This document shows positions 1 to 64,000 of a DNA stretch of 64,000 nucleotides, piece by piece; position 1 is the first letter of the stretch, and each line of letters opens with the position of its first letter. The translations under genes and the position numbers were made by a program. This DNA is from a virus. The stretch lies in IMG/VR virus record IMGVR_UViG_3300022777_000031, positions 10,204 through 74,203 of that record, one strand, 5' to 3'. The notes beneath the pieces are model-generated. The model was not told where the DNA came from and did not search any database. It saw only the letters and a list, made by a program, of their open reading frames with translations.

Positions 1-767
1 CCACCACAGCGCTCAATGAAGTCGTGGTCAAGGTACTCTTCAAGTTCAGCCATGACGCGATCCTTTCCGAACTCGTCGAACAGAAGCTGCTTGTAGCGAC
101 CGCCCTTGATTGAATGGAAGTCCTCTTCCATTTGCTGAACGCTTACGGCACGCTCGGCAGATCCAATCGTTTCCCGGCCGTGAACAATCAAGTCAACCTT
201 TCGATACCGATCTGAGTCCAACGGTTCTCCCCTCATGTTCCAGAACGGATTGCTTCGCTTCGGAAAGTTTTTGAGCGCAACCATTTTCCCATAATCTTCT
301 TTCATCTTGTTCTCTTCGGCTGGCTCAATGAGATTCGTGTCGTAGTTCCTGCACGCTCTTTCGTATTCAAGCTCGACGCCCTCGAAGTCGAATCCAAGGT
401 GCTCCATCGCTTCAAACTCAAGCTCAATGAGGTCTTCCATGCTTCCGTGAGTTTCAAACTCAAACATTGGGAACACTTTGTCGTGGCGCCCCTCAATCGG
501 ATTCGGCTCGTCGCGGTAAGAGGTTGTTATACAGAAAAACCCTTCTGCGTCTGGATTGCGCAGAAGGTAATCCTCCAATCTCATCTGTCCTGTCTGTGGC
601 AGCGGCCACTTTGCCCCATCAAACTCAGCGGTGACGACCGTTTCGGGGTCTTCACAAGCCGCCAAGATCGTGACTTGCGATTGAGTGGGAACTTCAATGA
701 AGCCTTTGTCAAGGAAAAACTCGCGAAGGTTCTGAACGATATAGTTGTAGTGTTTTGCGTTGTCCAT
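1..767 (-). CDS. Class II aminoacyl-tRNA synthetase-like catalytic core (AsnRS/AsnA-like) lacking an anticodon-binding domain; 3' end runs off the window
   Basis: Not in the ORF track. Manual translation from ATG 767: MDNAKHYNYIVQNLREFFLDKGFIEVPTQ..ILAACEDP..WPLPQTGQM..TTSYRDEPNPIEGRH..FPMFEFE..KVDLIVHGRETIGSAER..IERCG(G). This matches class II motifs 1, 2 and the start of motif 3. Confidence 0.75.
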   Translation of the reverse strand, partial: MDNAKHYNYIVQNLREFFLDKGFIEVPTQSQVTILAACEDPETVVTAEFDGAKWPLPQTGQMRLEDYLLRNPDAEGFFCITTSYRDEPNPIEGRHDKVFPMFEFETHGSMEDLIELEFEAMEHLGFDFEGVELEYERACRNYDTNLIEPAEENKMKEDYGKMVALKNFPKRSNPFWNMRGEPLDSDRYRKVDLIVHGRETIGSAERAVSVQQMEEDFHSIKGGRYKQLLFDEFGKDRVMAELEEYLDHDFIERCG

Positions 768-869
768 ATGCTTTGGTTTTTATAGATTCATGAAACTTTC
801 GTCGGGTAGGCGTAAAAAAAGGGATCACGACCCCGAACGCTATGTATAAACGCATAACGACACGTTCGG

Positions 870-1076
870 ATGAAAATAGAGGCAGATGGAAAAATCACGT
901 TAGGCGAAGGCTCTGACTTGCTAGAAGAATGGGAAACCTCCACGAAGGCTTGGGCGGCCGATCGCTTCAAGCCTCACGAGTTGACCTACATGGATAAGAA
1001 TATCAGCGGAAAGTGGACAGAAATCCACTTTCGTTGCGCACAAGTTTCCAGACAAGAAACTTCAATATCACTGTGA
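870..1076 (+). CDS. Hypothetical protein
   Basis: 68-aa ORF, GTGA-coupled to the next ORF. Confidence 0.5.
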   Translation: MKIEADGKITLGEGSDLLEEWETSTKAWAADRFKPHELTYMDKNISGKWTEIHFRCAQVSRQETSISL

Positions 1077-1321
1077 CCTTGCTTTGCAAGCACGAACTTG
1101 AATACATGAAGTCCAATCGAACTTCGAAGCTGTTCGGAGAAAAAATCAAAAGACCAGTCGATATTGGTTACGAAAGCGAAAGCGAAGCTTCTTCTGTTTC
1201 AGCCGCCGAAATCGGCGTTCTTCTTCAATCCGACGAAACACGGGTAGATTATCTCATTGAGCCGAAGTCAAAGCTAATCGATAACTCTGAACTTTACTTT
1301 CACCACTGGCCGAATCCATGA
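1073..1321 (+). CDS. Hypothetical protein, LxxHExxY family
   Basis: GTG start overlapping the previous TGA; N-terminus LLCKHELEYMKSNR. Confidence 0.55.
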   Translation: MTLLCKHELEYMKSNRTSKLFGEKIKRPVDIGYESESEASSVSAAEIGVLLQSDETRVDYLIEPKSKLIDNSELYFHHWPNP

Positions 1322-1527
1322 GTCTTCTGCACTCACATGAATGGGACTACATCCAAAAACGAACTCACAGGGCATTTACTGTAAATCACATAGAGTTCAA
1401 AATAGGAAACTCCCACTTATATTACTTCGCGAACTCAGCAGATCGAAAGAAACGTATAGTAAATCCGGATTCGGTTGAATCACTGGACGTGAACTTTCAC
1501 GCAAAATACAAAGTTATGTGGACATGA
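1318..1527 (+). CDS. Hypothetical protein, LxxHExxY family
   Basis: ATGA-coupled; N-terminus LLHSHEWDYIQKR. Confidence 0.55.
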   Translation: MSLLHSHEWDYIQKRTHRAFTVNHIEFKIGNSHLYYFANSADRKKRIVNPDSVESLDVNFHAKYKVMWT

Positions 1528-2315
1528 ACAAATACAAGAGCTACGAACAGGCAAGCGAACAAGTGCTTCCCGAAGGGCTTCCTATCATCGCTCGTCTGGA
1601 TGGCAACAACTTTTCTGAACTGACCGACGACCACTTTCACAAGCCATTTGATGAAGACTTCGAATGGATCATGAACATGGCCGCGAAGTCGGTGATGCAG
1701 TACTGCACGAATGCTACCCTTGCCTACATTCAGAGCGACGAGATCAATCTTCTCATTCCACCGAAGGGGGATCCGTTTCTCGCAAACCGCACACAAAAGC
1801 TATCGTCGCTTCTGGCAGGACATTGCTCGTCGAGCTTCACGAACCGATTTGGAAATCCTGCCGCTTTTGACTGCAGGGTGTTCGTCATGCCTGAAAACGA
1901 AGTGCTTGGATACTTCAACTGGCGACAGGAAACCGCTTGGAGCAATTGCCTTCACTCCACGGCGTATTACGAGTTGGCGGATGAAGCAAGCAAAGACTTC
2001 GCCCAAGAGCGGCTGAAAGGCGCTGACAACTCCGAGAAGCAAGAAATCCTCTTCAACCGCTTCGGGATCAATGCCAACGACATTCCGACTCACCGAAAGA
2101 GAGGTCGGTGCTTGCGTCGAGAAAAGAAAGAATACGACATCGAAGAGTGGGTTGGCGAAGACGAGTTCGAGAGGCTGAAAGAGAAAGGATACGCCGAAGA
2201 GAGGCAAGTCGTCGAGAGAAAAGAGCTGGAGCTTGACAACAAAATCCCACTCTTCTCGAAGAACCGGAGATACATCGATTACGCGATTCGAGAACCAATC
2301 CCCCCCGTGGCGTAA
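1524..2315 (+). CDS. thg1: tRNA(His) guanylyltransferase / 3'-5' polymerase (Thg1 family)
   Basis: Motifs IIARLDGNNFS, YIQSDEINLL, FDCRVF and YFNWRQ..AWSN; start 1524 overlaps the previous stop. Confidence 0.92.
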   Translation: MNKYKSYEQASEQVLPEGLPIIARLDGNNFSELTDDHFHKPFDEDFEWIMNMAAKSVMQYCTNATLAYIQSDEINLLIPPKGDPFLANRTQKLSSLLAGHCSSSFTNRFGNPAAFDCRVFVMPENEVLGYFNWRQETAWSNCLHSTAYYELADEASKDFAQERLKGADNSEKQEILFNRFGINANDIPTHRKRGRCLRREKKEYDIEEWVGEDEFERLKEKGYAEERQVVERKELELDNKIPLFSKNRRYIDYAIREPIPPVA

Positions 2316-2566
2316 TGGATCTTTTGATGAACCACGAGAAAGAATACATCACGAAAAGAAACGGCACCGAAACGTTTGTCACAAAACCTCACGAAACCGA
2401 TGCCAGAGTCTTTGAGGTTGGCGGCATCGGAAATGAGTCAAGTGTGAACGAAAAGTTTGTTTGGGGCGGCTACGAGGCCGCGGTTGACAGCGCGAAAAAG
2501 TATTTGGTTGAGCCGGTGCCGGATCCGATGGCCGATAAGGGGCGTTGGCGCCTCACGTGGATGTGA
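2315..2566 (+). CDS. Hypothetical protein, LxxHExxY family
   Basis: N-terminus LLMNHEKEYITKR; coupled to the thg1 stop. Confidence 0.6.
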   Translation: MDLLMNHEKEYITKRNGTETFVTKPHETDARVFEVGGIGNESSVNEKFVWGGYEAAVDSAKKYLVEPVPDPMADKGRWRLTWM

Positions 2567-2599
2567 CGCCTGCTCGTCGCTCTGCTTCGCTTTCTTATA

Positions 2600-2703
2600 C
2601 TTATAACTGCGTGATACGGCACGCATTTCGTTCGAGATTTCGAAAAGAACCTGCTTCGGCGGTGCCGTATCATCGTCGCAAGTGGGTTCTTTTTTTATGA
2701 CAC
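2600..2703 (+). promoter_or_regulatory. Structured leader A of a GIY-YIG gene (interlocked P1 helix plus terminator)
   Basis: TATAAC box, then TGATACGGCAC 2612-2622 / GTGCCGTATCA 2662-2672, and AAAAGAACCTGCTT 2643-2656 / AAGTGGGTTCTTTT 2680-2693 followed by a T tract. Confidence 0.7.
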
Positions 2704-2711
2704 AAGTTCTG

Positions 2712-3398
2712 ATGTCAGATAATAGATTTTACCTATACGGCCTATTTTACGAGAATGATCAAAATGAGAGTATATGTTTCTATATCGGAAAGGGAATCGG
2801 GTATAGAATAGATGAACATTTTACGTCTCCGAGAAAAGGAAACAACACATATAAGGATAACAAAATAGAAAAGTTAAAAAACAAAGGAAAAACACCCTTT
2901 GGAGTAAAGCTAGTTGAAAATCTTACTAACAAAGAAGCCTTACATTTAGAACAGAAAATACTTCGCAGAGATAAAGTGTTTTCTGAAGTAACGAACCTTA
3001 CAAGAGGGGGAGAAGGTTTAGCTGGATACAAACACAGTGAAGAAACAAAGCTTCAGATGAGTAAAAGTAGAAGTGGAGAAGATCATCACTTCTATGGAAA
3101 AGAAAGATCTGCAGACTTCAAGGAAAAACTTTCAGAAACGATGAAGGGAAAGAGAACCGAAGAAAATCACCCTTTATGGAATGAAGAAGTTAGTGAAGAA
3201 AGAAGGAACAAAATATCGGAAAATGCGAGTGGTGAGCAAAACGGAAACTCCAACCTGTCTCGTATTGAAGCTAAACAAATAAAAAACCTAGCGAAGGAAG
3301 GTAAAAAAACTCAAAAGAAAATAGCTCGCGAGTTTGGTATTAGTCCTTCGCATGTAAGCGACATCAAGCGAGGGCGCAGGTGGTCGTGCCTTGAGTAG
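2712..3398 (+). CDS. Free-standing GIY-YIG (LEM-3-like) homing endonuclease with NUMOD3 repeats and C-terminal HTH
   Basis: FYLYGLFY..CFYIGKGIGYRIDEH, E..LHLEQ..TNLTRGGEG, GYKHSEETKLQMS; AT-rich; alternative start 2697. Confidence 0.85.
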   Translation: MSDNRFYLYGLFYENDQNESICFYIGKGIGYRIDEHFTSPRKGNNTYKDNKIEKLKNKGKTPFGVKLVENLTNKEALHLEQKILRRDKVFSEVTNLTRGGEGLAGYKHSEETKLQMSKSRSGEDHHFYGKERSADFKEKLSETMKGKRTEENHPLWNEEVSEERRNKISENASGEQNGNSNLSRIEAKQIKNLAKEGKKTQKKIAREFGISPSHVSDIKRGRRWSCLE

Positions 3399-3418
3399 CT
3401 ATCGCTACTCATTTCGTT

Positions 3419-4240
3419 TCATTGCTTACGAGACTTGTACTTCAGCCCAACGTCAAGCCGGTCGGTAAGCTGAACGACGACGCACCCCCGATCAAGGGAA
3501 AGGTAAGTGCGGTAGGCGTCTTCGGGAAAGGCTGACTGAATGGGATCGGTTTGCTGAATCCCCGGAAACTCGAATTTTCGTTTCTCCCGTTCAAGCAGTC
3601 CTTCTTCCATTGCCGCATGTTTCCAGCGGTGAATCGTCGCTTTGCTTCGATCAAACCGACCTGCGAGAAATGAAACGCTCAAATCATTTGGCGAATGCGT
3701 TTCTCCGTGTCCTGGCTTATAGAAATGCCGAGCACTGCCCGTTGATGTGTGCGTCGCATTTTTTCGCACTAAGGCAAACTGGCGATTCGCTATGATTTTC
3801 CCAACAGAGACGGAGAAAAGCACCGCTTTCATTTTGCGTTTCGACTCCACGCAGAACGGCACTCCGATTTGATGAACAGTTGAAGACTCGACGCCCACTT
3901 GGTTCAGAAGGTAAGAGAAGGATCGCACGTAAAGGCGATCTCCATCTGTCCCGAGCCAACCGAGTTCAAACAGTCTTCGGATCTTCCGCTCGGCGGTCCG
4001 GCGAGTCTTCCAACCGCACAACCCACGGAGGCTGTCCTTCAAGTCGGGCGTTACCTCAAAATATGCGCCGTTGCCGTCGGCCACGCACTTGAGAGCAAGC
4101 AAGACTCGAAACTCGTCTGCAAGCCCTTGGCGCAGCACTTCTTCGGCCAGGCGGGTGTTTATGTTGAGGTAGCGGTTGTTCATTGCGCTTTTTATATAGC
4201 CACCGGATACCCCAAAATATGCCCGCCTGGCCGATTTCAT
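3419..4240 (-). CDS. Putative HTH DNA-binding protein (possibly replication-related)
   Basis: 273-aa basic ORF; HTH-like LSVSFLAGRFDRSKATIHRWKHAAMEEGLL. Confidence 0.55.
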   Translation of the reverse strand: MKSARRAYFGVSGGYIKSAMNNRYLNINTRLAEEVLRQGLADEFRVLLALKCVADGNGAYFEVTPDLKDSLRGLCGWKTRRTAERKIRRLFELGWLGTDGDRLYVRSFSYLLNQVGVESSTVHQIGVPFCVESKRKMKAVLFSVSVGKIIANRQFALVRKNATHTSTGSARHFYKPGHGETHSPNDLSVSFLAGRFDRSKATIHRWKHAAMEEGLLEREKRKFEFPGIQQTDPIQSAFPEDAYRTYLSLDRGCVVVQLTDRLDVGLKYKSRKQ

Positions 4241-4298
4241 CTCGGTTTCAGCGCTTCATAGACTCTTGACATACTCTTCGGGGCTTCTTCACAGATGA

Positions 4299-4330
4299 AA
4301 GCGAACTTTTCTCAATCTGAGCTATATAAT
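4299..4330 (+). promoter_or_regulatory. Promoter-like motif, copy 1 (AAGCGAACTTTTnTCAAnnTGAnCTATA)
   Basis: 24/28 identical to 4967-4994; followed by TATAAT. Confidence 0.55.
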
Positions 4331-4355
4331 ATGATCCAAAATATGAAAGATTACT

Positions 4356-4940
4356 ATGATTTACGCTTTAGTCAAAGATGAGCCGAAGTATGTGGGACGA
4401 ACAACCCGCTATTTATCTGGACGACTTTCGCAATACAGATATAACGTTCGGAATAAACGAGTAAAAACGACTGCAGGACAATGGATGGAAACGTTTGAAG
4501 ATATGAGTGAAGTTGATATTGTTTTGCTTGAAGAAGATCCCGACGACGAATAGACAGCCGAGTTGTGGTGGATGGATTACCTTGAATACCTTGGTGCTGA
4601 CCTTGTAAATGAGTATAGACATAGGTTCGGAAACACAGTGGAAAAGTCAGATGGTTGGGATGTGCCCGAAGAGGCGAAACAGATGATGGGGGAGATTTCG
4701 GATAAAAAGGTTGCTGAAAATCACGACGTGAGTGATGCGACGGTGAATAGACATAGGAACAGACTGAACATCGATCCGGCTTATCAGCCCGCCAAAGGTT
4801 ATGATATTCCGAAAGGGTGTATTGAGCAGCTTGGGGAAGAAAAAGATGAAACGCTCGCCGAGCGATATGGCGTTGGGGTAAGACTTGTGAAACACCACCG
4901 ACAAAAAAGAGAGATCAGTTCCTTCAACAGTAGTTCATAG
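4356..4940 (+). pseudogene. GIY-YIG endonuclease with two C-terminal HTH repeats, split by an in-frame TAG (4551-4553)
   Basis: MIYAL..KYVGRTT..RLSQY and LLEEDPDDE*TAELWWMDYLEYLGADLVN read as one continuous GIY-YIG domain. Confidence 0.75.
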
Positions 4941-4966
4941 TCTTTTTTCTCTTTCTTCATAGAGTG

Positions 4967-4996
4967 AAGCGAACTTTTTTCAACTTGACCTATACC
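4967..4996 (+). promoter_or_regulatory. Promoter-like motif, copy 2
   Basis: Near-identical to 4299-4326; no credible ORF follows. Confidence 0.5.
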
Positions 4997-5000
4997 TAGT

Positions 5001-5200
5001 AGTGCGTCTAATGATAGAGTAAACTCGCCTGATGACAGGCGCATAAAGTTGGTTACGATTGACATATCATGCGGATCGGCGCAAGTGCGTGGTTAAGAGC
5101 GTACACATCAACGCTAACCGATTCGCGCCAATAAAAGGGCAAAACACTTTCAAGTATTCCCTGCACCTCTGCTTGAAAGCTTAAAGCCCCATGACGTAGA
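5001..5200 (+). ncRNA. Candidate structured non-coding RNA
   Basis: ORF-less region between a promoter-like motif and a terminator; nested stems GGCGC/GCGCC, GGTT/AACC, AGCGT/ACGCT, GGGC/GCCC, CTTTCAAG/CTTGAAAG. Confidence 0.3.
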
Positions 5201-5235
5201 AAAAGGACGGCTGCTCGTCGGCGGCCGTCCTTTTC
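5200..5235. terminator. Bidirectional intrinsic terminator
   Basis: AAAAGGACGGC...GCCGTCCTTTT with A and T tracts, between convergent units. Confidence 0.75.
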
Positions 5236-5244
5236 GTGTTTGTG

Positions 5245-5469
5245 TCAGTTTTGGCGCTCCATGATGCGTTCGATGATTCCGGCCATAACGCTTTGCTGTT
5301 CGATGTCCTCGACCTCAAAGCCTTTGTTGATTTGGTCGCTGATTACCTTTTTCTGGCGAACGAGATCAAACATTTCCCGATCAATCGTGTCGTTGGCGAG
5401 CAGGAAGTAGACGTTCACCGAGTTCTCTTGCCCGAAGCGGTGAGTCCGGTCTTCGGCTTGCTCAATCTC
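5245..5469 (-). pseudogene. Orphaned second copy of the SNF2 helicase 3' end (74 codons plus TGA, no start)
   Basis: Translates EIEQAEDRTHRFGQENSVNVYFLLANDTIDREMFDLVRQKKVISDQINKGFEVEDIEQQSVMAGIIERIMERQN; 43/74 identical (hand count) to the last 75 aa of 6335-9136. Confidence 0.9.
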
Positions 5470-5470
5470 C

Positions 5471-6211
5471 CTATATCATTTTTTTAGTGATTTCATCCGG
5501 CGGTTTTGATTTTCCTTTTACTGACTTTCTTTCCTTTCTGTCTGCCAATCTATAACAATAGCTACGTGATATGCCATAAAGGTCTGCTATGTTTTTTACT
5601 AGCGTTTCGTTGTCGTATAGCCATCTGATTTCCTTTACGTCTTGGTCGGTTGTTTTTCTTGACCTTGTTTTTTTGTATATGGCTGACTTTTTTTCTTCAT
5701 AGTTTTCATACTTTTTACCTTCATACCACTCGGGTTTAGTTTTTCCATCAACGTGTTCCCATGTCTTTCTTTTGTGTATGTTTAACACTCCGTCTACTCC
5801 ATATTTTTCTTGAAGCGATTTTGATTTCATATCCGAGTGTTCAACCAACCATCGTATTTCTCTTACGTCTTTTCTATTCAACTTGCTTAGATGTTGATTT
5901 TCACCTTTGGCTACAGTTCTTTTTTCGTCTTCCATAATCTGGTTAGTAAGATTTTCTATACCGATTTCTTTTATAAGCTTTGTTTCTTTTCTTATGGCTT
6001 CGGATTCGGTAAGGTTTGTGATTATTTTTTTGGCGTAAGGTTGTTTACCGTTTCTTCGGAGTTTTTTGATTTTTCTTCTCTTATGTGTGTTTTCTACTTC
6101 TTGTCTTTCATATTTGTATAGGTGTTCGTTAAGCCTATATTTTGTTCCTTTTCCTATATAAAAACATATTTCATTTCCGTAAAAAAGTCCATATACATAA
6201 TAATCATTCAT
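5471..6211 (-). CDS. Free-standing GIY-YIG (LEM-3-like) homing endonuclease with tandem HTH-like modules
   Basis: YYVYGLFY..CFYIGKGTKYRLNEH..ESEAIRKETKLI..LTN; paralog of 2712 and 29139; AT-rich. Confidence 0.85.
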   Translation of the reverse strand: MNDYYVYGLFYGNEICFYIGKGTKYRLNEHLYKYERQEVENTHKRRKIKKLRRNGKQPYAKKIITNLTESEAIRKETKLIKEIGIENLTNQIMEDEKRTVAKGENQHLSKLNRKDVREIRWLVEHSDMKSKSLQEKYGVDGVLNIHKRKTWEHVDGKTKPEWYEGKKYENYEEKKSAIYKKTRSRKTTDQDVKEIRWLYDNETLVKNIADLYGISRSYCYRLADRKERKSVKGKSKPPDEITKKMI

Positions 6212-6339
6212 TGGTCCGGTTTCAACCTAGAGTTCCAGTAAAAAAGCCTGCTTGCCGTAGCACCGGACCAGGGCGATTTAGCAAGCAGGCTCTTGTTGCG
6301 TTTCGTAAGTGATTTTTGGTCCGGTGTCACATCATTATA
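6212..6339 (-). promoter_or_regulatory. Structured leader B (promoter, P1 helix, terminator, anti-RBS)
   Basis: Minus strand: TATAAT 6339-6334; CACCGGACCA 6326-6317 / TGGTCCGGTG 6270-6261; AGCCTGCTTGC 6291-6281 / GCAAGCAGGCT 6255-6245 plus T tract; ACCGGACCA repeated directly before ATG 6211. Confidence 0.75.
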
Positions 6340-9136
6340 TATCATGTTTTTCCATGACTTTTTCTACGATTCCTGCTTCTATCGTTTTCTGTTCAACTTC
6401 TTCAGTGGAGATTCCTTTATTGACTACATCTGTAATCATCTTCTTTTTGTTGATTAGCTCCCACATCCATTCGTCTATTGTATCTTCAGCAAGTAGGAAG
6501 TATACGTTCACCGAGTCTTCTTGGCCTATTCTATGTGTTCTGTCTTCAGCTTGAACTGTTTCTGCCCAAGTCCAAGGGATCTCCACAAACGCAACATTGG
6601 AAGCTTCGGTTAAAGTAATTCCGACTCCACCAGCTTGAATGTTGAGCACAAGCAAGTCGTGTTCGCCGTTTTGAAACTCTTCAACGATCTCTCCACGACG
6701 GTCTGCATCCACGCTTCCTGTGATCTTTGGGCAACCGAACTCTTCTGCCAGCGCTTCGGTCGTGTCTGTGTAGTGGGCGAAAAGCAGTAGAGGCTCGCCG
6801 GATTCGGTGAAGTTGCGAATCCAGTTCTTCGCTTCTTTGTATTTTCCTTGACTTGTGACTTGCCGCAGCTCATTGATTTTTACGAGGTGTTCGGCGTTCA
6901 TGGCACGGCGTACCCTTGCCTCTGCGTGGCGCTCCATATGCGCTTCCTTGAGCGGCTCTGACAGGTGCTCAATTTGCTTCCGAAACTCGTCGTCGTTTTT
7001 GTATTTCTTCCGCAAGTGATCTGCCAAGTTTTCCTCCACGTCTTCATACTTGCTTCGGTTATCAATCTCAAGCTCGACGGTGGTGCGCTGCTTATCGGGA
7101 AGTTCATCAAGGATTTCGTCATCTTCTTTGTTTCGCCTTACGTAGCAGTTTCCCGTGAGCCGTTCGTGGAGTTCATCAAGATTTGAGGCTCCAGAGATGT
7201 CCCACCTTCCGAACTGAGACTCTTGGCGGTTGCAGTAGCGTTCTGTAAACTGCATCCATCCTCCAAACGTGTCTTTGAACACGCCCAAGATTTTGAGCTG
7301 ATTGATAATCTCGCTTGGCTGGTTGATGACAGGCGTTCCCGTAAGAAGAATACGGTAAGGGATGCCTTTGGAAATCTTCCGTACGGCTTTACTTCGCTTC
7401 GCAGAGTTGTTTTTGAGCTTGTGGCTTTCGTCGCAGATAATCGCGCCAAAGTCTTTCTCCTTGAACTTTTCTGTGAACTTGTAAACCAAAGAGTACGTGA
7501 CGATGTTCACGCTTCCACGAAAGTCCGTGTGGTTTCCACTTTTTATCGTTTTCACTGCACGGCGAGGGATCCACGTGTTCCACTCTTTTTCCCAGTGGCT
7601 TCGCACTGCAGCGGGAACCACGCAAAGCACAGGGTAGGCGTCAAGGTGCTGAACGGCGCCAATCGCTTCAACAGTGTTGTGCGTAACCACGTAGTCATCG
7701 GTTACGTAAAGACTGTCTCCCGCTTCAACAGATATGCATTGGGCTTCTTCGGTCCCGACTTTTTCTATGCTTTCTATCGTTCTGCACGGCGGTCCTTGTG
7801 GATCTTGAAGTTTCTCTTTTTTCCGATCAAGACGGAAGGGCTCCATATCAAGAGGAAGTTTTGCGTAAACCCTATGTCGGTCTTGACCTTTTTTCTTTTT
7901 GCCATTATAAGTGTATGTGGCTTCGCATGTATGCAAGCTTGCAGTTCCTCCGAGAGAACGAACCATTTCTTGAACGTCTTCGGAAAGCTCTTTTGAAGCA
8001 GAGCTGAAGGTTACGCCGCTTCCTTGAATAGAACCATCCGTGTCAAATAGTCCTTGAAGAACTGCGAGACGAACTTGTGGCGTTCCGTATTTGTATTTGT
8101 CGGGAACGAACTTGTGTTCGGAGTTTTTCAACAATCCCCCTTCACGAAGTGCAGATTGAACGATGTTTTCTTCGGTTCTTTCTCCGTAGGTCACATTATA
8201 GTCATATCCAGATGCGTGAGAAAGAGAAGTTTTTTCGGGTAGAGACGTTTCAAGTTCTTCAACAAGTTGTTCGTCCTGTGAAGAAAATCTAATGTGTTCT
8301 TTTCTCAATGAACCATCTCCGATAAGCAATCCGAGAGCATAGGGATCAATGTTGTACTCTTCGCTTCTATCAAACTTCACAGGTTCTTTAATGAGTGGAG
8401 CAAACCATTTCTTATTTTTGTTCTCTCCGTTGTAGCGAAGATCGCCGATCAGCTCTTCGGTGGTTTTGATTTTGTGGTATCCTCGGTTACGGCCATTGTT
8501 TGTTTGCACGTGCCAAAGGTGTTCTCCACAAGCACGGGTTTTTGCTCCGTGAGAAAATGTGATTTCGTATATTTCTTTTTCACCTTGAGGATATACGCCA
8601 GTGACCTTTGTTGGATTTCCGTCGCGACCGATCACTTTGTCACCGGGTTGTATGTCTCGCATTTTTTTCCAACCTTCCGGAGTGAGCACTTTTGCGTCAA
8701 GGGGTTGCGCTTTCCCCAGGCCCATTTCGTCACCGATAATGACCCGCTCGTTTTTCTCAATGTACTCGACGGCAGCCCGTTGGTACTCGCGAAGTTGCAT
8801 TCCTTTCGCTGTGCCGTATACACGGTCAAGGCTCGACTTTGCTCCGGTGGCGAGAGTCCGGTTGGTTTCTTCTCGCTTTCGCTCTTCCTCGAACTCTTCT
8901 CGAAGCTCTTTGATCATGTTCTCGATCTGGTCCGGCAAGGTATCGACGCCGAACTCGTTGCAGAAGCTCAGAAACTTCGCGGCGTTCTCGCGAGTATTGA
9001 GTGGGATATGCCAATCTTCCGAGTCCGGTTGGTAGTCTCTGCCGGGAATCTTCTTCACGGCGTTGACCTTATTCCAACTGAAGTCGTCGGAGAAGTTGAC
9101 TTTTACCCACTCTTTGTTGATACGTGAAAGTTCCAT
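6335..9136 (-). CDS. SNF2/SWI2-family (HARP-like) helicase containing an intein
   Basis: LREYQ, GDEMGLGK|T, DESH, LLTGTP and QAEDRTHRIGQ motifs. Confidence 0.92.
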   Translation of the reverse strand: MELSRINKEWVKVNFSDDFSWNKVNAVKKIPGRDYQPDSEDWHIPLNTRENAAKFLSFCNEFGVDTLPDQIENMIKELREEFEEERKREETNRTLATGAKSSLDRVYGTAKGMQLREYQRAAVEYIEKNERVIIGDEMGLGKAQPLDAKVLTPEGWKKMRDIQPGDKVIGRDGNPTKVTGVYPQGEKEIYEITFSHGAKTRACGEHLWHVQTNNGRNRGYHKIKTTEELIGDLRYNGENKNKKWFAPLIKEPVKFDRSEEYNIDPYALGLLIGDGSLRKEHIRFSSQDEQLVEELETSLPEKTSLSHASGYDYNVTYGERTEENIVQSALREGGLLKNSEHKFVPDKYKYGTPQVRLAVLQGLFDTDGSIQGSGVTFSSASKELSEDVQEMVRSLGGTASLHTCEATYTYNGKKKKGQDRHRVYAKLPLDMEPFRLDRKKEKLQDPQGPPCRTIESIEKVGTEEAQCISVEAGDSLYVTDDYVVTHNTVEAIGAVQHLDAYPVLCVVPAAVRSHWEKEWNTWIPRRAVKTIKSGNHTDFRGSVNIVTYSLVYKFTEKFKEKDFGAIICDESHKLKNNSAKRSKAVRKISKGIPYRILLTGTPVINQPSEIINQLKILGVFKDTFGGWMQFTERYCNRQESQFGRWDISGASNLDELHERLTGNCYVRRNKEDDEILDELPDKQRTTVELEIDNRSKYEDVEENLADHLRKKYKNDDEFRKQIEHLSEPLKEAHMERHAEARVRRAMNAEHLVKINELRQVTSQGKYKEAKNWIRNFTESGEPLLLFAHYTDTTEALAEEFGCPKITGSVDADRRGEIVEEFQNGEHDLLVLNIQAGGVGITLTEASNVAFVEIPWTWAETVQAEDRTHRIGQEDSVNVYFLLAEDTIDEWMWELINKKKMITDVVNKGISTEEVEQKTIEAGIVEKVMEKHDI
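7676..8710 (-). mobile_element. Class 3 intein (345 aa) with LAGLIDADG endonuclease, in the helicase Walker A motif
   Basis: GLGK|AQPLDAKVLTP...VVTHN|T; Ala1 plus W (EHLW), C (AQCISV), T (VTHN) triplet; LGLLIGDG and LQGLFDTDG motifs. Confidence 0.88.
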
Positions 9137-9233
9137 AAGGGCGCAGTTGTGGTCTGTCTTTATGTTCTTGCTCTTTGATATATATCACTGAGCGAACGTC
9201 AACTGTCACACAAGGCCGCAAACACAAAGTGAA

Positions 9234-10562
9234 ATGGCTAAAAAGATTAAGTTCCCGAGAGGACCGTTCCTTGACCCGGACGTAGAAAATCCGCAGGAAC
9301 TGGACCGAGAGAAGATTGGCAAATCCGACCTGCTTCCTGTGAAGGGAAACACGCCGTTCGGCCGATACGATAACGACCCGAAGTTTCGGCGTCACGCCAA
9401 GAAGTTCACGATGTGGGCGGCACGCAGGCTTGGTTGGCCCGAAATGTCAATCGAGATCTCTGAGCACGACTTTTACGCAGCACTCGAAGAGGCAATCGAC
9501 GAGTTTAGCCGCCTTGTGGGAAATCAGAACATCGAAGACAACCTTGAAGCAATCCTTGGCTCTGACGCCGACAGAGACTTGACCGGCCGTTGGGTTTCTT
9601 CTGGCGGGGTTGGACAAAACGTTCAGCTTGCCAAAGACTACGGCTCGCCGGTTGCAGGAGGCGCAGGAGGAAACGTCAACTTTCATAAAGGCTTCATTGA
9701 CTTGGAGAACGGCCGTCAGATCTACGACAAAAGCGAAATCAAAACGTCAATCGAGACCTCGGAAGACGAATTCGACTTTGTTTCTCCAGACGAAGAGATT
9801 GTTGTGTATCGGGTGTTCCACGAAGACGTGCCGTCAAGCGTGTATGGGTATTACAGCGGCGCATACGGCGGGGGCGCAGGATATGGGGGAAGCCGTGGCA
9901 TCGGAATGAACAGCCATTTCAGCGGCTCAGGACAGGCAATCCAACGCTCTAAACAGTTTACGCTCAAGCCGCTTTATGACACGGTGCTTTCCATTCAGGA
10001 CTACGAGCTTCACGAAGATCTTTTCGAGAGCGATTACAGCTTCGAGATCATCGGGGACAAGATCAAGATTTTTCCAACTCCGCATCACGGCGGGTTCGGG
10101 GGGCACGGGCGAATGAGAGTGTGGGTTGAGTTTGTGTATGCAGACGAAGCGCTTGGAGTTGAAGTCATTGGAGACTCCACAGCGAGAGCAAGTGCTGATG
10201 AAAGTATTGACAATGTAATCAGCGACTACTCCGACGCGCCTTACGACTTCATTCCGTACCGCTTCATCAATGCTCCGGGTGAGGTGTGGATTATCAAATA
10301 CGGTTTGGAAGTCGCCCGCCACAAGCTGGGAACTGTTCGCTCAAAGTTCAGCGACACCCCAAGTCCACAGGATCCGTTTCAGCTTGACGGTGAAGACCTC
10401 AAGCAGGAAGCGCAAACCAATATGGAAACGCTCGTCGACAACCTGAACGAGCAACTTGACCAGCTCAGTAAGGAAGAGAGGCTTCGGCGCAAAGCCGAGA
10501 ACGCAGAAAACTTGAACAAGGTGCTTTCGAAGGTTCCAATGCTCATATACCGAGACAACTAA
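9234..10562 (+). CDS. Neck protein (T4 gp13-like)
   Basis: RRLGWPEMSIEI and KLGTVRSKFSDTPSP..LDGEDL patterns; first gene of the neck/tail block. Confidence 0.7.
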   Translation: MAKKIKFPRGPFLDPDVENPQELDREKIGKSDLLPVKGNTPFGRYDNDPKFRRHAKKFTMWAARRLGWPEMSIEISEHDFYAALEEAIDEFSRLVGNQNIEDNLEAILGSDADRDLTGRWVSSGGVGQNVQLAKDYGSPVAGGAGGNVNFHKGFIDLENGRQIYDKSEIKTSIETSEDEFDFVSPDEEIVVYRVFHEDVPSSVYGYYSGAYGGGAGYGGSRGIGMNSHFSGSGQAIQRSKQFTLKPLYDTVLSIQDYELHEDLFESDYSFEIIGDKIKIFPTPHHGGFGGHGRMRVWVEFVYADEALGVEVIGDSTARASADESIDNVISDYSDAPYDFIPYRFINAPGEVWIIKYGLEVARHKLGTVRSKFSDTPSPQDPFQLDGEDLKQEAQTNMETLVDNLNEQLDQLSKEERLRRKAENAENLNKVLSKVPMLIYRDN

Positions 10563-10578
10563 CAACAATAATAACAGT

Positions 10579-10986
10579 ATGGATACAAACGGACTTAGAC
10601 GATACATTCGAGAAGAGATTCGCGACCTCATTCAAGAGCAAAAGTTTGAATACAAGGCGGTTGACGAAAGAGCCGAACCGCAGCCTGAAGTCAAAGAGGC
10701 TGTGAAACGCTTTCGGGAGATGGATCCGGAAGAGAGGGACACAAACATTTTGCTCTACTGGCTTTTGGGAAGTGGAACCCCTCCATATAAAATGAGCCAG
10801 GAGGACGCAAAATACTCTGACGACGCCGGAACGGCCGAAACCGCTTGCGCGAACTGCGAGTTTTTCTATCAGAAAGTGCCAACCGGAGAATACATTTGCT
10901 CGCAGATCCGTGGAAAGGTTCGGCCGGAAGGATGGTGCAACCAGTGGAAACTTGCAGACAACATTGACGATGAAGAAGCTGACTGA
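10579..10986 (+). CDS. HiPIP-like iron-sulfur domain protein with N-terminal LRxxIREE module
   Basis: CANCEFF..C..IRGKVRPEGWCNQW four-Cys pattern. Confidence 0.65.
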   Translation: MDTNGLRRYIREEIRDLIQEQKFEYKAVDERAEPQPEVKEAVKRFREMDPEERDTNILLYWLLGSGTPPYKMSQEDAKYSDDAGTAETACANCEFFYQKVPTGEYICSQIRGKVRPEGWCNQWKLADNIDDEEAD

Positions 10987-11860
10987 ATCACATTTGCGTC
11001 GTATCATTCGGGAGGAAATGATGCTTCAAGAGCTTTCCCGTGGATCGGTGCTGTATCACCGCTCCAAAGAAGAGCTTCAACCCGGACAAAAGCTCGGCGG
11101 CGGCTCTCACGGAGAAAACGCCCATGAACGCAAAGCAGAGGCAGAGCAAGAGTTTGAAAAGTACAGAAGAGACTACGCTTCAAGCAAGCCGTCAAGATAC
11201 GGCGCAGTGTTTCTCTCCCCGACGCCGAAGTCGCGATTCAATAAGTTTGGCGACCTCTACAAGGTGAAAATAACGGGAAATTACCACGTCGCAGACTCTC
11301 GAATGTTTGACGCCTACCAGAGCCCTTGGGACTACGACGATATAAGCAAAGAAGGGGCGATCCGCTGCTACTGGAATCCAGGTAGTTTCAAAGGGTGTCC
11401 GGACGTAAGAAACGTGAATCCGAAATACCTTGAAGTGGTTGCCGACGAAGCGACAGTTGTGGAGAAGGTTGGCAGCGACTTTCTCACGGAAGGCGACCAG
11501 ATTCGTGTACTTGAATCCCCACCAGTGCGTGTACAGAAAGGCACTGACGGCACATCGGACGACCCTGAAGTTTGGCGGGATCACCCGAAGATTGAAAGAG
11601 TTTATGAGGGTTCTACGGGGGACTACCGAGACTACGACGTGTACAACGCAGAGCTAAAAATACCTTCGGTGTGGACAGTTTCTTACGCCGAACCACATGA
11701 TTCTCACCAGCAGCAAAGCACCATTCAAAAGCGGGGAGAGCCGGGAATGAACTACGCTTACGACACTTACAAGAAAATCCACTTGGAGGACGGAAGAGTT
11801 GCCCCAGCGTACGGCGCATACGACGACAGCATTGAAAAACTCAAGTTTGAAGAGGTATGA
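10970..11860 (+). CDS. ADP-ribosyltransferase-fold (DUF2441-like) protein with N-terminal MKKLTESHLRRIIREE module
   Basis: VLYH..LQPGQKL, EQEFEKYR..KPSRYGAVF, LYKV..HVAD pattern. Confidence 0.55.
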   Translation: MKKLTESHLRRIIREEMMLQELSRGSVLYHRSKEELQPGQKLGGGSHGENAHERKAEAEQEFEKYRRDYASSKPSRYGAVFLSPTPKSRFNKFGDLYKVKITGNYHVADSRMFDAYQSPWDYDDISKEGAIRCYWNPGSFKGCPDVRNVNPKYLEVVADEATVVEKVGSDFLTEGDQIRVLESPPVRVQKGTDGTSDDPEVWRDHPKIERVYEGSTGDYRDYDVYNAELKIPSVWTVSYAEPHDSHQQQSTIQKRGEPGMNYAYDTYKKIHLEDGRVAPAYGAYDDSIEKLKFEEV

Positions 11861-12429
11861 AAGACATCATCCCCAACGTTGGAGATCGGTTGACGTTTAC
11901 AGTTCACTCTATATCTGTACCCGAAGAGGTTCCCAAGGAAGCGGTGCAGCACAAACTCAACAGAGACAACGTTTTTGAGATTGAACTTTTGAGCCAGCCC
12001 GAGATGCGTGAGTTGCGAAATCAGTTTCGCAATGAACTTTCAAGGCGCGGTGTGGGCGCTTCTCGACGCCAAATCGATAACGTGTTCGAGCAAGTGATGA
12101 AAAACGTGGCTCAACAGATAGACAAAGATTTTGAGACGAGAGGCGTTGGACACGTGCTTGGAGAAGACCGGCACTTCGACGACGGCCGAGACTCCGAAGA
12201 GTGGTTTTACGTTCTTCGTTGGCCAGGCGGGCAAAAAATGAGAGAGCGGCTTGGATTTTCCGAAGCAGACTTTCACATGACCCTTGGAATGACCGGCAAC
12301 GGCGTCCATGAGTACGCGAAAGACAAGAGTACGATACTTGACAAAGAAGAGCTATCTAAACGGGAAGGCGGGATGACGAAGCTGTTTGTCGATGACGACG
12401 ACCACCGCGGTTTTACTGACGACCAATAA
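11857..12429 (+). CDS. 2H phosphoesterase-like protein (Swiss-army-knife type)
   Basis: WFYVLRWP..MRERLG..DFHMTLG..GVH pattern; the first HxT motif is not clearly seen. Confidence 0.55.
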   Translation: MKDIIPNVGDRLTFTVHSISVPEEVPKEAVQHKLNRDNVFEIELLSQPEMRELRNQFRNELSRRGVGASRRQIDNVFEQVMKNVAQQIDKDFETRGVGHVLGEDRHFDDGRDSEEWFYVLRWPGGQKMRERLGFSEADFHMTLGMTGNGVHEYAKDKSTILDKEELSKREGGMTKLFVDDDDHRGFTDDQ

Positions 12430-12439
12430 CCAAAATGTA

Positions 12440-12928
12440 ATGCCCTACAAAGAAGACGAAGGGTTTTTCATATCGGATCAGGACTTCGAGATGTTCCAGC
12501 AGTTCAACGAAGAATTCGTTGATGAAGTGGTGGATGTGCTCGTTCGCTTCTACAAGATGGACGTGGATCGTACGAAGACGACGTTTCGGGGCGAGACTGG
12601 ACCTGTTGGAAAAGAGTACTCGAACGTGTATGAAATCCACACTCTTGTCGTTCCGGAAGACCAGCAAACTGCTCAGGGAGAAAAGGGAACCTACGACGTC
12701 GACCGTGGCGCCGAGTTTGGTTTCCAGCGTGAGAAGTTGAAAGAGCAGGACTTCTACCCACAGCGTGGCGACCTCATTGAGTGGGATGAAGAGTTCTTCG
12801 AGATCGAAAATGTCGTCGACAACGAACTGCTTGGCACTAAATACTTCTATCGGCACTCAATTGTATGTGACACGCACAGGGTTCGCGTGTCCAACACGGA
12901 CCTCATAAGCCAAAATAGGCAACAATGA
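12440..12928 (+). CDS. Head-tail adaptor / neck protein (gp14-like)
   Basis: VRFYKMD..YPQRGDLIEWDEEFFEI; position between neck and terminator genes. Confidence 0.6.
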   Translation: MPYKEDEGFFISDQDFEMFQQFNEEFVDEVVDVLVRFYKMDVDRTKTTFRGETGPVGKEYSNVYEIHTLVVPEDQQTAQGEKGTYDVDRGAEFGFQREKLKEQDFYPQRGDLIEWDEEFFEIENVVDNELLGTKYFYRHSIVCDTHRVRVSNTDLISQNRQQ

Positions 12929-13833
12929 AAGACAAGTTTGGGCACCTACGGGACGACGGTGAAGATACGGAGCCTGAAAAAGAGCTGCGGAATGGCGCCA
13001 AACGCCGAGACGAAGAGTATTCCGACCAGTTTCAAGAGGCTCAGGAGCAGTTTCTGCAGAACATTCAAGACAAGCAAGGTACTCAACGAGAGTTTGAGAA
13101 GCGGCGTGACACAGACGCGGAGGACTATTATCTTGACCACGGGATTGCTGACATTGACAAAGCAATCACTCACGAGCTTGACGAGAACTTCAACTTCCAC
13201 GTCAAGCAAAACAATGAGCGTATCAAGGTTCCTGTGATTTGGGACAACCAAGAGCGGTGGACGTGGGCACGGCAGAAGCGAAATCTCAAGTCGGTCAAAG
13301 ACAAAGTGCTTCTTCCGCTCATTGTGATTGAGCGAACAGGCGTTTCAGATCACCCGAGCCACGTTACTCGAACCGCGATTACACGATTGAACTCAGTTGG
13401 GCGCACTCTTACTGTTCGGCAGCGGTACTCGAAGAAAAATCGCTACGACCAGTTCACTGTTCTTCAAAATGCACAACCAGAGCGGGAGTATTACGTTACG
13501 GAAGTTCCAGACTGGCAGCAAGTCAGTTACGAACTGACGATATACACGGAGTACATCTGGCAGATGGACGGGATCATTGACTTGATCAACTATTGGGACA
13601 AAGACTATTGGGGAAACCAAGAGGAAGGTAAGCTCTACTATACGCGAGTTGACTCCATCAATCAGTCCGTGGAAATGACCGATGAAGCTCGTTATGTGCA
13701 GTCCGATTTGTCGCTGACCGTGGACGGCTTTCTCGCGCCCGAGCAAGGGAAGCGGAAAGAAACTGAAGTCGTCAAGGGAACTTCACCTTCCAATCTTCAG
13801 TTCAGTGAAGAGATTGTTGAAACTACGAACTAG
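12925..13833 (+). CDS. Tail terminator / sheath stabiliser (gp15-like)
   Basis: IKVPVIWDNQERW..LPLIVIER..PDW..VSYELTIYT; directly upstream of the sheath gene. Confidence 0.65.
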   Translation: MKDKFGHLRDDGEDTEPEKELRNGAKRRDEEYSDQFQEAQEQFLQNIQDKQGTQREFEKRRDTDAEDYYLDHGIADIDKAITHELDENFNFHVKQNNERIKVPVIWDNQERWTWARQKRNLKSVKDKVLLPLIVIERTGVSDHPSHVTRTAITRLNSVGRTLTVRQRYSKKNRYDQFTVLQNAQPEREYYVTEVPDWQQVSYELTIYTEYIWQMDGIIDLINYWDKDYWGNQEEGKLYYTRVDSINQSVEMTDEARYVQSDLSLTVDGFLAPEQGKRKETEVVKGTSPSNLQFSEEIVETTN

Positions 13834-13842
13834 AAACGAGAA

Positions 13843-16212
13843 ATGGCTATCAACCTACGTGACATTCAAAGCGAGTCTCCACAAGTGAAGGTGGATGGTG
13901 AAATCCAGTTCGAACCATCCGAAGTGGAAGACGAAACCGACGCCATGATTGTCGGACCTGCGGAACGTGGGCCACTTTTCATTCCGACAGAGGTGCGCAC
14001 GAAAGACCAATTCGACGCCATATTCGGCGGCCCGACGACGTACTCTTCCTACTCTGCCAGAAAGGTGCTCGACCAAACCGACAGAGTGAAGTTCACTCGC
14101 ATTATCGCTACGGACGGATGGAACCCCGAGCCGGTCGTTATCTTCGCTTCAGGCGGCGAAGACTTTCCACACTTCGAGAGCGGTACAGGATCTCCGCTTT
14201 CGGTTTTGATTTTTGACGACAGGTACAAGCGAGTTGACGGAGCAGTTCCAGAGAAGACCGAAATCTTGCAGTCCACGGCGAACCAAGACAGGGTTGCTGA
14301 AGACTTCACGCTTCGCACGTTCGACGAGATGGACAATCAGCTCGACGAGTGGCGGCTTTCCCTCAATCCGTTCAGTCCGAGATACGTCGACGAAGTGCTT
14401 CCTCCAAAGATTCGAGTGTACCAAAACTTTCGGGAAAGCCAGCGAGACATTGTTGCGGACGCAGACCGTGAAGTGCTCGTGAATCTCGTGACTTTTGAGA
14501 ACGAAGCGGCAACGGATCCGCTCAACTTTGAGACTTTCGACGCGCCGCGCACGCCGTGGATTATTTCACAGGAGAACCCGCCGGGAGAGCGCACAGAGCT
14601 TTTCCGGATATGGGTTCGTTCTGACGGCGCCTCTGAAAACCAGCGGTTCAAGGTGTCGATTGTTGATGTTGGATTGGATGAAAGCGAGTCCGGATGGCCG
14701 ACATTCACTTTGCGGCTTCGGGACTTTGACGACACCGACCTGAACCAAGAGATTATCGAAGAGTACGACAGGCTTTCGCTCAATCCACAAGACGAGCGGT
14801 ATATCGGAAAGGTCATCGGCACTGAGTACCAAAGGTATGATCGCAGCGAAGAGCGAATTAACACGTTCGGCGCTTTTGATCAGCAGTCCCTCAACATTCG
14901 AGTGGAGCTTTCCGACGACATTCGAAAAGCATCGAAAGAAACGCTTCCTTTCGGGTTTGACTCGTACAAAGAGACGTTCGTTGGATCTGCGCAGGTTCCC
15001 GTGTACCGCACGGAGTTCAGTTTTCCGGGAGAGCTTTTGGAGTATCTGAACGTCAATGAACCTCAAGCCGAACGAGGAAGCGCCATTGAAGAGAGCCTTC
15101 ACCTTGGCATTGAGTTTCGGGCCGAGCAAAACGAGAACTTCTTTCAGGGAATTCCAAAGGGCGCAGGAAACGTCGACGATGGATTCAAGCTGGACAACTA
15201 CCTTGACCCGAAGACCTCTGACCCTCAGAACCGAAAGTTTACGCTTGGGTTTCAGGGCGGCAGCGACGGGCAATCAATTTACAGAGAGCGGTTTTCCGGA
15301 GAAGACATAAGCACGGAGAACACATTCGGCTTTGACTTTGACGGCCGGTTCAGCGGCGGCCGAGACGCTTATAGAAGAGCATTCTTTCTTCTTCGGGAGG
15401 ATGAAGGTGGGTTTGACTTCGATCTTCTTACGACTCCCGAGCTGGACTTTGACAACCACCAGGCCGTCATCCGGAACGGCGAAGAGCTAATGAGAGATCG
15501 GCTGGACTCGTTCTACGTATTCGATGCCTTTGAGCTTGGGGAGACTCCGGAAGAGGCAGTTTCAACCAACTTCCAACTCGACTCGACACGTGCGGCCACA
15601 TACTATGGATGGGTTGATCCGATTGACGACATTGAGTTTGACTTCATCCCTCCATCTGCAATCGTTCCACAGACCTACGCACAAAGCGACGTGATCGCCG
15701 ATCCGTGGATTGCTCCTGCAGGCGTGATTCGTGGGGAAGTCCCAGATGTGGAGGACGTCGAGGTTCGACTGAGCAGGCAAGACTTGGACTTGCTTTATGA
15801 AGAGTCAATCAATGCGGTGACGTTTTCCGACGCAAACGGCATTCTTCTTCTCGGCAACCGAACATTTACATCAAATCTTGACTCTTCCCTCAGCAGTATT
15901 GACGTTCGGCGCACAATGGTCTTCATCATAAGTGAGGTGAAACAAATCGCCGAGAACTTCCTGTTCGAGCAAGTCAACGAAGAGACTGCTCAGAACTTTC
16001 GAGTGTCAATCATTCGGATTCTTCAAGAGGTTCAGTCTCGGGAAGGAATTCGAGAGTATCAAGTCGACGTGCGAACTCCACAAGAACGATCTCGATTCGA
16101 GAGGGCGCCAAACACGATTTCAGCGACGGTTTCGGTCATTCCACAGCCTTCCGTCGAGTACATCACCGTGGATTTCCGAATCAACGAGGAAGGCGTGAAT
16201 GTAATCACCTAA
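13843..16212 (+). CDS. Tail sheath protein, paralog 1
   Basis: IVGPAERGPLFIPT, YIGKVIG, PWIAPAGVIRG, SIDVRR..FEQVNEET sheath motifs. Confidence 0.88.
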   Translation: MAINLRDIQSESPQVKVDGEIQFEPSEVEDETDAMIVGPAERGPLFIPTEVRTKDQFDAIFGGPTTYSSYSARKVLDQTDRVKFTRIIATDGWNPEPVVIFASGGEDFPHFESGTGSPLSVLIFDDRYKRVDGAVPEKTEILQSTANQDRVAEDFTLRTFDEMDNQLDEWRLSLNPFSPRYVDEVLPPKIRVYQNFRESQRDIVADADREVLVNLVTFENEAATDPLNFETFDAPRTPWIISQENPPGERTELFRIWVRSDGASENQRFKVSIVDVGLDESESGWPTFTLRLRDFDDTDLNQEIIEEYDRLSLNPQDERYIGKVIGTEYQRYDRSEERINTFGAFDQQSLNIRVELSDDIRKASKETLPFGFDSYKETFVGSAQVPVYRTEFSFPGELLEYLNVNEPQAERGSAIEESLHLGIEFRAEQNENFFQGIPKGAGNVDDGFKLDNYLDPKTSDPQNRKFTLGFQGGSDGQSIYRERFSGEDISTENTFGFDFDGRFSGGRDAYRRAFFLLREDEGGFDFDLLTTPELDFDNHQAVIRNGEELMRDRLDSFYVFDAFELGETPEEAVSTNFQLDSTRAATYYGWVDPIDDIEFDFIPPSAIVPQTYAQSDVIADPWIAPAGVIRGEVPDVEDVEVRLSRQDLDLLYEESINAVTFSDANGILLLGNRTFTSNLDSSLSSIDVRRTMVFIISEVKQIAENFLFEQVNEETAQNFRVSIIRILQEVQSREGIREYQVDVRTPQERSRFERAPNTISATVSVIPQPSVEYITVDFRINEEGVNVIT

Positions 16213-16255
16213 CTATCTATATACAATACGGAAACAGTCTACACTTCTTACCGAT

Positions 16256-16531
16256 ATGGCACAGAAAATAAGTGATTCAGAAAAAGAGCGGCTCGATAAG
16301 TTGCAGCAGCAAGTCAATGAAAAAGTGCTTGCCTACGGCCGCCAGCAATATATCGTCGAGCAAATCAAGGAACAGCTCAACGAAGAAGAACAGGCAGCCG
16401 ACGAGATGAAGGAAGAGATTCGAGAGCTGCAAAACGAGTACGATGACTTCGTTCGCCAGCTTTACCAGAAATACGGAGACGTTGCCGTTGATCTCGACAG
16501 CGGAGATATTGTCGGGCGAAGAGATTCGTGA
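16256..16531 (+). CDS. Small coiled-coil protein
   Basis: Heptad-rich 91 aa ending KYGDVAVDLDSG; lies between the two sheath genes. Confidence 0.7.
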   Translation: MAQKISDSEKERLDKLQQQVNEKVLAYGRQQYIVEQIKEQLNEEEQAADEMKEEIRELQNEYDDFVRQLYQKYGDVAVDLDSGDIVGRRDS

Positions 16532-16640
16532 ATATCACAGGCGACCACAATATATAAAGGTGAACGTCTTCTGCAACTGGCGGCCGCCAGTCTATCGTTA
16601 CGTTGAAAAACAATCAAGTTTAAGCAAATAACATTAAACT

Positions 16641-19600
16641 ATGCCAGAGCAAACTATTTCTCCGGGTGTCTTCACTGAAGAGCGTGACCTAACGTTTCTT
16701 CAGCAGGGAGTTCAGGAAATCGGCGGGGCATTTGTTGGCCCGACCCAGAAAGGACCTGCCTTCACTCCCGTTGAAGTCGACAGCCCACAAGAATATGAAG
16801 AGAAGTTCGGCAATCAGGGGCTTTACATGGACTACTCCGCTCGCAACTATCTTCGCGACGCGGCTTCCGCAACGGTTGTCCGGCTTCTTGGAGACGAAGG
16901 CTACGAGTCCGAGGCCGTTGATGTTCAGCTTCCGGAAGGTGAGCTGAGCAAGCGGTCCTTTGAGATTTCGAAAGCTTCCTTCTCATTCGATCCATCTAGC
17001 GTTCAAACTGACGAGACTATTGAGTTTAGCGTGTGCGTGCGTGGGCGGCAACGCAGAAGCACCGACGACGAGCTTCTGAAGTACAACCTTGAAATCGAAG
17101 AATACGTCAACGGCGAGTTTCACGATCTTGTGTACTCTCAGGGATCGGTTGACAAAGATTGCGTCGTCGATACGTTTACACCTAGTGAAGACGATTTCGC
17201 TGACGTTCAGTACAAGGTTGTCGTCGAGCTAGCAAATGGGCAGACGGACCACACTATGAGCCCAATTGGGCAGCTTCAAGGATTTTACCTTGAGAGCGTC
17301 AACTACAACTGGTCGGACGGCGCGTCGAAGGGCACTGACGAAATCGCATCACTTCAAGGAACAGTTGCCAACCTCAACGGCGGAAGCTTCAGCTACGAGA
17401 TCCGTGAGGTTATCAACGGCAATCTTCAGTCTACTCCGGTTGACTCTGGAAACGGAATCAGCGACGAGACGTTCGAGGCTTCTTGGGTACACAACGGAAG
17501 CGCTGGCGACACGCTTCGCTATGTTGTTCGAGTCAACCAGGGGCAAACAGTTGACGTTCCAGACGATGTTTCCCCGGCAATCAATGTGTTCAGCCGCTCC
17601 GACAGCCAGCAGTTCGAGCTGAAGGACGTGAACTGGAACTTTGAGGCAGGAGACAAGGTTGACTTCGGACAGACGCTTCAAGTTGATGCAGAGGCTTCGG
17701 ATCCGATTGATGCTTCGCTTTTCCAGAGTGGCGGTCAGCTTCCAGTTCAAGACGTTTCTGGGAACCCTAACGACAGCAGCATTTACATTGAGTTCGACGT
17801 CGGTTCCAGTGGGCTTGACATGTCCAAGGGCGACCTTCTCGATTATGAGCTTGAAGTAACCGAGCAGGGCGGCACTGGATCCGCAACGGCAACATCGCCA
17901 GAAGTCGAGCTTGACGGCGGCGTGTTCCAGCTCGAAAGCGTTGAAACTGACTTCGCACAAGGCGACGACGTTGATGAAAACCAGCTTTCTGGCGTTGAGT
18001 TCACAGTTGCCAATCGAGGCGGTGGAACCTACGACTACGAAATTTACGAGGTTCTTGACGGAACTGACCAAACACCGCCAGTAGAAAGCGGAACGGGCGT
18101 TTCTTCTGACAGCTTCCGCTTTGGACTTCCAAACACTGGATCCGACGGCGACGACCTCACATATCGAGTTGAGGTTGAGCAGGACAGCACGCAAGGAATG
18201 AGCATCGATTCCAGCGACGAGGTGACAACTGCCGAACAAAACGTCGTTTCTCGAAGTCCAGCTGGAAGATTCGACATTCAGGACGCCAACTTCAGCTTCG
18301 AAAACAATGAAACAGTTGAGAGCGGCGACGATCTCTTCACCAGCTTCCAAGTTGACTTGGACGGCGCAACGGATTATGACTATGACCTCTTCGTTGTCAA
18401 GAATGGCACGGAGACGGCTGACGCTGCCATTCAGGGAGCGACTGTGACCAACGAAGCAGTATTCGGCGCATGGCAAGTCGGTGACGCTGGAACCAACTTC
18501 TTCGATGGAGACACGATCAAGTATCGACTTCGAGTTGAAGACGCAAGCGGAAATACCGCCGAAGTCGACTCTCCAGAGTTTACGTTCAGCGGAGACAATG
18601 AGCAAATCTTCACATTCAACGACGTAAAGTTTCAGTTCAGCGACGGTTCTTCCACAGAGCCGAATGAGCGGCTTGCTGTATTCTTTGACGTACGACGGCC
18701 GAACGACGAGATTTACAAGTACGAAGTCACTGAGTTCATCAACGGCGCCAACCAAGGAACGGTTGTCGTTGACACGAGTGAAGAGGAAAATCAAGATTTC
18801 ATTTCCGATCCGGCAACCACCCGAGTTGAAGCTGGATGGTTCGCAGGAGAAAGTGGTTCGGTTGAGGCAGGCGACACCCTTGAGTACGAAGTGGAAATCA
18901 TTGAAGTCGACTCTCAGGGCGACCCTGTTGGGCCAATCAGTTCTGAAACGAGCGGAACGCTGACAGTCAGTGAGCGAGAACCACGGGCGGACATCACGCT
19001 TGCTACACTTGCTCCTACACAGCGACTTCGCGACGACGGCGACGAGGTGTTCAACGCTCAAATCAATCCAGAGAAGGCAGACATCACTGGATTTGAGCTG
19101 ATTCTTGACCTTGACGGAAGCTCCGTTTCTACGGTTGATCTTCAGGAGCACGAGCCGGAAGACGAGGTTGAAGAGCTGCTTGACGAGGAAGGCATTGAAC
19201 CTGCTGACGAACTTCAAGGGCCAGAGCTTATTGACGGCAAGAAGTATGAAGTGAGCTTGCAGGAAGGCGATTCCAATTATCTTCTCGACCTGTTCGGCTC
19301 TGACCCTGAAAGTCCACGTGAAGTTCACGCAAAGGCTAGCTTCCCAGAGGCTTGGAGAGAGCTAGTCAACGAAGAGCTTGACGAAGACGGCATCAACCTC
19401 AAGGTTCACGGAAACGATCCAGACGAAGACATTGACCGAGCACAGCTTGACTTTGACGGTCAAGAGTACGACAACGCTTCAACTCCATGGATCGTTTCTC
19501 AAGACCAGCAGCCAAATCAGCCTGGAACGAACCGTGTGAATCTCTTCAAGCTGCATACGCTTGGAGACGGAGACTTCGCGAACACAGAGACGAAGATTTC

Positions 19601-21317
19601 CATTCAGAACGTACGTTATCCAGACGAGGTTGCAGGATCCAACTACGGACAGTTTGACGTTGTTGTTCGCTCGATTGACGACACGGACACTGATCCGGAC
19701 GTTCTTGAGAGCTTCACCGGCGTCAACCTCAATCCTGGCAGCCCGAACTACATTGGGCGAGTCATTGGAAACAAGGAAACAACCTTCAACGAGAACGGCA
19801 AGATCGTCGCACAAGGCGGTGAAGCTGGCGTGTACGAAAACCTCAGCGACTACATTCGAGTTGAGGTGAACCCAGAAGTCGTGAAGGCAAATGAGGAAGG
19901 TCGAGACGGACTTTCCAACCTTGTACCTTGGGGCTTTGCTCCGTACCAGATTCCACTTGACTTCAAGGGGCAGCTTCCACACGGCTTGAAGGTCCGACAG
20001 GTCCGCTCGGTTTCCGACGCTGAATATGACATTCTTCCAGACGCGGACGTACCACCGGCCAGTTCTGGACTTCGGGAAGACGACATTGACCTCAGCACGG
20101 TTACTTCACCGTTCGATAACCGCATTCACTACGGCGTTGATCTTGAGTGGGAAGGAAACCTCAGTTGGCTTCAAGCAATCGCCAACAACAACGACGCCCG
20201 AGTTCCTGAACAAGACGAGTTTGGACAGGAGTTTGGCTTCGTTCTCAATGAGGCGTACGTTCAGGATCCAAATGGCACCGGACTCAGGCAAGTTGAGTTT
20301 GGAGACGGTGACGACGAAGGATTCAGTCCGGAAGACAGGAAGTTCACCGTTGCTTTCCAAGGTGGATTCGACGGAAAGGATCCAGCGAAGCCGCAAGAGC
20401 TTGAAGACGAAATCCGTGAGGACAACACTCAGGGATTTGACGTTTCTGGACCTGACGCTCCGGGAACTGTTGCTTACGAGCGAGCAATCGGAATCCTCGG
20501 AAACGACGACCAGTTTGACATCAACTTGCTTGTGACACCGGGAATCATCAACACGCTTCACAGTCCGGTGGTTCAGGCAGGAATCAACATGGTCGAAGAC
20601 CGATCCGACGCATTCTACGTGTTCGACGCCGCAGGCGTGAACGCTTCGATTGACTCTGCGATTGCTTCGATTGAGTCGATTGACACGAGCTATGCGGCTA
20701 CCTATTACCCTTGGCTTCGAATTCGGGACCAGTCCCGAAACAAGCAGGTGCGGGTTCCACCATCGGTTCTCATTCCACGAGTGTACGCCTTCAACGACCA
20801 GACGGCCGCAGAGTGGTTTGCGCCTGCTGGATTCGAGCGAGGTGGCATTCCAGAGGCTATTGCCGCAGTGGTCCGGCTTCGCCGTGACGACCGCGACAAG
20901 CTCTACTCGAACCGAGTCAACCCAATTGCACAGTTCCCCGAGCAGGGCGTGAGCGTGTGGGGTCAGAAGACGCTCCAGACTCGCGACACTGCACTCGACA
21001 GGGTGAACGTGCGACGGCTTCTCATTCGAGTCAAGAAGTTCATTGCTTCGACAAGCCGCTTCCTCGTATTCGAGCAGAACGTACCGGAGACGAGAAACAG
21101 GTTCAAGAACATTGTGAATCCGTTCCTCAACCAGGTTCAGCAGCAAAATGGGTTGTTCGCATTCCGCGTGAAGATGGATGCAGACAACAACCCACCGGAG
21201 GTCATCGACCGCAACCAGCTTGTGGGAGAAATCTTCCTCCAGCCAACGCGAACTGCTGAGTTCATCCGACTCACGTTCAACGTCCTTCCAACGGGCGCAG
21301 AGTTCGAGGATCTCTAA
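16641..21317 (+). CDS. Tail sheath protein, paralog 2, with a ~680-aa Ig-like repeat insertion
   Basis: ISPGVFTEERD, GPTQKGPAFTP, WFAPAGFERGG, ALDRVNVRRLL, EIFLQPTRTAEFI. Confidence 0.92.
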   Translation: MPEQTISPGVFTEERDLTFLQQGVQEIGGAFVGPTQKGPAFTPVEVDSPQEYEEKFGNQGLYMDYSARNYLRDAASATVVRLLGDEGYESEAVDVQLPEGELSKRSFEISKASFSFDPSSVQTDETIEFSVCVRGRQRRSTDDELLKYNLEIEEYVNGEFHDLVYSQGSVDKDCVVDTFTPSEDDFADVQYKVVVELANGQTDHTMSPIGQLQGFYLESVNYNWSDGASKGTDEIASLQGTVANLNGGSFSYEIREVINGNLQSTPVDSGNGISDETFEASWVHNGSAGDTLRYVVRVNQGQTVDVPDDVSPAINVFSRSDSQQFELKDVNWNFEAGDKVDFGQTLQVDAEASDPIDASLFQSGGQLPVQDVSGNPNDSSIYIEFDVGSSGLDMSKGDLLDYELEVTEQGGTGSATATSPEVELDGGVFQLESVETDFAQGDDVDENQLSGVEFTVANRGGGTYDYEIYEVLDGTDQTPPVESGTGVSSDSFRFGLPNTGSDGDDLTYRVEVEQDSTQGMSIDSSDEVTTAEQNVVSRSPAGRFDIQDANFSFENNETVESGDDLFTSFQVDLDGATDYDYDLFVVKNGTETADAAIQGATVTNEAVFGAWQVGDAGTNFFDGDTIKYRLRVEDASGNTAEVDSPEFTFSGDNEQIFTFNDVKFQFSDGSSTEPNERLAVFFDVRRPNDEIYKYEVTEFINGANQGTVVVDTSEEENQDFISDPATTRVEAGWFAGESGSVEAGDTLEYEVEIIEVDSQGDPVGPISSETSGTLTVSEREPRADITLATLAPTQRLRDDGDEVFNAQINPEKADITGFELILDLDGSSVSTVDLQEHEPEDEVEELLDEEGIEPADELQGPELIDGKKYEVSLQEGDSNYLLDLFGSDPESPREVHAKASFPEAWRELVNEELDEDGINLKVHGNDPDEDIDRAQLDFDGQEYDNASTPWIVSQDQQPNQPGTNRVNLFKLHTLGDGDFANTETKISIQNVRYPDEVAGSNYGQFDVVVRSIDDTDTDPDVLESFTGVNLNPGSPNYIGRVIGNKETTFNENGKIVAQGGEAGVYENLSDYIRVEVNPEVVKANEEGRDGLSNLVPWGFAPYQIPLDFKGQLPHGLKVRQVRSVSDAEYDILPDADVPPASSGLREDDIDLSTVTSPFDNRIHYGVDLEWEGNLSWLQAIANNNDARVPEQDEFGQEFGFVLNEAYVQDPNGTGLRQVEFGDGDDEGFSPEDRKFTVAFQGGFDGKDPAKPQELEDEIREDNTQGFDVSGPDAPGTVAYERAIGILGNDDQFDINLLVTPGIINTLHSPVVQAGINMVEDRSDAFYVFDAAGVNASIDSAIASIESIDTSYAATYYPWLRIRDQSRNKQVRVPPSVLIPRVYAFNDQTAAEWFAPAGFERGGIPEAIAAVVRLRRDDRDKLYSNRVNPIAQFPEQGVSVWGQKTLQTRDTALDRVNVRRLLIRVKKFIASTSRFLVFEQNVPETRNRFKNIVNPFLNQVQQQNGLFAFRVKMDADNNPPEVIDRNQLVGEIFLQPTRTAEFIRLTFNVLPTGAEFEDL
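16950..18990 (+). repeat. Six ~110-aa beta-rich (Ig-like) repeats inside sheath 2
   Basis: Units start FEISKASFSF, FYLESVNYNW, FELKDVNWNF, FQLESVETDF, FDIQDANFSF, FTFNDVKFQF; most end GDxLxYxVxV. Confidence 0.7.
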
Positions 21318-21454
21318 TAAAAGAGGCCACTCGACTTATCGCAAAACGGTTCCACTCTCCGTCTTTCACGGCGGGGAGTGGCTCGCGTAAAGGGTTATTT
21401 TCTTCAATCGATTGAAGAGTCTACAATACACAACAATAAATCAAACAAGATAAT

Positions 21455-21904
21455 ATGGCTACTACTAATTCTGATCTAACTCCGAGCGTCGATCTTCCGG
21501 CAAGCGTGGTGATTAGCCCTTTCCAGAAGTCTTTCGACGTTTCGGGTCCAAACAGCCGAGAAGGATTTTCGGCAACTGCACGAGGTGAAGTGAACCGAAC
21601 TGTTTACCGTATCAGTTCGGACACGACGCTTGCTCCGTTTGACGGAAGCATCGTTCTCGTGGATGCTTCTAGTGATAATGTAAAGCTTACGGTTGATACT
21701 ATTCCAGCTGGAACTAAGTTTACGGTGATTGCGGAAGACGCAAGCAACGTAATCGATATTGATGGCGTTAGCGCACTGAATGTCATAAGTGAGGGCGCTA
21801 CCAATGAGCTTGATGGAGACGGAGCAGTTGCTGAAGTTATTCACCCTGAAGGCGGAGACCTTTACCTTCACGGAAACAGCTTCTCAGGCACTGCTGGTAC
21901 ATAA
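21455..21904 (+). CDS. Putative virion structural protein
   Basis: 149 aa, beta-strand-rich, within the tail block. Confidence 0.55.
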   Translation: MATTNSDLTPSVDLPASVVISPFQKSFDVSGPNSREGFSATARGEVNRTVYRISSDTTLAPFDGSIVLVDASSDNVKLTVDTIPAGTKFTVIAEDASNVIDIDGVSALNVISEGATNELDGDGAVAEVIHPEGGDLYLHGNSFSGTAGT

Positions 21905-21971
21905 GCAAAAGCAAAAAACAGTTACACAAACGGTTTACATTTTTCCGTTTGAAACACAATAACAATACAGT

Positions 21972-24743
21972 ATGCCTATTGACCTAAGAGAAACGGTTAC
22001 GGATCCAGACACAGGAAACTCGCGCACGGGAAATCTATTTGAAAGTGAACTGGCGGTTCAAACCGTGGGTTCATCTGAAATCATGGAAAATCGTGCCGTT
22101 CTCGAAGGTGAGCTGACCACATTCACCCCGGATGCTTTTGTCGACAGCGACGCCGAAGTGCTCTTCTATTACGCCGAGCAAGGAAACGCAGTTGATAGCA
22201 ACGAAGTATCGGCTGGAACTCTTGGTTCTACAGGAACGTTCACCACAGAAGTCACAGGACTCACTCAAGAAACCACATACGAGTTTCAAGCCGCCGTTCG
22301 AATCGATAATGACGAGGCCACCGGTTCTGTTCAAACCCTCACGACCGGCCTCTTCACGATCACAACGACAGCGGCAACGAACGTCACTGACGCGGAAGCA
22401 AAGCTGAACGGCGAGTTCACGGAAGTCTCTGGACTTGACGCGAACGACTACACGCCTTCCTTCGAATACAGGGAAACGGGAACTGGAAGCTTCACAGAAA
22501 CCACACTTACCGTAAACTTCAGTGATCCAAGTCCTGGCGACTCATTTTTCCTTAATATCGATGCGCTTTCAGGTGGCACTGAGTATGAGTTTCGAGCAAA
22601 AGTTGAAGGACTTGGGGAAACCGAAGAAGGCGGCCTTTTGACCTTCATCACAGAAAACATTGGGGTCACGACACTTTCTCCAACCGGCGTTGAAGCTCAA
22701 GAAGCGACTCTTGAAGGTGATATTACCGAAATCCAAGGACCAACCAGCGTTGACTATCGGTTTGATTGGGGAACTTCGGGAAACCTTTCGAACTCTACGA
22801 ATTCTACGACGACATCAAACACAGGACAGGTTTCTGAAACGATTACAAACCTTGATGCTGACACGACGTATGATTATGAACTTGTTGTCACGTCACCGAA
22901 CGCTACATACAATGGCGGGACAGCTCAGTTCCAAACCGAAGACGCTGCCGTAAGCACGGCGTCTGCAACAGGCACCACGTCTGGAAGCGCAACGCTCAAC
23001 GGAAATGTTGATGCTCTTGCTTCTGGATTTAACACGATTGACGTTGGGTTTGAATACCGAGAAGCGGGAACAACCAACAGCTTCACGACTCTCGACGCAG
23101 GAACATTAGGTGGAGTCAACAACTTCTCGGCTTCAATTAGCGCTGGAACACTTTCAGAGAACACTCAATATGAGTTTCGAGCAACGGGAGCGGTTGGAGG
23201 AAACACGTTCCAAGGATCGCTTGAAACTTTCACGACGCTTGACGAAACGGTTGCCGTCGACACGGTTGCCGCTACTCAACTTGGGGCAACTCAAGCAACG
23301 CTCAACGGAGATGTGACGACCTACGATAACGTCGAGTCTGCTAACGGATTCTTCGAGTACGGACAAACCAGCGGAAGCGTTGACGACAACAGCACGACAA
23401 CACAAAGTATCAACAATACCGGCGGATTCTCTGAAACTGTTACTGGACTCTCTGCGGGAACAGACTATGAGTTCCGAGCAGTGGTTGACACGCTTCAAAC
23501 AGAAACGACGGGATCTGCTGTTGGATTTACAACGGATGCGGTTGCTGTATCGACGAATGCGGCAACCAACGTCGGAACTGGAAGCGCCGACTTGGAAGGA
23601 AGTATCGACGAGCTTGAAAGTGGGCAAAGCGCAGACGTTCAGTTTGATTGGGGAATCGATGGAAATAATCTTCCGAACACGACGTCAACAACAACGGGAC
23701 TTTCTACCGGACTATTTGACGAAACGATTACAAGTCTCACTCCGGGAGAGACCTATGAGTTTCGCGCTACAGGAACTGAGCCAAACAGTGGAGACACCGA
23801 CCAAGGTTCTGTCATGACATTCACCCTTGATGATCTTCAGGTTTCCACAAACTCTGTATCAGTCATTAGCGACACAGACATTGACTTTACAGGCGAGATC
23901 ACTGTAAACGAAGACGGCGGCTCCGCAGACGTTGGCGTTGAGTATCAACAGACGGGCCAGAGCGGATTCAACAACTCCACGAGCGCAGGCACCGTGTCCG
24001 GTACGGGAACATTCAGCGGAACGATTACTGGACTTACGGCAGGTATAGAGTATGAGGTTCGAGCATTTGCTGAACTTGATACAGGGCGCGTTACTGGATC
24101 TACACAAACGGTAACGACTCTTGAAGTCGGCGTCACGACTGATGCAGCAACCACCATAAACGTTGGATCTGCTACGCTCAACGGAACGCTTGACGCTTTG
24201 GGAGCTAGCGAAAATGACGCTGCAGTTTCGTTCGATTGGGGTCTATCGTCCGGATCTGTTGACGACAACAACGTGACCGCTGATCAAAGTCCGGTGTCTC
24301 CGGCTCCAGCATCGTTCGACACTGAAATCACTGGACTTGACCCAGATACGGAGTACCAGTTCCGAGCGCAAGCGACAGGAAACCCATCCGGCGACGTGGC
24401 AGAAGGAAGCACTCTCACGTTCACGACGGACAACGTTGCGGTTTCCACGACAACGAACGTCACAAGCGTCACGACATCTAGCTTCACAGTGGAAGGAGAT
24501 CTCACGACCTTCACTGGTGACAACGACGTGACGATTGGACACGAGTACGTGACTTCAGGTGGATCCTTCTCATCTAATGGCACGGATGTAACGTCTTCCT
24601 CCAGTCCAACGCAGTCCACGGGAACATTCACCACGGACATTACAGGGCTCAGCTCTGGCACGTCCTACGATTACAGGGCGTTTGTGGAGGTGGATGGAGT
24701 TCGAATCAATGGAACAACTGAAACCACAAGCACGAACTCATAA
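21972..24743 (+). CDS. Fibronectin type III-like repeat protein (fibre/decoration/adhesin)
   Basis: About nine ~95-aa Thr-rich repeats of T..AT.V....A.LNG...F.(Y/W)....ITGL...T.YEFRA. Confidence 0.8.
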   Translation: MPIDLRETVTDPDTGNSRTGNLFESELAVQTVGSSEIMENRAVLEGELTTFTPDAFVDSDAEVLFYYAEQGNAVDSNEVSAGTLGSTGTFTTEVTGLTQETTYEFQAAVRIDNDEATGSVQTLTTGLFTITTTAATNVTDAEAKLNGEFTEVSGLDANDYTPSFEYRETGTGSFTETTLTVNFSDPSPGDSFFLNIDALSGGTEYEFRAKVEGLGETEEGGLLTFITENIGVTTLSPTGVEAQEATLEGDITEIQGPTSVDYRFDWGTSGNLSNSTNSTTTSNTGQVSETITNLDADTTYDYELVVTSPNATYNGGTAQFQTEDAAVSTASATGTTSGSATLNGNVDALASGFNTIDVGFEYREAGTTNSFTTLDAGTLGGVNNFSASISAGTLSENTQYEFRATGAVGGNTFQGSLETFTTLDETVAVDTVAATQLGATQATLNGDVTTYDNVESANGFFEYGQTSGSVDDNSTTTQSINNTGGFSETVTGLSAGTDYEFRAVVDTLQTETTGSAVGFTTDAVAVSTNAATNVGTGSADLEGSIDELESGQSADVQFDWGIDGNNLPNTTSTTTGLSTGLFDETITSLTPGETYEFRATGTEPNSGDTDQGSVMTFTLDDLQVSTNSVSVISDTDIDFTGEITVNEDGGSADVGVEYQQTGQSGFNNSTSAGTVSGTGTFSGTITGLTAGIEYEVRAFAELDTGRVTGSTQTVTTLEVGVTTDAATTINVGSATLNGTLDALGASENDAAVSFDWGLSSGSVDDNNVTADQSPVSPAPASFDTEITGLDPDTEYQFRAQATGNPSGDVAEGSTLTFTTDNVAVSTTTNVTSVTTSSFTVEGDLTTFTGDNDVTIGHEYVTSGGSFSSNGTDVTSSSSPTQSTGTFTTDITGLSSGTSYDYRAFVEVDGVRINGTTETTSTNS

Positions 24744-25105
24744 TGAGCGAAGGCGACAGAAAGACAACGGCGGCCGCTTCAATCGGAAGAGCGATTGGCG
24801 GCCGCCGTACGTATTCCGGTACCATGAAGTGGTGGCGTGCCCACAATCATAAAGATCTGGAGTGGCGCGTCCAGCTCAAAACTGATGACGGCCACCTTTC
24901 TTTGATGGTGAAACCCGCTGAAGCAGGCTTGAGCGGAGACAAAATCGAGTTTGACGCTTCCGACTCGTTTCCGACATTCAAAAGCGAGGCGGGGGACATT
25001 GAATACGAAAACGCCGAGCAGTTCGTCGGTGCCGTCGCCGATCTTGCCAAAGAGCAAGAGCTTCGTGAAATCGTTCGGCGTGAAATATCTTCACTTCTTC
25101 TTTGA
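24743..25105 (+). CDS. Hypothetical protein with C-terminal LREIVRREI module
   Basis: Coupled to the previous stop. Confidence 0.6.
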   Translation: MSEGDRKTTAAASIGRAIGGRRTYSGTMKWWRAHNHKDLEWRVQLKTDDGHLSLMVKPAEAGLSGDKIEFDASDSFPTFKSEAGDIEYENAEQFVGAVADLAKEQELREIVRREISSLLL

Positions 25106-25177
25106 GAAACAATCTCCTCTTCACAGGCATACAACAGGGTGAATAATACTTATAATCGCAGACACACCCTCTTTTTT

Positions 25178-25717
25178 ATGCCAATAACCAGTTCAGGCGC
25201 TCGCTTTGAACGAGAAGTTGGAGACCACATTGAAACAGTTTTTCCAAACGTTCAACGTTTCCAGCGCCGAAAAGACGGCGACTATCTTCTTCAAGAGGTA
25301 GATGAGTCCGGCGACTTCAATCAGCTCAAGTCGGCCTCTCCAAACCAAATCACGCTTGTTCGAGAAGAAGTCTATCGCACCAGGCGAAGCAGGCAGTATA
25401 GCCGTGCCCGAGACAAGCGCGTCGACTGGCGCCTTGTGTTTCCCGATGGAAGTGACTTCATGATTGAGTGTAAGCATCAAAGCGTGAGCGGAAGCGTCGA
25501 CGAGAAGCTTTGGGAAGGCATCCCCAACCGCTTGGCAGACCGAGACTATTGGGCAGATTACTTCATGCTCTTCGTTTCGGGAAAACACGTCGATCAGGAA
25601 GCGGTGAACATCTTGCAGGAGATTTACGAAGAGAAAGCCGACAGGCAGGTGCTCGTGACAAAGGATTGGCAAAGCAAAATCAACCAGCTCAGTAATCTAT
25701 ATGGGCAAGCTCGATAA
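25178..25717 (+). CDS. PD-(D/E)XK restriction-endonuclease-like protein
   Basis: VD..LVF..FMIECKHQSVSGSVDEK; TATAAT box just upstream (~25151-25156). Confidence 0.65.
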   Translation: MPITSSGARFEREVGDHIETVFPNVQRFQRRKDGDYLLQEVDESGDFNQLKSASPNQITLVREEVYRTRRSRQYSRARDKRVDWRLVFPDGSDFMIECKHQSVSGSVDEKLWEGIPNRLADRDYWADYFMLFVSGKHVDQEAVNILQEIYEEKADRQVLVTKDWQSKINQLSNLYGQAR

Positions 25718-26645
25718 GGCTACATTTCTTCAAGGCGACGCCAAAACCGAACTTCGAAGTCTCGATGAAGGTTCTGCTCGAACCTGCATCACGTCCCCTC
25801 CATATTGGGGACTTCGCGATTATGGAACCGAAGACCAAATCGGGCTTGAGGAAGAGGTTGATGCCTACGTGAACAACCTCTGTGACATTCTCGACGAGGT
25901 TGGGCGAGTTCTCACGGACGACGGAACCCTTTGGCTCAACATTGGCGACAGCTACGCAGGAAGTGGCAAAGGACCCGGCGGAAACATCAACAAAGAGCAC
26001 CACCACATGGAAGACAAAAGCGGTGGGCTCGTTCCAGACGGCATGAAGCCAAAGGATCTTGTGGGCATTCCTTGGGAGGTTGCTTTTGAGCTTCGCAGTC
26101 GCGGTTGGTATCTGCGGTCGGATATCATATGGAAAAAACCCGACCCGATGCCAGAAAGCGTGAAAGATCGGCCGACAAACCAGCACGAGTATCTTTTTCT
26201 TCTGTCAAAGTCTCGTGACTACTTTTACGACCACGACGCCATAAAAGAAGACGCCAAACACGCCGACGACCGACGCCACGGAGAAGGCCGGATCGGTTAC
26301 AACGGAAAGCGTCAAGGCGATGAAGGCACAGGGCAAGAGGCGTTTGTGTCCATCAAAGACCGCCGCAACAAACGAAGCGTGTGGGACGTGACGACCGCTC
26401 AGGTGTCCGAAGCTCATTTTGCGGTGTTCCCGTTGGAGCTGGTCGAGCCATGTGTTTTGGCTGGCAGTGAGGAAGGCGACATGGTGCTTGACCCGTTTGC
26501 GGGTTCAGGAACGACGGGCATCGCCGCTTTGAAACACGGCCGGAAGTTCGTTGGCGTCGACCTCAACAAAGAGTATATTCAAATCGCGAAGGATCGCATT
26601 CGAGGTCACAATGAAGTTCCTGTGAACCACGGATTTTGGTCTTGA
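25701..26645 (+). CDS. DNA N4-cytosine/N6-adenine methyltransferase (beta class)
   Basis: TSPPY motif, HFAVFP, VLDPFAGSGTT SAM-binding motif. Confidence 0.92.
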   Translation: MGKLDKATFLQGDAKTELRSLDEGSARTCITSPPYWGLRDYGTEDQIGLEEEVDAYVNNLCDILDEVGRVLTDDGTLWLNIGDSYAGSGKGPGGNINKEHHHMEDKSGGLVPDGMKPKDLVGIPWEVAFELRSRGWYLRSDIIWKKPDPMPESVKDRPTNQHEYLFLLSKSRDYFYDHDAIKEDAKHADDRRHGEGRIGYNGKRQGDEGTGQEAFVSIKDRRNKRSVWDVTTAQVSEAHFAVFPLELVEPCVLAGSEEGDMVLDPFAGSGTTGIAALKHGRKFVGVDLNKEYIQIAKDRIRGHNEVPVNHGFWS

Positions 26646-26711
26646 CGTTTTGCCAGAGAACGCTTATATTGCCTTGTGAGGGCATTCAATCAATAATCTA
26701 AGCCATACCAT

Positions 26712-26897
26712 ATGTCTGCGCTTGGAAACCGAGACAACTTCGACCAGACGGCCAAGGAAGAGACTGACACAGGCACGCGCATTCGAATCGAGGCTCTTCG
26801 CTTTCTGAGAGAAAATGAGCCCGGACAGTTCGAGATGCTGAAAGAAGACTTGGAGGGGACCGACATTTGGCAACGTTTCCAAAAAGAATACGGATAA
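26712..26897 (+). CDS. Hypothetical protein
   Basis: 61-aa ORF with native codon usage. Confidence 0.5.
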   Translation: MSALGNRDNFDQTAKEETDTGTRIRIEALRFLRENEPGQFEMLKEDLEGTDIWQRFQKEYG

Positions 26898-26898
26898 C

Positions 26899-27069
26899 AT
26901 GAAGACGTTCAAGATCGTGACGCCAATGTACAGCACCGCTCGCACGTACGAGGCCGAATACTCTGAAGTGCTTCCCGGCGGCGTTCTTCATCTTTACAAC
27001 ACGAACGAGAAGAACCAAATCAAGACGGTCGCTTACATCGGACCACCATACGACGCCAACGTTTCATAA
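26899..27069 (+). CDS. Hypothetical protein (56 aa, below the track cut-off)
   Basis: MKTFKIVTPMYSTARTYEAEYSEVLPGGVLHLYN...; fills the gap between flanking genes. Confidence 0.5.
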   Translation: MKTFKIVTPMYSTARTYEAEYSEVLPGGVLHLYNTNEKNQIKTVAYIGPPYDANVS

Positions 27070-27076
27070 CAAAGTT

Positions 27077-27277
27077 ATGGAAGCTTTCTTTTCTGCGATA
27101 GGAGCAATCCTTTTTCTGACCATTTCGTTCGGGTTTTACTTCATTCCGACTATTGTCGCCGTGATGAGAGATCATGACAACATGGCGCCAATCATTATCA
27201 TCAACGCATTTTTGGGCGTCACGGGAGTCGGTTGGGTAATAGCGCTTGCTTGGGCGTTTACGAACCAGAGTTCATAG
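27077..27277 (+). CDS. imm: Superinfection immunity membrane protein (T4 Imm-like)
   Basis: YFIPTIVA..R.H.N...IIINAFLG.TGVGWVIALAWA. Confidence 0.85.
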   Translation: MEAFFSAIGAILFLTISFGFYFIPTIVAVMRDHDNMAPIIIINAFLGVTGVGWVIALAWAFTNQSS

Positions 27278-27353
27278 GGTGTTCACGAAACAATCTTCGG
27301 TTGGCTGTGGTTCAACTACTGCATTGTAAGAAGAACCAACCAACCGACTTGCC

Positions 27354-28292
27354 ATGAAAGATTTCGGTACGTATTATGGCGTCGCGAAAGGCGGAGCCGT
27401 CGTGAACTCTTACGGAAAGCCTGCTCCAGGCGGCCCTTCGGACTGGCGCGTTACAAGTGAAAATCGAATCTCCGATCCGGTTGCTGGCCACTCCAATGCC
27501 AGCACGAACTACGACTGGATGCGGAAGAACTTGATGGAGACTCGCGACCACGAGTTTGTGCGCGTGGACTTCGCCATCGATCCGGTTGACTTTTCTCGCC
27601 TTTCTGACGAAACGCTCAAGGCTGAGAGAAAAAAGGCAGCCGATAAGCTCAAAGATGAAGAGCGGGAAGCCGTTGAGCGGAGAACAGGGATGAACCTTTC
27701 CCGCATCAAGATTGACAACTCGGTCTTTGATGCTCCCGATGGCTACAAGTTCTACGGCATCGCCCTCTACGACTTCGACGAAGAAACTTTCCTTTCGTCC
27801 AGCGGCGAAGAGAAGTCAAGCTGGAGAAAGGGCGGCGTTCTCAAGCGACCGAACAGAAACTCCAGCGGACTCCGGGTGTTTCCTTCCGACGCACGCAAGC
27901 TCCTGGACTTGGCCGAAGAGAAAGAGGGTCGCCGAGTCGTGAAGTTCTTGGCGAAGGTTGAATCGGCCGATCCCGAAGAGCTTGAAGAAAACGCAGAAGA
28001 AGGGCGGCTCAACTCCGCAAAAGAGAAGCTGGATGACGGAGAGCTTGAGGCGCTTGGCCTTTCACGGGAAGAAGAAACGGTGGACGACGGCACGGCGAAT
28101 GAGTGCCGGTACGACGAGCCGTGGCAGGGAGAATGTGGAAAGCCCACGGTTTCGGGTAGCGACTTCTGTGAAGAACATCATGGCCGCCTGTGTCGAGTGT
28201 GCAAAGATCAGGCAACCAGAGGATGCCCCCACGCCGGATCGTTAGTTTGCGGCGCTCCACTTTGCGACGACCACAATCATTCTCACCACTGA
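27354..28292 (+). CDS. Hypothetical early protein with C-terminal Cys/His zinc-binding cluster
   Basis: C..CGK..FCEEH..C..C..C..C..LCDDH. Confidence 0.7.
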   Translation: MKDFGTYYGVAKGGAVVNSYGKPAPGGPSDWRVTSENRISDPVAGHSNASTNYDWMRKNLMETRDHEFVRVDFAIDPVDFSRLSDETLKAERKKAADKLKDEEREAVERRTGMNLSRIKIDNSVFDAPDGYKFYGIALYDFDEETFLSSSGEEKSSWRKGGVLKRPNRNSSGLRVFPSDARKLLDLAEEKEGRRVVKFLAKVESADPEELEENAEEGRLNSAKEKLDDGELEALGLSREEETVDDGTANECRYDEPWQGECGKPTVSGSDFCEEHHGRLCRVCKDQATRGCPHAGSLVCGAPLCDDHNHSHH

Positions 28293-28294
28293 AT

Positions 28295-28621
28295 ATGATT
28301 CAAGAACTCTTTCTTCAACTGGACGACGACTCCACGAGTCCATACAACATTCGAGCAACGGCGCAAATCGAACCGGGTCCGAAAGATCCCGAAGAGCTGT
28401 ACCGCATTCATAAAAACGTGTGGGCAAGCGGCCAGGACCTAAAGTTTGACGCCGTGTTCTACCCGAACCACGTTGAGATTCTTTCGGCTGAAGGTTCGGT
28501 GGAGATTGGGCGGTTCACTGACGACACGTATTCCCGATCTGAAGACCTCGAAAGATACCTCGACTCGCTTGAGCAGCAGATTCGCGAGGCAAACGAACAG
28601 CAGAGTATGAAGACTGTGTAA
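28295..28621 (+). CDS. Hypothetical protein
   Basis: MIQELFLQ start follows the previous stop. Confidence 0.6.
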   Translation: MIQELFLQLDDDSTSPYNIRATAQIEPGPKDPEELYRIHKNVWASGQDLKFDAVFYPNHVEILSAEGSVEIGRFTDDTYSRSEDLERYLDSLEQQIREANEQQSMKTV

Positions 28622-28657
28622 AGACCGTGGTGACTCGAAACTTTGAGTGCGCGTGCG

Positions 28658-28677
28658 CGTGTAAGCTACTGCATTAT
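28658..28677 (+). promoter_or_regulatory. Conserved early promoter motif CGTGTAAG-N4-TGCATTAT, copy 1
   Basis: Exact bipartite match, intergenic, followed by a CAACCAACC leader and ATG. Confidence 0.75.
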
Positions 28678-28703
28678 AATCGCGACCAACCAACCGACTC
28701 GCC

Positions 28704-29012
28704 ATGTCTGACGATAAGCAGTGGACCGAAGCCGAAATCAAAGCAAACCTTCGCAAGTACGACAAGTGGGTTGAGAAGGCGATTGTCGCGATCTACGACC
28801 TGCAAACGGAGTATGAGAAGCGTGCGCACGGCACGAATCGTGACAACAACGTAGGCTTCAACAAGGTCGACGCCGGTTTTCTGAGCGACCTTGCGGAGTC
28901 CTACAGAGAGTACGGCGGGCTCACTGAGGCTCAGATCGACGCCGGCCGTGACGCGATCATGAAGTATGCGGGGCAGTTGAAGATGTTGGCTAATGGAGAA
29001 CTTGAAAGTTGA
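28704..29012 (+). CDS. Hypothetical early phage protein
   Basis: 102 aa, downstream of the promoter motif. Confidence 0.7.
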   Translation: MSDDKQWTEAEIKANLRKYDKWVEKAIVAIYDLQTEYEKRAHGTNRDNNVGFNKVDAGFLSDLAESYREYGGLTEAQIDAGRDAIMKYAGQLKMLANGELES

Positions 29013-29020
29013 AGTTGATA

Positions 29021-29138
29021 TATAATAACAGAGCGGTAGGACGCTTATAGAATTATTAACACCCTGTGTACCTATGCGCTCGTCCTACCGCTCTGGTACA
29101 CAGGGTTTTTATATTGAAGCAAACTAAATAGTAGGACG
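29021..29138 (+). promoter_or_regulatory. Structured leader C (promoter, P1 helix, terminator, anti-RBS)
   Basis: TATAAT 29021-29026; CAGAGCGGTAGGACG 29029-29043 / CGTCCTACCGCTCTG 29081-29095; ACCCTGTGTACC 29061-29072 / GGTACACAGGGT 29095-29106 plus T tract; GTAGGACG repeated at 29131-29138 before ATG. Confidence 0.8.
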
Positions 29139-29918
29139 ATGGGTAAATTTTATGTGTATGGACTTTTTTATGAAGATGAAAATGAAGAAAGCGTATGTTT
29201 TTATGTTGGAAGCGGAACTGGAAATAGGAAAGAACGACATTTTAGAGAAGGGGTAATGAAACACTGTACAAACTCATACAAAGTTAACAAAATAAAGAAG
29301 CTCCGTAGAAACGGTAAAAAATTATACGGTAAAAAACTGGTTGAAAATTTAGGTGAAGATAAAGCAAGAAAGTTAGAGCAAAAGCTACTTGATAGAGACG
29401 AAGTTTTTAATAACACCACAAACCTAAACAGAGCAGCAACTGGCTTTTCTGGAAAAAATCACCCGACTAACGGTGGAATGTCTGAAAGCCATAAAAAGGC
29501 TTTAAGTGAGTCTTTAACAGGAAGAACTCTTTCTAAAGAACATAAATTAGCACTATCTGAAGCGTTGAAGGGACACGAAGCTAGTGAAGAAGAGAAAGAA
29601 AGAATTAGGCAATCGCAACTTGGAGATAAAAACAACGCCAAAGACCCCGAAGTAAGAGAAAAAATAAGTGAAACTTTAAAAGGAGAAGATGTGGGAAGTG
29701 ACAACCCCCAAGCAAAATTTAATCGGAAACAGATAAAAGAAATACGGCGGCTATGGAACAACGAAAAATGGAAGCAGTATAACATAGCCGAAAAATATGA
29801 TTGTTCGCAACGGACGATAAGCAAAATTGTACGGAACATATCATATTGGGATGAAAATTATGAAAATAGGAGAGGAGAAACGATAACACACGACGAAATC
29901 AACGAGCGGCGGCGATAG
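29139..29918 (+). CDS. Free-standing GIY-YIG (LEM-3-like) homing endonuclease with NUMOD3 repeats
   Basis: FYVYGLFY..CFYVGSGTGNRKERH; MSESHKKALSESLTGRTLSKEHK; AT-rich. Confidence 0.85.
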   Translation: MGKFYVYGLFYEDENEESVCFYVGSGTGNRKERHFREGVMKHCTNSYKVNKIKKLRRNGKKLYGKKLVENLGEDKARKLEQKLLDRDEVFNNTTNLNRAATGFSGKNHPTNGGMSESHKKALSESLTGRTLSKEHKLALSEALKGHEASEEEKERIRQSQLGDKNNAKDPEVREKISETLKGEDVGSDNPQAKFNRKQIKEIRRLWNNEKWKQYNIAEKYDCSQRTISKIVRNISYWDENYENRRGETITHDEINERRR

Positions 29919-29930
29919 CTAAAAGTGGAG

Positions 29931-29967
29931 GAAAAGGCGGTCGTCGCAACCTGCGGCGGCCGTTTTC
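29931..29967. terminator. Intrinsic terminator-like hairpin
   Basis: GAAAAGGCGGTCGTCGC-AACCT-GCGGCGGCCGTTTTC. Confidence 0.55.
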
Positions 29968-29992
29968 TGTACGTACAGAAAAACCATCAAGG

Positions 29993-30187
29993 ATGTTTGA
30001 CGGACTTATTAGAGACGCGATCATGGCACTGGTAGCGGCGATGCTACTGACGGTTGCTTCAACTGGCGCAAGTTCAATGCTTTCGAGTGTTGGATTGGGC
30101 GCGACTCTGTCCACACTTCTTTCAGTATTCCTTTCAACACTTCTTGTATTTGGATTTGGCTTTCTTGTAATCACATACACAACATGA
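29993..30187 (+). CDS. Small membrane protein
   Basis: Two hydrophobic segments. Confidence 0.55.
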   Translation: MFDGLIRDAIMALVAAMLLTVASTGASSMLSSVGLGATLSTLLSVFLSTLLVFGFGFLVITYTT

Positions 30188-31647
30188 TAAGTTACGACGA
30201 CGTTTATATTCAACCTCGACATTCGGGCGTTGAGTCGCGAGACGACGTATCTTTGGAAACTCAGTTCACCCGCAACCACCGAATCGGATGTCCGGTTGTC
30301 GCTAGCCCGATGGACACGGTGGTTGACGCAGAAATGATCCAGGCGCTCGACGACGAAGGCGCAACGGGTATCATGCACCGCTTCGGAAGCGACGAATACG
30401 AAAACCAAATTTCGCTTCAAGTTGGGGTTATGGCGGAAGTTACCGACGTTGAGCCAACAATCAACGGTCCAGCTTGTGCTTCGATAGGAGCAACTGGAAA
30501 TTTTGCGGCAAATGCGAGAAACCTTTGGGAATTTGGCGCTGACGTGATTCTCGTCGACGTTGCGCACGGCGACCACGACCTCGTGAAACAGGCGCTCTAT
30601 ACGCTTCAAAAAGAAGTGTATCAACTTGGAGACGTGGAGTTTGACGTTATCGCTGGAAACGTGGCGACGGCGGAAGGCGCGTTCAACCTTGCGCAATGGG
30701 GAGCAGACGCAATCCGTGTCGGCATCGGAAATGGCTGCTTCACTGCCGATATGGGGGTGAAAACGACCGATGGATTAAAGAAAATCGTTGATGTTGAAGC
30801 TGGCGACGAAGTATTGACGCATCGAAACAGGTGGAAAGAAGTTATGGAAACCCGCCAGAAAAAACCTGAAGAAGACTTGATGGTTATTGACGGGATTGAA
30901 TGCACGCCGAACCACGAGTTTTACGTTGTTCACGAAGAAGACGTTGATGAAGTAAATGAAGAAAACATACACGAATACGCCGAGTGGGTGAGAGCCGACG
31001 AGCTTACAGAAAATCACTATCGGGTTGAAGATTCTTTTAAAACTGAAAAGATTAACTACATAGAACGGAAAGAAACAAGTGAAACGGTTTATGACCTTGA
31101 AGTAGAAGACGACCACTCTTATAATATAGAAGGCACAGTCGTTCATAATAGCGTTTGTAGCACCCGAGAAAAAACAGGAGTGGGGGTTGGGCAAATCACG
31201 GCGATTCGCCAAATCTCTCAGCACTTAGACGAGTATCATCCAAACGTTCCTGTAATCGCTGACGGTGGCATTCGTAAACCCGGTGATGCTGCAAAAGCGT
31301 TGGCGGCTGGCGCTGACACAGTGATGGTTGGATCGATTCTTTCAGGAACAGACGAAACGCCCGGTGAACTCAAAGCACGGGAAACAGATTGGCCAAACCG
31401 AGAGCTATACAAAGAGTATCGTGGAAGTGCCTCACAGGGCGTGAAAGGCTCGGACGACTACGTGGAAGGGGTGACACGCACGGTGCCTTATCGCGGCTCC
31501 GTGAAGCGGATTATAAGCGACCTCAAGGACGGCCTGCGCTCCAGCTTCTCTTACGTCGGCGCCCAAAACGTAGAAGAGTTTCAGGCAAAAGCAAATCTTG
31601 AAGAGGTTTCGGGTTCAACAGCTCAAATGGGACAGCCACATCACTGA
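30184..31647 (+). CDS. guaB: IMP dehydrogenase / GMP reductase family protein (no CBS domains) with a mini-intein
   Basis: [25 protein letters not shown]|[25 protein letters not shown]. Confidence 0.9.
30736..31149 (+). mobile_element. Mini-intein (138 aa, no endonuclease) two residues before the catalytic Cys
   Basis: GIGNG|CFTADM...ECTPNHEF...[16 protein letters not shown]|SVC. Confidence 0.9.
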
Positions 31648-31650
31648 TAT

Positions 31651-31833
31651 ATGATTAACGACGGAGTAGCTTGGTTGCATAGCGACGAAGACGAACGGTG
31701 GAATGTGAATGTCGAATGTAAGGTCGGTGGGTTTGCTATGCCCTCGCCTTTGGAAGAGAAGTTCGAAGAGCTGAAAGAGGAAATAGAAGAAGAACCTCCT
31801 GACGATCTTGAATGGCATTACATGAAAGAATGA
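31651..31833 (+). CDS. Hypothetical protein
   Basis: 60-aa acidic ORF, coupled to the next gene. Confidence 0.45.
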   Translation: MINDGVAWLHSDEDERWNVNVECKVGGFAMPSPLEEKFEELKEEIEEEPPDDLEWHYMKE

Positions 31834-32066
31834 AACTCTTCGCGAAGCACGAAACGGACTTTATAACCAGGCAACTCGAAAACTCCGATCGGCAAACGTA
31901 TCACATCAACAGCAAAGATAAAGACAGGAAAGTATACGCGTTTTCTTCAATCCGAATGGGCTGTAAGGTTCCGGACGACGTAACGGAAGATGATTATTTG
32001 TTCGGACCGCAGAGAAAGTATCGCAACCACTCTACGGAGCGAAAATCTCACAACTGGGAGCTTTGA
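31830..32066 (+). CDS. Hypothetical protein, LxxHExxY/F family
   Basis: MKLFAKHETDFITRQ. Confidence 0.55.
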   Translation: MKLFAKHETDFITRQLENSDRQTYHINSKDKDRKVYAFSSIRMGCKVPDDVTEDDYLFGPQRKYRNHSTERKSHNWEL

Positions 32067-32107
32067 CAAATCTTCATATTCTTGTCGGAACGACTACGGA
32101 TTGTGCG

Positions 32108-32127
32108 CGTGTAAGCTTGTGCATTAT
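32108..32127 (+). promoter_or_regulatory. Early promoter motif, copy 2
   Basis: CGTGTAAG CTTG TGCATTAT. Confidence 0.75.
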
Positions 32128-32152
32128 CAGACGGACTCAAGCACAGATAATC

Positions 32153-32389
32153 ATGGACACGACCACAGACGGCTACGCAATCTTCATCGGAACCACACTT
32201 CATTACGTTTCCACTGCCAACAGCCGTGACGCCGCGTACTCCGAGTATGCGCAAGAGGTTGGCTTTGACCGAAGCGTATATCCAATGGGCCGCGACGACG
32301 TCGGCTTCCACTACATTCCCGCAACTGAAATGGACGAGTGGGAGGACGCAACCGCAAACGATTATCCAACAGTCAATCACCCGCTTTAA
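32153..32389 (+). CDS. Small acidic early protein (paralog of 34449)
   Basis: MDTTTDGYAIF..YVSTANSRDAAYSEYA..FHYIPATEMDEWED. Confidence 0.75.
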   Translation: MDTTTDGYAIFIGTTLHYVSTANSRDAAYSEYAQEVGFDRSVYPMGRDDVGFHYIPATEMDEWEDATANDYPTVNHPL

Positions 32390-32395
32390 CAAGCT

Positions 32396-32977
32396 ATGGG
32401 ACTCAAGTTCAACGGATACAAGGTAGCCAAAGAAGATCTTTGGGAAGCGGTCGATGAGATTCGCGACCTCTACTATGAGAAGCACGGGGCGACTGAGGCT
32501 GTACGTGAACTGGTCGAAACGTTTATCGAGAATCCGGAGGACTTTAACCACGACTCCGCAAATGTTCTCGAAAAGATGTCGGAGTTTGAAAACGTTTTCG
32601 CGAGTCGTGCGACACACCGGGAAGAATATAAGCGGGAAAAGCTCGCGCAACTTCAAGTCTACGACTTCGACGAAGACTCCTACGTGTTTCGCGTCATCGA
32701 GCCCGGATACTTCTTCGATAATGTCATTGCCGAACACTTGGGCGGGAACCACATGGGCGACCCGGGACTTCTCGATCCATTTTGGTACAGCGGAACGACG
32801 ATGGAAGGGCACGGAGAGCGCGCTAAAGAGCAAGTAGAGGAAGTCGCAGAGCTTCAAGAACAGAGGCGGTACTTTCTTATTTCCGTGCTTGAAGTCGACG
32901 ACATGTCGGACGTGTACTTTCAGGAGAAGAGGGAGGATCTCGCGAAAGCTAGAAAAAAGCATCGAAATGATGATTGA
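32396..32977 (+). CDS. Hypothetical protein
   Basis: 193-aa acidic ORF. Confidence 0.7.
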   Translation: MGLKFNGYKVAKEDLWEAVDEIRDLYYEKHGATEAVRELVETFIENPEDFNHDSANVLEKMSEFENVFASRATHREEYKREKLAQLQVYDFDEDSYVFRVIEPGYFFDNVIAEHLGGNHMGDPGLLDPFWYSGTTMEGHGERAKEQVEEVAELQEQRRYFLISVLEVDDMSDVYFQEKREDLAKARKKHRNDD

Positions 32978-33010
32978 CAAAGAACGACGCACATACATCA
33001 CACCAACGAT

Positions 33011-33460
33011 ATGAGCAAAAATAAGCACGACCATCTACGCGACCTCGAAGAAGAGATTGCCAGCAAGCGAAAGCAGCCGATTTACTCGGCTGAAGAAAAG
33101 AAGAAGTTGGAAGAAGCTGAGCGGCTTGTCGCCCGTGCCGCTGAAATCGCGGAGCAGTCCAAAATCGACGATGAAGACGGTCCTCTTCGGCTGTTTGAAG
33201 ACCAAGCCGCCGCTGAACTTCACGGCAATGACCTTGGACTAACGCTTACAGAGTTTGAGTTGCTTTCTTTGCTCAAAAAACAAAGCCCAAAGACGTTCAC
33301 CCGAAGACAACTTCTCGACAAAGTTTTTCAAGACGCGATGATGGTCACGGAGCGCACAGTGGACGCGCACATCAAAAACCTGAAAGAGAAGCTTGGGCGC
33401 TACAAAGACCGCATTCAAACTGTTCGTGGAGTTGGATACAGATACAGAAACGAAACATGA
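33011..33460 (+). CDS. Stand-alone OmpR/PhoB-type winged-helix DNA-binding domain protein (no receiver domain)
   Basis: LTLTEFELLSLL..TFTRRQLLDKVF..TERTVDAHIKNLKEKL..IQTVRGVGYR. Confidence 0.85.
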   Translation: MSKNKHDHLRDLEEEIASKRKQPIYSAEEKKKLEEAERLVARAAEIAEQSKIDDEDGPLRLFEDQAAAELHGNDLGLTLTEFELLSLLKKQSPKTFTRRQLLDKVFQDAMMVTERTVDAHIKNLKEKLGRYKDRIQTVRGVGYRYRNET

Positions 33461-33636
33461 TTATACCTCTTCTTTCAGGTATTGCTGTAGGACTCATTTT
33501 TACGGTTCTCGGCACATTGTTTTATGCCAGTGATGAAGACGGTCTTTACCCGTCAGAAAAAGAAGCAATTGTGTCTGGGCTGCAGGGAACTGCAATCGGT
33601 ACAGTTGTTCTTTTTCTGATTTTGTTGTTCTACTAA
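33457..33636 (+). CDS. Small membrane protein (59 aa)
   Basis: ATGA-coupled; two hydrophobic helices. Confidence 0.55.
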   Translation: MIIPLLSGIAVGLIFTVLGTLFYASDEDGLYPSEKEAIVSGLQGTAIGTVVLFLILLFY

Positions 33637-33640
33637 GTAT

Positions 33641-34114
33641 ATGAAAAAGGTTGAACAGACCAGCCGTTTTGATGGACCGTCCGAACAACCCGGAGACTGC
33701 ATGAGAGCGAGTTGGGCTTCGGTACTCGAAGTCGACATTGACGAGCTACCGAAGTGGCACACTGGAGATCCTTGGCTGACGTATTGGCGGAACTTTCACG
33801 TATTCATTCGGTTGAAAGGATACAAGATGAAGAAGTGGGAGAGGAGGCCGCCACTTGGGAAGGTTCCGTTTGACTCGTTTGTCGCGACCGGCCCGAGCCC
33901 ACGAGTTGACGGAGGAAGCCCGAAGCATTGTGTCGTATACGATTGGCACGGGTTTCAGTGGGACCCTTATCCCGGCGCAAAAGGACTTGACGCCGACCCC
34001 GACTTTTACGAATGGCTTGAGCACTGGGAACCGACATTTGAGCAAACCGATGAATGGAAATGGGGTGGGACACTTGGAAATGAACGCAGAGTTCCACCGA
34101 ACAAAATCATATGA
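33641..34114 (+). CDS. Hypothetical protein (GDC..A..AS..E / HCVVY motifs)
   Basis: 157 aa; possible Cys-His peptidase-like dyad, unverified. Confidence 0.65.
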   Translation: MKKVEQTSRFDGPSEQPGDCMRASWASVLEVDIDELPKWHTGDPWLTYWRNFHVFIRLKGYKMKKWERRPPLGKVPFDSFVATGPSPRVDGGSPKHCVVYDWHGFQWDPYPGAKGLDADPDFYEWLEHWEPTFEQTDEWKWGGTLGNERRVPPNKII

Positions 34115-34150
34115 TTTTGAATCAAATCTTCCACACTTTTACATACACGT

Positions 34151-34369
34151 ATGATTGAGTATATCGGATTATTCCTTGCAGGATTTGTTTTGATTGGAGG
34201 GTTCATATATCTTGGAGTAATGGCTAATCATTTTCAAAATAAATCAATGAGGCCGGGCGGAGGAATTTTCTTCATTGTTTATCTGTTCGCGAGTGCTTTT
34301 TTGTTTTTGGGAATAGAAGCACTTATCGTTTTAATCAACTACTTCACGGGATTCGCCGTGCTTTTGTGA
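34151..34369 (+). CDS. Small membrane protein
   Basis: Two transmembrane segments. Confidence 0.55.
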   Translation: MIEYIGLFLAGFVLIGGFIYLGVMANHFQNKSMRPGGGIFFIVYLFASAFLFLGIEALIVLINYFTGFAVLL

Positions 34370-34399
34370 ATTGAAGAAGAAACACCGGAATGTTGTGCC

Positions 34400-34419
34400 C
34401 GTGTAAGCTCTTGCATTAT
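34400..34419 (+). promoter_or_regulatory. Early promoter motif, copy 3
   Basis: CGTGTAAG CTCT TGCATTAT. Confidence 0.75.
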
Positions 34420-34448
34420 CAGACGAACCCAACCAACACATTACAACA

Positions 34449-34673
34449 ATGAACACGAACACAGACGGCTACGCAATTTTCGCCAATACCACACTCCAAT
34501 ATGTGTCAACGGCCAACACTCGCGATGGCGCATATGCCGAGTATGCGGAAGATGTTGGGTTTGATCGGAACATGTATCCGATGGATTCTGACAACGTGTT
34601 TTTTCACTATATTCCGGCGACCGAAATGGAAGAGTGGGAAGATGCTGACGCTTATAATCACCCAACAGTATAA
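34449..34673 (+). CDS. Small acidic early protein (paralog of 32153)
   Basis: MNTNTDGYAIF..YVSTANTRDGAYAEYA..FHYIPATEMEEWED. Confidence 0.75.
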   Translation: MNTNTDGYAIFANTTLQYVSTANTRDGAYAEYAEDVGFDRNMYPMDSDNVFFHYIPATEMEEWEDADAYNHPTV

Positions 34674-34684
34674 TATCGCAGTAA

Positions 34685-34798
34685 ATGATTGAAGTCGAGC
34701 AGACCAGCCTTCTCGACGGGCCAAAAGACCGCCCGGGAGATTGTATGTGCGCCGCTTGGGCATCGGTGCTTGAAGTCCAGTCGGAAGACTTGCTGTGA
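34685..34798 (+). pseudogene. Truncated paralog of 33641
   Basis: MIEVEQTSLLDGPKDRPGDCMCAAWASVLEVQSEDLL* versus MKKVEQTSRFDGPSEQPGDCMRASWASVLEVDIDEL. Confidence 0.75.
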
Positions 34799-34931
34799 AT
34801 GTGAAGTGCAGCGAATGCGGAGAGAAATACAACGTCATGCCGTTTGGGGACGGTACTCCGGTTGCTACGCCACTCACTCGAAGAGAGATTGTGAAACTTC
34901 TATAAAGACGGAAACAATGGTCCCACGCGCC

Positions 34932-34951
34932 CGTGTAAGTCCATGCATTAT
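34932..34951 (+). promoter_or_regulatory. Early promoter motif, copy 4
   Basis: CGTGTAAG TCCA TGCATTAT. Confidence 0.75.
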
Positions 34952-34976
34952 CAAGGCAACCAACCGACCGAAGCCC

Positions 34977-35231
34977 ATGATGAGCCGCAACGACAAAACG
35001 ATTCACGAAGAGGCGAAGCGGGACAAAGAGGACACGGGACGAGTTCTGATTTACGGTCCATTTGACTCAGATATAATTCCCGACACCAAGAGCCGAAAGC
35101 TCTATCGCCGTAAGGGAACGTGGATGGTTCGTTGCCGTGGGTTCTGGTGCGAGCTGACGGGCGTGAAGGTGCAAACCGAAGATCCCCGTATCGTCGTTTT
35201 CGATACCGAAGCACGAGACAGTTACCGATAA
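34977..35231 (+). CDS. Hypothetical early protein
   Basis: Start after the promoter and CAACC leader; the track's longer 5' extension is spurious. Confidence 0.6.
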   Translation: MMSRNDKTIHEEAKRDKEDTGRVLIYGPFDSDIIPDTKSRKLYRRKGTWMVRCRGFWCELTGVKVQTEDPRIVVFDTEARDSYR

Positions 35232-35234
35232 GTT

Positions 35235-36266
35235 ATGCCACTTTCTGACCTCATTCAAGGTGAGATCGACGCTCTGCGGGATCTTCCGCAAAGGCCAGAT
35301 TATCACCCCGAGAAGTACGTGTTCGACCACGAGGCGTACGTTTGGTTCGGGCTTCGCCAGATGCTTGACACGTCAAGTCGTGAGTGGCGTGAGATGGCGC
35401 TTGTCTCTCTGTTCCACGACATCGGCAAGATTCCGACGACCGACCGCAAGGCAGAGTCCAGCGGCGGGTACATCACCTCTTATGGGCACGCAGAGAAGTC
35501 CCGGCAGTATTGGGACGCTCTTGCCCCCGCTTTTGAGGGGCTCGATGTTCGGACTGACGTGATCGGCTGGCTCATTGAGAACCACATGGATCTGAAGTTT
35601 TCCAATCGCATGAAAGAGCGGACGCTTCACGAGAAGAAGGAGTCGGCAAAGGCTCTTGGAGAGCGTGTGTGGACGCTTGGCCAGCTCTTCAAGCAGGCAG
35701 ACGACATGCTTGCGTTTTTCGATAACCACGGCTTGGACTACCGCGAAAACGCAGAGGCGGGCGACGACCACTTGGAGCCGCTCGACAGGCACGAAGAGGC
35801 AATCGGCCGTTTTGAGGATTACGTCGAGAGTGTGATCAACCAGATCCGTAGTTGGGAGCAGCCCGCCGAAGGAAAAGAATTTGTTGTCGTTCGGGGCGTG
35901 CCGGGATGCGGAAAGACCACGTTTGCCGAAATGATCGCCGGATCGAACGGACAGGTGTTCGAGACCGACGAGTTCTTTGAGACAGAGAATGGCTACGACT
36001 TCGACCCGTCGAAGCTCGGGGAAGCGCACGCGTGGTGCGCACGTCAAGTCGAAGAAGCGATGGAAAGCGGCGTCCAGACGGTTGTGCTAGCCAATACGAG
36101 CAGTTGCGTATGGGAGTTTATCAAGTATTATCGTATGGCTGCAGAATATGGATACCGCGCACACTCCGTTGTGAAAGAAAATCGCCACGGCGGCGACTCC
36201 ACGCACGGCGTTCCCGAGTCGAGCTGTAACAAGATGGAGAACCGATTTGAGATTCGGCTTCAGTGA
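35235..36266 (+). CDS. HD-domain plus P-loop kinase (AAA_33 / polynucleotide kinase-like) fusion, putative RNA end-healing enzyme
   Basis: H.E..VFDH..LFHDIGK..GHA; VVVRGVPGCGKTT..FETDEFF..AHAWC. Confidence 0.8.
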   Translation: MPLSDLIQGEIDALRDLPQRPDYHPEKYVFDHEAYVWFGLRQMLDTSSREWREMALVSLFHDIGKIPTTDRKAESSGGYITSYGHAEKSRQYWDALAPAFEGLDVRTDVIGWLIENHMDLKFSNRMKERTLHEKKESAKALGERVWTLGQLFKQADDMLAFFDNHGLDYRENAEAGDDHLEPLDRHEEAIGRFEDYVESVINQIRSWEQPAEGKEFVVVRGVPGCGKTTFAEMIAGSNGQVFETDEFFETENGYDFDPSKLGEAHAWCARQVEEAMESGVQTVVLANTSSCVWEFIKYYRMAAEYGYRAHSVVKENRHGGDSTHGVPESSCNKMENRFEIRLQ

Positions 36267-36676
36267 GACCGCTAACCCTTCTTTCTGACTATGACGGCGG
36301 CTTCAAAAAGCACGAGCTGAAGTATATCCGCCAAAGCAGGAAGGGTGAATCATTCATACTTCGACAAACGCTTGGCGCCAAAACGTCTTGGGTATGTACC
36401 ACGGATTTTCGAGTCAGTGATATGATGTGGCGGCTCGAAGTTCATGGCAAAGACGTTCAACTTTATCGCGATTCTAATAACCGTTACGGAAATCCGCACA
36501 GAGTCGATGTGGATCGCGGCGATGAAAAGTGTTATCACCGATCGGTACATCGGCGCTTTGGCGAGAATCTTTTTGTCGGTGTTGTTTACCGTGATTGGGG
36601 CGGCGGTGTTCATGATGGCGTATGCGTTCATTCCGACCACAACAACGTATTCGGAAATCGCGCCCGGCGAATATAA
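36263..36676 (+). CDS. Hypothetical protein containing FKKHELKYI; 3' end overlaps the next gene
   Basis: GTGA-coupled start; the C-terminal part is doubtful. Confidence 0.4.
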   Translation: MRPLTLLSDYDGGFKKHELKYIRQSRKGESFILRQTLGAKTSWVCTTDFRVSDMMWRLEVHGKDVQLYRDSNNRYGNPHRVDVDRGDEKCYHRSVHRRFGENLFVGVVYRDWGGGVHDGVCVHSDHNNVFGNRARRI

Positions 36677-36857
36677 GCACGTGAAGAACGAGAAATCGGC
36701 GGTGTATCTATACAAAGACGACTTCAAGCACACGGAGGACGCGTACCTATACAAAAACGCAGGCGACTCGACAAAGGTTGAGGTTATCGAAGTCAGTTGG
36801 AAGAACATTCGGGGAACCCTTATCGGAACCACAATCCAAGTCAACGAAAAGAAATGA
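36522..36857 (+). CDS. Membrane-anchored hypothetical protein
   Basis: N-terminal transmembrane helix; ATGA-coupled to the next gene. Confidence 0.55.
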   Translation: MKSVITDRYIGALARIFLSVLFTVIGAAVFMMAYAFIPTTTTYSEIAPGEYKHVKNEKSAVYLYKDDFKHTEDAYLYKNAGDSTKVEVIEVSWKNIRGTLIGTTIQVNEKK

Positions 36858-37054
36858 CCGTATATGTCGTCACTGAAAGAGGCGTTGAGAGCGGTATGTT
36901 TCGGAGCCTTCGGAACTCAACTGTACAGTACAGGACTTCGGAAGGCGTGAAGTGGGAACATATCCGAAACGTGTACTTCAACAAACGCAATGCCCGGTAC
37001 CAACATCTTCGCACTCTCGGAATCACCCGACCAATCCTGAACGGCACGTCATGA
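36854..37054 (+). CDS. Hypothetical protein
   Basis: ATGA-coupled at both ends. Confidence 0.5.
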   Translation: MTVYVVTERGVESGMFRSLRNSTVQYRTSEGVKWEHIRNVYFNKRNARYQHLRTLGITRPILNGTS

Positions 37055-37485
37055 ACGCCCGGACATTTAGCAGAGATCGAATCATCTACCTGATCTCGTC
37101 GGCAATCGGCACGGGACTTGTTTTCTCTCCGTTCCCAACTCCCATTCTCATGTGGGGTTCTTGGATTGGCGTGGTGGTTTTCGCGCTTCTCGTTTTGTTC
37201 GGTCAATGGGTTCTCATGGAAGGGTCAAACCGAACTGTTGTGTATGTCGCAGCAGTCGCGAGCCGTGAGCTTTCGAAGAAGCACGGGGCGTTTGGGCAAA
37301 TCCTTGACCACGTTCCGCCAACTGCCTTCGCTGCCGCTTGGATTTGGACTTCTCACCTTGCCCTTGGCGCAACCATTGGTATGGCTTGGCTCGCCGCAAC
37401 AGTCCAGTGTAGGTCTGTGATGTACGTGTGGCGGCAACTCGACGAAGACGACCGGCAGGAAATGCTCAAGGTGATGGAGGATTGA
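37051..37485 (+). CDS. Multi-pass membrane protein
   Basis: Several hydrophobic segments. Confidence 0.6.
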   Translation: MNARTFSRDRIIYLISSAIGTGLVFSPFPTPILMWGSWIGVVVFALLVLFGQWVLMEGSNRTVVYVAAVASRELSKKHGAFGQILDHVPPTAFAAAWIWTSHLALGATIGMAWLAATVQCRSVMYVWRQLDEDDRQEMLKVMED

Positions 37486-37527
37486 CACTTCCTTCACATT
37501 CTTCTTGAAACAGATTTCGTCACGGCC

Positions 37528-37547
37528 CGTGTAAGCAACTGCATTAT
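37528..37547 (+). promoter_or_regulatory. Early promoter motif, copy 5
   Basis: CGTGTAAG CAAC TGCATTAT. Confidence 0.75.
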
Positions 37548-37570
37548 CAACCAACCAACCTTCCGAGGCC

Positions 37571-38305
37571 ATGGATTTTCGCTTCAAGGAAGACACAGAA
37601 GGAACGGCCGCCAACAACAACGGTCACGTGGTTCATCGCCTTGAGGCACATATGGAAGGCGAGACGGGAGACGAGCACGGAGGGATGGAAGGGGACGAAG
37701 TTGCTTACCTCAACGTCACATACGTCCCCTCTGCCACTTGGGAGAACGATTACAGTGGCGATTGGGGCTTGCTTCGATTTGCCGATCACTATCGCGGCTG
37801 GTGCGGGTTTTTGCACTGCGAAGCGTTTGACGACAAAAGTGGATTCAAGCCGCTTTCGGAAGTGGTCCGTTCCCTTTCGCGAAAAGTGATTCGGCGCTCC
37901 GAACGCCCGTCCCGTGAAGAGTGCCAAAACATGGACAGAGACGAACTTGAAGTTCGTTTTGAACACTACATCGAAAAAGCGTGGGAAGAGCTGGAAGAAG
38001 ATTGGGAGTCCGCAAAACAGTTTCACGTCGACAAGCCGAGAGTTGAGTACATTTACGTGTCCGAAGACTTTCGGCGGCAAGGAATCGCGACGAAGTTGTA
38101 TAAGCGAATGGCGACGGAGCTTGAGCGGCGATACGGGCTTCACCTTCACAGCTCCACGGTTCAGAGAGACGAAGCGGAAGCGGCGTGGGAAAAGTTGATC
38201 ACGCTTGACTGGAACGACCACGAAGAAGAGTTCATTCCGTTTCCCGGTAGCGGCAAGGTTCGCTATAAACTTTCTGTGAACCCCGGAACAAAGCAACCCG
38301 CATAG
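37571..38305 (+). CDS. GNAT-family acetyltransferase-like early protein
   Basis: VEYIYVSEDFRRQGIATKLY acetyl-CoA motif A. Confidence 0.7.
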   Translation: MDFRFKEDTEGTAANNNGHVVHRLEAHMEGETGDEHGGMEGDEVAYLNVTYVPSATWENDYSGDWGLLRFADHYRGWCGFLHCEAFDDKSGFKPLSEVVRSLSRKVIRRSERPSREECQNMDRDELEVRFEHYIEKAWEELEEDWESAKQFHVDKPRVEYIYVSEDFRRQGIATKLYKRMATELERRYGLHLHSSTVQRDEAEAAWEKLITLDWNDHEEEFIPFPGSGKVRYKLSVNPGTKQPA

Positions 38306-38324
38306 AGTATAACGACACGCAATA
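38282..38324 (+). promoter_or_regulatory. Second promoter-like repeat, copy 1 (CCCGGAAC-N17-GTATAA-N2-ACACGCAATA)
   Basis: Same elements and spacing at 38786-38828. Confidence 0.6.
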
Positions 38325-38349
38325 CAAGACGGTCCAACCAACCTGCGTT

Positions 38350-38784
38350 ATGGAAATATCCAGAGGCGACGCCGTTCTTATTGAAGGCACTCGCCACGAA
38401 GGCGAAGAAGGTCGGGTGGTTGGATTTGACGGAGATTGCGCTGATCTTGACATTTTCGGCAGTCCGGGCAAGACTCGTTCGGTTCTGACAAAGTATCTCG
38501 TTGACAGCCCGTTTACCGAAAACGAAGATTGGAGCAGCGAGTTTTCCGACGACGGGCTCGTTGATTGGAATAAGCAGTATCAGCCGAGCGTTCCGTTGGA
38601 AGAGTTTGACGAAGAAGACCGGGTTGAAGTGGTGGATAGTAACGACGAACGGTTTATCGGCGCAACCGGAAGAGTGCATGACGCAGAAAAGATTAACGGA
38701 GAGTGGTCCGTGATGGTTTTTCTTGATATGCCTTGGGACCGCAACCGGGACTTTGGGGTAAGTGACCTCAAGAAGATTAGATGA
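38350..38784 (+). CDS. Tandem SH3/KOW-like domain protein
   Basis: Two repeats of GD.V....G..G.V.... Confidence 0.6.
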   Translation: MEISRGDAVLIEGTRHEGEEGRVVGFDGDCADLDIFGSPGKTRSVLTKYLVDSPFTENEDWSSEFSDDGLVDWNKQYQPSVPLEEFDEEDRVEVVDSNDERFIGATGRVHDAEKINGEWSVMVFLDMPWDRNRDFGVSDLKKIR

Positions 38785-38785
38785 A

Positions 38786-38828
38786 CCCGGAACAAACTCT
38801 TGCGTATGGGGTATAAGAACACGCAATA
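38786..38828 (+). promoter_or_regulatory. Second promoter-like repeat, copy 2 (upstream of tmRNA)
   Basis: CCCGGAAC-N17-GTATAA-GA-ACACGCAATA. Confidence 0.6.
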
Positions 38829-39383
38829 TCAACAAAGTTCTTTATACTTATAGAAGCGAGAAGAGGCAAACCCCTTGCGGTAAGGTCCAATCCTCGCTGT
38901 ACATGGGACTGACACGGATTCGACGGGGATCGCGGAGTAAGTGTCACGGCTTGGCGCAGCATGTGAGCGCCACAAATAAGTGAATCATGAATCATAGTTG
39001 GCAACAACGCTAACTACGAAGCCGCCGGGTTCACGGCGGAGGACTTCGCTACGATGGATGGCGAGAGCCTCTATCACGGCGAGCGCGAGCTTGTCCGTGC
39101 GTAACGGAGTCGGGACGCACAAGCGTCCCTTCCATCCGGACCTCGACGCCGATAGAGAAAGTGCGAAACAGGCTTTGCCATGACGCACTGTGTTCGGGTG
39201 ACACCTTATCGGCAGATCGCCATAACTGGCGCCGCCCTTTTCGTGGGGTGACTTGTAAAGAATAGAAAACACGAAATAGACCGCCACTACCTTCTGCGTC
39301 GGAAGGATGAGCGGTGAACCAATCCGACGCTATGGCCGTGAGTAACATGACGCTGCGAAGGATCTTCGGACACGGGTTCGACT

Positions 39384-40049
39384 TAATGGTCGCACTTGAA
39401 ATTTAAGTGAAAAATGACGCTCAAGCGGTGAACGCTGAAATGCCAACGCTGCGCTAAAATCATCTGGAAACGGATGACAAACGCCCAGAGACTTCGGAAT
39501 ATGCTTCAAGCTTGAAAAAGTTTTTTGTGTGTTCCGGGATGAAAAAATTCTTCTTGGAGCTTGAGCTTACGTTCTTTAACTTCGGTGGAGTATTTGCCGT
39601 TTTTTGGAGTCAAGTCACGATAATGTTCAACGATAAGTTTAGACCGATGAAGCTTTTCTTTTTCTTTAAGAAAAGTTTGAATTTCAGATAAAAAGTCTAC
39701 AGCGTCGTTGAAAGTGAGACTCCAAGAATAAGAAGTTTTGTGAGACTTTTTGTAAGTCTTGTGTTTGCTAATTGAACCGCCATAGTTCTCTTCCATAAAT
39801 TCTAGAAGCTCTCGACTTGTGGAAGAAACTGATACAACCGGATGCCTAAATTCGGTGTTGTTTCGGTTATTAGCAAGAGTAATAGTTCCTTCACCGTCAA
39901 TTATTCCAGCAGCGTAAGCAAGTTTGAGTTCATATTTTTTCATAAATGCGTCAAATTTTGGTTTTGGATGTGTGTTAATACGTATGTTGTCCAAAGCTAA
40001 AATTATGGTATAGTCCACTCCATAACAAAAAATAAGTTATGGGTAAGTG
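39384..40049 (+). mobile_element. Group I self-splicing intron in the tmRNA T-loop
   Basis: P1 CGACU-UAAU-GGUCG with a U-G splice pair; P4/P5 GCGGT..GCTGC; P7 CAGAGACT and GGTATAGTCC; P9 CCATAAC/GTTATGG; terminal G 40049. Confidence 0.88.
39506..39943 (-). CDS. Single-motif LAGLIDADG homing endonuclease encoded antisense inside the intron
   Basis: LAYAAGIIDGEGTI..VSVSSTSRELLEFMEENYGG..YSW; lies between the two P7 strands. Confidence 0.9.
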   Translation of the reverse strand: MKKYELKLAYAAGIIDGEGTITLANNRNNTEFRHPVVSVSSTSRELLEFMEENYGGSISKHKTYKKSHKTSYSWSLTFNDAVDFLSEIQTFLKEKEKLHRSKLIVEHYRDLTPKNGKYSTEVKERKLKLQEEFFHPGTHKKLFQA

Positions 40050-40166
40050 TCCCGTCAGTTCCAGACTCCAAATAGGAACAACCGTCACGAGGTTGGAGTC
40101 GTAAGTAACTTATAGAGTGAAACCAATAGTTCCTAACAGTGAGTATCTTTGCGGAGACGCAGAACT

Positions 40167-40197
40167 CGCCCCGACCCCCCAAAGTCGGGGCGTTTCT
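40167..40197 (+). terminator. Intrinsic terminator downstream of tmRNA
   Basis: CGCCCCGAC/GTCGGGGCG followed by TTTCT. Confidence 0.65.
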
Positions 40198-40226
40198 GTA
40201 TCTGTATCATACATTTACATTTTGCT

Positions 40227-40484
40227 ATGTGGCTACGTTGCCGCTTTGAAGCAAACTTAGAAGATCCTCGTCCTGTTGAGTTTCCGCCGCCCGGCCCGTA
40301 TTGGATTACTGGATATGGTGACGACTATTCAACGGTTGTCGCTTATGTTCGCGAACGAGAGCAAGTTCGCGAGTACTGGCCTGAGGCGGAGCATATTAGC
40401 CAACAGCAACAAGAAGAAATCGTCTTCACCGAACGATTTGCAGAACCTGAATGGTGGGACTCACAAGAATCTGACAACGAATAA
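40227..40484 (+). CDS. Hypothetical protein (PYWITGY motif)
   Basis: 85 aa from ATG 40227. Confidence 0.65.
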   Translation: MWLRCRFEANLEDPRPVEFPPPGPYWITGYGDDYSTVVAYVREREQVREYWPEAEHISQQQQEEIVFTERFAEPEWWDSQESDNE

Positions 40485-40498
40485 ACAACTGAATACTT

Positions 40499-40753
40499 AT
40501 GGAAATCTATCTCACTTTCGTTATTCTCTGGACGCTGTACATGGCATTTGAGAACTTCATGTACGTTCGGCCACAAAGCCGACCTCACTTCGTCGGATTT
40601 CTGATCACGAATACGCTTTTGGCTCCGATCTCGTTTGTGTTGAGCCTTTATGGAGGAATCCTTGGAGATCGGCTTACGGCGGCTTACACGGCGGCAAACA
40701 AGCAGAAGTCCGACTTCCTTCACAAGACTGGAAAGAAAAAGCTCATTGGATAG
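40499..40753 (+). CDS. Small membrane protein
   Basis: Two transmembrane segments; resembles the next ORF. Confidence 0.6.
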   Translation: MEIYLTFVILWTLYMAFENFMYVRPQSRPHFVGFLITNTLLAPISFVLSLYGGILGDRLTAAYTAANKQKSDFLHKTGKKKLIG

Positions 40754-40954
40754 ATGATTTATTACGCTTTGCTGATCCACTTTCTGTGGGCAGTGTACGC
40801 TCTTTTCGTCAATAAGAGCATCAACCGAAGCGACGCTATCAGCGTGCCTTGGTACAAAAACGCGTTGGCGTTTCTTCTGAACTTCGTTCTGTGTCCTGTT
40901 GGCATTGTGATTGCCGCATACAACGAGTACAGTGGTGAAGACAGTCTTCTCTGA
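40754..40954 (+). CDS. Small membrane protein (tandem paralog-like)
   Basis: LW..Y..F..N..L.P pattern shared with the previous ORF. Confidence 0.6.
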   Translation: MIYYALLIHFLWAVYALFVNKSINRSDAISVPWYKNALAFLLNFVLCPVGIVIAAYNEYSGEDSLL

Positions 40955-40995
40955 GCCTTCACAAAACAAGGGGTTTCTCGATCATACTTATAGAC

Positions 40996-41106
40996 GCGGT
41001 TGGCTGGTTTGATTGGAAAGCAAAACCGGCCCAGCGACTAGGGAGCCTACCCAAGTGTTCTCGGTGAGGAGCCGAGCGCCGAGAGGCGAGGCAAAACCGC
41101 TTTCCA
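40996..41106 (+). ncRNA. Candidate ~110-nt structured RNA with a pseudoknot
   Basis: CATACT box ~8 nt upstream; GCGGTT/AACCGC, GCTGG/CCAGC, CTCGG/CCGAG, CGCC-GAGA-GGCG; TGGAAAGC 41014-41021 complementary to GCTTTCCA 41099-41106. Confidence 0.5.
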
Positions 41107-41140
41107 CCCTTTGTTTTGTTTCACCACAGAACGCAGAAGA

Positions 41141-41332
41141 ATGAGCTATCACAACAAAGTTCGAGTCAAAATCCTCGTTGGCAAGCACGCCGGAAAGACC
41201 TTGAAGGCGGTGAAAGCGAAGAACATGAATACGGAGAACGGCTTGCCGTATGACGATCCCGATCCGGTCTACATTACAAAGACCGAAGACGAGTATCAGT
41301 ATGCCCCCAGCGAGGTAGAAGTATTGGACTAG
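41141..41332 (+). CDS. Small SH3-like hypothetical protein
   Basis: 63 aa from ATG 41141. Confidence 0.55.
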   Translation: MSYHNKVRVKILVGKHAGKTLKAVKAKNMNTENGLPYDDPDPVYITKTEDEYQYAPSEVEVLD

Positions 41333-41354
41333 CCACTCGGTCATTCTCCGAAGG

Positions 41355-41393
41355 ATGGGTTGCCTGGATTCAGTTTCGGGCAACCCATTTTTT
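41355..41393 (+). terminator. Intrinsic terminator
   Basis: ATGGGTTGCC/GGCAACCCAT followed by a T tract. Confidence 0.75.
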
Positions 41394-41501
41394 ATGTCGT
41401 GCATATACATAAGATTGAAGCCCCCAATGAAAGTTGCCTTCTCGAAATCTACATAATGATGGCAACCAGTTATAATGAACTCTTAGCAACAAAGACCGCA
41501 C

Positions 41502-41990
41502 ATGGCTGTTCTTCCAGAGAACGAACTGTTTTACACCGAGTTTGAGCCGAAGCGGAAAAACCAGTTCGTATTCTTCATCGAAGGCATTCCGACGTACATG
41601 ATTCGGGAAGCCTCTCGACCAGAGTACGACTTCAACACGCTCACGCTTCCTCACATCAACATCAACCGTCGCCTGAAGGGTAAGATTCAGGAGTACTCCG
41701 ACGTGACCCTCACGCTTTACGATCCGATTAGCCCTAGCGGTTCTCAGATCGTCATGGAGTGGGTTCGCCTTCACCACGAGGCAGTCACGGGACGAGACTC
41801 CTACGCAGACCTTTACAAGAAGGACGTAACCTACAACACCCTTGACCCGACCGGCGCATTCGTTGAAGAGTGGACTCTAAAGGGAGCGTTCATTTCCAAC
41901 GTCAACTTCGGTGACACTGCTTGGGACGACGACGCCGAACACACAATCGAGCTGACGCTTACGTACGACTACCCGGTCCAGCAGTTCTGA
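41502..41990 (+). CDS. Tail tube protein (T4 gp19-like)
   Basis: FEPKRKNQF, TLYDPI..MEWVR, EEWTLKGAFI..FG..W..IELTLTYD. Confidence 0.9.
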   Translation: MAVLPENELFYTEFEPKRKNQFVFFIEGIPTYMIREASRPEYDFNTLTLPHININRRLKGKIQEYSDVTLTLYDPISPSGSQIVMEWVRLHHEAVTGRDSYADLYKKDVTYNTLDPTGAFVEEWTLKGAFISNVNFGDTAWDDDAEHTIELTLTYDYPVQQF

Positions 41991-42115
41991 TAAACTCTTG
42001 TCTCCCAAAGACTTACAAGGAATTTGGGTTGTTCGAGCATAATCATATGTAAGTGTTATCCCGAAAATTATGGTTTGCACTTATATTTATTGGTGAGCGA
42101 AGATTTTCATCAATA

Positions 42116-43147
42116 ATGATTATGTTTGAATGTGATTTTTGCGATAAAGAGTTTGATTCAAAGCGCGGGCGAAATAGTCATGAAACTCAAGTTCACGAAG
42201 AAGAAAAAAGAAAGAGATATGAAGAAAATAATCCGGTAGCCTGTCCATATTGTGATAAGAGATTTGAGAAGTATGAGTCTCTTGTCAGACATGCGTCGAG
42301 AGTTCATGATGACATTGATTCGCCCCGACTGTATGTCGATTATCATTTGAATGGTGAGTGGCCGACTTGCGAATGTGGCTGCGGAGAAGAAGTAAACTTT
42401 CAAAGGGGATCCGAGAGGGGATACGGCTTTGCGAAGTATAAGCAAGGCCACCATGTTCGCGATCAAGATGGATTCTACACAGAAGAAGGCTTGAAAAAGT
42501 CGGCTGAAACTCGCCGGGAGCAGTTTGAAAACGGAGACAGAGAGCCGTGGAACAAGGGGATGAGTCTTGACGAAAATCCGGATAATGAAGGACTCCAAAA
42601 GCTTCACGAAAAGAACTTGAAAGAGAACAACCCGGAACGAGGACGAAAAATTTCAGAAGCTTTGAAGGGTAGAGAGTTTGATGAAGAGACGATTGAAAAA
42701 TTGACAGAACATTGGCAAGAATACTGGAGCGATCCGGAGCATAGAAAAAAGTAGAGTAAGAGAAGAAAAAAGTGGATGGAGGAAAATGGATATGACTTCA
42801 TTGATTCTAAACTTGAGCGGGAGTTTGAAGACATTTTAGAATCATCGGATATAGAGTACATCTATCAAAAACATGAAAATGTCCCGGGATCTTTGACAGG
42901 TGCTTTTTACGACTTCTATTTACTGAAAACAGACACATACATAGAAGTTCATGGAGATTTTTGGCACTGCAATGAAGACGCTGGATATGAAGTTGCAGAA
43001 TATGAAGCACAAAAAAGAAATTTGAAACGAGATAAAGAAAAACGCGCGTGGTGCGAAGAAAACGACAAAGACTTGCTTGTGTTTTGGGAAAGAGACATTC
43101 AAAACAACCGCCAATCAGTCGTCAAAAGATTGCTTGAATACACATAA
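42116..43147 (+). pseudogene. C2H2 zinc-finger plus Vsr/DUF559-type endonuclease, split by an in-frame TAG (42752-42754)
   Basis: CDFC..H..H, CPYC..H..H and CECGCG; then WSDPEHRKK*SKRRKKWMEE..SKLE..YDFY..IEVHGDFWH. Confidence 0.75.
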
Positions 43148-43152
43148 CAAAA

Positions 43153-43401
43153 ATGAATATGAAGGAATCGAAGCTTCGCAGTATCATTCGCGAAGAGCTT
43201 GTTCGCGAAAAAGTTGTCGACGTTGAACCGTACGACGGCGTTTCGCCAAAGGTTACAGGAACGTATGGTTCTTCGGAAGTCTCTGTTGAGGTTCGCCGGA
43301 AAGGTGCCGCTATTTTAACGTATAACGACAGAGGCAAACTTTTGAGCAAAGCGAAGCTCGGGCGGGAAGAAGCACAAGAAATAGCAAACGCATTGACATG
43401 A
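43153..43401 (+). CDS. LRxIIREE-module protein
   Basis: MNMKESKLRSIIREELVRE. Confidence 0.75.
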   Translation: MNMKESKLRSIIREELVREKVVDVEPYDGVSPKVTGTYGSSEVSVEVRRKGAAILTYNDRGKLLSKAKLGREEAQEIANALT

Positions 43402-44093
43402 AAGATTTAGTAGACGCAACAATTCGCTATCTTCAAAGGCAAGGGAAGAATGCAGAAGTTGTATCATCCCGGCGGCCTCCAACCAAACTTCGCGTTCAAG
43501 GTCATCAAGTGAAGATTGAGCCGCTTGAAGACCCGAGGGGCGTTTCAAGAAGGGTTCGTGTTCATGTGTTTGATACTGCAGGCGGCCGGGGCGGGCCGAA
43601 GCTTGGAAGTCGGGACGTAACAAAAAGTGGAAAAGAGATTGCGGACGCCATTATTGGAATTCTGAACAGAAGAGTAAGTGAATCACAGCTACGACAACTT
43701 ATTCGAGAAGAAGCCCGGCGGCTCACGGAAAGCCGAAGGTACAGGTCTTCGGAGTTCATCGATGATCTCGTTGCCGGTGTTGGCGACGAGCACATGGGCT
43801 ACAAAGTAGAAAAGGGAGAAAAAAGCACTGTTCGCCTTTCCGCCAGCTCTTCTGCAGGACAGCGGATTGAAGTCCGGGCAACTCCCTTCTTTCAGGGACG
43901 AACAGAAGATATGACGGTTTCAGTTTCCATCAATGGGGATATAGTAAGAGCGGGTAAGATGGCGTTCTACGGAGAGTCAATGGTAGAGAAGATTGAGGAA
44001 GGGCGGCTTGAAAGTGCGGCGGCGATGTACAAAGACGCAATCGCACCCGTGCTTGAAGCAGGATATGGACTTGCCAAAATCCGACAGGTATGA
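43398..44093 (+). CDS. LRxIIREE-module protein (internal module)
   Basis: VSESQLRQLIREEARRLTE. Confidence 0.7.
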   Translation: MKDLVDATIRYLQRQGKNAEVVSSRRPPTKLRVQGHQVKIEPLEDPRGVSRRVRVHVFDTAGGRGGPKLGSRDVTKSGKEIADAIIGILNRRVSESQLRQLIREEARRLTESRRYRSSEFIDDLVAGVGDEHMGYKVEKGEKSTVRLSASSSAGQRIEVRATPFFQGRTEDMTVSVSINGDIVRAGKMAFYGESMVEKIEEGRLESAAAMYKDAIAPVLEAGYGLAKIRQV

Positions 44094-44443
44094 CTCCTGA
44101 AGCATCACAAGACCTTCAAGCGTATTTCGGAATGAATCTCTTCGGAGATGAAGAGGAAGAACAAACAGATAACGATATGGAAGAGCAAAAACTACGACGT
44201 GTTGTACGAGAGGAAATCAAAGGCGTACTTCAAGAGTACGGCACCGACGCTGATCCAGGCCAGGCGACGGCCGCTTCTGGAGGTGGTCCGGGCACTGATT
44301 GGTTTTACATCGCCCGCCTTATGAGCGATCTCGATCAAAATCGGCGTGAAATCAAGGACATCGGCCAGAAAGAAGTTGGCGGGGAGACTGTTCATGAGTT
44401 CGCTATGCAGGACAAGGTGTTTCAGATCCGCAAGGTACGATGA
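44090..44443 (+). CDS. LRxIIREE-module protein
   Basis: MEEQKLRRVVREEIKGVLQE. Confidence 0.7.
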   Translation: MTPEASQDLQAYFGMNLFGDEEEEQTDNDMEEQKLRRVVREEIKGVLQEYGTDADPGQATAASGGGPGTDWFYIARLMSDLDQNRREIKDIGQKEVGGETVHEFAMQDKVFQIRKVR

Positions 44444-45517
44444 TAAAAGAAGGAACTTGGGCAGCGCCATATAGTGAAGGGGACGCCGAACAGTTGCGTC
44501 AAGCCATGAATCGGCCTATGGGGCCGGAAGAGTATAAAGACCAGTTTGACGATATTCTCGGCACCGACGAGCTTTACGACAGGCTTCGCCACTACGACAA
44601 AGGAACAGACATTCGGCACGTCGTCGCTGACTATATTCGTGACGACATTCTCAAGGGCTTTGACGCGTCCGATTGGGACGGCCAATGGGACGATAAAGCG
44701 CTTCGCATTCTAAGAGACATAGCAAGAAAAAGAACCGTGGAACAGCTTGACAGAAACCGACTTCAAAATCTCATTCGTGAAGAGCTGCAGAAGCTCAATG
44801 AGCTTGGCATTGATCGTGGCTTTCTCAACGGGTTCGCTGAAGAGCTTGAGCACATCACAGGCAACAAGGCGTACCCCAAGGATGACGTTCCCGGCAACGA
44901 AGACGTCGTGAACTACAACGGCAAGCTTGATATTTACTTTCGAAGCGGGGGAGCACGTGGAGGACGCACCGATGACGTTTCGATTCAGATTTACGGTCGC
45001 AGCGGAAATGTTCGCTCTGGATTTACGGCTCCGAATGATCCAGAGGAAGCGGCGGAGCGAACCGCAGAAGAGCTAAACAAAATCAACGAAATGAAGCTTA
45101 CAGAAAGCATGCTTCGATCCATCATTCGAGAAGAGCTTTCCCGACTGAACGAGTATGGAGCCGAGAACCTTGAAGGCGCAGAACTTGGAGGAATGCACAC
45201 TCAAGACTTCCTTGACGCTCTGGCAAAAGAGATTGAGAGCGAAACCGGAAGGGGACGCGATTCCAGTTCCTGCAGGACGAACTGCTGGAATGGGCGTGAC
45301 CGCTGACGTTTCCGAAGACGATATCATCATCTTTGAGGGAAGAAATCAAAACGTATACATTAGCGTTGAAGCGTCCAAGTCTGGAATCGCAGGAAGTCTG
45401 CGCACAGGAAACGGTGAGATTCTGAGATCCTTCGGGGCGGCGCCGAGCGGTGGCAACACTCCGGGAGCGATTGCTTATCGAATCCTTGGGGCTCTTCGAG
45501 ATGTTGGAGAAGCGTAA
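44440..45517 (+). CDS. Polyprotein-like LRxIIREE-module protein with two internal modules; apparent +1 frameshift at 45250-45254
   Basis: RLQNLIREELQKLNE and MKLTESMLRSIIREELSRLNE; frame 0 stops at 45306 and a plausible sequence continues in +1 (DAIPVPAG...) to 45517. Confidence 0.6.
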
Positions 45518-45531
45518 AAACTAAATTTGAT

Positions 45532-46068
45532 ATGAGCGAACAAAAGCTACGACACAAAATCCGAAGCCTCATCAAAGAGGAAGCCGAGGAAGAGGAAGTA
45601 ATCCAAGGCGAAGAGCACGACGAGGAAGAAGACCCCGAAGAGCGTGTTGGCGTTGAAAACGCCGAAAGTGGCAACCAGTATAAAGTTCGCCGCTCTTTCG
45701 CCTTTGAAAATCCGCAGCGGTATAACAAAATCCGTGAAGCGGTTCGAAGCACGATCAAAGACGTGCTTCATGAAGCGGGTGCTCAAACCAACATGTTCGG
45801 CACGTCCGCAAAGGGTAATCCCCGAGAGGCAATCCGAAAGGCAGACCGATTCGAGATTCATACAGAGATGCCAGAAGACTTTGGCAAGCACTTCGAGAGC
45901 TACGACCTCAAAGAAATCGTCGAGTGGCTTGAAGGACACGCCCGGCGAGGCAGCAGTGCCGACGAGTATGAGGTGACTGCTTACCAAGGCCGAACAGTTC
46001 TCGAAGTGATTCCAGGACAAAAGTTTCTACAACTCGCACGAAATACAGACCTAACAGCAAGACCATAA
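45532..46068 (+). CDS. LRxIIREE-module protein
   Basis: MSEQKLRHKIRSLIKEE and KIREAVRSTIKDVLHE. Confidence 0.7.
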   Translation: MSEQKLRHKIRSLIKEEAEEEEVIQGEEHDEEEDPEERVGVENAESGNQYKVRRSFAFENPQRYNKIREAVRSTIKDVLHEAGAQTNMFGTSAKGNPREAIRKADRFEIHTEMPEDFGKHFESYDLKEIVEWLEGHARRGSSADEYEVTAYQGRTVLEVIPGQKFLQLARNTDLTARP

Positions 46069-46072
46069 AGTT

Positions 46073-46360
46073 ATGACAGAACTTCAATCCCAAAGTGATT
46101 TTCAGCAAGCAATCCAAGACTGCGTTATCGTCGACTTCTATGCCGAGTGGTGCGGCCCCTGTCGCCAGATGGCACCGATGCTTGAGGAGGTGGACGCAAA
46201 CATTGCGAAGCTCGACGTCGACGAGAATCCGGAGCTTGCTCAAGAATACAGTGTTATGAGCCTTCCCACACTTGTTCTCTTCAATGACGGCGAAGAGGTT
46301 GAGAGGGTCGTTGGCGTTCAGAAAAAGGGTGATATCGAATCTCTCTATCAAAGCTGCTAG
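46073..46360 (+). CDS. trxA: Thioredoxin
   Basis: VDFYAEWCGPC..MSLPTL. Confidence 0.95.
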   Translation: MTELQSQSDFQQAIQDCVIVDFYAEWCGPCRQMAPMLEEVDANIAKLDVDENPELAQEYSVMSLPTLVLFNDGEEVERVVGVQKKGDIESLYQSC

Positions 46361-46363
46361 TAA

Positions 46364-46747
46364 ATGAAGCTCAAGGAAGCACTGAAAGAACGTATTAGAG
46401 AGCGGGTTCTGCAAGAGACGACGGGCCTATCTGCGTATCAGAGCGGTTCGTCAAACTCTGCGCGTTGGACGCCACCTGGAAAAGAGAAGGTGCTTTCTGT
46501 TCCGCAGCTTTCGGGATATTATCAAGTAGAGAGGCCAGTTGCCGATGATCCAATGCCAGCAGATAGTGTGGCTGATGGTCCGGACACAGACCTTTCCAGC
46601 GGTGTCGGTGTGAAGTATAACAACAAAGTGATACGTGATGACGACGGCCAGCTTACCGCTTCTGGAATGCCCGGTGAAGCGTTCGCCAGCCCAAAAGATT
46701 ATGTCGATGCACACGACACAGAAGAAGAAAATGAAGCAACTGCATAA
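46364..46747 (+). CDS. LRxIIREE-like module protein
   Basis: MKLKEALKERIRERVLQE. Confidence 0.65.
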   Translation: MKLKEALKERIRERVLQETTGLSAYQSGSSNSARWTPPGKEKVLSVPQLSGYYQVERPVADDPMPADSVADGPDTDLSSGVGVKYNNKVIRDDDGQLTASGMPGEAFASPKDYVDAHDTEEENEATA

Positions 46748-46757
46748 ACAAAATACA

Positions 46758-47186
46758 ATGAATAAGATACGAAACAAAATCCGAAGTCTCATTCGCGAAG
46801 AACTTAATTACAAAGGAAGTGGAAACCAACCTGCAAGAGGAACAGCGAACTCGTATCTTCAACGGTTCCTGAAGGAAATTTTTCAGAAATTGGCTTCACA
46901 GCTTCAATCAACGTATGATATTAATTTTTCAGATGTGGTTGAGGGGCGCCTTGCTCTGAGCACTGAATTTGAAGTGTATAATAGTCGTCAAGACAGATTT
47001 TACGACGGCGAGATGCACGTTTTCATTTACGATGACGACATTGTAAGCGTTGAAGTGAATGGGGGTCCAAAAGGATCTACGATTTCCGAGATGAACGAAA
47101 TTATCAGTCGTGATTTCGGATTCGACGAAAAGATTGTTTCACAAGTCAACATCGTTTCCGCAATGCAGACCCTTGCAGGTAGGTAA
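46758..47186 (+). CDS. LRxIIREE-module protein
   Basis: MNKIRNKIRSLIREELN. Confidence 0.7.
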   Translation: MNKIRNKIRSLIREELNYKGSGNQPARGTANSYLQRFLKEIFQKLASQLQSTYDINFSDVVEGRLALSTEFEVYNSRQDRFYDGEMHVFIYDDDIVSVEVNGGPKGSTISEMNEIISRDFGFDEKIVSQVNIVSAMQTLAGR

Positions 47187-47227
47187 ATCATATATAACAC
47201 ACAGACACACAAAAACAACAAACCGCT

Positions 47228-47473
47228 ATGAAACTTACTGAAAGCAAACTCCGAAAGATCGTACGTGAAGAGCTGCAAAAAATCGCGAAGAAGCAGCAAA
47301 TGAATGAGCTTTCCTACCGTGAAGATAAGATGCGAGAGCTTCTTTCTCGTGAGCCGAAGCTGGAAAGAATTCGCCGGGAGGCAGGACACGACCTCAAGCG
47401 AATGTTCAACCAGTACGTCAAGCGCAATAAGGAAATGAAGCGCAAGTACAAACAAGCATCTCCACAATCATAA
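47228..47473 (+). CDS. LRxIIREE-module protein
   Basis: MKLTESKLRKIVREELQKI. Confidence 0.75.
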   Translation: MKLTESKLRKIVREELQKIAKKQQMNELSYREDKMRELLSREPKLERIRREAGHDLKRMFNQYVKRNKEMKRKYKQASPQS

Positions 47474-47790
47474 TGAAACTGACTGAAAGCAAACTTCGCG
47501 ACATCATTCGAGAAGAGCTTTCCCGGCTCAACGAGGCCGGAATGATGACAACCCGTGAGTGGATTGACCGCTTCGTGAATGCTCTTCACCAGGAGGGCGC
47601 GCAAGATGTTCGTGCTCCACGCGAGAACGAGCTTGAAGCGGACGGCCAGCTCATTGAGATTGACCCGAAGCATCGAGACAACATGGTTCACATCACAATC
47701 CGTGGAAGCATGGGCGATCGACATGAACGAGTCATTGGCCGCATGGGCGCTCCCCGTGAGGCCGCAAAAGAAATAATGCGTAAACTATGA
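47473..47790 (+). CDS. LRxIIREE-module protein
   Basis: MKLTESKLRDIIREELSRLNE. Confidence 0.75.
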   Translation: MKLTESKLRDIIREELSRLNEAGMMTTREWIDRFVNALHQEGAQDVRAPRENELEADGQLIEIDPKHRDNMVHITIRGSMGDRHERVIGRMGAPREAAKEIMRKL

Positions 47791-48176
47791 AACTAACAGA
47801 GCAAAGACTACGACAAATCATTCGAGAAGAGCTTCGTGAAGTCCGTTCCACGCCAGCGACTTCCGAACGCGGCGAGTTGATTGACAGGATCACTCCAGTT
47901 ATCGAAAGGATGGATGAAACTCGCTTGCGCCAGGAGCTTCTCGGCTTTGGGTTTGAGCGGTTTGCTGACATTCTGAAGTATATCGACCGCCACCACAACC
48001 TTCTGGACGAGCCGGTTCCACAATCCCGGTTCAACCGAGAAGAAGTCCGAAACAAACTCGTTCGATTCGCTGAACGGTACATGCGAGTTTTGGGCAAGAC
48101 GGAGTTTGCTCAAGAGTTCATGAAGGCAGTTTCTATGGACCAGCTTCGAGCATTCGCCGATCAACTTCGAGTATAA
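47787..48176 (+). CDS. LRxIIREE-module protein
   Basis: MKLTEQRLRQIIREELRE. Confidence 0.75.
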   Translation: MKLTEQRLRQIIREELREVRSTPATSERGELIDRITPVIERMDETRLRQELLGFGFERFADILKYIDRHHNLLDEPVPQSRFNREEVRNKLVRFAERYMRVLGKTEFAQEFMKAVSMDQLRAFADQLRV

Positions 48177-48193
48177 CACAAAACAAAACCGAT

Positions 48194-48574
48194 ATGAGCA
48201 ATCTACGTAAAGTCATTCAAGAAGAGCTTTCCAACATTCTTCAGTCCGTTGAGCAAACGGATCAAGAGATGGCAAGTCGAAAACGTAAAGACCGCATGAA
48301 AAAGATCGACAACGCCGAAACCGAAGAGCAGTGGTACAAAAACGAGTCGGACGGAAATGTTCGAGATCAAATCCGACAAATCGTTGCTGAAGAGTACCAG
48401 ACGCTTCGTGACGAGCCGGAAACTTCAATTGAGTACCGATCTGGAATTCGTGAATTTGAAATTGGCGATACTTCTGATCGGTGGTATATGGACGACGACG
48501 GTGAAGTGGATACCGAAAAGATTGAAGAAGTGGCAAAAGTGGCGACGACAAAGCTTCTTCAAGAGATGGAATGA
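48194..48574 (+). CDS. LRxIIREE-module protein
   Basis: MSNLRKVIQEEL and internal IRQIVAEE. Confidence 0.7.
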   Translation: MSNLRKVIQEELSNILQSVEQTDQEMASRKRKDRMKKIDNAETEEQWYKNESDGNVRDQIRQIVAEEYQTLRDEPETSIEYRSGIREFEIGDTSDRWYMDDDGEVDTEKIEEVAKVATTKLLQEME

Positions 48575-48592
48575 ACAACCAATGAAATAACC

Positions 48593-48952
48593 ATGAAACT
48601 AACAGAATCAAAACTACGGTCCATAATTCTCGAAGAACTTTCACGAATCAATGAAGAGCTTTCTGGGGAACGAAGAGAAAGAGTAGCCCGAATGGTAGAA
48701 AAGGCTGTTGACTATCTTGGTCTTCCGTACCAAAGAAACACAGCTGGCAACCATAGCTCGGGAGAAATTGAATTCGTCAATAACTCTGATAGTGCAGGGT
48801 TTTTTGTAAGGGAAGCTGGAAGTGACCAAATTGAAATTGTAGGTAGAGGTCGCGGGTATAGAGAAGGAGGAACGAAGGTGGTTCTTACAGATGTGCAAAC
48901 AGTTGCTGATGCAATTGAAGACGAGCCGCTTGCAGAGCGCCGTCGCCGATAG
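48593..48952 (+). CDS. LRxIIREE-module protein
   Basis: MKLTESKLRSIILEELSRINE. Confidence 0.75.
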   Translation: MKLTESKLRSIILEELSRINEELSGERRERVARMVEKAVDYLGLPYQRNTAGNHSSGEIEFVNNSDSAGFFVREAGSDQIEIVGRGRGYREGGTKVVLTDVQTVADAIEDEPLAERRRR

Positions 48953-49017
48953 AAAGAGCCTGCTCTGGGACGTGGGCAAGCTCCAAGACATTACTAACAA
49001 CAAGCAAAACAACTATT

Positions 49018-49410
49018 ATGAGACTCACGAAAAGTAAACTTCGCGGTATTATCCGGGAAGAGCTTTCACGGTTGACCGAAGATGTCGATGCAGACTCTGT
49101 GCTCGACGACATAAAATCGTTTCGGCTTCCCAAGTCTGGAGGGCGAAGCAACGTTGTGGACACAGACATAGACAAACGAAGACCGGGAATTGGATTCAAC
49201 ATTTACTTTCGGAGTTGGGGCGATTGGGAAAGTAGAAACTATTTGGAGACCGAAAGCCTGCGCAAAGCCGAAAACGCGTGGCAATCGTTCGTAGAGAGGC
49301 AGTCTTGGAGCAAGTATATTGTAAAAGCTGACGTTTACGAAGAAGAAAAACAGTATATCCGGTGTTCGGTATACCTGAAACCTGAAGTCGTTTCCGAAAT
49401 GCCTACGTAG
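49018..49410 (+). CDS. LRxIIREE-module protein
   Basis: MRLTKSKLRGIIREELSRLTE. Confidence 0.75.
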   Translation: MRLTKSKLRGIIREELSRLTEDVDADSVLDDIKSFRLPKSGGRSNVVDTDIDKRRPGIGFNIYFRSWGDWESRNYLETESLRKAENAWQSFVERQSWSKYIVKADVYEEEKQYIRCSVYLKPEVVSEMPT

Positions 49411-49498
49411 GACAATCTTGCGGCACAGGGCATAAAGCCCACAATCTTCAACTTTCCGATACTCGGCATGAATGCGGGTTCGACTCCCGTCGTAGGCA
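49401..49498 (+). tRNA. tRNA-like element / pseudo-tRNA (possibly degenerate Leu-TAA); no encoded CCA
   Basis: Perfect acceptor GCCTACG/CGTAGGC plus discriminator A; canonical T arm GCGGG-TTCGACT-CCCGT; non-canonical D and anticodon arms (GGG-CATAAAG-CCC); variable-arm-like CCGA-TAC-TCGG. Confidence 0.5.
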
Positions 49499-49544
49499 CT
49501 TTTCATAAGGGTTTCATTCTGGATTTTCATACTCTCTTCTATTT

Positions 49545-49585
49545 ATGGGTGCGGTGGCCGCCAAGAGCCATCGTGCCCGTTTTTT
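49545..49585 (+). terminator. Intrinsic terminator (G-U-rich stem)
   Basis: ATGGGTGCGGTGGC/GCCATCGTGCCCGT followed by a T tract. Confidence 0.6.
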
Positions 49586-49612
49586 ATTGAATGAACGAAA
49601 CCAAACTCAGTT

Positions 49613-50380
49613 ATGGACGTCAAATCCAAACCAGTCGATCTTCCGAGCGAAGGATACTTTTATCCAGAGGATCACCCGCTCGCGAAAGGCACAATCGAGA
49701 TTCGCCACATGACGGCGAAAGACGAGGACATTCTGACCGACGAACAGCTCATTCAGCGAGGTGAGGCGATCGACAAGCTTCTCGAAAACGTTATTGTCGA
49801 GGAAGGTGTGGATCTCGACGACGTGCTTAACGGAGACGTGGGCGGCATTATGCTCGCTACACGTATTCTTGCTTACGGTCCAGAGTATGCTTTTGAGACC
49901 GAATGCCCGGTGTGTGAAAAGCAAAACCAAAAAAGCGCTGATCTCACCGAAATCCAGAGTAAGGAAGTTCCGTTCGAAGACTTCGAGCCTCACCAGACGA
50001 GGTTCCAGACGACACTTCCGGTTACGGGAGCAAACGTGACTTTCAAGCTACTCACTCGTGGAGACGTTCAGCAAATCAACTCAGAGCTTGACCGGGTGAA
50101 GCGAAATGCGAATAAGAAGTCGGAGGGACCGCAAGTTTCGACAAACATGACCACGAGGCTTCGGCACTTGATCGAAGACTTCAACGGAGAGTCCAGCATG
50201 AAGGAAATCCGTGAGTTCGTCGACAACTTGCCCGCCAAAGACAGCCTTGCACTTCGCAAAGAGGTGAGTCGGATCAATCCAGACCTCGACCTTGAACACG
50301 AGTTCATATGTGACTTTTGCGGTCATTCGGAGTTCATGAACATCCCGTTGGATGAAACATTTTTTTTTCCTACCGAATGA
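49613..50380 (+). CDS. Tail assembly chaperone / baseplate hub assembly protein (gp26-like)
   Basis: VDLPSEGYFY..IEIRHMTAKDEDILT..CPVC..CDFC..FFFP; upstream of the tape measure gene. Confidence 0.8.
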   Translation: MDVKSKPVDLPSEGYFYPEDHPLAKGTIEIRHMTAKDEDILTDEQLIQRGEAIDKLLENVIVEEGVDLDDVLNGDVGGIMLATRILAYGPEYAFETECPVCEKQNQKSADLTEIQSKEVPFEDFEPHQTRFQTTLPVTGANVTFKLLTRGDVQQINSELDRVKRNANKKSEGPQVSTNMTTRLRHLIEDFNGESSMKEIREFVDNLPAKDSLALRKEVSRINPDLDLEHEFICDFCGHSEFMNIPLDETFFFPTE

Positions 50381-50921
50381 CCATATGCCGAAAGTCTTTC
50401 GGTCGATTGCTCGCCTCATTTATTATAGCAACGGTGGTTTCTCGTTTCAAGAGCTTTATGGAGGAATGCCGGTCTATGTTCGGCGCTACATGATTGGGGA
50501 GATTGAAGACATCAAGCAAAGCGAGAAAGAGGCCATGGAAGGCGGAGGAAGCAGCGGTGGAAGTGGCCCCGGAGAGAAAGCCAGCTCCGAAGACATCGGG
50601 CGGGCTATGGAAGAGCTTCAAAAACGAAGCGGCGAAGAGCAAGCCGACGAAGACGTTCTCAAGCAAGTGTTTGGAGACGAAGAAGAACGGGACCGCAAAG
50701 AACCGGATCGGCAACAACCGAAAAGAAGAAAACCGCCACAGAAAAACCAACCACGGCGAGCCGAAAGAGAGCAACAGCGGCGGCAGCAGCAACAAAACCC
50801 CGAACGGCGCCAAGAGCAAGAGCCGAAGAAGCAGGAAGAGCAACAGCAAAAAGAGCAGGCAGATCCAGCCAAGGCTGAAGATCTGGAACAGATGCTTGAT
50901 AAGCTGCAGTCGGATATGTGA
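50352..50921 (+). CDS. Tail assembly chaperone C-terminal extension (probable frameshift partner) with a Q/E/R low-complexity tail
   Basis: Overlaps the previous ORF at the T9 run 50360-50368; IARLIYYSNGGFSF.ELY.MPVYVRRY. Confidence 0.65.
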   Translation: MKHFFFLPNDHMPKVFRSIARLIYYSNGGFSFQELYGGMPVYVRRYMIGEIEDIKQSEKEAMEGGGSSGGSGPGEKASSEDIGRAMEELQKRSGEEQADEDVLKQVFGDEEERDRKEPDRQQPKRRKPPQKNQPRRAEREQQRRQQQQNPERRQEQEPKKQEEQQQKEQADPAKAEDLEQMLDKLQSDM

Positions 50922-50940
50922 TGACCCGAAAAAACGGGCC

Positions 50941-50980
50941 AATCCAGCAGTTTCCTTGACGGGGGCTGCTGGATTTTTTT
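50941..50980 (+). terminator. Intrinsic terminator
   Basis: AATCCAGCAG/CTGCTGGATT followed by a T tract. Confidence 0.75.
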
Positions 50981-51021
50981 GTTGAAGGCTATTTATCGAT
51001 GAACAAGTTGGATAGAATCAA

Positions 51022-51216
51022 ATGGCAAATAAGAACCTTGGAGAGCTGCTACACGCTTTCCTGCATGATTTCAGCGAAGAAGAGCAACTACGCGTCGTAA
51101 AGCGAGTTGAGAAAGACAACAGAAAGGCAGGCAGAATTTTGAGGCGCGCCTATGAAATGCAGAGGGCTGGAGAAGAGGCTCGTGAAATCGCTGATAAGAT
51201 TGACGACCTCCTGTAG
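51022..51216 (+). CDS. Small hypothetical protein
   Basis: 64 aa, just before the tape measure gene. Confidence 0.55.
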   Translation: MANKNLGELLHAFLHDFSEEEQLRVVKRVEKDNRKAGRILRRAYEMQRAGEEAREIADKIDDLL

Positions 51217-51233
51217 CAAAAACAGAAGTGTAA

Positions 51234-54200
51234 ATGGCAGACGAGCAGCTTTTCCGCTCATTGATGGATCGGTTCGACACCCTTTTCGACCGTCGAGCCG
51301 CCAAAGAATCTCAGTACCTCAACTCGCTTGGGGAACGGATGGAGAACGCCTTGGGAAAAGGTTTCAGCCGCCTGGACAACGCTGTAACGAAGGTAGAAGA
51401 GTCTGTTGAGCGGTCCCTTCAAGAGCAACAAAACGTCGAGCTTGAAGCAGTGAGTCCACGTGCTTCGCGAATGAACGTGGGAACGGATGCCTTGGTTGAA
51501 GGGCTTCAGAACATTCAGTTCCAGACTCCGCAAATCTCGAACGTTCAAGAGGTTTTTGATTCATTGAGTTCTTCGATCGAAGAAGAGTCTATCGCTTCCA
51601 TTGAAGAGTTTTCAGAGAAGGTTGAGGCGGCGGGGGAAGAGCTGGATGCAATCGACGTGGACTCTGTAACCGAGTCCATTCAGGCGGGAATGGAAGCTGA
51701 AAGAGAAGGATTCGGCTTCATGGAGCAGATAAGCCGATCGATTGAAAGCATGAAGTCGGCGGTGATGGGGGCGTTTGAAACCGGACCAGCTCAGCAAACC
51801 ATTGAACCGACCGTCGCAACCGAAAAACTTGAAGAGCAACTTGAAGAGTTTGAAGTTGAAGGCGGGTCGCTTTCAACCGTTCAAGAAACGATCACGGGAA
51901 TCAATGAATCATATACGAGTCTTGCACAGTCATCGAAGGTCTCCGGAGAAGCGGTCAATCAGTTTGATGAAGCGTATGGAGAGTTCGTTGAAGAAATCCA
52001 ACAAGTGCAAGAGCTTGTACTGGAAACCGACATTGGCACCGAGGAAGCCGAACAACAAGTTCAGAGCTTACTTGAAGAAGTCGGTGGTCAGTTTGAAGAG
52101 ATATTTGGCGACGAGCTTGAGAAGTCCGAAGAGATCGTTGCGCATCTGCAGGAACTCTCTGGAAGGTTCGCACACAATATGCGGAAAGCTAGTCAGCAAG
52201 CCAGAGAAATGGAGGGTCTTGAAGGCGCTGGTTTTCTTGAGGTGATGTCTCAAGTTTCCGAAGTCGGCGGCCGCTTCACTCTTACAGAAATGGCCGAAAA
52301 CCTTGAAGGTGGGGTTGAACAAGCCAAGGTTCTCAAAGACACGATACAGGGAGCAAATGCCCAAATGACTGCACTTCGAGCGGGTGCGTTTGCGCTTGTC
52401 GGAGCACTTGGAATGGCGAGCGATTTGGTTGAAGACGCATACGACGGCGCCCGAGAGTTTCGAGAAGAAACTGGAATCGGTGCTGACCGCATGAGGGAGA
52501 TCCGTGACTTGGCGGCTCAAACGTCCGCTGAACTCGCTGGATTCGGGCTTTCCCCTGCAGCGACAACAGAGATTCTTGGGGAAATGAGAGAGGTGTTTGG
52601 ATCTGTTCAGACGGCCTCGAAGCTCATGGGAGAAACCCAAGAGCAGTTGGTTGAAAGGTCGGCCGCACTCGCCGGAAGACTTGGCGTTTCAGCTCATCAA
52701 GCGGCCGAGATTCGTGCTGAGTTCTCCGAAATCCAGAAGACCACAGGAGCGAGTGCCGATCAGTTGACTACGGCAACGATTGAACTTGCAGAGCAAAACG
52801 AGGTTGCTCCAACTGAAGCCTTGGAAGACATAGCCGAAAACTCACAGGCACTTGCGAAGTTCGCTGGCGGTGGAGCACAAGAACTCGCGAAGGCAGCGGT
52901 TGAAGCGCAACGGCTCGGCACAAACTTGGGTGAAGTCACGGCATTTCAGGAGAAGGCGCTTTCCGATATTACTGGAACGGTGCAGCAGTTCCAGCAAGCA
53001 CAAATGCTAACTGGACAGGCGTTTGACTCCGCAAAACTTCTTCAAGCGTCTTATCAGGGCACTGCCGAAACTGTTGAACAAATCGGCAAGCAGCTCAAGG
53101 GAATCAACTTTGAAAATCTCGACTACTTCCAAACCACGGCACTTGAAGACGCGTTCGGAATGGACGCGAAGACCTTGGCTACGATAGCCAAGGGCGAGAA
53201 GAAACTGAAGGACCTCAACACGACGGCTGCACGATCTAGAGCTTTGGCACAGGGGGACATTACCTTTGCGCAAGCAGTGAACGCCGACGACGTTGATGAA
53301 GTTGCACGGCTTTCACGCCAGTTTAACCAGTTGTACTTCGTTATCGCAGAAGAGCTTTATCCGGTTCTCTCTGACCTCGTTGAAGCGGTGCTTCCGGGTC
53401 TTACGGCAACACTTCAGATACTTCAGCCTCTCTTGAGTGGAATCGCGACCGGCTTCAAGTTGCTTCTCAGTCCTTTGCAGGGAGTGAGCGCCGGAATGCA
53501 GCTTTTGATGGGAAACGTTGATCGGGCAAAAGAAACATGGGAAGGGTTCAAGTCAAGCGTTTATGACGTTATCAAGCCCGTTGTACAAGTCACCGACTTT
53601 GTTGGGCAGTATCTTGGACTCGACCTCGCCGGAAAGTTGAGCACTGAAAAAGAGAAGTTCGATCAAATCGAAAGCGCGGTTGGAGCACTGAAGACTGCAT
53701 TCGAAGGACTTCTCGTTGGGTTCGGAACGTATTGGGCCGGAAAGTCTTTAGCCTCTCTTCTTTCAGGCGGCGGGTTTGTTGGTAAAGTCGGTGGATGGAT
53801 TGGAAGTATAACCGGCCTTGGAGACGCATTCAAGAGCTTGAAGTTCAAAGTCAAGAAAGCTGCATTCTTCATGAGAGAAGGATGGCGCAAAGCAGTTGAA
53901 GTGGGATCCAAGGCTACAAGTCGGCTTGGAACTGCACTTTCAAACGCAGGACAAGCGATAAGCAACTTTGGCAGCCGACTTGTAACGAAACTCCCAAGTC
54001 TTCAAAAAATGGGCGCTCTTCTTCGCCTTGGGCGAATGAGGGCAATGAGCTTCGTTACCCGGATTCCTTTGCTCGGCGGTGCGATGTCAACGTTGAGTGC
54101 TGCTATGTCCACCGCTGCCACTTCGACGTATGCGTTTGCGACGTCACTTAGCGCAACGGGAATCGGAGCAATCATTCTTGGGATTGCTGCGGCAATCGGT

Positions 54201-55556
54201 GGTGCAGTAGCAGCATTTTACAACTGGGAGGAAACGGTTCAGTTCGTCAAAGACACCTTCAACTCGTTCATGAGCACGGCGTTTGGCGTTGAAAACGCGA
54301 CGAAGAAGCTGTCAAGTGCAGTCTCGGCGGCCGGTGAGTGGTTCAGTTGGCTTGGGAGCGTGATTTGGGATGGAACTCTTGACGCGATTTATGCCTTTGG
54401 GGACGCCCTTCAGTGGGTTTATACGACACTTCAACTCGACCACATTGCTGAGTTCGTAGGCTACATCGGAGGACTTATAGGGAAGTTCTACGAAGCCAAG
54501 ACCGCAGGAGAGGCGCTTGGATCGACACTTGGAGTGCTTGCTTCTCCGCTCAACATTATCGTTGACCGGGTGGGAGACGCAATCAACCTCTTTAGCGAGT
54601 GGATTGAACTTGTTTGGGATCTCGGATCTGCAATCGCCCAAGGAAACTTCGGGGACATTGGTTCAATCCTTGTGGAAGGCATCGGAGACGTGGGAAGCGC
54701 ACTGATTGACGCAATCTTCCCTGACAGCCTACAAAGTTACGTGGCAAGCAAGATGGAAGGCATCACCAGCACAATAACAAGCTATCTTCCATTCAGTCCG
54801 GCAGAGACGGGGCCGCTTGCCGCTTTGGATGAAGTGAACATCGGCGGTGAAATCGCGACAAACATTGACACCGAAAAGGTTCAGGCGGCGATGGAGTCAA
54901 TGGGCACACAAATCAAACAGACGGCCGAAATGGTGCTGCCTGAGCCGGTCGTGGAGGGCGCGTCAGACGTCGTGTCTGCCGTTTATAACGCCTTCACAGG
55001 TGGAGGTGGGGGAGAGCAAGCCGCACAGCAAGCGACCGCTCAAATGTCCGCACAGACCGTCACAATCCAGACCGACGCGATCCAGCAGCAAGCACAAGCC
55101 GGACAGTTTGCGCAGCCACAAGTTCGACAGGAAGCTGGAATGATACAGACGGTCGAACAAATGGAAGGTCGAACGATTGAGCCGCAAGGGCCGCAGCCTA
55201 CCGAAGTGAACGTTGATGAAGGTGGAACAGCGGTCCAAGGGGGAACTGCAGGAGGGGGTGGACAACTAAACATTCAACCCGCAACGCAGCAACCACCACA
55301 AATGAACGTTCAACCTGCGCAAACCGATGTGGCGACGATTTCTGAGCAAGCGACTCAGCCTGTCCAGCAAGACGGTGGCGGCCAGCAAGAAATTCGGGTC
55401 GACTCCGACACTACGAATATGGAGGACTTGCTTCGCCAAATCCGAAACAGCCAGCAGCAGCTTACGCAGGCACTGAAAAATGGCAACATCGCCGTGTATC
55501 TCGACGGCCGCAAGGTCAATAAGGAAATGCTTCGAGATCTCAACGTCGTTGAGTAG
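51234..55556 (+). CDS. Tape measure protein
   Basis: 1440 aa, helical, A/G/E-rich with a hydrophobic middle; ends IAVYLDGRKV; follows the chaperone pair. Confidence 0.88.
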   Translation: MADEQLFRSLMDRFDTLFDRRAAKESQYLNSLGERMENALGKGFSRLDNAVTKVEESVERSLQEQQNVELEAVSPRASRMNVGTDALVEGLQNIQFQTPQISNVQEVFDSLSSSIEEESIASIEEFSEKVEAAGEELDAIDVDSVTESIQAGMEAEREGFGFMEQISRSIESMKSAVMGAFETGPAQQTIEPTVATEKLEEQLEEFEVEGGSLSTVQETITGINESYTSLAQSSKVSGEAVNQFDEAYGEFVEEIQQVQELVLETDIGTEEAEQQVQSLLEEVGGQFEEIFGDELEKSEEIVAHLQELSGRFAHNMRKASQQAREMEGLEGAGFLEVMSQVSEVGGRFTLTEMAENLEGGVEQAKVLKDTIQGANAQMTALRAGAFALVGALGMASDLVEDAYDGAREFREETGIGADRMREIRDLAAQTSAELAGFGLSPAATTEILGEMREVFGSVQTASKLMGETQEQLVERSAALAGRLGVSAHQAAEIRAEFSEIQKTTGASADQLTTATIELAEQNEVAPTEALEDIAENSQALAKFAGGGAQELAKAAVEAQRLGTNLGEVTAFQEKALSDITGTVQQFQQAQMLTGQAFDSAKLLQASYQGTAETVEQIGKQLKGINFENLDYFQTTALEDAFGMDAKTLATIAKGEKKLKDLNTTAARSRALAQGDITFAQAVNADDVDEVARLSRQFNQLYFVIAEELYPVLSDLVEAVLPGLTATLQILQPLLSGIATGFKLLLSPLQGVSAGMQLLMGNVDRAKETWEGFKSSVYDVIKPVVQVTDFVGQYLGLDLAGKLSTEKEKFDQIESAVGALKTAFEGLLVGFGTYWAGKSLASLLSGGGFVGKVGGWIGSITGLGDAFKSLKFKVKKAAFFMREGWRKAVEVGSKATSRLGTALSNAGQAISNFGSRLVTKLPSLQKMGALLRLGRMRAMSFVTRIPLLGGAMSTLSAAMSTAATSTYAFATSLSATGIGAIILGIAAAIGGAVAAFYNWEETVQFVKDTFNSFMSTAFGVENATKKLSSAVSAAGEWFSWLGSVIWDGTLDAIYAFGDALQWVYTTLQLDHIAEFVGYIGGLIGKFYEAKTAGEALGSTLGVLASPLNIIVDRVGDAINLFSEWIELVWDLGSAIAQGNFGDIGSILVEGIGDVGSALIDAIFPDSLQSYVASKMEGITSTITSYLPFSPAETGPLAALDEVNIGGEIATNIDTEKVQAAMESMGTQIKQTAEMVLPEPVVEGASDVVSAVYNAFTGGGGGEQAAQQATAQMSAQTVTIQTDAIQQQAQAGQFAQPQVRQEAGMIQTVEQMEGRTIEPQGPQPTEVNVDEGGTAVQGGTAGGGGQLNIQPATQQPPQMNVQPAQTDVATISEQATQPVQQDGGGQQEIRVDSDTTNMEDLLRQIRNSQQQLTQALKNGNIAVYLDGRKVNKEMLRDLNVVE

Positions 55557-55608
55557 TGATTTTGTAATGCCACCACTATTTATTCAGTGAACCAGACAAC
55601 TCTCGCAA

Positions 55609-58600
55609 GTGGCAAAAGATCAGGGACTTTATAGCGACCTGGACGAGTTCATCGAAGAGGGCGGTCGCCCCGAGGTGAACAAAGATGTCCGGCAGGAAGG
55701 CAACATCCCGACAGGAGAGCCGAAAGAAGGCTCAAACAAGTCGGGAAACATCCCGTCCACGGATCCTCAACCTGAAAGTCCTCAGCAGGCAGGTAATATC
55801 CCAACGGGGGATCCAGACAACGACTCGCCACAGCGGCGAGGAAACATTGACGGCGCAGATCCGCAGCCTGAAAGCCCACGGCGGCAAGGAAACATCGATC
55901 CACGAGAGCAGTCGACGCCCGAAAGTCCAGAGCGGCATCCGATTGACCCGAAAGAGAGCAGGTCGGACACGTCGGAAAGTCAAGGTATCCCTGTATCCGA
56001 CAACGCTCCGGAGCCGCCACAGCGGCGAGGAAACATCCAACCTTCACAGTTCAATCCAGAGGAAGGGAGAGTTGAGCGTGAAGCAAAAGACGACGCCCAA
56101 CCTGAAACCCCACGGCGAAAAGAAAACATTCGGCCGGACGCTTCAAATCGTCCAGAAAACCCAAACCGTGTTGAACGGCAGCCGCGAGAAGAAAACCAAC
56201 CTGAAAGCCCTGACCGTGGTTCTCGCGGACCACGTTCCGATGCAGCTCCACAAGAAGCAAACCAATCTTCACGAGAGGCTCGTGAGGACGCGGCGCCGCA
56301 GGAAGCAAACCAGTCTTCAAGGGAAGCTCGTGAAAACGCAGCACCCCAAGAGCCCGGACGCCGTGTTATCAATCTGAAGGAAGCGGCTCAGCCATCCGAT
56401 CCGACCCGCTCTGGCAACATTTCTCCAACGGAAGGTTCTGAACCACAAGAACCAAGGCAGCGAGGAAACATTCAGCCAACCGAAGAACCGCCAACCACAG
56501 AACCAACGGAGGGCACAGAGATTAGCGTAGGAACGGAGAACCGGCCGCCAGAGGCCGAACAGGAAGGGCGCATTCCAGCCGAAGACAGGCGGCCGCAAGA
56601 ACCTTCACGAGAAGGCATTGAACCAACCGAAGAGTCCGAGCCGCAGGCGCCACAGGAAACGGGAAACATCAATCCCGATGAAGACGTAACACCGCAAAGT
56701 CCGCAGGCAAGCGGCAACATTCCTCCAACTGAAGAGTCCGAGCCACAAGGGCCGAACCGATCGGGCAACATTTCTCCAACCGAGGAAAGCGAGCCGCAAG
56801 GCCCAAATCGTAGTGGGAATATAACTTCGAGTGATGAAGCGGCTCCACAAGGCGACTCGCAAGAGGGAAACATCACGCCACCGGAGGAACCGCAGCCGCA
56901 GTCGCCGCAAACAAGTGAGAACATAACGCCAACCGAAGAGAGCGAACCGGCGGCGCCGAATCGTTCTGAGAACATTTCCCCGACAGAGGAATCAGAGCCT
57001 CAACAGCCTTCTACAAGTGGGAACATCCCGCCGACAGAAGAAAGTGAGCCACAGGAGCCTTCCACGAGCGGCAATATCAGCCCTACCGAAGAGTCAGAGC
57101 CGCAGGGGCCGAACCGCAGTGAAAACATCACGCCGCCGGAAGAGCCACAACCACCGTTCCCGCAGTCGAGCGGAAACATTCCGCCGACAGAGGAAAGCGA
57201 ACCACAAGAGCCCGGCCGATCCAATAACATCCCACCTACGGAAGAAAGCGAGCCGCAGGCGCCGTCCACAAGCGGAAATATCAATCCACCTGAAGAGCCA
57301 CAACCACCAGAGGCTTCACAGGACGGGAATATCTCCCCAACCGAAGAGAGCGAGCCGCAAAGCCCGAGCCGTGAGGAAAACATCACGCCACCGGAGGAAC
57401 CGCAGCCACCTTCTCCGGACAGCGACGGCAGCATAAGCCCGACCGAAGAATCTGAACCGCAAGGTCCGCAAAGAGAGCGCAACATTTCGCCAACGGAAGA
57501 GAGCGAACCAGCGGAACCAAATCAAGACGGAGCGATTAGCCCGACAGAGGAATCCGAGCCTTCTGGGCCGCAAAGAGAGGGCAACATTCCACCGACCGAA
57601 GAATCCGAGCCACCGTCTCCGGATAGCGACGGATTCATTTCTCCAACTGAAGACAGCGAACCGCCAAAACCAGATCAGGACGGATTCATTTCTCCAACGG
57701 AGGAATCCGAGCCACAGGAGCCGGATCAAGATAGGTTCATTGAAGGAACCGAGGACTCAGAGCCACCAGAACCCGATCAGGACGGTTTTATCAGTCCGAC
57801 AGAGGGAAGTGAACCGCCAGAGCCGGACCAGGACGGGGCGATTGACCCGACCGAAGACTCAGAACCACAGGAACCGGACCAAGACGGGTTCATTTCTCCT
57901 ACCGAAGAGTCGGAGCCGCAAGAGCCGCAACGTGAAGGAAACATTGACCCGACAGATGGAGAAACTACAGACGGCATTGGCGGAGAGGACCCGAACAGAG
58001 AGCAGCCGCTGAAGTTTCAGCCTGCTCGATTTAGCAGTCAAATCGATCCCGAGAACACCGACTTCGTTGACACCGTTCCGGGAAGTGAGGACGGCGTTCC
58101 CGAGTGGCAACCGCCGCTTCGTTATCAATCACAGCGATTCGCCGGACAGATTCAGCAAGAGAACACAGACTTCGTTGATACCGTCGCTGGAAAAGGCGAT
58201 GGCGTTCCTGAATGGGAGCCGCCACTTCGACACCAACCACAACGCTTCGTCGAACAAATCCAGCAGGAAGGGCAGTTTGTTGAAGTCGTGGCGGGAAGCG
58301 AAGATGACACCCCCGAGTGGCTTACAACGCTGAAGCACCAGCCACAGCGGTTCGCAAACCAGATTGATCCGACGTCTCCACAGTTTACAGACGAAGTGGC
58401 CGCTGAGTTCGTTGGAGAAAACGACGGCGCGGCAGAGTGGGAAGTTCCACTTCGCCACCACCCGGAGCGATTCGCGAATCAGATTGACTCGCAAAGCGCT
58501 ACATTTCGAGACGGACTTGGAGAAACTTTTCCCGGCGAAGACGACGGCTCTGCAGAGTGGCAAGTCCCATTGAGGCACCACACGAAACGGTATGCTGACC

Positions 58601-61068
58601 AGATCGATCCAGAGGACGAAGGCGGGAAGTACCAACTCGAACAGTTTGTCGCCGGTTCAGATGAGCCGGGTGGACAGATTTCGGAGATGCCCGACTCAGA
58701 GCCATACCAGTGGCCATTCGACTTTCAAGGCAAACGGTTTGAAGGACAAATCGATCCGGAGTCTTCGGAGTTCACCGATGGCGTGGGAGGAAGCTATCCA
58801 CGCTCTGAAAACGCGACTCCTGAATGGCAAGAGGCTCCAGAAAACCAGACACGGTTCAGCGGCCAAATCGATCCGAACAACCCAAACACAACTGACGGCG
58901 TTGGCGGCGAAGACCCGCAAGGGCCACAGCGAGAGGGAAACATTGACCCACAAGACGGTTCAACCACTGACGGCGTTGGCGGAACTTATCCAAACTCTGA
59001 AAACGCAGTCATTGAGGCAAACGAAACCGAGCAGCACCAGACACGGTTTCGTGGAGAAATCGAAGACCTCAACAAAAACGTTCGGCTTCAGCAGTTCAAC
59101 GCTCTTTTCGAGGATGGTCGCAGCGAGCTTCCGCTTGCTGACACGCCGGTTCCACGAGCAGAGTTCACGCAAGCGTCCATCGGCACCCGACAGCCGTTTA
59201 TTCTTCGGCGTCCAGAAGCCGGTGGCGGATCTTCATTTATAGCGAACGTCAAGCAGGCAGACAGCCGCATTGCGCCAGTTGGTTCGGCGGCCGAAGACGT
59301 GGCACGCATGGGAAAGTTTTTTGCCAGCGGCAAAGGTATTGTGTATAACGTCAAGCAGCAGTTCCTGCAAACTCAGAACCCACGAACCCGAACACGCATT
59401 TACGATCCGACCGCACCTGTTCAAACTGCAGGCTCTGGCATGTCGGTTCGGCCGGGACAGCAAATCACAAGACACCTTTCCGCTGACAGCGGCCCTGCAG
59501 GACTTGTGGGCGACGCCGCTTCTCAAATCGGTGACATTGCTGGATTCGACGTTCCGCAAAGCTCGAAGTATATAGACGAGCTGAACGAAGAGGCAGTCCA
59601 GACGGAGTGGGGAGAAATGCGAGGATCCCTTTTCTGGCTTTCCCCCGTGGCGCAAGAGGCGCTTCCTGAAGTTACGGGATCTGGCGCTCGACAGACAGTG
59701 AATCAAATCCGCTCTGGCAACGTCCGAAACATTCGCCCGCTCTTCTCTACCGAAGACAAAGACCAGCTTGCTCAGTTTGCTGCTGGCGCTTTCGCAGGAC
59801 AGGGCGGCGTTGGAAATGGATATCTCTTCACAAACACTTACGACCCGGGTGGCGGCCCGAACGGCGAAGGGCGCACAGAGACAGACAACTACCATCCATC
59901 GGTTCCGTACGTCCGAAACATCGATTCGATGAACAGCCGTGAAGAGCCAACGGCCGCCGCCTACGTGGAGCCTGAGTTTTCCGATCCAGGTCAAGAGCTT
60001 CGCACGCTCAACGAATCAGCACGTACGGCGAAGGACTCAGTATTTCCGTTCATCAATCCAAACTCGACGCCGGACTCTGGCGACATAGCGGACGGAGACG
60101 GAAATGTAATCTCGCAGCGGCAAAACGATTCGACGTCAGAGGTGTATTATGAAAACCGTGCGCTTGCCAGAGACAACGGCCGCATTCCTGTTCACAGAGG
60201 CGTTCCCGGCCAAGAGGAAAGCTACGCGACCCCGAACTACTCCAAGAAAAACCAAGAGGGACAGAAAACCAAACGGATTGACTGGATCAACAGGCTTGAA
60301 CCGATTGTTGGGGAAGGCGCCGATCCTGAGCAGGAAACATTCGGTGGTGGGCGGCACCGCGACCTCATTCCGTTCAAGTTCTATGACATCGAAAACAGCG
60401 GGCTTCTCGTGTTCCGTGCGTTTCTTGAAGGGATCTCTGATAACCTTTCTCCTGAGTGGTCGCAGCAGGACTACACCGGACGGCCAGAGCAAGGGCACAT
60501 TTATGGCGGCTACACAAACTCGATCAGTTTCTCGTTTCAAGTAGCACCCTTCTCCGAAGAAGAGTTTGAAGCTCAGTGGAAGAAGCTCAACTACCTCAAG
60601 GGACTGACGACGCCAAGTGGATATTCAAGCGCACGTGGTGGTGGATCCTACATGACGCCACCGTTTATGCGCATGACGATTGGCGATATGTTCAACGACG
60701 TGTTCGGATACATGAACAGCTTGACCATTGGGGTAAACGACGAAATGGATTGGGAAATCGATCAGAACGTCGGCCGCCTTCCACGAGGCATTGAAGTGGA
60801 CATTGATTGGCAGGTAATCGAGAAGCGTGCTCCGGTTGCTCTGCAGAAGTACTATGACGCTCCATTCATCGATGAAGTTGAAGAGGTGGTTCGAGAAAGT
60901 CCTGAACCACGTGAAGAGGTGCTTCCGAAGAGCGCAGATAAACCCGCCGAACGTCCGGGGGTTGATACAAACCGGGCAATCGAGCAATCCCAAGAGAGCG
61001 CCGCAGGAGAAGGTGGCGGCAACATTGGAGACGCGACACCGTTTGCAGACATATCAAACTTCGCATAA
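55609..61068 (+). CDS. 1819-aa protein: disordered P/E/Q repeat N-terminus, second repeat region and C-terminal tube-initiator/baseplate (gp48/gp54-like) domain
   Basis: C-terminal LIPFKF..VFRAFLEGISDN.SPEW..YTGRPE..YGGY..SISFSF..KLNYL..PPFMRMTIGD. Confidence 0.75.
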   Translation: MAKDQGLYSDLDEFIEEGGRPEVNKDVRQEGNIPTGEPKEGSNKSGNIPSTDPQPESPQQAGNIPTGDPDNDSPQRRGNIDGADPQPESPRRQGNIDPREQSTPESPERHPIDPKESRSDTSESQGIPVSDNAPEPPQRRGNIQPSQFNPEEGRVEREAKDDAQPETPRRKENIRPDASNRPENPNRVERQPREENQPESPDRGSRGPRSDAAPQEANQSSREAREDAAPQEANQSSREARENAAPQEPGRRVINLKEAAQPSDPTRSGNISPTEGSEPQEPRQRGNIQPTEEPPTTEPTEGTEISVGTENRPPEAEQEGRIPAEDRRPQEPSREGIEPTEESEPQAPQETGNINPDEDVTPQSPQASGNIPPTEESEPQGPNRSGNISPTEESEPQGPNRSGNITSSDEAAPQGDSQEGNITPPEEPQPQSPQTSENITPTEESEPAAPNRSENISPTEESEPQQPSTSGNIPPTEESEPQEPSTSGNISPTEESEPQGPNRSENITPPEEPQPPFPQSSGNIPPTEESEPQEPGRSNNIPPTEESEPQAPSTSGNINPPEEPQPPEASQDGNISPTEESEPQSPSREENITPPEEPQPPSPDSDGSISPTEESEPQGPQRERNISPTEESEPAEPNQDGAISPTEESEPSGPQREGNIPPTEESEPPSPDSDGFISPTEDSEPPKPDQDGFISPTEESEPQEPDQDRFIEGTEDSEPPEPDQDGFISPTEGSEPPEPDQDGAIDPTEDSEPQEPDQDGFISPTEESEPQEPQREGNIDPTDGETTDGIGGEDPNREQPLKFQPARFSSQIDPENTDFVDTVPGSEDGVPEWQPPLRYQSQRFAGQIQQENTDFVDTVAGKGDGVPEWEPPLRHQPQRFVEQIQQEGQFVEVVAGSEDDTPEWLTTLKHQPQRFANQIDPTSPQFTDEVAAEFVGENDGAAEWEVPLRHHPERFANQIDSQSATFRDGLGETFPGEDDGSAEWQVPLRHHTKRYADQIDPEDEGGKYQLEQFVAGSDEPGGQISEMPDSEPYQWPFDFQGKRFEGQIDPESSEFTDGVGGSYPRSENATPEWQEAPENQTRFSGQIDPNNPNTTDGVGGEDPQGPQREGNIDPQDGSTTDGVGGTYPNSENAVIEANETEQHQTRFRGEIEDLNKNVRLQQFNALFEDGRSELPLADTPVPRAEFTQASIGTRQPFILRRPEAGGGSSFIANVKQADSRIAPVGSAAEDVARMGKFFASGKGIVYNVKQQFLQTQNPRTRTRIYDPTAPVQTAGSGMSVRPGQQITRHLSADSGPAGLVGDAASQIGDIAGFDVPQSSKYIDELNEEAVQTEWGEMRGSLFWLSPVAQEALPEVTGSGARQTVNQIRSGNVRNIRPLFSTEDKDQLAQFAAGAFAGQGGVGNGYLFTNTYDPGGGPNGEGRTETDNYHPSVPYVRNIDSMNSREEPTAAAYVEPEFSDPGQELRTLNESARTAKDSVFPFINPNSTPDSGDIADGDGNVISQRQNDSTSEVYYENRALARDNGRIPVHRGVPGQEESYATPNYSKKNQEGQKTKRIDWINRLEPIVGEGADPEQETFGGGRHRDLIPFKFYDIENSGLLVFRAFLEGISDNLSPEWSQQDYTGRPEQGHIYGGYTNSISFSFQVAPFSEEEFEAQWKKLNYLKGLTTPSGYSSARGGGSYMTPPFMRMTIGDMFNDVFGYMNSLTIGVNDEMDWEIDQNVGRLPRGIEVDIDWQVIEKRAPVALQKYYDAPFIDEVEEVVRESPEPREEVLPKSADKPAERPGVDTNRAIEQSQESAAGEGGGNIGDATPFADISNFA
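55690..57960 (+). repeat. Coding tandem repeats, mostly 17 aa (51 nt): xGNIxPTEESEPQxPxx
   Basis: Several dozen imperfect units, e.g. SGNISPTEESEPQGPNR. Confidence 0.85.
58006..59075 (+). repeat. About nine 35-40-aa repeats: PLRHQPxRFxxQIDPxxxxFxDxVxGxxxGxxEW
   Basis: Visible in the translation of 55609-61068. Confidence 0.7.
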
Positions 61069-61071
61069 CCT

Positions 61072-61374
61072 ATGGAACGTTATCAGCAAGCAGATATTCG
61101 AGAAACTTCCGGCGGCAAGGACTTCTATGAGAGCCAGCTTCTTCCTGACATTCCACGTCGTCCAGGGGACATTATTATCACGACTGAGAGCGGCCAGCGG
61201 CTCGACCGCCTTGCGTTTCGGTATTATGACGACGCAAAGCTGTGGTGGGTAATCGCCGCCGCAAATGAGCTTGGCCGTGGCGACTGGACGGTGCCTGCGG
61301 GAATCCAGCTTCGCATACCTCAAAACCTTTCGGCAGTCTCAACCGAAATCGAGAGCATCAATAACCAGCGATGA
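61072..61374 (+). CDS. LysM-like baseplate wedge protein (gp53 / tail X-like)
   Basis: GQRLDRLAFRYYDDAKLWWVIAAAN..G.QLRIP. Confidence 0.85.
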   Translation: MERYQQADIRETSGGKDFYESQLLPDIPRRPGDIIITTESGQRLDRLAFRYYDDAKLWWVIAAANELGRGDWTVPAGIQLRIPQNLSAVSTEIESINNQR

Positions 61375-63593
61375 GTCTTAGCAGTCTTTTTTCTACATTT
61401 CCAAAGTTCGTCGACGAAGAGCTTGATCGGCGAAAAGATCGGGACAGCCTTCAAGACCCGAAAACGCCGTGGATGCGTATGGCTTCTGGATTCAAACCGG
61501 AAGATGGAGAGCGCCGTGTGCTTATGGGCGGCGACCTTTCACTCAATCAAAAGCTCAAGTTTGGATTCGAAGACTTGTATGAAGAGCAAGCTGCCACAGG
61601 AGAAAAGTACAGGCCCGAACCAACGATTACTGGAATCACCGTCGACGAGCAGTTGGAGTCTTTTGAGTGCAGCGTGGAGTGGACGGCAAACTCGATTAGC
61701 CAGGTCGAAGAGCTGTTCCCGTTCTTCATGAACCTTGGAGCGACGGTGATCGTGGACTTCGGATGGTCGGATGTTCCTTCAGATGCTATAATCGATGTGT
61801 CTAAAGAGGCGCCATTTGCCGAACAGTTCAAGCAGCTCGATAAAAGTATGTCGAAAAAGCAAGCGGAGTCTGCGAATCCGCAAACCGCACCTGCTGGAAT
61901 CAGTCGGTACAATCACCCGAAGTACAAGCAGCTCGCCAAAGGACAAGGCCGCTATTCTTTTGTCGCCGGATACATTTCCAACTTTTCATACAGTCCAGAC
62001 GGAAACGGCCAGTACTCCTGCACTACGGAGGTTATGAGCATTTCCAAGGCACTCGCCAAACTCTCCACGCACACACAGGAGTACAAAAGGAAAAAGCCCA
62101 AAGACAGTCACGATGAGGCGCTTTTGGAGTGGGTTGAAGGGAATCTTGAGAAACACTTGAAAGTGAAAAGTGATAGTCGGCCGAAAGAAGTTGTGGAGGT
62201 CGACGGCGGCAAAGAGTTGAACCGTCGTGAAGATGCTGTTCCCAACCACACGTATTACCTGAGTTGGCGGGAGATTGAATACATCATAAACGAGCACATT
62301 GGGCTTGAGAGTAACAACACTGCAGCGGGGAAGCTTCGGAATGTCGAATTGAACTCCGCGGGATCGGTGATTTCGAACTACGAAGCAGAGAGTAGTGGTG
62401 ACGTTCCTTTACAACTTCGTTCAATGGATCCGCTTGTTTGTGCGGTTGACGTTGGCGGGCAAAGCGACTTGTTCCGCAACTTCACAAAGAAGAGTATGAA
62501 GACGGGAATCTCCGAAAACTATCCGGCGGCTCCGTCCGATTGGCTTGACAGTGGATTCAATATCGATAAGAAGAAGCAAGGGCTTCTGTATAACCTCTAC
62601 GTCGAGTACCAGCTTTTCGTCGACGCCCTTGAGAAGAACAAGACGATATTTCAAGCACTCCAGTATATGTTGGAGAGGTGTTCACAAGCATGTTTCGACA
62701 TCTGGGACTTCAAGATCGTGATTGACTCCAACAGTGCGAGAGTCATCGATACAAACATGACGACGAACAATACTGCGAACTCAATCCTCAATACAAGTGG
62801 AGAAGAGCACGTGTTTCTTCCGAACACCCGACAAACAGTTTTGCGGGACTTCAACTTCGACACAAATCTTGATGACGCGATTAAGGGACAGATTGTTTTC
62901 CAGAACCGAGCTGAACTGGACTCTGAATCAAGTGGTGGAGACGGATCGGGAGAAGGTCCAGCGACGAACTTTCGAGATGACTCTACGGCGAAGTTCTTTG
63001 AAAAAACATTCTCCGGAAAGGATATTGTGCTTGGAGGGGGAGAAAGACCGAGCAAGAGCGAAATCGCCAAGTCCCAAAAGAAAAAACAAAGTCACGATAC
63101 CTCGAAGTTTGAGTTTTCCGCCCCACTTGACGTGACCAGAGAAGAGGCTGCCTATGAGTTCCTTGGCCTTGGAATTGGCACAGAGAAACCCGACTACAAG
63201 AAAATGAGGCGGGAGGTGGAAAAGACAGTTGAGCAGCAAGGGGAAACTACGAAGTATTTGTTCTACACCGCAGACACGAGTGGGTCTTCCTTCGCTCCGA
63301 AGTTTTCGCGAAAGCTGCAGTCAAGCACTGGCCAGAAATCTCCGGTGAACTCCAACAACGTTATCAACATTGACGCACAACTTACGCTAGCCGGAATTGG
63401 TGGGTTTTCCGCTTACCAAGTGCTTGAGATCAAAAACATTCCGCAGATATTTAATAACGTCGGGGTATTCCAAGTCGATACGGTTTCACACAGTGTTTCA
63501 ATCGATGATTGGACGACGGAACTGAAGACTTCATTTGTGGTGAAGAACACAATTGGAGGGGGGTTTGGTAGCAGCAGCAATCAAAGCTCATGA
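61371..63593 (+). CDS. Baseplate hub protein (gp27-like)
   Basis: P.ITGITV..CSVEW..MNLGATVIVDFGWS; C-terminal LTLAGIGGF..F.V..VSHSV...WTTEL. Confidence 0.7.
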   Translation: MSLSSLFSTFPKFVDEELDRRKDRDSLQDPKTPWMRMASGFKPEDGERRVLMGGDLSLNQKLKFGFEDLYEEQAATGEKYRPEPTITGITVDEQLESFECSVEWTANSISQVEELFPFFMNLGATVIVDFGWSDVPSDAIIDVSKEAPFAEQFKQLDKSMSKKQAESANPQTAPAGISRYNHPKYKQLAKGQGRYSFVAGYISNFSYSPDGNGQYSCTTEVMSISKALAKLSTHTQEYKRKKPKDSHDEALLEWVEGNLEKHLKVKSDSRPKEVVEVDGGKELNRREDAVPNHTYYLSWREIEYIINEHIGLESNNTAAGKLRNVELNSAGSVISNYEAESSGDVPLQLRSMDPLVCAVDVGGQSDLFRNFTKKSMKTGISENYPAAPSDWLDSGFNIDKKKQGLLYNLYVEYQLFVDALEKNKTIFQALQYMLERCSQACFDIWDFKIVIDSNSARVIDTNMTTNNTANSILNTSGEEHVFLPNTRQTVLRDFNFDTNLDDAIKGQIVFQNRAELDSESSGGDGSGEGPATNFRDDSTAKFFEKTFSGKDIVLGGGERPSKSEIAKSQKKKQSHDTSKFEFSAPLDVTREEAAYEFLGLGIGTEKPDYKKMRREVEKTVEQQGETTKYLFYTADTSGSSFAPKFSRKLQSSTGQKSPVNSNNVINIDAQLTLAGIGGFSAYQVLEIKNIPQIFNNVGVFQVDTVSHSVSIDDWTTELKTSFVVKNTIGGGFGSSSNQSS

Positions 63594-64000
63594 GCACAGA
63601 AGCACAAAGTTTACGAAACCTTCAAAAGAAGCGGCGATACCGTTATGCTGTGGGGTATGTAATCGAACAGGAAGGCAAAGAGCCGGTCGAGAGGCTCGTG
63701 AGAGACGGCACGATGTCTCGTTTTGGCGTTCGGCAAGAGTGGGTACCGGCGACCGACCTCGAAGACCTCACTCGCACTGAAGCCGAAGAGCTTTTGCGAG
63801 AGCGGGAGTGGCAGTTCTACAACTACGACAAGATTGATGGCCTCACGATCCCAACGAAGATTTTCGACACGCACATTCTCTTCTCTCCGGATACGGCGAT
63901 TGGCGAAGCCGAATCAGCTCTTGAAGCGGCGGGATTTGAAGTTCCCGAAACCTCGACGCTGGACTTTCACACCCGAAACACAATCGAAGAAATCGATGCC
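63590..64000 (+). CDS. Hypothetical protein, partial (runs off the window)
   Basis: ATGA-coupled; open to the end: MSTEAQSLRNLQKKRRYRYAVGYVIEQ... Confidence 0.55.
   Translation, partial: MSTEAQSLRNLQKKRRYRYAVGYVIEQEGKEPVERLVRDGTMSRFGVRQEWVPATDLEDLTRTEAEELLREREWQFYNYDKIDGLTIPTKIFDTHILFSPDTAIGEAESALEAAGFEVPETSTLDFHTRNTIEEIDA

Follow-up and report, generated by a model that had tools for sequence, protein, structure and literature searches.

Covariation-supported leader structures upstream of GIY-YIG homing endonuclease cassettes in a phage genome and their possible role in limiting nuclease expression

Endonuclease cassettes and their upstream regions

The window analysed here is a 64,000-nucleotide stretch of an 86-kb viral record (IMG/VR record IMGVR_UViG_3300022777_000031) and contains three paralogous GIY-YIG ORFs, as a first-pass annotation made from the sequence alone had already proposed. 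These ORFs encode homing endonuclease A (2712–3398, plus strand, 228 aa), homing endonuclease B (5471–6211, minus strand, 246 aa), and homing endonuclease C (29139–29918, plus strand, 259 aa), and were assigned PF22945 together with NUMOD3/HTH modules (i.e., NUMOD3 and HTH_3 in the case of endonuclease A). Alignment with homologues placed the start codon of endonuclease A at ATG 2712 and not at 2697. Endonuclease B has homologues with 82% identity at the same locus, and its cassette is accompanied by a recoded, AT-rich replacement of the SNF2 helicase C-terminus (6338–6550, minus strand), which travels with the cassette, and by the orphaned native helicase C-terminus that it displaced (5248–5466, minus strand, from motif VI onwards, QAEDRTHRFGQ). 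A fourth cassette, carrying a leader of class I (see below), lies in the same phage genome just outside the window.

A/T-rich promoter-like boxes, corresponding to the TATA boxes reported earlier, were recognised by sequence in front of each of the three leaders, i.e., TATACTTATAA for leader A (2596–2606, plus strand), and GATATATAAT for both leader B (6334–6343, minus strand, overlapping the helicase stop codon) and leader C (29017–29026, plus strand). The leader B box is invariant in the relatives L005, L006, and L022. The sequence TACTTATAA occurs four times in the 86-kb record, on the plus strand every time, and the other three copies are situated 30–33 nt upstream of the ATGs of ordinary genes. 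Shine-Dalgarno sequences are absent from the genes of this phage. From these sequence features we infer promoter use at the boxes, as well as the termination and translational masking discussed below.

Two leader architectures

Each leader combines a helix (P1) with a second, interlocked helix (P2) that is followed by a U tract. This arrangement had been pointed out before and lies far beyond chance, the three leader sites being among the longest when the whole 86-kb record was scanned for interlocked perfect helices. The three leaders had also been described as architecturally equivalent, which holds for leaders B and C, as these form one class, but not for leader A, which has a long terminator and a P1 made of a loop-loop contact. 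Two architectures are therefore present instead of one, i.e., class I (leader A and the fourth cassette) and class II (leaders B and C). The accompanying statement that the leaders share no sequence was overstated, since leaders B and C have the 11-mer TGATATATAAT in common, and since the covariance model R1, built on class I relatives, matches leader A (E = 0.003) and, weakly, leader C (E = 0.04). A search of the window with R1 returned nothing beyond leaders A and C.

In class I, the 6–7-nt loop of a 5′ hairpin is complementary to the loop at the apex of a long terminator hairpin, so that both loops could kiss, and the terminator ends 14–19 nt upstream of the AUG. Leader A (P1, 2611–2622/2662–2673; P2, 2643–2693, followed by T7) starts with hairpin HP1 (2608–2625, plus strand; stem TGCGTG/CACGCA), of which the loop ATACGG constitutes element a. 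The subsequent terminator hairpin of ~22 bp (2643–2696, plus strand) exposes element a′ in its apical loop CCGTAT (2665–2670) and runs into a T7 tract (2690–2696), P1 being the 6-nt contact ATACGG/CCGTAT between the 5′ hairpin and the terminator apex. Complementary, covarying loops and a terminator close to the start codon were found in leader A, L101, and five relatives. A 7/8 anti-RBS match over ATG 2697, previously suggested for leader A, was not significant and concerned a codon other than the start codon at 2712; at most 4 bp could be formed with the 12 nt upstream of this ATG, and no significant anti-RBS copy was present in leader A.

In class II, a 10–15-nt 5′ strand (a) is complementary to a segment (a′) of the 21–25-nt terminator loop, and an 8–9-nt copy of a (termed a″), abutting the start codon, is able to pair with the same loop. 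For leader B (P1, 6317–6326/6261–6270; P2, 6281–6293/6243–6255, followed by T6; all on the minus strand), sequence complementarity identifies the P1 5′ strand CACCGGACCA (6317–6326) as element a. Its terminator (6240–6293) consists of strand b (6281–6293), a loop containing a′ (6261–6270), strand b′ (6243–6255), and a T6 tract (6240–6245), and element a″ (ACCGGACCA, 6212–6220) adjoins ATG 6211. For leader C (P1, 29029–29043/29081–29095; P2, 29061–29072/29095–29106, followed by T5; all on the plus strand), element a is, likewise by complementarity, the P1 5′ strand (29029–29043). The terminator (29061–29110) is composed of b (29061–29072), a loop with a′ (29081–29095), b′ (29095–29106), and a T5 tract (29106–29110), and a″ (GTAGGACG, 29131–29138) adjoins ATG 29139. 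The copies of the P1 5′ strand that had been noted right before the ATG in leaders B and C are exact (6212–6220 and 29131–29138), and in leader B the pre-ATG copy matches 13 of 14 positions when the P1 5′ strand is taken together with its flanking nucleotides. Across types B to G, the 8–9-bp a′:a″ helix ends 0–5 nt before the start codon.

P1 makes use of the terminator loop and not of the stem, and no antiterminator helix sharing terminator-stem nucleotides was found in P1 (overlap of 0–1 nt). Since P1 spares the terminator stem, any exclusion between both helices would have to be steric. The energies of the P1 and P2 states are similar.

Covariation and mobility of the leaders

With metagenomic relatives included, 13 sequence-distinct leader versions were found, in which the pairings are kept together with the endonuclease cassettes. 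The expectation that a comparable topology would occur upstream of homologues was borne out by these 13 versions, but not by two more distant homologues (L077 and LR756508.1), upstream of which the leader is absent. The class I set comprised winA, L101, L015, L020, L021, L023, and L087, and the class II set comprised types B, C, D (L024), E (L075/L078), F (L079), and G (L098), the leader design being common to two GIY-YIG subfamilies. When the terminator loops were shuffled, the pairing of the loop with the upstream strand obtained p-values of ~0–0.01 in each of 10 independent leaders, and its pairing with the pre-start region p-values of 0.0015–0.045 in five class II leaders.

Among six class I sequences, 99% of the cells were paired and 15 pairs were changed on both sides, values that were reached by none of 500 shuffles, with slid controls pairing at 32–50%. 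The kissing helix had six of its seven pairs changed on both sides (with all cells Watson-Crick), and the hairpin homologous to HP1 (helix 1) covaried among the relatives as well. The 11 class II leaders did not display a single mismatch in P1 (125 Watson-Crick and 11 G-U pairs), a′:a″ (90 and 3), or P2 (118 and 8), and both a and a″ pair with a′ even in the six leaders in which they differ from each other. All four B-type variants retain the a:a′ pairing (via G-U pairs and one compensatory change) and the a′:a″ pairing, a change in L006 being matched in a, a′, and a″, and the leader B terminator stem shows one G-C to C-G swap in addition to G-U changes. Element a of leader C is conserved in L013 and L017 except for one C-to-U change that is still G-U paired, and two pairs of its terminator are changed on both sides in these relatives. 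Because the tolerated deviations are all G-U on the sense strand, they point to RNA rather than to a DNA site. These data support the earlier proposal that the leaders are selected RNA structures of the sense strand, with every helix covarying through compensatory or G-U changes on this strand only.

The C-type leader, with a and a″ unchanged, lies 3′ of an NT5C gene in L013/L016 and 3′ of a 102-aa gene in the window and in L017, and B-type leaders were found repeatedly 3′ of the helicase in relatives. The presence of the same C-type leader and endonuclease in different gene contexts indicates that the leader travels with its cassette, which supports the previous suggestion that the leaders are part of a mobile endonuclease cassette.

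Proposed control of endonuclease expression

Our preferred reading, to which we assign an even chance, is that the cassette-borne leader throttles the nuclease through termination, to which class II would add a clamp of the terminator loop onto the start codon. A phage promoter box would be followed directly by a promoter-proximal RNA of ~95–125 nt, which ends in an intrinsic terminator and would limit expression of its own endonuclease gene. As in intrinsic-terminator attenuators, a G+C-rich hairpin with a U tract is located between the promoter-like box and the gene, and its stems covary. Since a terminator follows the promoter-like box, transcripts that start at this promoter or come in from the upstream gene should mostly stop as a short RNA, and the nuclease gene would be reached by read-through only.

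The a′ segment in the apical loop of the terminator would serve as a pairing site and could, in class II, pair either with a or with the start-abutting a″. As the genes carry no Shine-Dalgarno sequence, initiation should depend on how accessible the start region is. Stacking of a loop:a″ helix on the terminator stem would then prevent translation of the read-through RNA, and the start region would stay open when a pairs with a′, so that the putative throttle would have two levels (i.e., termination and a start-codon clamp), in which a would compete as the switch strand. Being longer than a″, a should win the loop in any RNA containing both, and the clamp would therefore be of use only where a is at times inaccessible, or where the closed terminator stem sterically restricts complete a:a′ pairing. 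In class I, which has no a″, both hairpins can persist alongside the kissing contact, and a simple antiterminator role is therefore not expected. The double-lock attenuator or small RNA envisaged earlier would suit leaders B and C, but does not extend to leader A, which has no anti-RBS. The fold probably keeps the nuclease barely expressed.

Comparison with known RNA systems

No Rfam 15 family matched the window at gathering scores, and the three leaders yielded only chance-level matches (E of at least 0.1), in agreement with the earlier remark that no described motif corresponds to them. Citing simple T4 hairpins as the only precedent was nevertheless too narrow, since the P4 CI RNA (seqA/seqB/seqC) and IsrK are comparable as well (PMC4825925). 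The T4 endonuclease RBS masks, P4 CI RNA, and IsrK are the nearest precedents, and the new element here is the three-way complementarity of a, a′, and a″ in class II.

T4-family masks occur in I-TevI, I-TevII, I-TevIII, segB, and mobE of phage Aeh1 (PMC2988022). They resemble class II in the (predicted) RNA helix over the translation start of a phage homing endonuclease, and both leader classes in having terminators and cassette-borne promoters as added layers, with the likely shared purpose of keeping the nuclease low or late. However, the T4 mask consists of a single local hairpin that encloses a late promoter, whereas the masking strand predicted here resides in the loop of an intrinsic terminator and has a third, competing copy upstream; class I is without any mask, and a nested promoter is at most a candidate here.

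Like P4 CI RNA and the P1/P7 c4 antisense RNAs, class II leaders have a central segment that is complementary to an upstream and a downstream site on one strand and within one predicted transcript, as a′ is complementary both to a and to a″ at the translation start. CI and c4 RNAs are processed out of a transcript, act in trans in lysogens, and cause downstream termination, whereas the RNA predicted here would end at its own terminator, the loop of which forms the central element. The complementary blocks differ between related elements, as they do in P4 CI and P1/P7 c4 (PMC4825925). For IsrK of the Gifsy-1 prophage, a single promoter yields a short RNA that is terminated and, by read-through, an mRNA that intramolecular structure keeps translationally inactive (PMC4825925). 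The leaders would share this logic, including the alternative pairings that decide translation. In contrast to the leaders, IsrK acts in trans to activate its long form, controls an antiterminator gene, and involves neither kissing nor terminator-loop pairing, and there is no sequence or structural homology between them.

In the kissing-loop expression platforms of riboswitches (i.e., guanidine-IV/mepA and the cobalamin L5-L13 contact), a 5′ hairpin loop likewise contacts an expression-platform hairpin linked to a terminator or start site. Such contacts are ligand-dependent and come with conserved loops and binding pockets, unlike the hypervariable loops observed here. Semi-conserved motifs occur in linker L1 (CTTACGAAAC, types B and E) and linker L2 (AACGC, types B, D, F, and G). 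A riboswitch was rejected, as no conserved pocket or ligand-binding core was invariant across the leader types compared, and so was a type III toxin-antitoxin system, tandem RNA repeats not being found in the leaders.

Alternative readings of the leaders

It is also conceivable, though unlikely, that the terminated leader is a cassette-specific antisense RNA that would act in trans, like P4 CI, P1/P7 c4, or IsrK, on its own read-through mRNA or on the copies that co-infecting genomes carry, the loops then being under diversifying selection. The a′ in the terminator loop of the short RNA would then act on a and/or a″ of read-through transcripts from the same cassette, and the hypervariable a/a′ pair would serve each cassette as a private address, avoiding cross-talk among the four cassettes of one genome. 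The layout corresponds to seqA-seqB-seqC of P4, with the downstream site over the start region, IsrK likewise couples a terminated sRNA and a read-through mRNA to one promoter (PMC4825925), and the order of promoter and terminator would make the short RNA the main product. Moreover, loops diverge faster than stems on near-identical scaffolds, with L023 and L101 sharing 4 of 14 loop positions versus 44 of 52 stem positions (Fisher p = 1e-4). Overall loop identity (50%, compared to 77% in stems) is, however, near that of the unpaired linker (59%), so that neutral compensatory drift is possible, and the similar loops of leader A and the fourth cassette within one genome (ATACGG vs. ATACAGG) argue against enforced orthogonality. 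The short RNA also contains both a and a′, and its loop should therefore close in cis. If true, homing-endonuclease cassettes would possess a system of specificity or immunity based on RNA, similar to P4 CI or plasmid copy-control RNAs.

The order of promoter, short structured RNA, strong terminator, and gene would equally fit an antitermination-gated unit like lambda PR′-6S RNA-tR′, with a constitutive promoter (the box being common to ordinary phage genes) and a terminator overridden only in the presence of a phage factor or a modified RNA polymerase. The loop contact would then be a structural or recognition feature and a″ of class II a secondary add-on. We regard this as quite improbable, as a sequence-specific factor would not need a hypervariable loop pair and the strict conservation of a′:a″ pairing would be left unexplained.

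The chances seem slim for a T4-type mask, in which a second promoter in the 29–38-nt spacer between terminator and a″ would produce translated transcripts without a′, longer ones being masked by a′:a″. Such masks have precedent in I-TevI/II/III, segB, and mobE of phage Aeh1 (PMC2988022), and a –10-like hexamer (TAAAAT, AAAACT, or CAAACT) occurs in types B, C, and E at 12–14 nt upstream of the start codon, in the context TGnTAAAAT in L075/L078. These hexamers are weak, however, and types D and F have none. The 5′UTR would moreover be just 5–8 nt, element a (which would unmask long transcripts) would have no role, and class I would not be covered.

Finally, a DNA-level reading, in which the endonuclease would bind a, a′, and a″ as operators or as mimics of its homing site, has a parallel in I-TevI autorepression at an operator resembling its homing site (PMC2988022), and could appeal to the HTH/NUMOD3 DNA-binding modules of the nucleases and to the ACCGGAC present in the orphan motif VI region of the window, but is hardly credible, as the internal deviations between a and the complement of a′ are all sense-strand G-U-compatible (with no transversion or C-A), the L006 orphan copy has no ACCGGAC match and the L006 leader is changed to ACCAGAC, and an identical a sequence occurs in two insertion contexts.

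Implications for homing endonuclease cassettes

Homing endonucleases require expression that is enough to spread and too little to harm their carrier, and to our knowledge the control of free-standing endonuclease cassettes is poorly known outside the T4 model. If the leaders throttle their nucleases by termination and, in class II, by the start-codon clamp, a portable control module would move with the gene, consisting of a promoter, a structured RNA, and a terminator, together with a start-codon clamp in one of the classes, each with a predicted function. Its helices are strongly supported by covariation, yet have no match in Rfam. The terminator loop as pairing surface and the three-way competition of a, a′, and a″ would offer a compact system for mutagenesis, in which the matched loops that diverge quickly on near-identical scaffolds are a further testable feature. 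Should the short RNA act in trans, address-coded RNA regulation in mobile elements would gain a new example.

GIY-YIG genes of the phage and recovery of related leaders

The window belongs to an 86-kb IMG/VR virus record with an estimated completeness of ~54%, and the phage is myovirus-like, with two tail-sheath paralogues. No close cultured relative was found, since a nucleotide search of cultured phages gave no match and its distant mode yielded only one 70-nt piece. The genome is rich in selfish elements, i.e., a LAGLIDADG intein in the SNF2 helicase, a free LAGLIDADG gene and GIY-YIG genes, the latter sitting on AT-poor-to-AT-rich islands. The GIY-YIG genes at 2712–3398 (+), 5471–6211 (–) and 29139–29918 (+) are paralogues with 39–46% identity, each encoding a LEM-3-like GIY-YIG domain and NUMOD3/HTH modules. 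The first-pass annotation had described the RNA leaders in front of them (leaders A, B and C, respectively) as equivalent, sequence-unrelated arrangements of promoter, interlocked helices, terminator and anti-RBS. On rechecking the sequence, the promoter-like boxes, helices and T tracts were found at the positions it had assigned, and when the entire record was scanned for interlocked pairs of perfect helices, the leader sites ranked among the longest. Moreover, a fourth GIY-YIG cassette was located in the same genome outside the window (G000:C1:1717–2576, i.e., L101:318–1177), with a leader (L101:318–427) whose loops read ATACAGG and CCTGTAT and a downstream gene that encodes a classical, I-TevI-like GIY-YIG protein of 249 aa (MIYGL...YVG).

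The endonucleases belong to a family of moderate size (119 clusters at 50% identity and E below 1e-10), and the DNA upstream of homologues, taken from ENA, JGI, Logan and IMG/VR contigs, bore out the expectation of comparable two-helix leaders, with 13 sequence-distinct versions recovered in two architectures. A protein-pattern scan of 185,579 prokaryote genomes returned none, while scans of viral contigs returned one weak relative with a protein query, and one true relative (contig L017) plus one spurious match with an alignment query. Pattern scanning for the class II box and post-terminator motif (see below) gave 49 matches, all by chance in AT-rich viruses, and scanning for the class I terminator apex gave 18, with contig L087 as the sole true member. 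Since the promoter-terminator leader is absent from the distant YGLFY-type homologues on contigs L077 (1–200) and LR756508.1 (115657–115857), which show ~30–37% identity and one of which has an N-terminal extension, the module is not universal in the protein family. Comparison with Rfam revealed nothing credible, either at gathering scores or at permissive E-values.

Two leader architectures

Class I, the kissing-loop form, comprises leader A, the fourth cassette and the leaders of contigs L015/L019, L020, L021, L023 and L087. Its members consist of a box such as TATACTTATAA, a 5′ hairpin of 6–9 bp with a loop of 6–7 nt, a linker of ~20 nt, a terminator hairpin of 17–22 bp whose 6–7-nt apical loop is exactly complementary to the first loop, and a T tract, with the AUG 14–19 nt downstream of the stem. 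Nearly identical class I scaffolds precede two GIY-YIG subfamilies, i.e., the YGLFY-type (L023) and the classical IYGL...YVG-type (L087 and the fourth cassette, the leader scaffold of which is almost identical to that of L023). A class I covariance model found leader A (E = 0.003), type D and, weakly, leader C, with no other match within the 64-kb window.

Class II comprises leaders B and C and types D to G, and starts with a box, followed by strand a (10–15 nt) and a linker of 16–31 nt. The terminator 5′ arm, an 8–10-nt linker, the complementary strand a′, a 0–5-nt linker, the terminator 3′ arm and a T tract come next, after which an A-rich spacer of 29–38 nt leads to a copy of a (a″, 8–9 nt) that ends 0–5 nt before the start codon. 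The a″-matching segment of a′ lies centrally in the 21–25-nt terminator loop, and element a carries the complementarity with a′ on up to the terminator stem.

Leader A thus turned out not to be equivalent to B and C: its terminator is a long hairpin of ~22 bp, so that the helix previously taken as P1 (the a:a′ helix) is really a loop-loop contact. Its gene starts, by homology, at ATG 2712 rather than at ATG 2697 as first assigned. The reported copies in front of the ATG were likewise found in place, except in leader A, where neither ATG has a meaningful copy nearby. Neither the start region nor the early coding region of class I showed a consistent anti-RBS match, and the 7-nt ATACGGC at +24 to +30 of gene A was discarded as such a copy because it was not reproduced in relatives.

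Conservation of pairing in both classes

Shuffling of the terminator loop supported pairing to the 60 nt upstream in every one of ten independent leaders (p ~0–0.01), and to the 12 nt preceding the start in the five class II families (p 0.0015–0.045); class I loops gave no signal against these 12 nt. Nested folding, which by itself is unable to show both helices at once, favoured the terminator for leader B and P1 for leader C, the P1 state and the terminator-stem (P2) state being similar in energy.

Among six class I sequences, 99% of the cells were paired and 15 pairs had changed on both sides, values reached by none of 500 shuffles, while slid controls paired at 32–50%. In the loop-loop helix, six of seven pairs had changed on both sides without a single unpaired cell. 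For class II, pairs across types were counted from explicit segments, as a MAFFT alignment of all types was out of register. The 11 leaders showed no mismatches in P1 (125 Watson-Crick and 11 G-U pairs), in a′:a″ (90 and 3) or in the terminator (118 and 8). All cells were paired in P1, P2 and a′:a″ of the four B-type variants, one of which (L006) carries a G-C to A-U change mirrored in a, a′ and a″, and likewise in the three C-type variants, with two double changes in the terminator. Strand a differs from a″ in six of the 11 leaders, yet both pair with a′. Since every tolerated deviation is a G-U on the sense strand, the helices appear to form in sense-strand RNA and not as DNA sites. The pair counts of both classes uphold the earlier reading of the helices, and the leader is very probably a selected RNA structure that belongs to the cassette.

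Putative promoter boxes and start regions

Four copies of the 9-mer TACTTATAA are present in the record, all on the + strand (window 25147 and 2598, and the G000 equivalents of window –8649 and 75288), and the three other than that of leader A lie 30–33 nt upstream of ordinary ATGs. The leader box is therefore probably a phage promoter, and TACTTATAA probably marks a class of promoters other than that of the early motif GTGTAAGC..TGCATTATCA. TGATATATAAT is common to B, C and D. No Shine-Dalgarno sequence was found in the start regions of 35 window genes (e.g., 27354, 28704 and 37571), and the leaders of phage genes are A/C-rich, unstructured and often contain CAACCAACC, which points to a host that is independent of Shine-Dalgarno sequences. 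Given such leaders, structure beside the AUG should decide initiation.

Predicted mechanism and alternatives

Because of the order promoter, structured RNA, strong terminator and gene, a short RNA would be the main product and the nuclease would depend on read-through. In class II, the helix between the terminator loop and a″ would, together with the terminator stem, adopt a classical H-type pseudoknot layout on the start codon, with a competing with a″ for the loop. We favour a cis-acting two-level throttle, to which we give an even chance. Its weakness lies in the expected advantage of a over a″ when both are available, so that the model requires a:a′ pairing to be sterically limited as long as the terminator is closed, or else a condition that withholds a. 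The idea that a is covered by ribosomes terminating at the ORF upstream was considered and rejected, as the distance from stop codon to a varies from 8 to ~80 nt. Class I is without such a clamp, and its kissing contact, compatible with both hairpins, may serve stability, terminator efficiency, recognition or action in trans.

A trans-acting, address-coded sRNA, following the regulatory logic described for P4 CI RNA and IsrK (PMC4825925), is attractive in view of the faster divergence of loops than of stems on near-identical scaffolds; however, a is itself present in the short RNA, and the loops have diverged about as much as the unpaired linker. We regard this option as rather unlikely. It also seems improbable that the leader works as an antitermination gate like lambda PR′-6S-tR′. 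T4-family endonuclease genes carry single RBS-masking hairpins, internal terminators and nested late promoters (PMC2988022), and a nested second promoter of that kind is a quite improbable explanation here. A DNA operator or homing-site mimic is very improbable given the G-U pattern and the absence of the ACCGGAC match from the L006 orphan copy, which also led us to reject derivation of a from a homing site. In the literature searched (endonuclease masks, P4 CI and IsrK), the use of a terminator loop as the surface for pairing to matched partners, one upstream and one at the start codon, was not described.

Cassette mobility and insertion sites

The proposal that the leader is part of a mobile cassette was borne out by the C-type leader, which travels with the nuclease between gene contexts: with the same a and a″, it follows an NT5C gene in L013 and L016, and a 102-aa gene in the window and L017. 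In the former, foreign context (L013 2813–2914, L016 818–1003), the cassette includes a short ORF ending in a sequence (..LKFANILII..) similar to the C-terminus (..LKMLANGELES) of the 102-aa protein encoded upstream in the window, and flanking gene sequence seems to hitch-hike with the cassette. An identical 12-mer, GACGCGATCATG, flanks cassette C at 28950–28961 (in the upstream gene) and 30014–30025 (in the downstream small membrane-protein ORF), and may be junction microhomology or chance. A small mobile element with target-site duplication between a and a″ was rejected, as terminal inverted repeats are lacking.

Cassette B lies inside the SNF2 helicase gene (6335–9136, –), which besides this 3′ cassette contains the intein with a LAGLIDADG domain (PF14528, Hom_end_hint). 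The cassette interrupts the gene at motif VI and brought a recoded, AT-rich replacement of the last 71 residues (6338–6550, –), while the native C-terminus from motif VI onwards is orphaned past the nuclease gene (5248–5466, –); both termini share 59% aa identity. The same layout occurs in L006–L009, and the orphan copy has been lost in L005. In L015 (2327–3900) and also in L019, a PF11860 muramidase gene is split by a class I cassette into 186-aa and 60-aa parts, possibly by an insertion of the same kind, with replacement end and orphan. A group I intron core (P3/P7-like pseudoknot) was rejected, since the helices are too long, a P4–P6 domain is missing and the flanking helicase gene is complete owing to its replacement 3′ end. 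As cassette B rebuilds an essential helicase gene, its leader comes directly after the stop codon of that gene, where a terminator is doubly useful.

Follow-up and report, generated by a model that had tools for sequence, protein, structure and literature searches.

The 64,000-nt stretch of DNA analyzed here (the window; positions 10,204 to 74,203 of IMGVR_UViG_3300022777_000031) is part of an 86-kb IMG/VR viral record in which phage structural genes are present. It encodes a SNF2-family helicase whose final 74 codons are a replacement tail, followed by an endonuclease gene and a second, orphaned copy of the helicase gene end.

6335–9136, minus strand: SNF2-family helicase coding sequence, 933 amino acids (AA) including an intein (open reading frame and Pfam)
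7676–8710, minus strand: LAGLIDADG intein, 345 AA, in helicase motif I (GLGK / AQPL...VVTHN / TVEAIG)
6558–5470, minus strand: putative mobile cassette of 1089 nt, comprising replacement tail, leader and endonuclease gene (boundaries by analogy with relatives L020 and L026)
6335–6558, minus strand: replacement (F-type) helicase tail and stop codon, AT-rich and recoded, 80–87% AA identity to the tails of other carriers
6212–6334, minus strand: conserved leader from the helicase stop to the endonuclease ATG, 83% mean column identity (five distinct cassettes aligned)
5471–6211, minus strand: free-standing GIY-YIG homing endonuclease gene, intact, 246 AA (open reading frame; stop codon TAG at 5473–5471)
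5245–5469, minus strand: orphaned native (O-type) tail, 74 codons and TGA, no start codon, beginning EIEQAEDRTHRFGQ
5201–5234, no strand assigned: intrinsic terminator hairpin and T-run behind the orphan tail

The helicase has Pfam matches to SNF2-rel_dom (9.6e-26) and Helicase_C (4.8e-16). The intein, whose boundaries were derived from the intein-free relatives L003, L005 and L018, matches LAGLIDADG_3 (6.6e-15) and has a Hint match below threshold. It is a mobile element separate from the endonuclease cassette in the same helicase gene.

The original prediction, made from the sequence alone, held that a frame behind the GIY-YIG gene resembles the helicase end, with 43 of 74 residues identical by hand count. 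BLASTP returns 42/71 identical residues (59%, E = 8e-34), and a six-frame all-against-all comparison of the window recovers the pair at E = 1.8e-27. Among the pairs listed in that comparison there is no second case of a gene-end copy beside an endonuclease gene. The two tails are equally long and collinear. The functional copy had been placed correctly at 6562–6335, with the cassette proper starting at 6558 by analogy with the relatives' exact junction. The tails also differ in codon usage as proposed: GC content at third codon positions (GC3) is 0.70 in the orphan versus 0.35–0.38 in the functional tail, and it is 0.30 in the endonuclease gene and ~0.6 in the helicase body. Native tails have a GC3 of 0.51–0.69, and F-type tails across carriers 0.23–0.35. 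GC3 was further expected to locate the junction, which it does in the relatives; in the window, GC3 is already lower over ~50 codons upstream of it, and this stretch may be a co-conversion tract. F-type tails were seen only together with this endonuclease, in four backbones. Among themselves they have a dN of 0.06–0.13 and, where dS is defined, a dN/dS of 0.03–0.18, rates that point to purifying selection on the F-type tail.

The point at which the cassette interrupts the helicase gene lies two codons ahead of the motif VI Q (PWTWAE / IEQAEDR). Its left boundary lies after GCAGAAA (6565–6559) and its right boundary before GAGATTGAG (5469...), both set by analogy with a nucleotide-exact 1090-nt insertion in the carrier L020 relative to the naive, cassette-free L026. 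These two genomes are ~97% identical on either side of the insertion, and the 1090 extra nucleotides of L020 fall precisely at the join of GGGCAGAAA and AGCAGGCTGAAG, where TCG is the only loss; the bases ATCG of L026 are absent from L020 at the junction. Compared with the L020 group, the window has a 9-nt difference where the endonuclease gene meets the orphan, which calls for an indel at a later time or for resolution in separate events. Right at the site of insertion, ATYGAR of naive genomes reads ACNGTT or ACTACT in carriers, a change of 4–5 of the 6 bases (codons GAR-ATY-GAR-CAR in naive genomes versus GAR-ACN-(G/A)(T/C)T-CAA in carriers). An assembly artefact was ruled out by a contig from a second sequencing run (X2) that is identical over 5360–5937 and bridges the endonuclease/orphan junction. 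The same layout occurs in at least eight independent assemblies of relatives.

Tail, leader and nuclease reading frame take up all 1089 nt of the cassette, with no integrase or recombinase gene among them. There are no att-type exact repeats, the two tail copies having ~61% DNA identity over their 213-nt shared coding stretch. Rfam gave no intron match on either strand at E values up to 1, Pfam found no Hint domain in the cassette, and stop codons are present. Open reading frame content, Rfam and Pfam thus agree with the proposal of a unit that moves without integrase, intron or intein.

The endonuclease gene ends at 5471, as first read. Its product matches Pfam LEM-3_GIY-YIG (E = 4.6e-13, 49.8 bits, cut-off 27) and, judging from residues invariant in 13 homologs (Y5, Y7, G8, Y18, G20, R26, H30, E76 and N90), has every residue of the catalytic core. 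The closest homologs, 73–82% identical, are all encoded directly after the same helicase. As to a separate DNA-binding module at the C-terminus, a (D)V(K/R)EIRWL...YG.S motif occurs twice in the protein, Pfam called no domain in the C-terminal half, and the sole similarity to a solved structure is a weak one to sigma-70 region 4 (E = 0.28).

The leader begins where a candidate promoter motif, TATAAT (6339–6334), overlaps the helicase stop codon TAA (6337–6335), an overlap already noted in the original prediction. It contains the following elements.

6330–6318, minus strand: element A
6290–6281 pairing with 6255–6246, minus strand: terminator-like hairpin followed by a U-run
6269–6257, minus strand: element B, in the hairpin loop
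6220–6213, minus strand: element C, immediately before the ATG

Helices A:B and B:C and the hairpin are 98.5–100% paired, with one compensatory change apiece. The leader has no match in Rfam. It probably restricts expression of the endonuclease.

Cassette-free relatives end like the orphan. The native tail of L044 shows 0/70 AA changes from it despite 31 nucleotide differences, and that of L027 matches at 71 of 73 residues; both are only 60–62% identical to the functional tail of the window. L026 and P0038–P0048 have the same native tail type as the orphan, and the L020 orphan has ~95% nucleotide identity to the functional tail of L026. L027 and L044 are closer to the orphan (97–100% AA identity) than to the functional tail (~60%), and no relative was found with both tails but no endonuclease. 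Sampled relatives include no recent donor of the window's cassette, and sampled genomes no naive allele from the window's own population. The branch leading to the orphan carries ~20 unique changes, all net synonymous, for which the chance is roughly 1e-10 or less if neutral; the orphan therefore either arose recently or is kept fresh by repeated homing into naive genomes. As the first reading had it, the orphan leads into a terminator (hairpin and T-run, 5234–5201). The single native tail of L044, L026 and L027 precedes the same hairpin region, and by this comparison the hairpin is the original terminator of the helicase gene, now located behind the orphan.

In a tree of the helicase body, carriers and naive genomes are intermixed in two well-supported clades, and at least three gains or losses of the cassette state are needed. 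Presence and absence alternate at one fixed site (L020, L045, L046 and L025 versus L026; L018 versus L027 and L044). L020 and L045 have 2 mismatches across 1803 nt of left flank and cassette; across the 1292 nt that start with the orphan they have 24, the first occurring 25 nt into the orphan (Fisher p = 8e-8). L025 shares with L026 every one of the 235 nt ahead of the junction (over 2.7 kb, ~97.6%), and from 58 nt ahead of it L025 is identical to L045, a recombinant pattern that could be an assembly chimera in this low-coverage metagenome contig ending inside the tail. Over the 150 nt that precede its junction, L018 departs from its own clade and becomes more like other carriers. The claim that tail, leader and endonuclease form the mobile unit is borne out by the sharp junctions that bound this unit and by its polymorphism among close relatives.

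One ancient accident could also have produced this arrangement: an ordinary intergenic endonuclease gene, along with the adjoining helicase end of its donor, would have entered a single time through illegitimate recombination and been inherited vertically ever since, the tail not belonging to a still-moving unit. The cassettes of the window, L017, L018 and L020 do differ about as much as their backbones (76–84% nucleotide identity among the four main lineages, with synonymous sites saturated), and the junction position is the same within 9 nt across carriers. We nevertheless regard this account as improbable: naive genomes are nested inside carrier clades, L020 and L045 become abruptly more divergent at the junction, the window orphan is without any nonsynonymous change, and every orphan or remnant is similar to the native tail of its own clade (window with L044/L027, L020 with L026, the RHED of L018 with L044). 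Precise loss of the cassette from L020-type DNA cannot give back a pure native tail, since the ATCG of L026 is missing there.

The orphans show different degrees of preservation. They are intact in the window and the L020 group and decayed in two older carriers: reduced to the last ~16 codons in L017, and reduced to the last 9–10 codons, ending RHED as in L044, in L018, where the endonuclease gene is also frameshifted. The helicases of L017 and L018 are intact though most of the orphan is deleted. Taken as a series, these related genomes show stages before, just after and long after invasion. Selection could instead have kept the orphan, either as a right-hand homology arm or as an expressed peptide or RNA. 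Its frame is open, its protein is identical to that of L044 despite the 31 nucleotide changes, and it is open in the L020 group too, where a 77-AA reading frame was called. However, the window copy has no start codon, the orphan, counted from the endonuclease stop, is in frame +1 in the window and −1 in L020, and the L020 group has R-to-K and R-to-M changes in DTIDREMF at a residue invariant in nearly all native tails. Selection on a homology arm would act on DNA similarity, not protein. Together with the deletions in L017 and L018, this leaves a selected orphan unlikely compared with a young scar.

A local tandem duplication of the helicase 3′ end, with one copy diverging and the endonuclease landing between the copies later, would yield collinear tails of the same length. 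It is very unlikely given a protein identity of no more than 59% between the copies, their contrary codon bias (GC3 0.35 versus 0.70), the single copy in naive relatives that are 97% identical to carriers, and an F-type tail always linked to the endonuclease, whose base composition it shares. That the cassette is a spliced intron or intein and the orphan the working tail is suggested by the use of motif VI as an intein site in L005 (QAEDR / C...HN / CHRFGQ), 15 nt from the insertion point, but we can practically dismiss it in view of the missing intron match and Hint domain, the stop codons in the cassette, purifying selection on the F-type tail, boundaries without one consistent reading frame across the window and L020, and intact helicases in L017 and L018 where the orphan is deleted.

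We consider it very likely, largely in line with the original prediction, that the free-standing GIY-YIG homing endonuclease gene at this locus and a substitute 3′ end for the gene it targets travel as a single unit. We infer that during mixed infection the enzyme would cut cassette-less helicase alleles at or near the insertion site and that repair of the break from the carrier genome would copy the cassette in. The left homology arm would be the helicase body, and the right arm the carrier's orphan tail and downstream DNA. The helicase would stay functional because translation runs into the cassette's own tail, which, given the changed insertion-point bases and codons recoded throughout, should be uncuttable. 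The recipient's own tail would end up behind the endonuclease gene as an untranslated orphan, likewise safe from cutting because the naive site is split in it. After fixation the orphan would decay, as would the endonuclease gene in at least one lineage.

In L029, leader and N-terminus are the same, but the GIY-YIG enzyme is another one, at 35% identity. It sits 42 codons further on and is accompanied by its own copy of the last 31 codons; at the 3′ end, the orphan left behind is the better match to the naive L026. L029 is an independent second case of a gene-end-carrying endonuclease.

Several known systems share features with this cassette. Integrative elements restore the 3′ end of a tRNA or tmRNA target and leave a displaced partial copy, using an integrase and short identical att sites. 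Here, too, an incoming copy of the target 3′ end keeps the gene intact and a displaced partial copy is left, but a nuclease is all that the 1089-nt cassette encodes besides the replacement end, which differs by 40% in protein. The free-standing seg and mob endonucleases of T4-type phages carry out intronless homing (review PMC2988022). Likenesses are a GIY-YIG enzyme outside any intron or intein, adjoining a conserved essential gene, and spread through the repair of double-strand breaks, in which flanking DNA is co-converted. In the T4 examples the endonuclease gene is intergenic or splits a gene, whereas this one lies within coding sequence and itself provides the gene end that is missing; that review makes no mention of gene ends that are duplicated or left as remnants. 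According to PMC3045599, the function of the essential nrdA gene of Aeromonas phage Aeh1, which carries a mobE insertion, is likewise rescued by coding sequence originating with the insertion; there, nrdA becomes two polypeptides held together by new tails, whereas here the gene stays in one piece, its end replaced and the old end discarded.

The closest parallel comes from the mobile endonuclease ORFs (mORFs) of fungal mitochondria, which form gene hybrids in Allomyces macrogynus atp6 (Paquin et al. 1994, summarized in PMC3630166), Glomus atp6, atp9, cox2 and nad3, Rhizopus oryzae atp9 and Mortierella cox2. Gene core, inserted foreign C-terminus, endonuclease reading frame and displaced native C-terminus follow in the same order, and the element is read as mobile via its endonuclease. 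The displaced copy is also closer to relatives: native mORF copies are 91–98% and inserted copies 64–81% identical to close relatives (PMC3630166), compared with 95–100% and ~60% here. The phage case differs in its host, a dsDNA phage and not a mitochondrial genome, in targeting a SNF2 helicase at motif VI, in a separate endonuclease reading frame behind a structured leader with a terminator-like hairpin, and in a population series of naive, freshly invaded and decayed genomes with a retargeted second enzyme. The cassette works like an mORF and is not a member of the fungal mitochondrial set.

Gene-end replacement is well described in fungal mitochondria, a precedent that the original prediction did not name, and hardly documented in phages; we found no phage paper on a gene-end-replacing endonuclease cassette. 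The finding connects phages with something reported until now from fungal mitochondria. Junctions resolved to the nucleotide show that a phage homing endonuclease which brings along the gene end it displaces can inhabit an essential coding sequence with neither intron nor intein. In phage genomes, the 3′ end of a gene can be of foreign origin, phylogenies of genes of this kind are mosaic, and a small "hypothetical" reading frame that follows a nuclease gene can be an orphaned gene end. Research on selfish elements gains a natural time series and a retargeted sister element, with which the classic cycle of homing and the way target-site immunity arises can be tested directly.

It is possible, if somewhat short of probable, that phages harbor a general class, as yet without a name, of gene-end-carrying homing cassettes with a free-standing nuclease, a portable recoded target end and a shared riboregulatory leader. 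In such a class, loop element B would pair either with the upstream element A or with region C at the nuclease start, and swapping the DNA-binding domain would retarget the same chassis within a gene, each version with a matching replacement end; HEG1, located at motif VI, and HEG2, found 42 codons further along in L029, would be examples. Serial cassette replacement would then explain the higher divergence of the last 74 residues in the helicase family, which are 55–60% identical versus 78–92% for the rest.

The helicase gene of the window ends in a cassette made up of a replacement helicase tail, a leader and a GIY-YIG endonuclease gene, behind which the displaced native helicase end (the orphan) is left. 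The IMG/VR viral record containing the window is ~86 kb. The locus is laid out as follows.

9136..6335, minus strand: SNF2 helicase gene, 933 aa (Pfam SNF2-rel_dom and Helicase_C)
Between the helicase and endonuclease genes, minus strand: spacer or leader, 123 nt
6211..5471, minus strand: GIY-YIG endonuclease gene, 246 aa (Pfam LEM-3_GIY-YIG, 4.6e-13)
5469..5245, minus strand: orphan, an open frame without a start codon that begins one base past the endonuclease gene
5234-5201: hairpin terminator, into which the orphan frame runs

The feature is real, and the original prediction read the cassette correctly. As it stated, a start-less copy of the helicase end stands behind the endonuclease: the orphan is identical to the last 74 helicase residues at 42/71 positions (59%, E 8e-34). 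A six-frame self-comparison of the window recovered the same pair (E 1.8e-27), and among the pairs listed there no other gene-end copy adjoins an endonuclease gene. The contrast in codon usage that it noted between the two tails is equally plain, with a GC3 of 0.70 in the orphan vs 0.35-0.38 in the in-gene tail; the endonuclease has 0.30 and the helicase body ~0.6. An endonuclease-orphan fusion by frameshift or read-through was considered and rejected, given a TGA in the orphan frame just past an A-run and the different relative frames of the window and the carrier L020.

Related loci were collected by protein-guided scans of IMG/VR and metagenome contigs, plus an endonuclease-homologue search. 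The cassette-free (naive) helicases L027, L044 and L026 each end in one orphan-type tail, which is also found in ~10 further database proteins (P0038-P0048), and alignment thus bears out the expectation that cassette-free alleles end like the orphan. The L027 tail is identical to the window's orphan at 71/73 residues and the L044 tail has 0 amino-acid differences from it across the first 70 codons, vs only 60-62% identity between tails of this type and the window's functional tail, so that the orphan is the closer of the two to naive alleles. The terminator region behind the single native tail in L044, L026 and L027 is also the region found behind the orphan. The recoded (F-type) tail was seen only in endonuclease carriers, which are the window, L017/L028, L018, the L020 group (L019-L024, L045, L046) and L025, whose contig stops inside this tail, with the endonuclease region beyond the contig end. 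A search limited to the tail region turned up no F-type tail lacking an endonuclease of the cassette's type (HEG1).

The region has no megablast match among GenBank phages, and tblastn returned only distant helicases (at most 47% identity), the best of which (LR756508) is a helicase without an adjoining endonuclease or a second tail. An exact 29-nt word from the orphan had no other match in IMG/VR. Sequencing run X1 probably gave rise to the window, and run X2 contains the same phage at low depth, cassette included. In a check of reads and contigs, no contig joined the helicase body to the orphan and no naive allele of the window's population was seen, a result that does not speak for its absence.

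The junctions are resolved by a close pair, carrier L020 and naive L026, which are ~97% identical on either side of the insert. L020 has 1090 extra nt between ...GGGCAGAAA and AGCAGGCTGAAG..., with loss limited to three bases (TCG), and its orphan shares ~95% nucleotide identity with the working tail of L026. The insert starts with the first replacement-tail codons and ends just beyond the endonuclease stop codon, and therefore consists of exactly the tail, leader and endonuclease. Transferring these boundaries gives the window's cassette limits as 6558..5470 (1089 nt). The left junction was taken from this pair and not from window-to-relative identity profiles, which failed to place it because nucleotide identity to all of the window's relatives is ~80%, with saturated synonymous sites. 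The insertion point lies two codons 5′ of the motif VI Q, between PWT(W/F)AE and IEQAEDR, where naive alleles read GAR-ATY-GAR-CAR vs GAR-ACN-(G/A)(T/C)T-CAA in carriers (4-5 changes per 6 bases). GC3 along the helicase proved to be the junction marker it had been suggested to be: in all carriers the drop (to 0.23-0.35) begins at the junction, and native tails have 0.51-0.69. The 50 codons upstream of the window's junction are somewhat AT-richer (GC3 0.42), and their similarity is slightly raised both to L017 (0.87 vs 0.78 further upstream) and to naive L026 (0.86 against 0.81 further upstream). A short co-conversion tract at this position is possible but unproven.

The cassette is polymorphic among close relatives. 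A maximum-likelihood tree built from 540 nt of the helicase body mixes carriers and naive genomes in two strongly supported clades (L018 with L027 and L044; the L020 group and L025 with L026 and L029) and forces the cassette state to have changed at least three times. The carriers L020 and L045 differ at 2/1803 positions over the left flank and whole cassette vs 24/1292 from the orphan onward, the first difference lying 25 nt inside the orphan (Fisher p = 8e-8). A near-identical cassette thus precedes two different orphans. The orphan differences are mostly synonymous (dN/dS 0.10), as expected if each orphan had been a working tail until invasion. This breakpoint, the exact insert and the changes of state together support the idea that tail, leader and endonuclease form the mobile unit.

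Over the last 235 nt before the junction L025 does not differ from naive L026 (~97.6% identity across 2.7 kb), and from 58 nt before the junction onward it is identical to L045. A chimeric assembly is possible, given that the contig has 3x coverage and terminates within the tail; the pattern itself looks like a fresh acquisition of the cassette.

The window's orphan differs from the L044 tail at 31/210 nucleotides with 0 amino-acid changes. About 20 changes are unique to the orphan branch and all are net synonymous, an outcome with a probability of roughly 1e-10 or less under neutrality, so the orphan can have been a pseudogene only very briefly. Between the main lineages, cassettes are 76-84% identical. 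The most economical reading of these sequences would be an old family that keeps homing into naive genomes and strands a fresh native tail each time.

Selection could instead have kept the orphan, and this is the most open of the rival explanations because the orphan protein is perfectly preserved in the window. It is contradicted by several results, and the orphan is mostly gone in L018 and L017/L028. The L018 endonuclease is frameshifted and the last 9-10 orphan codons remain (IERIMERHED, then stop), with the same ending as the native tail of L018's own clade; in L017/L028 roughly 16 codons from the orphan's 3′ end survive, ~400 nt downstream of the endonuclease. These remnants show that the orphan is dispensable, and they match the invasion, fixation and degeneration typical of a homing cycle. 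Several results likewise contradict one ancient scar with vertical descent since, an in-situ duplication of the helicase end, and a cassette that is spliced.

The sequences themselves establish the architecture, the junctions, the polymorphism, the breakpoints and the decay. Homing of the composite unit of tail, leader and endonuclease is the best-supported model. We infer that the endonuclease would cut naive helicase alleles near WAE/IEQAEDR. Break repair would then copy the whole unit from the carrier, with the helicase body on one side and, on the other, the carrier's orphan plus the DNA beyond it serving as homology arms. The recoded tail would preserve helicase function and should abolish the target, making the allele immune, and the target site would be split in the orphan.

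The endonuclease has a GIY-YIG core whose residues are all invariant in an alignment of 13 homologues. Its C-terminal half comprises two repeats of a probable helix-turn-helix module, and a PDB sequence search gave only a marginal match, to the sigma-70 region 4 helix-turn-helix. The leader is more conserved than flanking coding DNA (83% mean column identity) and contains the following elements.

Leader region: TATAAT, overlapping the helicase stop
Leader: 10-bp GC-rich hairpin, then a U-run
6330-6318: element A, pairs with B (13 bp)
6269-6257: element B, a 13-nt loop element complementary to A, and to C over 8 nt
6220-6213: element C, abuts the endonuclease ATG and pairs with B (8 bp)

Loop B can pair alternatively with A or C (6212-6340, minus strand), and a base change in L020 is compensated across A, B and C. 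Pairing reaches 98.5-100% in each of the three leader helices across five distinct sequences, with one compensatory change per helix; with five sequences the shuffle control for this pairing is weak (41-46/500). The alternative between B:A and B:C may be an expression switch, and we read the leader as a putative device limiting endonuclease expression. Terminators and hairpins control T4 endonuclease genes in a comparable way. Rfam has no family for the leader or cassette. The sites found by a sigma-70 promoter scan were no more numerous than in shuffled sequence and did not include the stop-codon TATAAT, which is therefore a candidate promoter only.

L029 carries a second type of GIY-YIG enzyme, 35% identical to HEG1, with the leader and ~30 N-terminal codons in common and NUMOD3-type repeats where HEG1 has its C-terminal half. 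It is inserted 42 codons deeper in the tail than the HEG1 cassette, with its own copy of the displaced codons before it and a 31-codon orphan after it. Naive L026 is matched more closely by this orphan's 3′ end and the sequence that follows it than by the in-gene copy.

Fungal mitochondria have a counterpart to this phage arrangement in their mobile endonuclease ORFs (mORFs). In mORFs, a foreign C-terminus and an endonuclease ORF are inserted and the native C*-terminus is displaced, as in Allomyces atp6, Glomus atp6/atp9/cox2/nad3, Rhizopus atp9 and Mortierella cox2; identity to relatives is 91-98% for the native copy vs 64-81% for the inserted one (PMC3630166). Both systems are alike in that the displaced native copy is far closer to relatives than the inserted one. 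Free-standing phage endonucleases have been described as intergenic or gene-splitting (PMC2988022), and in Aeh1 a split nrdA enzyme is rescued by insertion-derived tails (PMC3045599). The full-text literature, at incomplete coverage, yielded no phage report of a homing endonuclease bringing a replacement gene end. The helicase cassette is an unusually well-resolved phage case of an element type already known in fungal mitochondria.

The helicase gene is a hotspot for further mobile elements, including inteins at three sites.

7676-8710, minus strand, the window: LAGLIDADG intein, 345 aa, in helicase motif I
L005:6114-7196: intein within motif VI (QAEDR/CILEG...SAVHN/CHRFGQ), 15 nt from the cassette site
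L029 ~2735-3744 and L017 ~2495-3510: intein at RYC/(N/D)R (FTDRYC/.../CDRK)

Besides the window, L017 and L044 have the motif I intein; L018, L020, L026 and L003 lack it. This intein starts with Ala (GLGK/AQPLD...), has a Cys in a block-F-like stretch (AQCISVE) and ends in VVTHN/T, a pattern like that of class 3 inteins, among them the Deinococcus Snf2 intein. Counting the two endonuclease cassettes as well, this one gene family carries five different selfish insertions.

The window also encodes adjacent ORFs of 65 and 125 aa (4356-4940, plus strand) between the orphan's terminator and a 273-aa gene. The beginning of the 65-aa ORF resembles that of a GIY-YIG or T5orf172-type nuclease (IYALV...YVGRT), the 125-aa ORF has helix-turn-helix-like repeats, and neither has a Pfam match. 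The block is absent from L026, L027 and L020 and is thus probably another nuclease insertion, split or decaying.

Two more GIY-YIG endonuclease genes (2682-3398 and 29118-29915, both plus strand) have a common N-terminal domain. Pfam NUMOD3 and HTH_3 match the first, and the second aligns to the same repeat region. Their products are 37% identical, each is 43-45% identical to the N-terminus of the cassette enzyme, and both are similar to the second-type L029 enzyme. Neither gene was seen to adjoin a duplicated gene end.

Diverged paralogous ORF fragments cluster at 56475-58478 (minus strand; for example 57003-57521 vs 56475-56999, 56% over 160 aa) and at 31994-34900 (both strands; for example 31994-32386 vs 34407-34670, 72% over 74 aa). 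A few genes downstream of the helicase, relatives encode a Thg1-like protein of the tRNA-His guanylyltransferase family (Pfam Thg1 and Thg1C; L017:7217-8029, L018:7222-8010, L046:5936-6724).

Follow-up and report, generated by a model that had tools for sequence, protein, structure and literature searches.

Which bond does a group I ribozyme cut when the pair that usually marks its 5' splice site has been replaced? The locus described here raises this question. The window (a 64,000-nt stretch of an 86-kb linear IMG/VR virus record, itself ~54% complete) contains a phage tmRNA gene that carries a group I intron with a LAGLIDADG gene, an identification of which we are nearly certain (Table 1). 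Among 50 related introns, the base at -1 (T-loop position 59) is invariably a U opposite a guide G (50/50), whereas the homologous register in the window is occupied by a C-G pair (C39382-G39389) and a U.G wobble is found one pair further (U39383.G39388). As a gene form, the locus is one more phage example of a catalogued class; the junction is its useful part. Here, two rules for 5' splice sites come into conflict in a natural intron, one based on the U.G wobble and the other on location within P1. Its splicing could also inform how homing introns cope in alleles that lack a U at -1 and would bear on both the C-G class of tRNA introns and the tolerance of tmRNA for an 8-nt T-loop.

Table 1. 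Coordinates of the split tmRNA gene, its intron and neighboring elements within the window
Feature	Position	Strand	Description
Candidate phage promoter motif ATACTTATA	38844..38852	+	upstream of tmRNA gene; putative function
tmRNA gene, split	38905-40063	+	1159 nt
tmRNA 5' exon	38905..39382	+	acceptor 5' strand, tag frame, T-stem 5' strand, T-loop to C59
Tag reading frame	39000..39104	+	34 codons plus stop
Group I intron	39383..40049	+	667-nt insert at position 7, flanked by T-loop C59 and U60; a slip to U39383 would excise 666 nt
P1	39379..39392	+	strands 39379-83/39388-92, 4-nt loop; C39382-G39389 at family register, U39383.G39388 one pair further
P2	39393..39409	+	shortened, 6-7 pairs, GNRA cap missing
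Core, 5' half	39415..39494	+	P3 5' strand, P4-P5-P6-P6a, P7 5' strand
P7.1 helix	39496..39535	+	overlaps final ten codons of antisense endonuclease gene
Single-motif LAGLIDADG homing endonuclease gene	39506..39943	-	145 aa, ATG at 39943; in P7.1 region
Core, 3' half	39948..40049	+	P3 3' strand, 16-pair P8, J8/7, P7 3' strand, P9, P9.0, G40049
CATAAT hexamer	40002..40007	-	promoter role unsupported
tmRNA 3' exon	40050..40063	+	U60, T-stem 3' strand, acceptor 3' strand, discriminator A40063
Precursor 3' trailer hairpin	40064..40100	+	directly after discriminator
Terminator-like hairpin with T-run	40167..40200	+	

The assignment of the gene as a tmRNA, already made in a first-pass annotation of this DNA, is borne out by the standard hallmarks: an alanine acceptor stem (38905-38911 / 40056-40062) with G3.U70 and discriminator A40063, a T-arm (T-stem 39372-39376 / 40051-40055), a shortened D-loop, and a resume context with an open tag frame. 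Rfam RF00023 matches 38913-39385 (E 4.7e-16, 44.6 bits), a score just below the gathering score because the tmRNA 3' end is cut off. CCA is not encoded, and a search of the 86-kb record for the joint complement of T-stem and acceptor gave a single + strand match, at 40051. The tag is unusually long, but homologous tags of 30, 35 and 36 codons in three related phages (L254, L255 and L260) indicate that length is a family trait. Members of this long-tag family have an acidic core, AGFTAED, in common and most are missing the typical terminal AA. The trailer hairpin is likewise kept in L260 (LR756508.1), with a compensatory change. ARAGORN made no call on the in-silico spliced gene for any junction and also missed the unspliced gene; since at default settings it also misses the intron-less genes of L254 and L255, its silence reflects the divergence of the family. 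Alanylation, SmpB binding and trans-translation are predicted functions of the window tmRNA. No smpB gene was found in G000, G001 or G002, and SmpB is assumed to be supplied by the host.

Both the ribozyme core and the landmarks named in the first-pass annotation (the tmRNA ends, the U39383.G39388 pair of P1, both P7 strands and P9) could be located. The core is complete from P1 to P9.0, with P3 at 39415-20/39948-53, P7 at 39488-94/40011-16, P9 at 40020-42 and P9.0 at 40017-19/40046-48, followed by the terminal G40049; it thus comprises the P3-P7 and P4-P6 domains with a G-binding pair, P8 and P9. Searched for in order, the core motifs gave one match in the genome and none in 2000 shuffles, and P3 and P9.0 exhibit compensatory changes across ~48 related introns. 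Rfam Intron_gpI yielded no match to the window intron at E <= 10, but it is also blank for the relatives L004, L005 and L007, so the model is insensitive to this intron family. The closest relative, a sister intron residing in a different tmRNA (L002), shares 92% identity with the window intron in one core half, 88% in the other and 85% in the endonuclease gene, and the differences between the two introns include paired changes in P2, P6a, P7.1, P8 and P9. Exact-pattern scans of IMG/VR for sister introns returned none. From its sequence, the ribozyme core is intact and the intron probably still splices.

The boundaries of the inserted DNA can be read from intron-less alleles. Three related phages have them: L260, and L254 and L255, in both of which the gene is syntenic with the tail tube. 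Their identity to the window tmRNA after splicing is 54-69%, and the T-loop has 7 nt with C59 in each. Because of this loop, the insert comprises the 667 nt between nucleotides 59 and 60, with the 3' exon starting at U60 (position 7), and by the same comparison U39383 is intron base +1 rather than exon. A contig from a second sample links 39296 to 40158 across only 131 letters, which are too few to hold the intron, and G001 and G002 are without the endonuclease. In runs X1 and X2, a co-occurring tmRNA allele departs from the consensus right after the D-loop bases, with a loose end at window 38898; it could hold an insertion outside the T-loop, although only 30 letters are visible. That the intron entered this gene is shown by the intron-less alleles, by its AT-rich composition (GC 37% vs 57% in the 5' exon) and by the presence of its sister in another tmRNA. 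The element is a mobile intron of the position-7 type, its P7.1 region housing an I-CreI-type endonuclease gene in antisense, and it reached the tmRNA gene of a halophile-like phage presumably through endonuclease-driven homing. The recipient allele had C rather than U at T-loop position 59 and the guide sequence of the intron was left unadjusted, so that the usual splice-site wobble became a C-G pair. In the simplest history, the intron would have homed into a C59 allele and this base would have escaped co-conversion; endonuclease cleavage on the 3' side of the insertion site would account for such an escape.

This arrangement also settles part of an earlier puzzle. The first-pass annotation had calculated that splicing at U39383 and G40049 would create an 8-nt T-loop, and its arithmetic is correct; from this it had proposed either an atypical T-loop or a non-standard 3' splice site. 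Neither proposal holds, since the native loop has 7 nt and the 3' site is standard, yet an 8-nt product may still be formed. A native 8-nt loop in this phage family is ruled out by the 7-nt intron-less alleles. A displaced 3' splice site, with U40050 or G40047 as terminal base, was rejected as well: P9.0 directly precedes G40049, its pairs covary among relatives, and the 3' exon of every relative starts with U. Neither is this a position-8 intron, in which the 3' exon begins with C61 directly after the terminal G, as U40050 lies between G40049 and the T-stem.

The bond most likely to be cut is the one after U39383, because the sole remaining wobble of P1 lies one pair further and the tetraloop ruler of P2 has been lost. 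Ligation to U40050 would then yield a tmRNA with an 8-nt T-loop. The P2 cap is reportedly, according to Michel and Westhof, the ruler that fixes the 5' splice site (the rule of 12), and in 48/50 relatives a P2 GNRA loop is found exactly 12 steps from the U59.G pair at -1; the window and L002 instead have a shorter P2 without GNRA. Doudna and colleagues are said to have found in 1989 that cleavage by the Tetrahymena ribozyme follows the U.G pair when it is moved within P1. Furthermore, two position-8 introns (L133 and L161) have an identical five-pair P1 ending in U.G, and intron-less viral tmRNA genes with 8-nt T-loops exist, among which the loop of L270 is exactly the predicted one. For the Tetrahymena ribozyme, a G-C pair at -1 lowers docking ~100-fold at neutral pH (PMC13692252). 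The docking penalty, the missing ruler, the likeness to position-8 P1 helices and the natural 8-nt loops together favor the slip, and on these grounds we consider slippage to U39383 with an 8-nt T-loop product to be an evenly balanced prospect. The fuller proposition, that a U59-dependent intron in a C59 allele slid its 5' splice site by one base to the next U.G pair and thereby yields a working tmRNA with an 8-nt T-loop, is offered more tentatively. If it were true, a genuine position-8 intron would arise once the 3' exon had lost a single U.

The natural 8-nt loops are few, with only two distinct viral sequences found, either of which could be an assembly error. The gene in L270 (2007-2385, minus strand) is a complete intron-less viral tmRNA known from a single record. 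Two other viral contigs, L269 (minus strand, near 5142-5235) and L271 (near 8158-8250), contain a tmRNA-like gene of ~95 nt that consists of the tRNA-like domain only, with the coding part missing, and has an 8-nt T-loop.

The foremost alternative, a possible outcome to which we nonetheless give minority weight, is that the same element keeps the register of its family; the cut would then follow C39382, in a Watson-Crick C-G pair, at a lower rate, and would restore the 7-nt T-loop. Such a cut rebuilds exactly the loop of the three intron-less relatives, and U39383.G39388 would serve as a P1 extension that is later replaced by U40050.G39388 as P10. By homology the -1 base sits at position 59 in all 50 relatives, the +1 pair of which is U.G in 24 (a second wobble), C-G in 19 and U-A in 7; the window intron alone has C-G at -1 followed by U.G. 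L002 also argues for the family register: it, too, is without the ruler, and of its two neighboring U.G pairs it needs the lower one to rebuild a 7-nt loop. Other contacts may therefore hold the register, which counts against the slip. This near-identical intron, with U.G at both registers, is a ready control for the window junction. In addition, Barfod and Cech reportedly observed in 1989 that a U-to-C change at -1 slowed Tetrahymena splicing while its accuracy was kept, and natural C-G introns are on record (Leu.3Cg, discussed below), for which splicing at that pair is a prediction. Against a cut at C39382 stand the ~100-fold penalty, the adjoining wobble that would compete with it, the lost P2 ruler, and the fact that a C at -1 faces A rather than G in the 15 known tmRNA introns that have one. 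A mixture of 7-nt and 8-nt products is possible.

It is also conceivable, albeit improbable, that splicing is poor or absent and that the phage tmRNA is crippled, the element being kept only through its endonuclease. The tmRNA of a phage would probably be dispensable, and the combination of C59 with a guide G was not found again either in IMG/VR contigs or among the metagenome matches listed, which suggests that it is short-lived; a scan for other C59 introns returned nearly all chance matches plus two position-8 introns among the matches listed. Conversely, the core helices and both tmRNA exons are intact, the changes relative to L002 are paired, and the tag frame is open and conserved, although intactness is weak evidence here, as the insertion may be recent. 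Least credible by far is that the true base at C39382 is T, misread in sequencing or assembly, and that the intron is an ordinary U.G position-7 one: a single run covers this base and is possibly the source of the record itself, but a contig (depth 9) is without difference over 38700-39419, and C59 is native in all three related alleles and in 25/31 Rhodothermales ssrA genes.

Among known systems, T-loop introns in tmRNA were called known but rare in the first-pass annotation, and this is a fair description: the intron form accounts for 883/97,179 sequences, 36 with an endonuclease gene (PMC11915505). The founding position-7 case is that of Clostridium botulinum (Nawrocki et al. 2025, PMC11915505), whose tmRNA intron self-splices (PMC2729099), and 19/23 founding cases have their endonuclease gene in the P7.1 region (PMC11915505). 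The window intron has in common with this class a 3' exon starting from U60, a terminal G, an endonuclease gene in P7.1 and an intron of <700 nt; it differs in having C opposite G at -1 and P2 without a GNRA cap, and in being phage-borne. Its gene exceeds in length the longest one listed (1152 nt; 1116 nt for the intron form) (PMC11915505). The -1 pair in the tmRNA database is U.G or, in 15 sequences, C opposite A (PMC11915505); a C.A pair is offered by no register of the window intron. The locus is thus a variant within the catalogued arrangement, and we found no description in the literature of a position-7 tmRNA intron that combines C-G at the splice register with a wobble next to it and the lack of a P2 ruler.

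Position-8 introns have been reported only from the Saprospiraceae (PMC11915505). P1 in introns of this kind, including L133 and L161 found here, matches that of the window in all five pairs, with U.G as the last one, and likewise follows a C59 loop. Their 3' exon, however, starts from C61, which keeps the loop at 7 nt; they also have a different type of ribozyme core and carry their inserted gene downstream of P9. L133 (minus strand, from ~942 downward) is a phage tmRNA with such an intron and an antisense LAGLIDADG gene after P9. The intron of L161 (4283-5040) contains an antisense ORF after P9 and a run of A instead of G before the 3' exon, and could be either a terminal-A intron or a damaged one. 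A third point of comparison is Leu.3Cg, which consists of 72 tRNA-Leu introns of Proteobacteria with C-G at -1 (Williams 2020, doi 10.1101/2020.01.27.920355). It has the Watson-Crick pair at the homologous position, where splicing is likewise a prediction; it differs in its location within a tRNA anticodon loop and in that no competing wobble has been described. A related phage intron, in L007 (minus strand from 3128), has an extra hairpin of ~30 nt within its P1 loop.

The antisense endonuclease gene proposed in the first-pass annotation is an intact ORF of 145 aa with a match to Pfam LAGLIDADG_3 (PF14528) above the cut-off (E 1.9e-5). Its product has one LAGLIDADG helix with the catalytic acid, the alpha-beta-beta-alpha-beta-beta-alpha fold and a conserved lysine; the AlphaFold model (pLDDT 93) has I-CreI as its top Foldseek matches (TM about 0.68), and the family-invariant residues D16, E18 and K97 are kept. 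The protein is 83% identical to P0002 and the gene has a dN/dS of 0.16 (vs L002). An alternative GTG start at 40018 was rejected, since both the homologues and the database record have the ATG at 39943 as their start. I-CreI, I-MsoI and I-Vdi141I have in common with it the fold (TM 0.6-0.69), one motif per chain, E18 and K97, but they are only 14-22% identical, and the window enzyme is encoded antisense. It belongs rather to an ssrA-associated family, whose members, encoded within or next to tmRNA introns, are ~50% identical to it. No characterized member of this family was found. Among the in-intron relatives, 16 are antisense and 3 sense, so that antisense is the usual orientation; this survey of position and orientation leaves out L084 and L109, which are false matches. 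At ~30 loci (among L005 and L055-L121), the tmRNA intron is short and ORF-less, and a member of the same endonuclease family is encoded beyond it, downstream of the tmRNA gene.

By analogy with known families, the endonuclease would be made from a separate antisense transcript and should act as a homodimer. The CATAAT box that the first-pass annotation placed upstream of it is physically present on the minus strand (40007-40002), while its role as a promoter found no support: the hexamer occurs in 31 copies in the genome, about chance level, a promoter scan detected no adequate -35 element at this box, other antisense relatives are without it, and it overlaps P8/J8-7, where sequence is constrained by the ribozyme. 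The P8 loop and 40235-40206 are other candidate regions for the start of an antisense transcript. In the antisense-endonuclease introns of eight relatives (L007, L009, L044, L045, L048, L050, L051 and L054), the strand opposite P8/P3 supplies a Shine-Dalgarno sequence whose distance from the ATG is constant, while the window, L002, L011 and L013 have an A-rich leader instead.

As for its target, the enzyme is expected to cleave the T-arm DNA of relatives that co-infect and are without the intron; judging from its context, cleavage would take place near the insertion site. The rebuilt 24-bp target has 2 differences vs L260, 6 vs L255 and 5 vs the L002 exons, compared with 4-7 vs the 31 Rhodothermales ssrA genes. 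As the family tolerates varied T-stems, cleavage of host or competitor ssrA, which the first-pass annotation had raised, is plausible, with Rhodothermales as host being a guess, and the presumed target site of the family is conserved across bacteria. A pattern scan for intron-less targets matched solely an unrelated phage, L124.

The record encodes a T4-like tail tube (profile search), and by both tail tube and tmRNA its nearest GenBank record is LR756508.1, an uncultured 484-kb phage. Its proteome is acidic (D+E 17%, median pI 4.8), which suggests a salt-adapted bacterial host; our guess of a Rhodothermales host combines this with a 44% tail-tube match to RM378. The motif upstream of the tmRNA gene is likely a phage promoter: the 86-kb record contains it six times without mismatch, each time on the + strand (window 2597, 25146, 38844 and 40984, plus two outside the window). 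A short conserved element also precedes the tmRNA gene in the window (38862-38895), L254 (2680-2720) and L255 (4228-4258); in the window it reads GGCAAACCCCTT, then AGGTCC, and can fold into a hairpin with an internal loop.

Follow-up and report, generated by a model that had tools for sequence, protein, structure and literature searches.

About 17 small proteins of an uncultured T4-related phage, 14 of them encoded in one gene array, carry a common module of about 21 residues (21-22), an amphipathic helix with the consensus MK[LI]TESKLRxIIREELxx[LIVM]xE. Judging by sequence and gene context, this module is most likely a leader which marks proteins for loading into the phage head, comparable to that of the T4 internal proteins, and the system is probably a variant of T4 capsid targeting that is both new and widespread. 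In the more specific form, to which we assign a probability of roughly 0.55, the leader would address proteins to the prohead and be cut by a protease of the T4 gp21 family at the closing [LIVM]-x-E.

The array occupies positions 43153-49410 (+ strand) of the window, which is the whole 64-kb stretch of DNA that was analyzed. Its elements, with identities to orthologs in genome L003 where these exist, are as follows.

43153-43401, + strand: gene 1, 82 aa; N-terminal leader MNMKESKLRSIIREEL and a small alpha/beta payload (L003 ortholog, 49% identity)
43398-44093, + strand: gene 2, 231 aa; a leaderless unit, then the internal module SESQLRQLIREEARRLTE, then a second unit (no ortholog in L003)
44090-44443, + strand: gene 3, 117 aa; acidic N-terminus, then the internal module EEQKLRRVVREEIKGVLQE (L003 ortholog, 60%)
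44440-45517, + strand: gene 4, a protein of several units, its modules lying at about 44740 and 45091; the reading frame is interrupted near a G-run at about 45240 and the third unit runs on in the ORF 45155-45517; unit 2 is orthologous to L003 1923-2258, which in L003 is fused directly to the gene 5 payload
45532-46068, + strand: gene 5, 178 aa; degenerate leader MSEQKLRHKIRSLIKEE, acidic stretch and conserved C-terminal domain
46073-46360, + strand: thioredoxin without leader (PF00085, 89 bits), held at the same place of the array in three related genomes
46364-46747, + strand: gene 7, 127 aa; degenerate leader MKLKEALKERIRERVLQE and Pro/Gly-rich payload (orthologs, 76% in L003 and 49% in a 263-kb relative)
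46758-47186, + strand: gene 8, 142 aa; leader MNKIRNKIRSLIREEL and alpha/beta payload
47228-47473, + strand: gene 9, 81 aa; canonical leader and basic payload
47473-47790, + strand: gene 10, 105 aa; canonical leader closing in LNE
47787-48176, + strand: gene 11, 129 aa; canonical leader without a following L-x-E, payload unlike the others
48194-48574, + strand: gene 12, 126 aa; short leader MSNLRKVIQEEL and acidic payload
48593-48952, + strand: gene 13, 119 aa; canonical leader closing in INE, payload paralogous to that of gene 10 (its L003 ortholog is at the opposite end of the array)
49018-49410, + strand: gene 14, 130 aa; canonical leader closing in LTE
49545-49580, + strand: strong terminator-like hairpin (14 pairs and a T-run) that separates the array from the gene of the baseplate hub

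Every one of the 14 ORFs other than the thioredoxin carries the (M)KLTESKLRxIIREEL module, which bears out the sequence-only reading of at least 12 near-consecutive genes with one thioredoxin interrupting them. A loose regular expression matched 16 times in the window, whereas 50 codon shuffles averaged 0.62 matches and never exceeded 2; 15 of the 16 matches lie between 43174 and 49039 on the + strand and cover 12 array genes. The module is N-terminal in 11 array ORFs, in some of them degenerate (those at 43153, 45532, 46364, 46758, 47228, 47473, 47787, 48194, 48593 and 49018 are among the 11); 43398 and 44090 have it internally, and 44440 contains two internal copies; the earlier description of it as usually N-terminal and sometimes internal or repeated was therefore accurate. 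So was the frequent L/I-x-E ending, [LIVM]-x-E being found 4-8 residues past REE in roughly 8-10 of the 16 in-window copies. All three modules that had been noticed outside the array are real:

10579-10986, + strand: HiPIP-like gene in the neck/tail gene block; leader MDTNGLRRYIREEIRDLIQE (module MDTNGLRRYIREEI) and a HiPIP-like Cys-rich domain
10970-11860, + strand: DUF2441 gene; leader MKKLTESHLRRIIREEMMLQE (module MKKLTESHLRRIIREEM) and a DUF2441 domain
24743-25105, + strand: 120-aa ORF with the module-like helix KEQELREIVRREISSLLL at its C-terminus

The payload of 10579 scores 27.7 bits against PF01355 (cut-off 22), and the DUF2441 payload of 10970 has a weak fold likeness to Arr-type ADP-ribosyltransferase. 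All 18 homologs of 10970 were retrieved (43-100% identity); the seven that were read keep the leader, with L/I-x-E directly before the conserved domain, and among them the leader sequence itself drifts.

The setting of the array counts against a head address: it adjoins baseplate genes, not head genes, a sigma-70-like promoter at 41448 may drive its transcription, and the window contains no T4 late-promoter box (TATAAATA). An ad hoc CATATA promoter motif was tried and proved unconvincing.

Beyond this phage the leader is widespread. The sequence-only reading had proposed an HMM survey of related genomes; an exhaustive HMMER profile search of 1.84 billion proteins returned 2,918 clusters with the leader, and in 140 of the 149 top hits the module starts at residue 1. 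Among 267 modules, 57% close in [LIVM]-x-E with the E as residue 21 or 22, and the residue after it is mostly G, A, D or S. The same motif occurs within 8 residues upstream of half of 126 internal modules, compared with 7.4% of control windows, and internal modules of metagenomic polyproteins have it on both flanks. It is a tentative proposal, falling somewhat short of even odds, that the module is a self-contained, excisable address peptide with head-protease sites on both sides, which would serve Far-T4-like and large aquatic phages in thousands of protein families, including polyproteins cut into cargo units inside the head. Counted against a cleavage site are the absence of [LIVM]-x-E from about a third of leaders and the ease with which an E-rich amphipathic helix yields this motif; counted against a head address are similar core motifs found in a repeat protein whose genomic context is cellular and close to the C-terminal end of ORFs of tape-measure length. 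Among the 148 best database hits Pfam recognized almost no domains. Against cultured phages, tblastn with the 25-aa leader gave two chance-level hits and nothing more, and a search of the literature for leader strings found no paper.

The 86-kb record from which the window comes (54% complete) holds no head genes, and no PF03420 protease was found in it; we therefore infer the protease from relatives. A complete relative of 263 kb, whose hub is 64% identical, has a PF03420 (T4 gp21-family) protease, recognized at 104 bits, and directly upstream of this protease lie three leader-bearing small ORFs in the position of T4 gp67/gp68. In L168 leader genes flank the protease on either side, in L098 and L151 they follow it immediately downstream, and leader-bearing small genes adjoin the protease in at least four lineages. 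PF03420 was present in four of the four leader-bearing records that are at least 60% complete, and in none of 20 control records. In five phages of the clade the aligned counterpart of the T4 gp23 site LTE65↓A is [LI]-[IV]-x-E↓[ANS], the E being invariant; maturation of T4 gp23 removes 65 residues (PMC9958956). No profile likeness was seen between head-cluster leader proteins and T4 gp67 or gp68 (hhalign probability 0.1), and PHROGs matched none of those from L151 and L168. The Far-T4 paper (PMC4360716) makes no mention of prohead, gp67, gp68 or internal proteins. The original proposal of a T4-like, protease-cut capsid leader gains from the common leader on varied payloads, its L/I-x-E ends, the gp21-family protease in relatives, the leader genes beside that protease, the [LIV]-x-E maturation site of the clade's capsid protein and the motif on both flanks of internal modules; it loses from payloads that are partly paralogous and from weak conservation at the DNA level.

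In the mechanism that we propose, the amphipathic N-terminal helix of about 21 residues would dock the protein on the scaffolding core during head assembly, and the gp21-family head protease would then remove it at the terminal [LIVM]-x-E. In multi-unit proteins a second cut, at the [LIVM]-x-E just upstream of each internal module, would release the units. The payloads would remain in the head alongside the DNA, and further along the same line they might be delivered to the host and act there. The array would represent a fast-evolving set of cargo genes, grown in part by tandem duplication of one small alpha/beta unit.

The closest known counterpart is the capsid-targeting sequence (CTS) of T4, which is carried by the internal proteins IPI-III and Alt and removed by the prohead protease gp21 (PMC3012670, PMC5694885, PMC9958956). 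Both systems have a short N-terminal leader common to otherwise diverse proteins, a hydrophobic-x-Glu at its close (in the module known as a motif only) and diverse, fast-changing cargo loci; relatives of this phage encode a protease of the same family as gp21 (PF03420), and one cargo here, with its weak ADP-ribosyltransferase-like fold, also recalls Alt. The T4 prohead-protease consensus is L/I-x-E. They differ in that the module has about 21-22 residues against about 10 in T4, without sequence likeness, is also found inside multi-unit proteins with the motif on both flanks, is present in far more copies per genome (at least 17), and has its array beside baseplate genes.

The cleavage motif of phiKZ-type phages, in its wider form, is S/A/G-x-E. 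In phiKZ and SPN3US, propeptides of head and ejection proteins are cut by a gp21-related S80 protease (PMC5694885, PMC10052503) at sites with A or S two residues before Glu (AxE, SxE; PMC5694885). The resemblance lies in the N-terminal propeptides on many of their head proteins, in N-terminal stretches common to paralogs, and in propeptides that can be cut at several sites. A phiKZ-like S80 propeptide system was nevertheless rejected, since the residue two before Glu is L, I, V or M in the module and not S, A or G; nor do phiKZ and SPN3US have a single leader common to dozens of proteins. Encapsulins likewise send varied cargo inside an HK97-fold shell by means of a short peptide, but encapsulin cargo-loading peptides are usually C-terminal, remain uncleaved and bind the shell protein itself.

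The payloads had been described as mutually unrelated, which is right for some of them only: about half share a weakly similar small alpha/beta domain and the remainder differ. 47473 and 48593 are 31% identical over 102 aa, 43153 matches 49018, and weak BLAST similarity links units of 43398, 44440 and 46758, which have a common layout of helix, five strands and helix. A single paralogous family of small proteins was rejected, the likeness not extending through the whole protein in all members; it holds for about half of the array and fails for 45532, 46364, 47228, 47787, 48194, 10579 and 10970. Payload kinds found under the leader are the small alpha/beta units, a HiPIP-like domain, a DUF2441 domain and, in L168, a P-loop kinase. 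The payloads may be effectors, with a hint of function in two only (HiPIP-like and DUF2441/Arr-like). Pfam and PHROGs gave nothing significant for the array proteins, blastn of the array against cultured phages gave no match, and a word-based homolog search with gene 47473 returned only itself. The model of this protein (gene 10; pLDDT 73) consists of a leader helix (5-21), a helix (27-40), five strands and a helix (94-104); it had no match at E <= 0.001 in fold searches of PDB and BFVD. Weak rows in that search were PUR-alpha-like or uncharacterized phage proteins.

The claim that the module is conserved at the DNA level did not hold. Two copies have a median of 51% of their nucleotides in common, and their longest exact match has a median length of 9 nt; where residues are identical, 51% of the codons differ, from which selection on the module peptide follows. 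A role in the DNA or the RNA itself, whether as a recombination site or as a translation-initiation region common to the copies, could appeal to one pair of copies (84% identical, with the longest exact match, 24 nt) and to one indel between relatives that starts and ends within modules; these codon data largely refute it, the module also occurs inside ORFs, and we regard such a role as extremely improbable. Recombinational swapping of payloads, suggested on the same grounds, keeps that one indel in its favor, while the DNA identity of most pairs is too low for it. Array orthologs are 43-76% identical, compared with 84% for the hub, so the array evolves faster, and its gene content varies between relatives. 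T-even internal-protein loci are likewise fast-changing and variable in gene content (PMC3012670).

At the protein level, the helix might instead be an ordinary structural element, for oligomerization or partner binding, of fast-diverging small non-virion proteins such as those for host takeover, with L-x-E a by-product of its E-rich, amphipathic nature. Partly paralogous payloads, similar motifs in unrelated settings, the third of leaders lacking L-x-E, and a possible sigma-70-like promoter together with the array's own terminator, apart from structural genes, all speak for this; left unexplained are the strict start at residue 1, the motif enrichment before internal copies (50% vs 7.4%), the siting beside the head protease in several lineages and the attachment to unrelated domains, and we consider it unlikely. 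An explanation of much the same low probability retains the prohead address and drops the delivery: as accessory components of the scaffold or core, in the manner of T4 gp67 and gp68, the proteins would contribute to building or filling the core and be degraded or expelled at maturation. The gp67/gp68 position of leader genes beside the protease in four lineages agrees with it, as do the many small, acidic payloads without known domains and the repetition of one small unit in half of the array, but enzyme- or cofactor-like payloads (DUF2441/Arr-like, HiPIP-like, P-loop kinase) do not, and rapid turnover of gene content between close relatives is better suited to host-interaction genes. It is very unlikely that another enzyme or a chaperone recognizes the leader as its tag, such as a modifying enzyme or the thioredoxin that three related genomes keep within the array: the leader arrays of L176, L168, L152, L173, L103, L084 and L194 have no thioredoxin, no other gene recurs beside leaders, and the leader lacks Cys or another obvious modification site. 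Thioredoxin was rejected as a general partner of the leader, as it is not found with it outside this clade.

If the leader does act as a prohead address, one short profile would pick out head-packaged proteins (at least 2,918 public clusters) in T4-related aquatic phages, a large group most of which is uncultured, including fast-changing arrays that may hold anti-defence or host-takeover proteins. The leader would then also supply a portable packaging tag of greater length, and the polyproteins a natural case of cargo processed inside a phage head. Under the wider proposal of an excisable address peptide, the packaged or injected proteome of a large share of uncultured aquatic phages could be read from sequence. 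Three genes of the cultured Flavobacterium phage vB_FspM_immuto (gp072, gp080 and gp094) begin with a related leader, and the idea is therefore directly testable in a cultured phage.

Fifteen tightly packed ORFs lie on the + strand at 43153-49410, 14 of which carry a module of the form (M)KLTESKLRxIIREEL; the other encodes a thioredoxin. The whole 64-kb window has 16 matches to a loose regular expression for the module, 15 in this array and on the + strand, compared with a mean of 0.62 and a maximum of 2 in 50 codon shuffles. The run described in the sequence-only reading is therefore real, as are its three outlying copies (genes 10579 and 10970, and the C-terminal end of the ORF with its start at 24743), and the module is, as stated there, usually N-terminal and sometimes internal or repeated.

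Genes of the array, named by start coordinate
43153, 45532, 46364, 46758, 47228, 47473, 47787, 48194, 48593, 49018; + strand; N-terminal module
43398, 44090; + strand; one internal module each
44440; + strand; two internal modules
46073-46360; + strand; thioredoxin (PF00085, 89 bits)

The frame of 44440 is broken at a short G-run near 45240 (window 45150-45320), past which a third module with its alpha/beta unit is readable in the frame of ORF 45155-45517. Such a break may reflect an assembly error, a pseudogene or a programmed frameshift.

The claim that the payloads are all unrelated is contradicted by 47473 and 48593, which align over their full length (31% over 102 aa), by the alignable payloads of 43153 and 49018, and by the units of 43398, 44440 and 46758, which are weakly similar and share a layout of helix, beta strands and C-terminal helix. 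The AlphaFold model of 47473 (pLDDT 73) has the leader helix at residues 5-21 and, after it, five strands between two helices; the structure search returned no convincing fold match. A HiPIP-like domain is recognised in the payload of 10579 (27.7 bits; cut-off 22). Among 18 homologs of 10970 (43-100% identity), precomputed hits assign DUF2441 to 12, and the leader is retained in all seven that were read, with LQE, LRE or IKE directly preceding the conserved domain. Structure search with the 10970 model matched 2aua (DUF2441) and, weakly, a rifampin ADP-ribosyltransferase (probability 0.87, E 0.13), which on this thin evidence would echo T4 Alt. In L168, a distant, AT-rich contig, a leader (ILKQLIREELGLLRE) opens a P-loop (zeta-toxin-like/AAA) kinase beside the terminase gene (10009-10821, - strand).

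Conservation of the module acts on the peptide and not on the DNA. Module copies have a median nucleotide identity of 51%, their longest exact matches have a median of 9 nt (24 nt in one pair), and 51% of the codons for identical residues differ; the proposed conservation at the DNA level is not borne out.

The window belongs to an IMG/VR virus record of 86 kb, with an estimated completeness of 54%. The record represents a myovirus: two sheath genes are present, the array is immediately followed by a T4 gp26-like baseplate hub, and the replication genes include UvsX-like and gp32-like ones. Genes for portal, capsid, scaffold, protease and terminase were not found in this partial record. By hub protein, its close relatives among the viral contigs are L003 (57-kb, 84% identical) and G001, or L004 (complete, 263-kb, 64%); in about 150 more distant T4-like phages the module is absent beside the hub. 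Upstream of the hub, L003 has 16 module copies, and G001 has about ten leader genes and a thioredoxin in the same location as the window array. The thioredoxin is retained in leader arrays only within this clade, and no other recurrent partner enzyme gene was found beside leaders. Array orthologs of the window and L003 are 43-76% identical, compared with 84% for the hub; each array has genes absent from the other, and one ortholog lies at the opposite end. In L003, unit 2 of 44440 is fused directly to the payload of 45532, an indel of one module plus unit with both ends inside modules.

By sequence identity, the G001 capsid protein comes closest to those of the RM378-type T4 relatives: 56% to Flavobacterium phage immuto, 50% to Microcystis phage Mel-JY01 and 36% to Rhodothermus phage RM378. 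That neighbourhood has been treated as Far-T4 (PMC4360716), and the window phage may belong to it.

A DNA-pattern scan of viral contigs found the N-terminal leader, often in arrays, on many unrelated large-phage fragments; two such arrays (L084 4370-10128 and L103 1131-4910) adjoin large genes matching only PHROGs of unknown function, one also matching, less strongly, a PHROG with a sporulation-protein annotation. A HMMER search of 1.84 billion representative proteins with a 30-column profile (E <= 0.001) gave 2,918 matches. Among the best 149 of these, 140 have the module starting at residue 1 (+/-2) and 116 have at least two modules (median spacing 130 residues); summing of scores skews this top of the list to multi-module proteins. 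The best 148 of the 2,918 carry almost no Pfam domains. The (L/I)-x-E ending described in the sequence-only reading is upheld in part: [LIVM]-x-E with Glu at module position 21 or 22 closes 57% of 267 modules, with G, A, D or S as the usual next residue, and about one third of leaders have no hydrophobic-x-Glu ending. [LIVM]-x-E also occurs within 8 residues upstream of half of 126 internal modules, versus 7.4% of control windows taken from those proteins. With the motif enriched on both sides, internal modules resemble linkers that could be excised at a protease motif on either side. Since only 55% start with Met, they do not merely reflect fused gene calls.

G001 encodes a PF03420 (T4 gp21-family) protease (104 bits). 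The order in its head cluster is terminase, portal, a 306-aa gene, three small leader ORFs, protease, further genes, gp22-like scaffold and gp23-like capsid protein, the leader ORFs occupying the position of gp67 and gp68 in T4. In L168 four leader genes precede the protease and several follow it, and in L098 and L151 a leader gene begins directly after the protease gene. PF03420 was found in 4 of 4 leader-bearing records at least 60% complete and in 0 of 20 control records (where the pattern lay in other positions, chiefly in small phages and proviruses). This test is weak, because the leader contigs all come from large T4-related phages, which carry the protease in any case; more weight falls on the repeated physical adjacency. 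In T4 the protease cuts 65 residues from gp23 (PMC9958956). The T4 site LTE65/A aligns with LIQE/A, LVSE/N, LVLE/S, IVSE/A and LISE/A at the capsid N-termini of five clade phages, and the column of its Glu shows no variation, so the hydrophobic-x-Glu rule very likely applies in the clade too.

A conserved protein with an N-terminal helix, a Ser/Thr run and G-x-Y-x-T-P-x-A-F is encoded between the protease and the ~290-aa gene adjoining the portal; no PHROG or Pfam family was found for it. It also occurs in the cultured phages immuto and Mel-JY01.

Loci of the G-x-Y-x-T-P-x-A-F head-cluster protein
L206 4428-4673 (G001); - strand
L168 4561-5565; - strand
L151 3016-3759
L098 436-1164
NC_055915 gp072
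PP395634 20492-21028

Between the array and the hub gene, a 14-pair GC-rich hairpin (49545-49580) followed by TTTTTATT is the predicted terminator of the array itself; a possible sigma-70-like promoter for the array lies at 41448, and no T4 late box was found in the window. The tRNA-like stretch noted earlier at 49401-49498 was not confirmed, ARAGORN calling no tRNA or tmRNA anywhere in 38000-50000. The array apparently shares its transcription unit with the genes directly upstream (42053-43147), for a C2H2 zinc-finger protein and, on a very weak match (E 0.15), possibly a Vsr-like nuclease.

In small phages and proviruses, tape-measure-length ORFs (L086, L090, L102, L115, L129 and some 20 other loci) have motifs of LLREIIREELDGMGGQ or MLRSIIREELQNSG type 52-63 residues before the C-terminus; this is a distinct conserved use of the core motif. 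P0070 (L226 10001-13114; 1,037 aa), with eight L-x-x-x-LRSIIxEEL repeats, sits among CTP synthase, PRPP synthetase and other housekeeping genes; the core motif therefore occurs in a cellular-genome context too.

In T4, internal proteins and Alt enter the scaffolding core via a short capsid-targeting sequence (CTS), N-terminal and removed by gp21, and T-even internal proteins are diverse except for the CTS (PMC3012670, PMC5694885, PMC9958956). We give a probability of about 0.55 to the reading we favour, that the leader addresses proteins to the prohead and is cleaved off, a candidate T4-like capsid-targeting system. The new, longer leader would work as the CTS does, proteins being loaded through it into the scaffolding core and the gp21-family protease then removing it. 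All observations, being of context and statistics, fit this scheme. The leader is, however, longer than the CTS and unlike it, and no likeness of the leader or its proteins to the CTS, gp67 or gp68 was found, which counts against addressing. A less likely case is that the array proteins reach the prohead only as core filler; the head-cluster position of leader ORFs would suit either.

Also counting against addressing are the absence of the phage's own head genes from its record, the leaders with no hydrophobic-x-Glu ending, the array's own terminator and possible promoter with no late box, the ease with which hydrophobic-x-Glu arises in a Glu-rich amphipathic helix, and the core motif in the cellular-context repeat protein and tape-measure-length ORFs. 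The last two would agree with the module being an ordinary helix of a non-virion protein family, which we likewise hold improbable; on the other side stand the adjacency to the protease and the motif flanking internal modules.

The principle of a capsid-targeting leader is already known from T4. No match in the searchable literature was found for this particular leader, its spread, its occurrence within polyproteins or the motif flank on both sides. In cultured immuto (NC_055915.1), gp094, gp080 and gp072 (102880-103359, 113188-113946 and 123355-123576) start with MKKSQ[LI] followed by a related helix, a possible experimental system.
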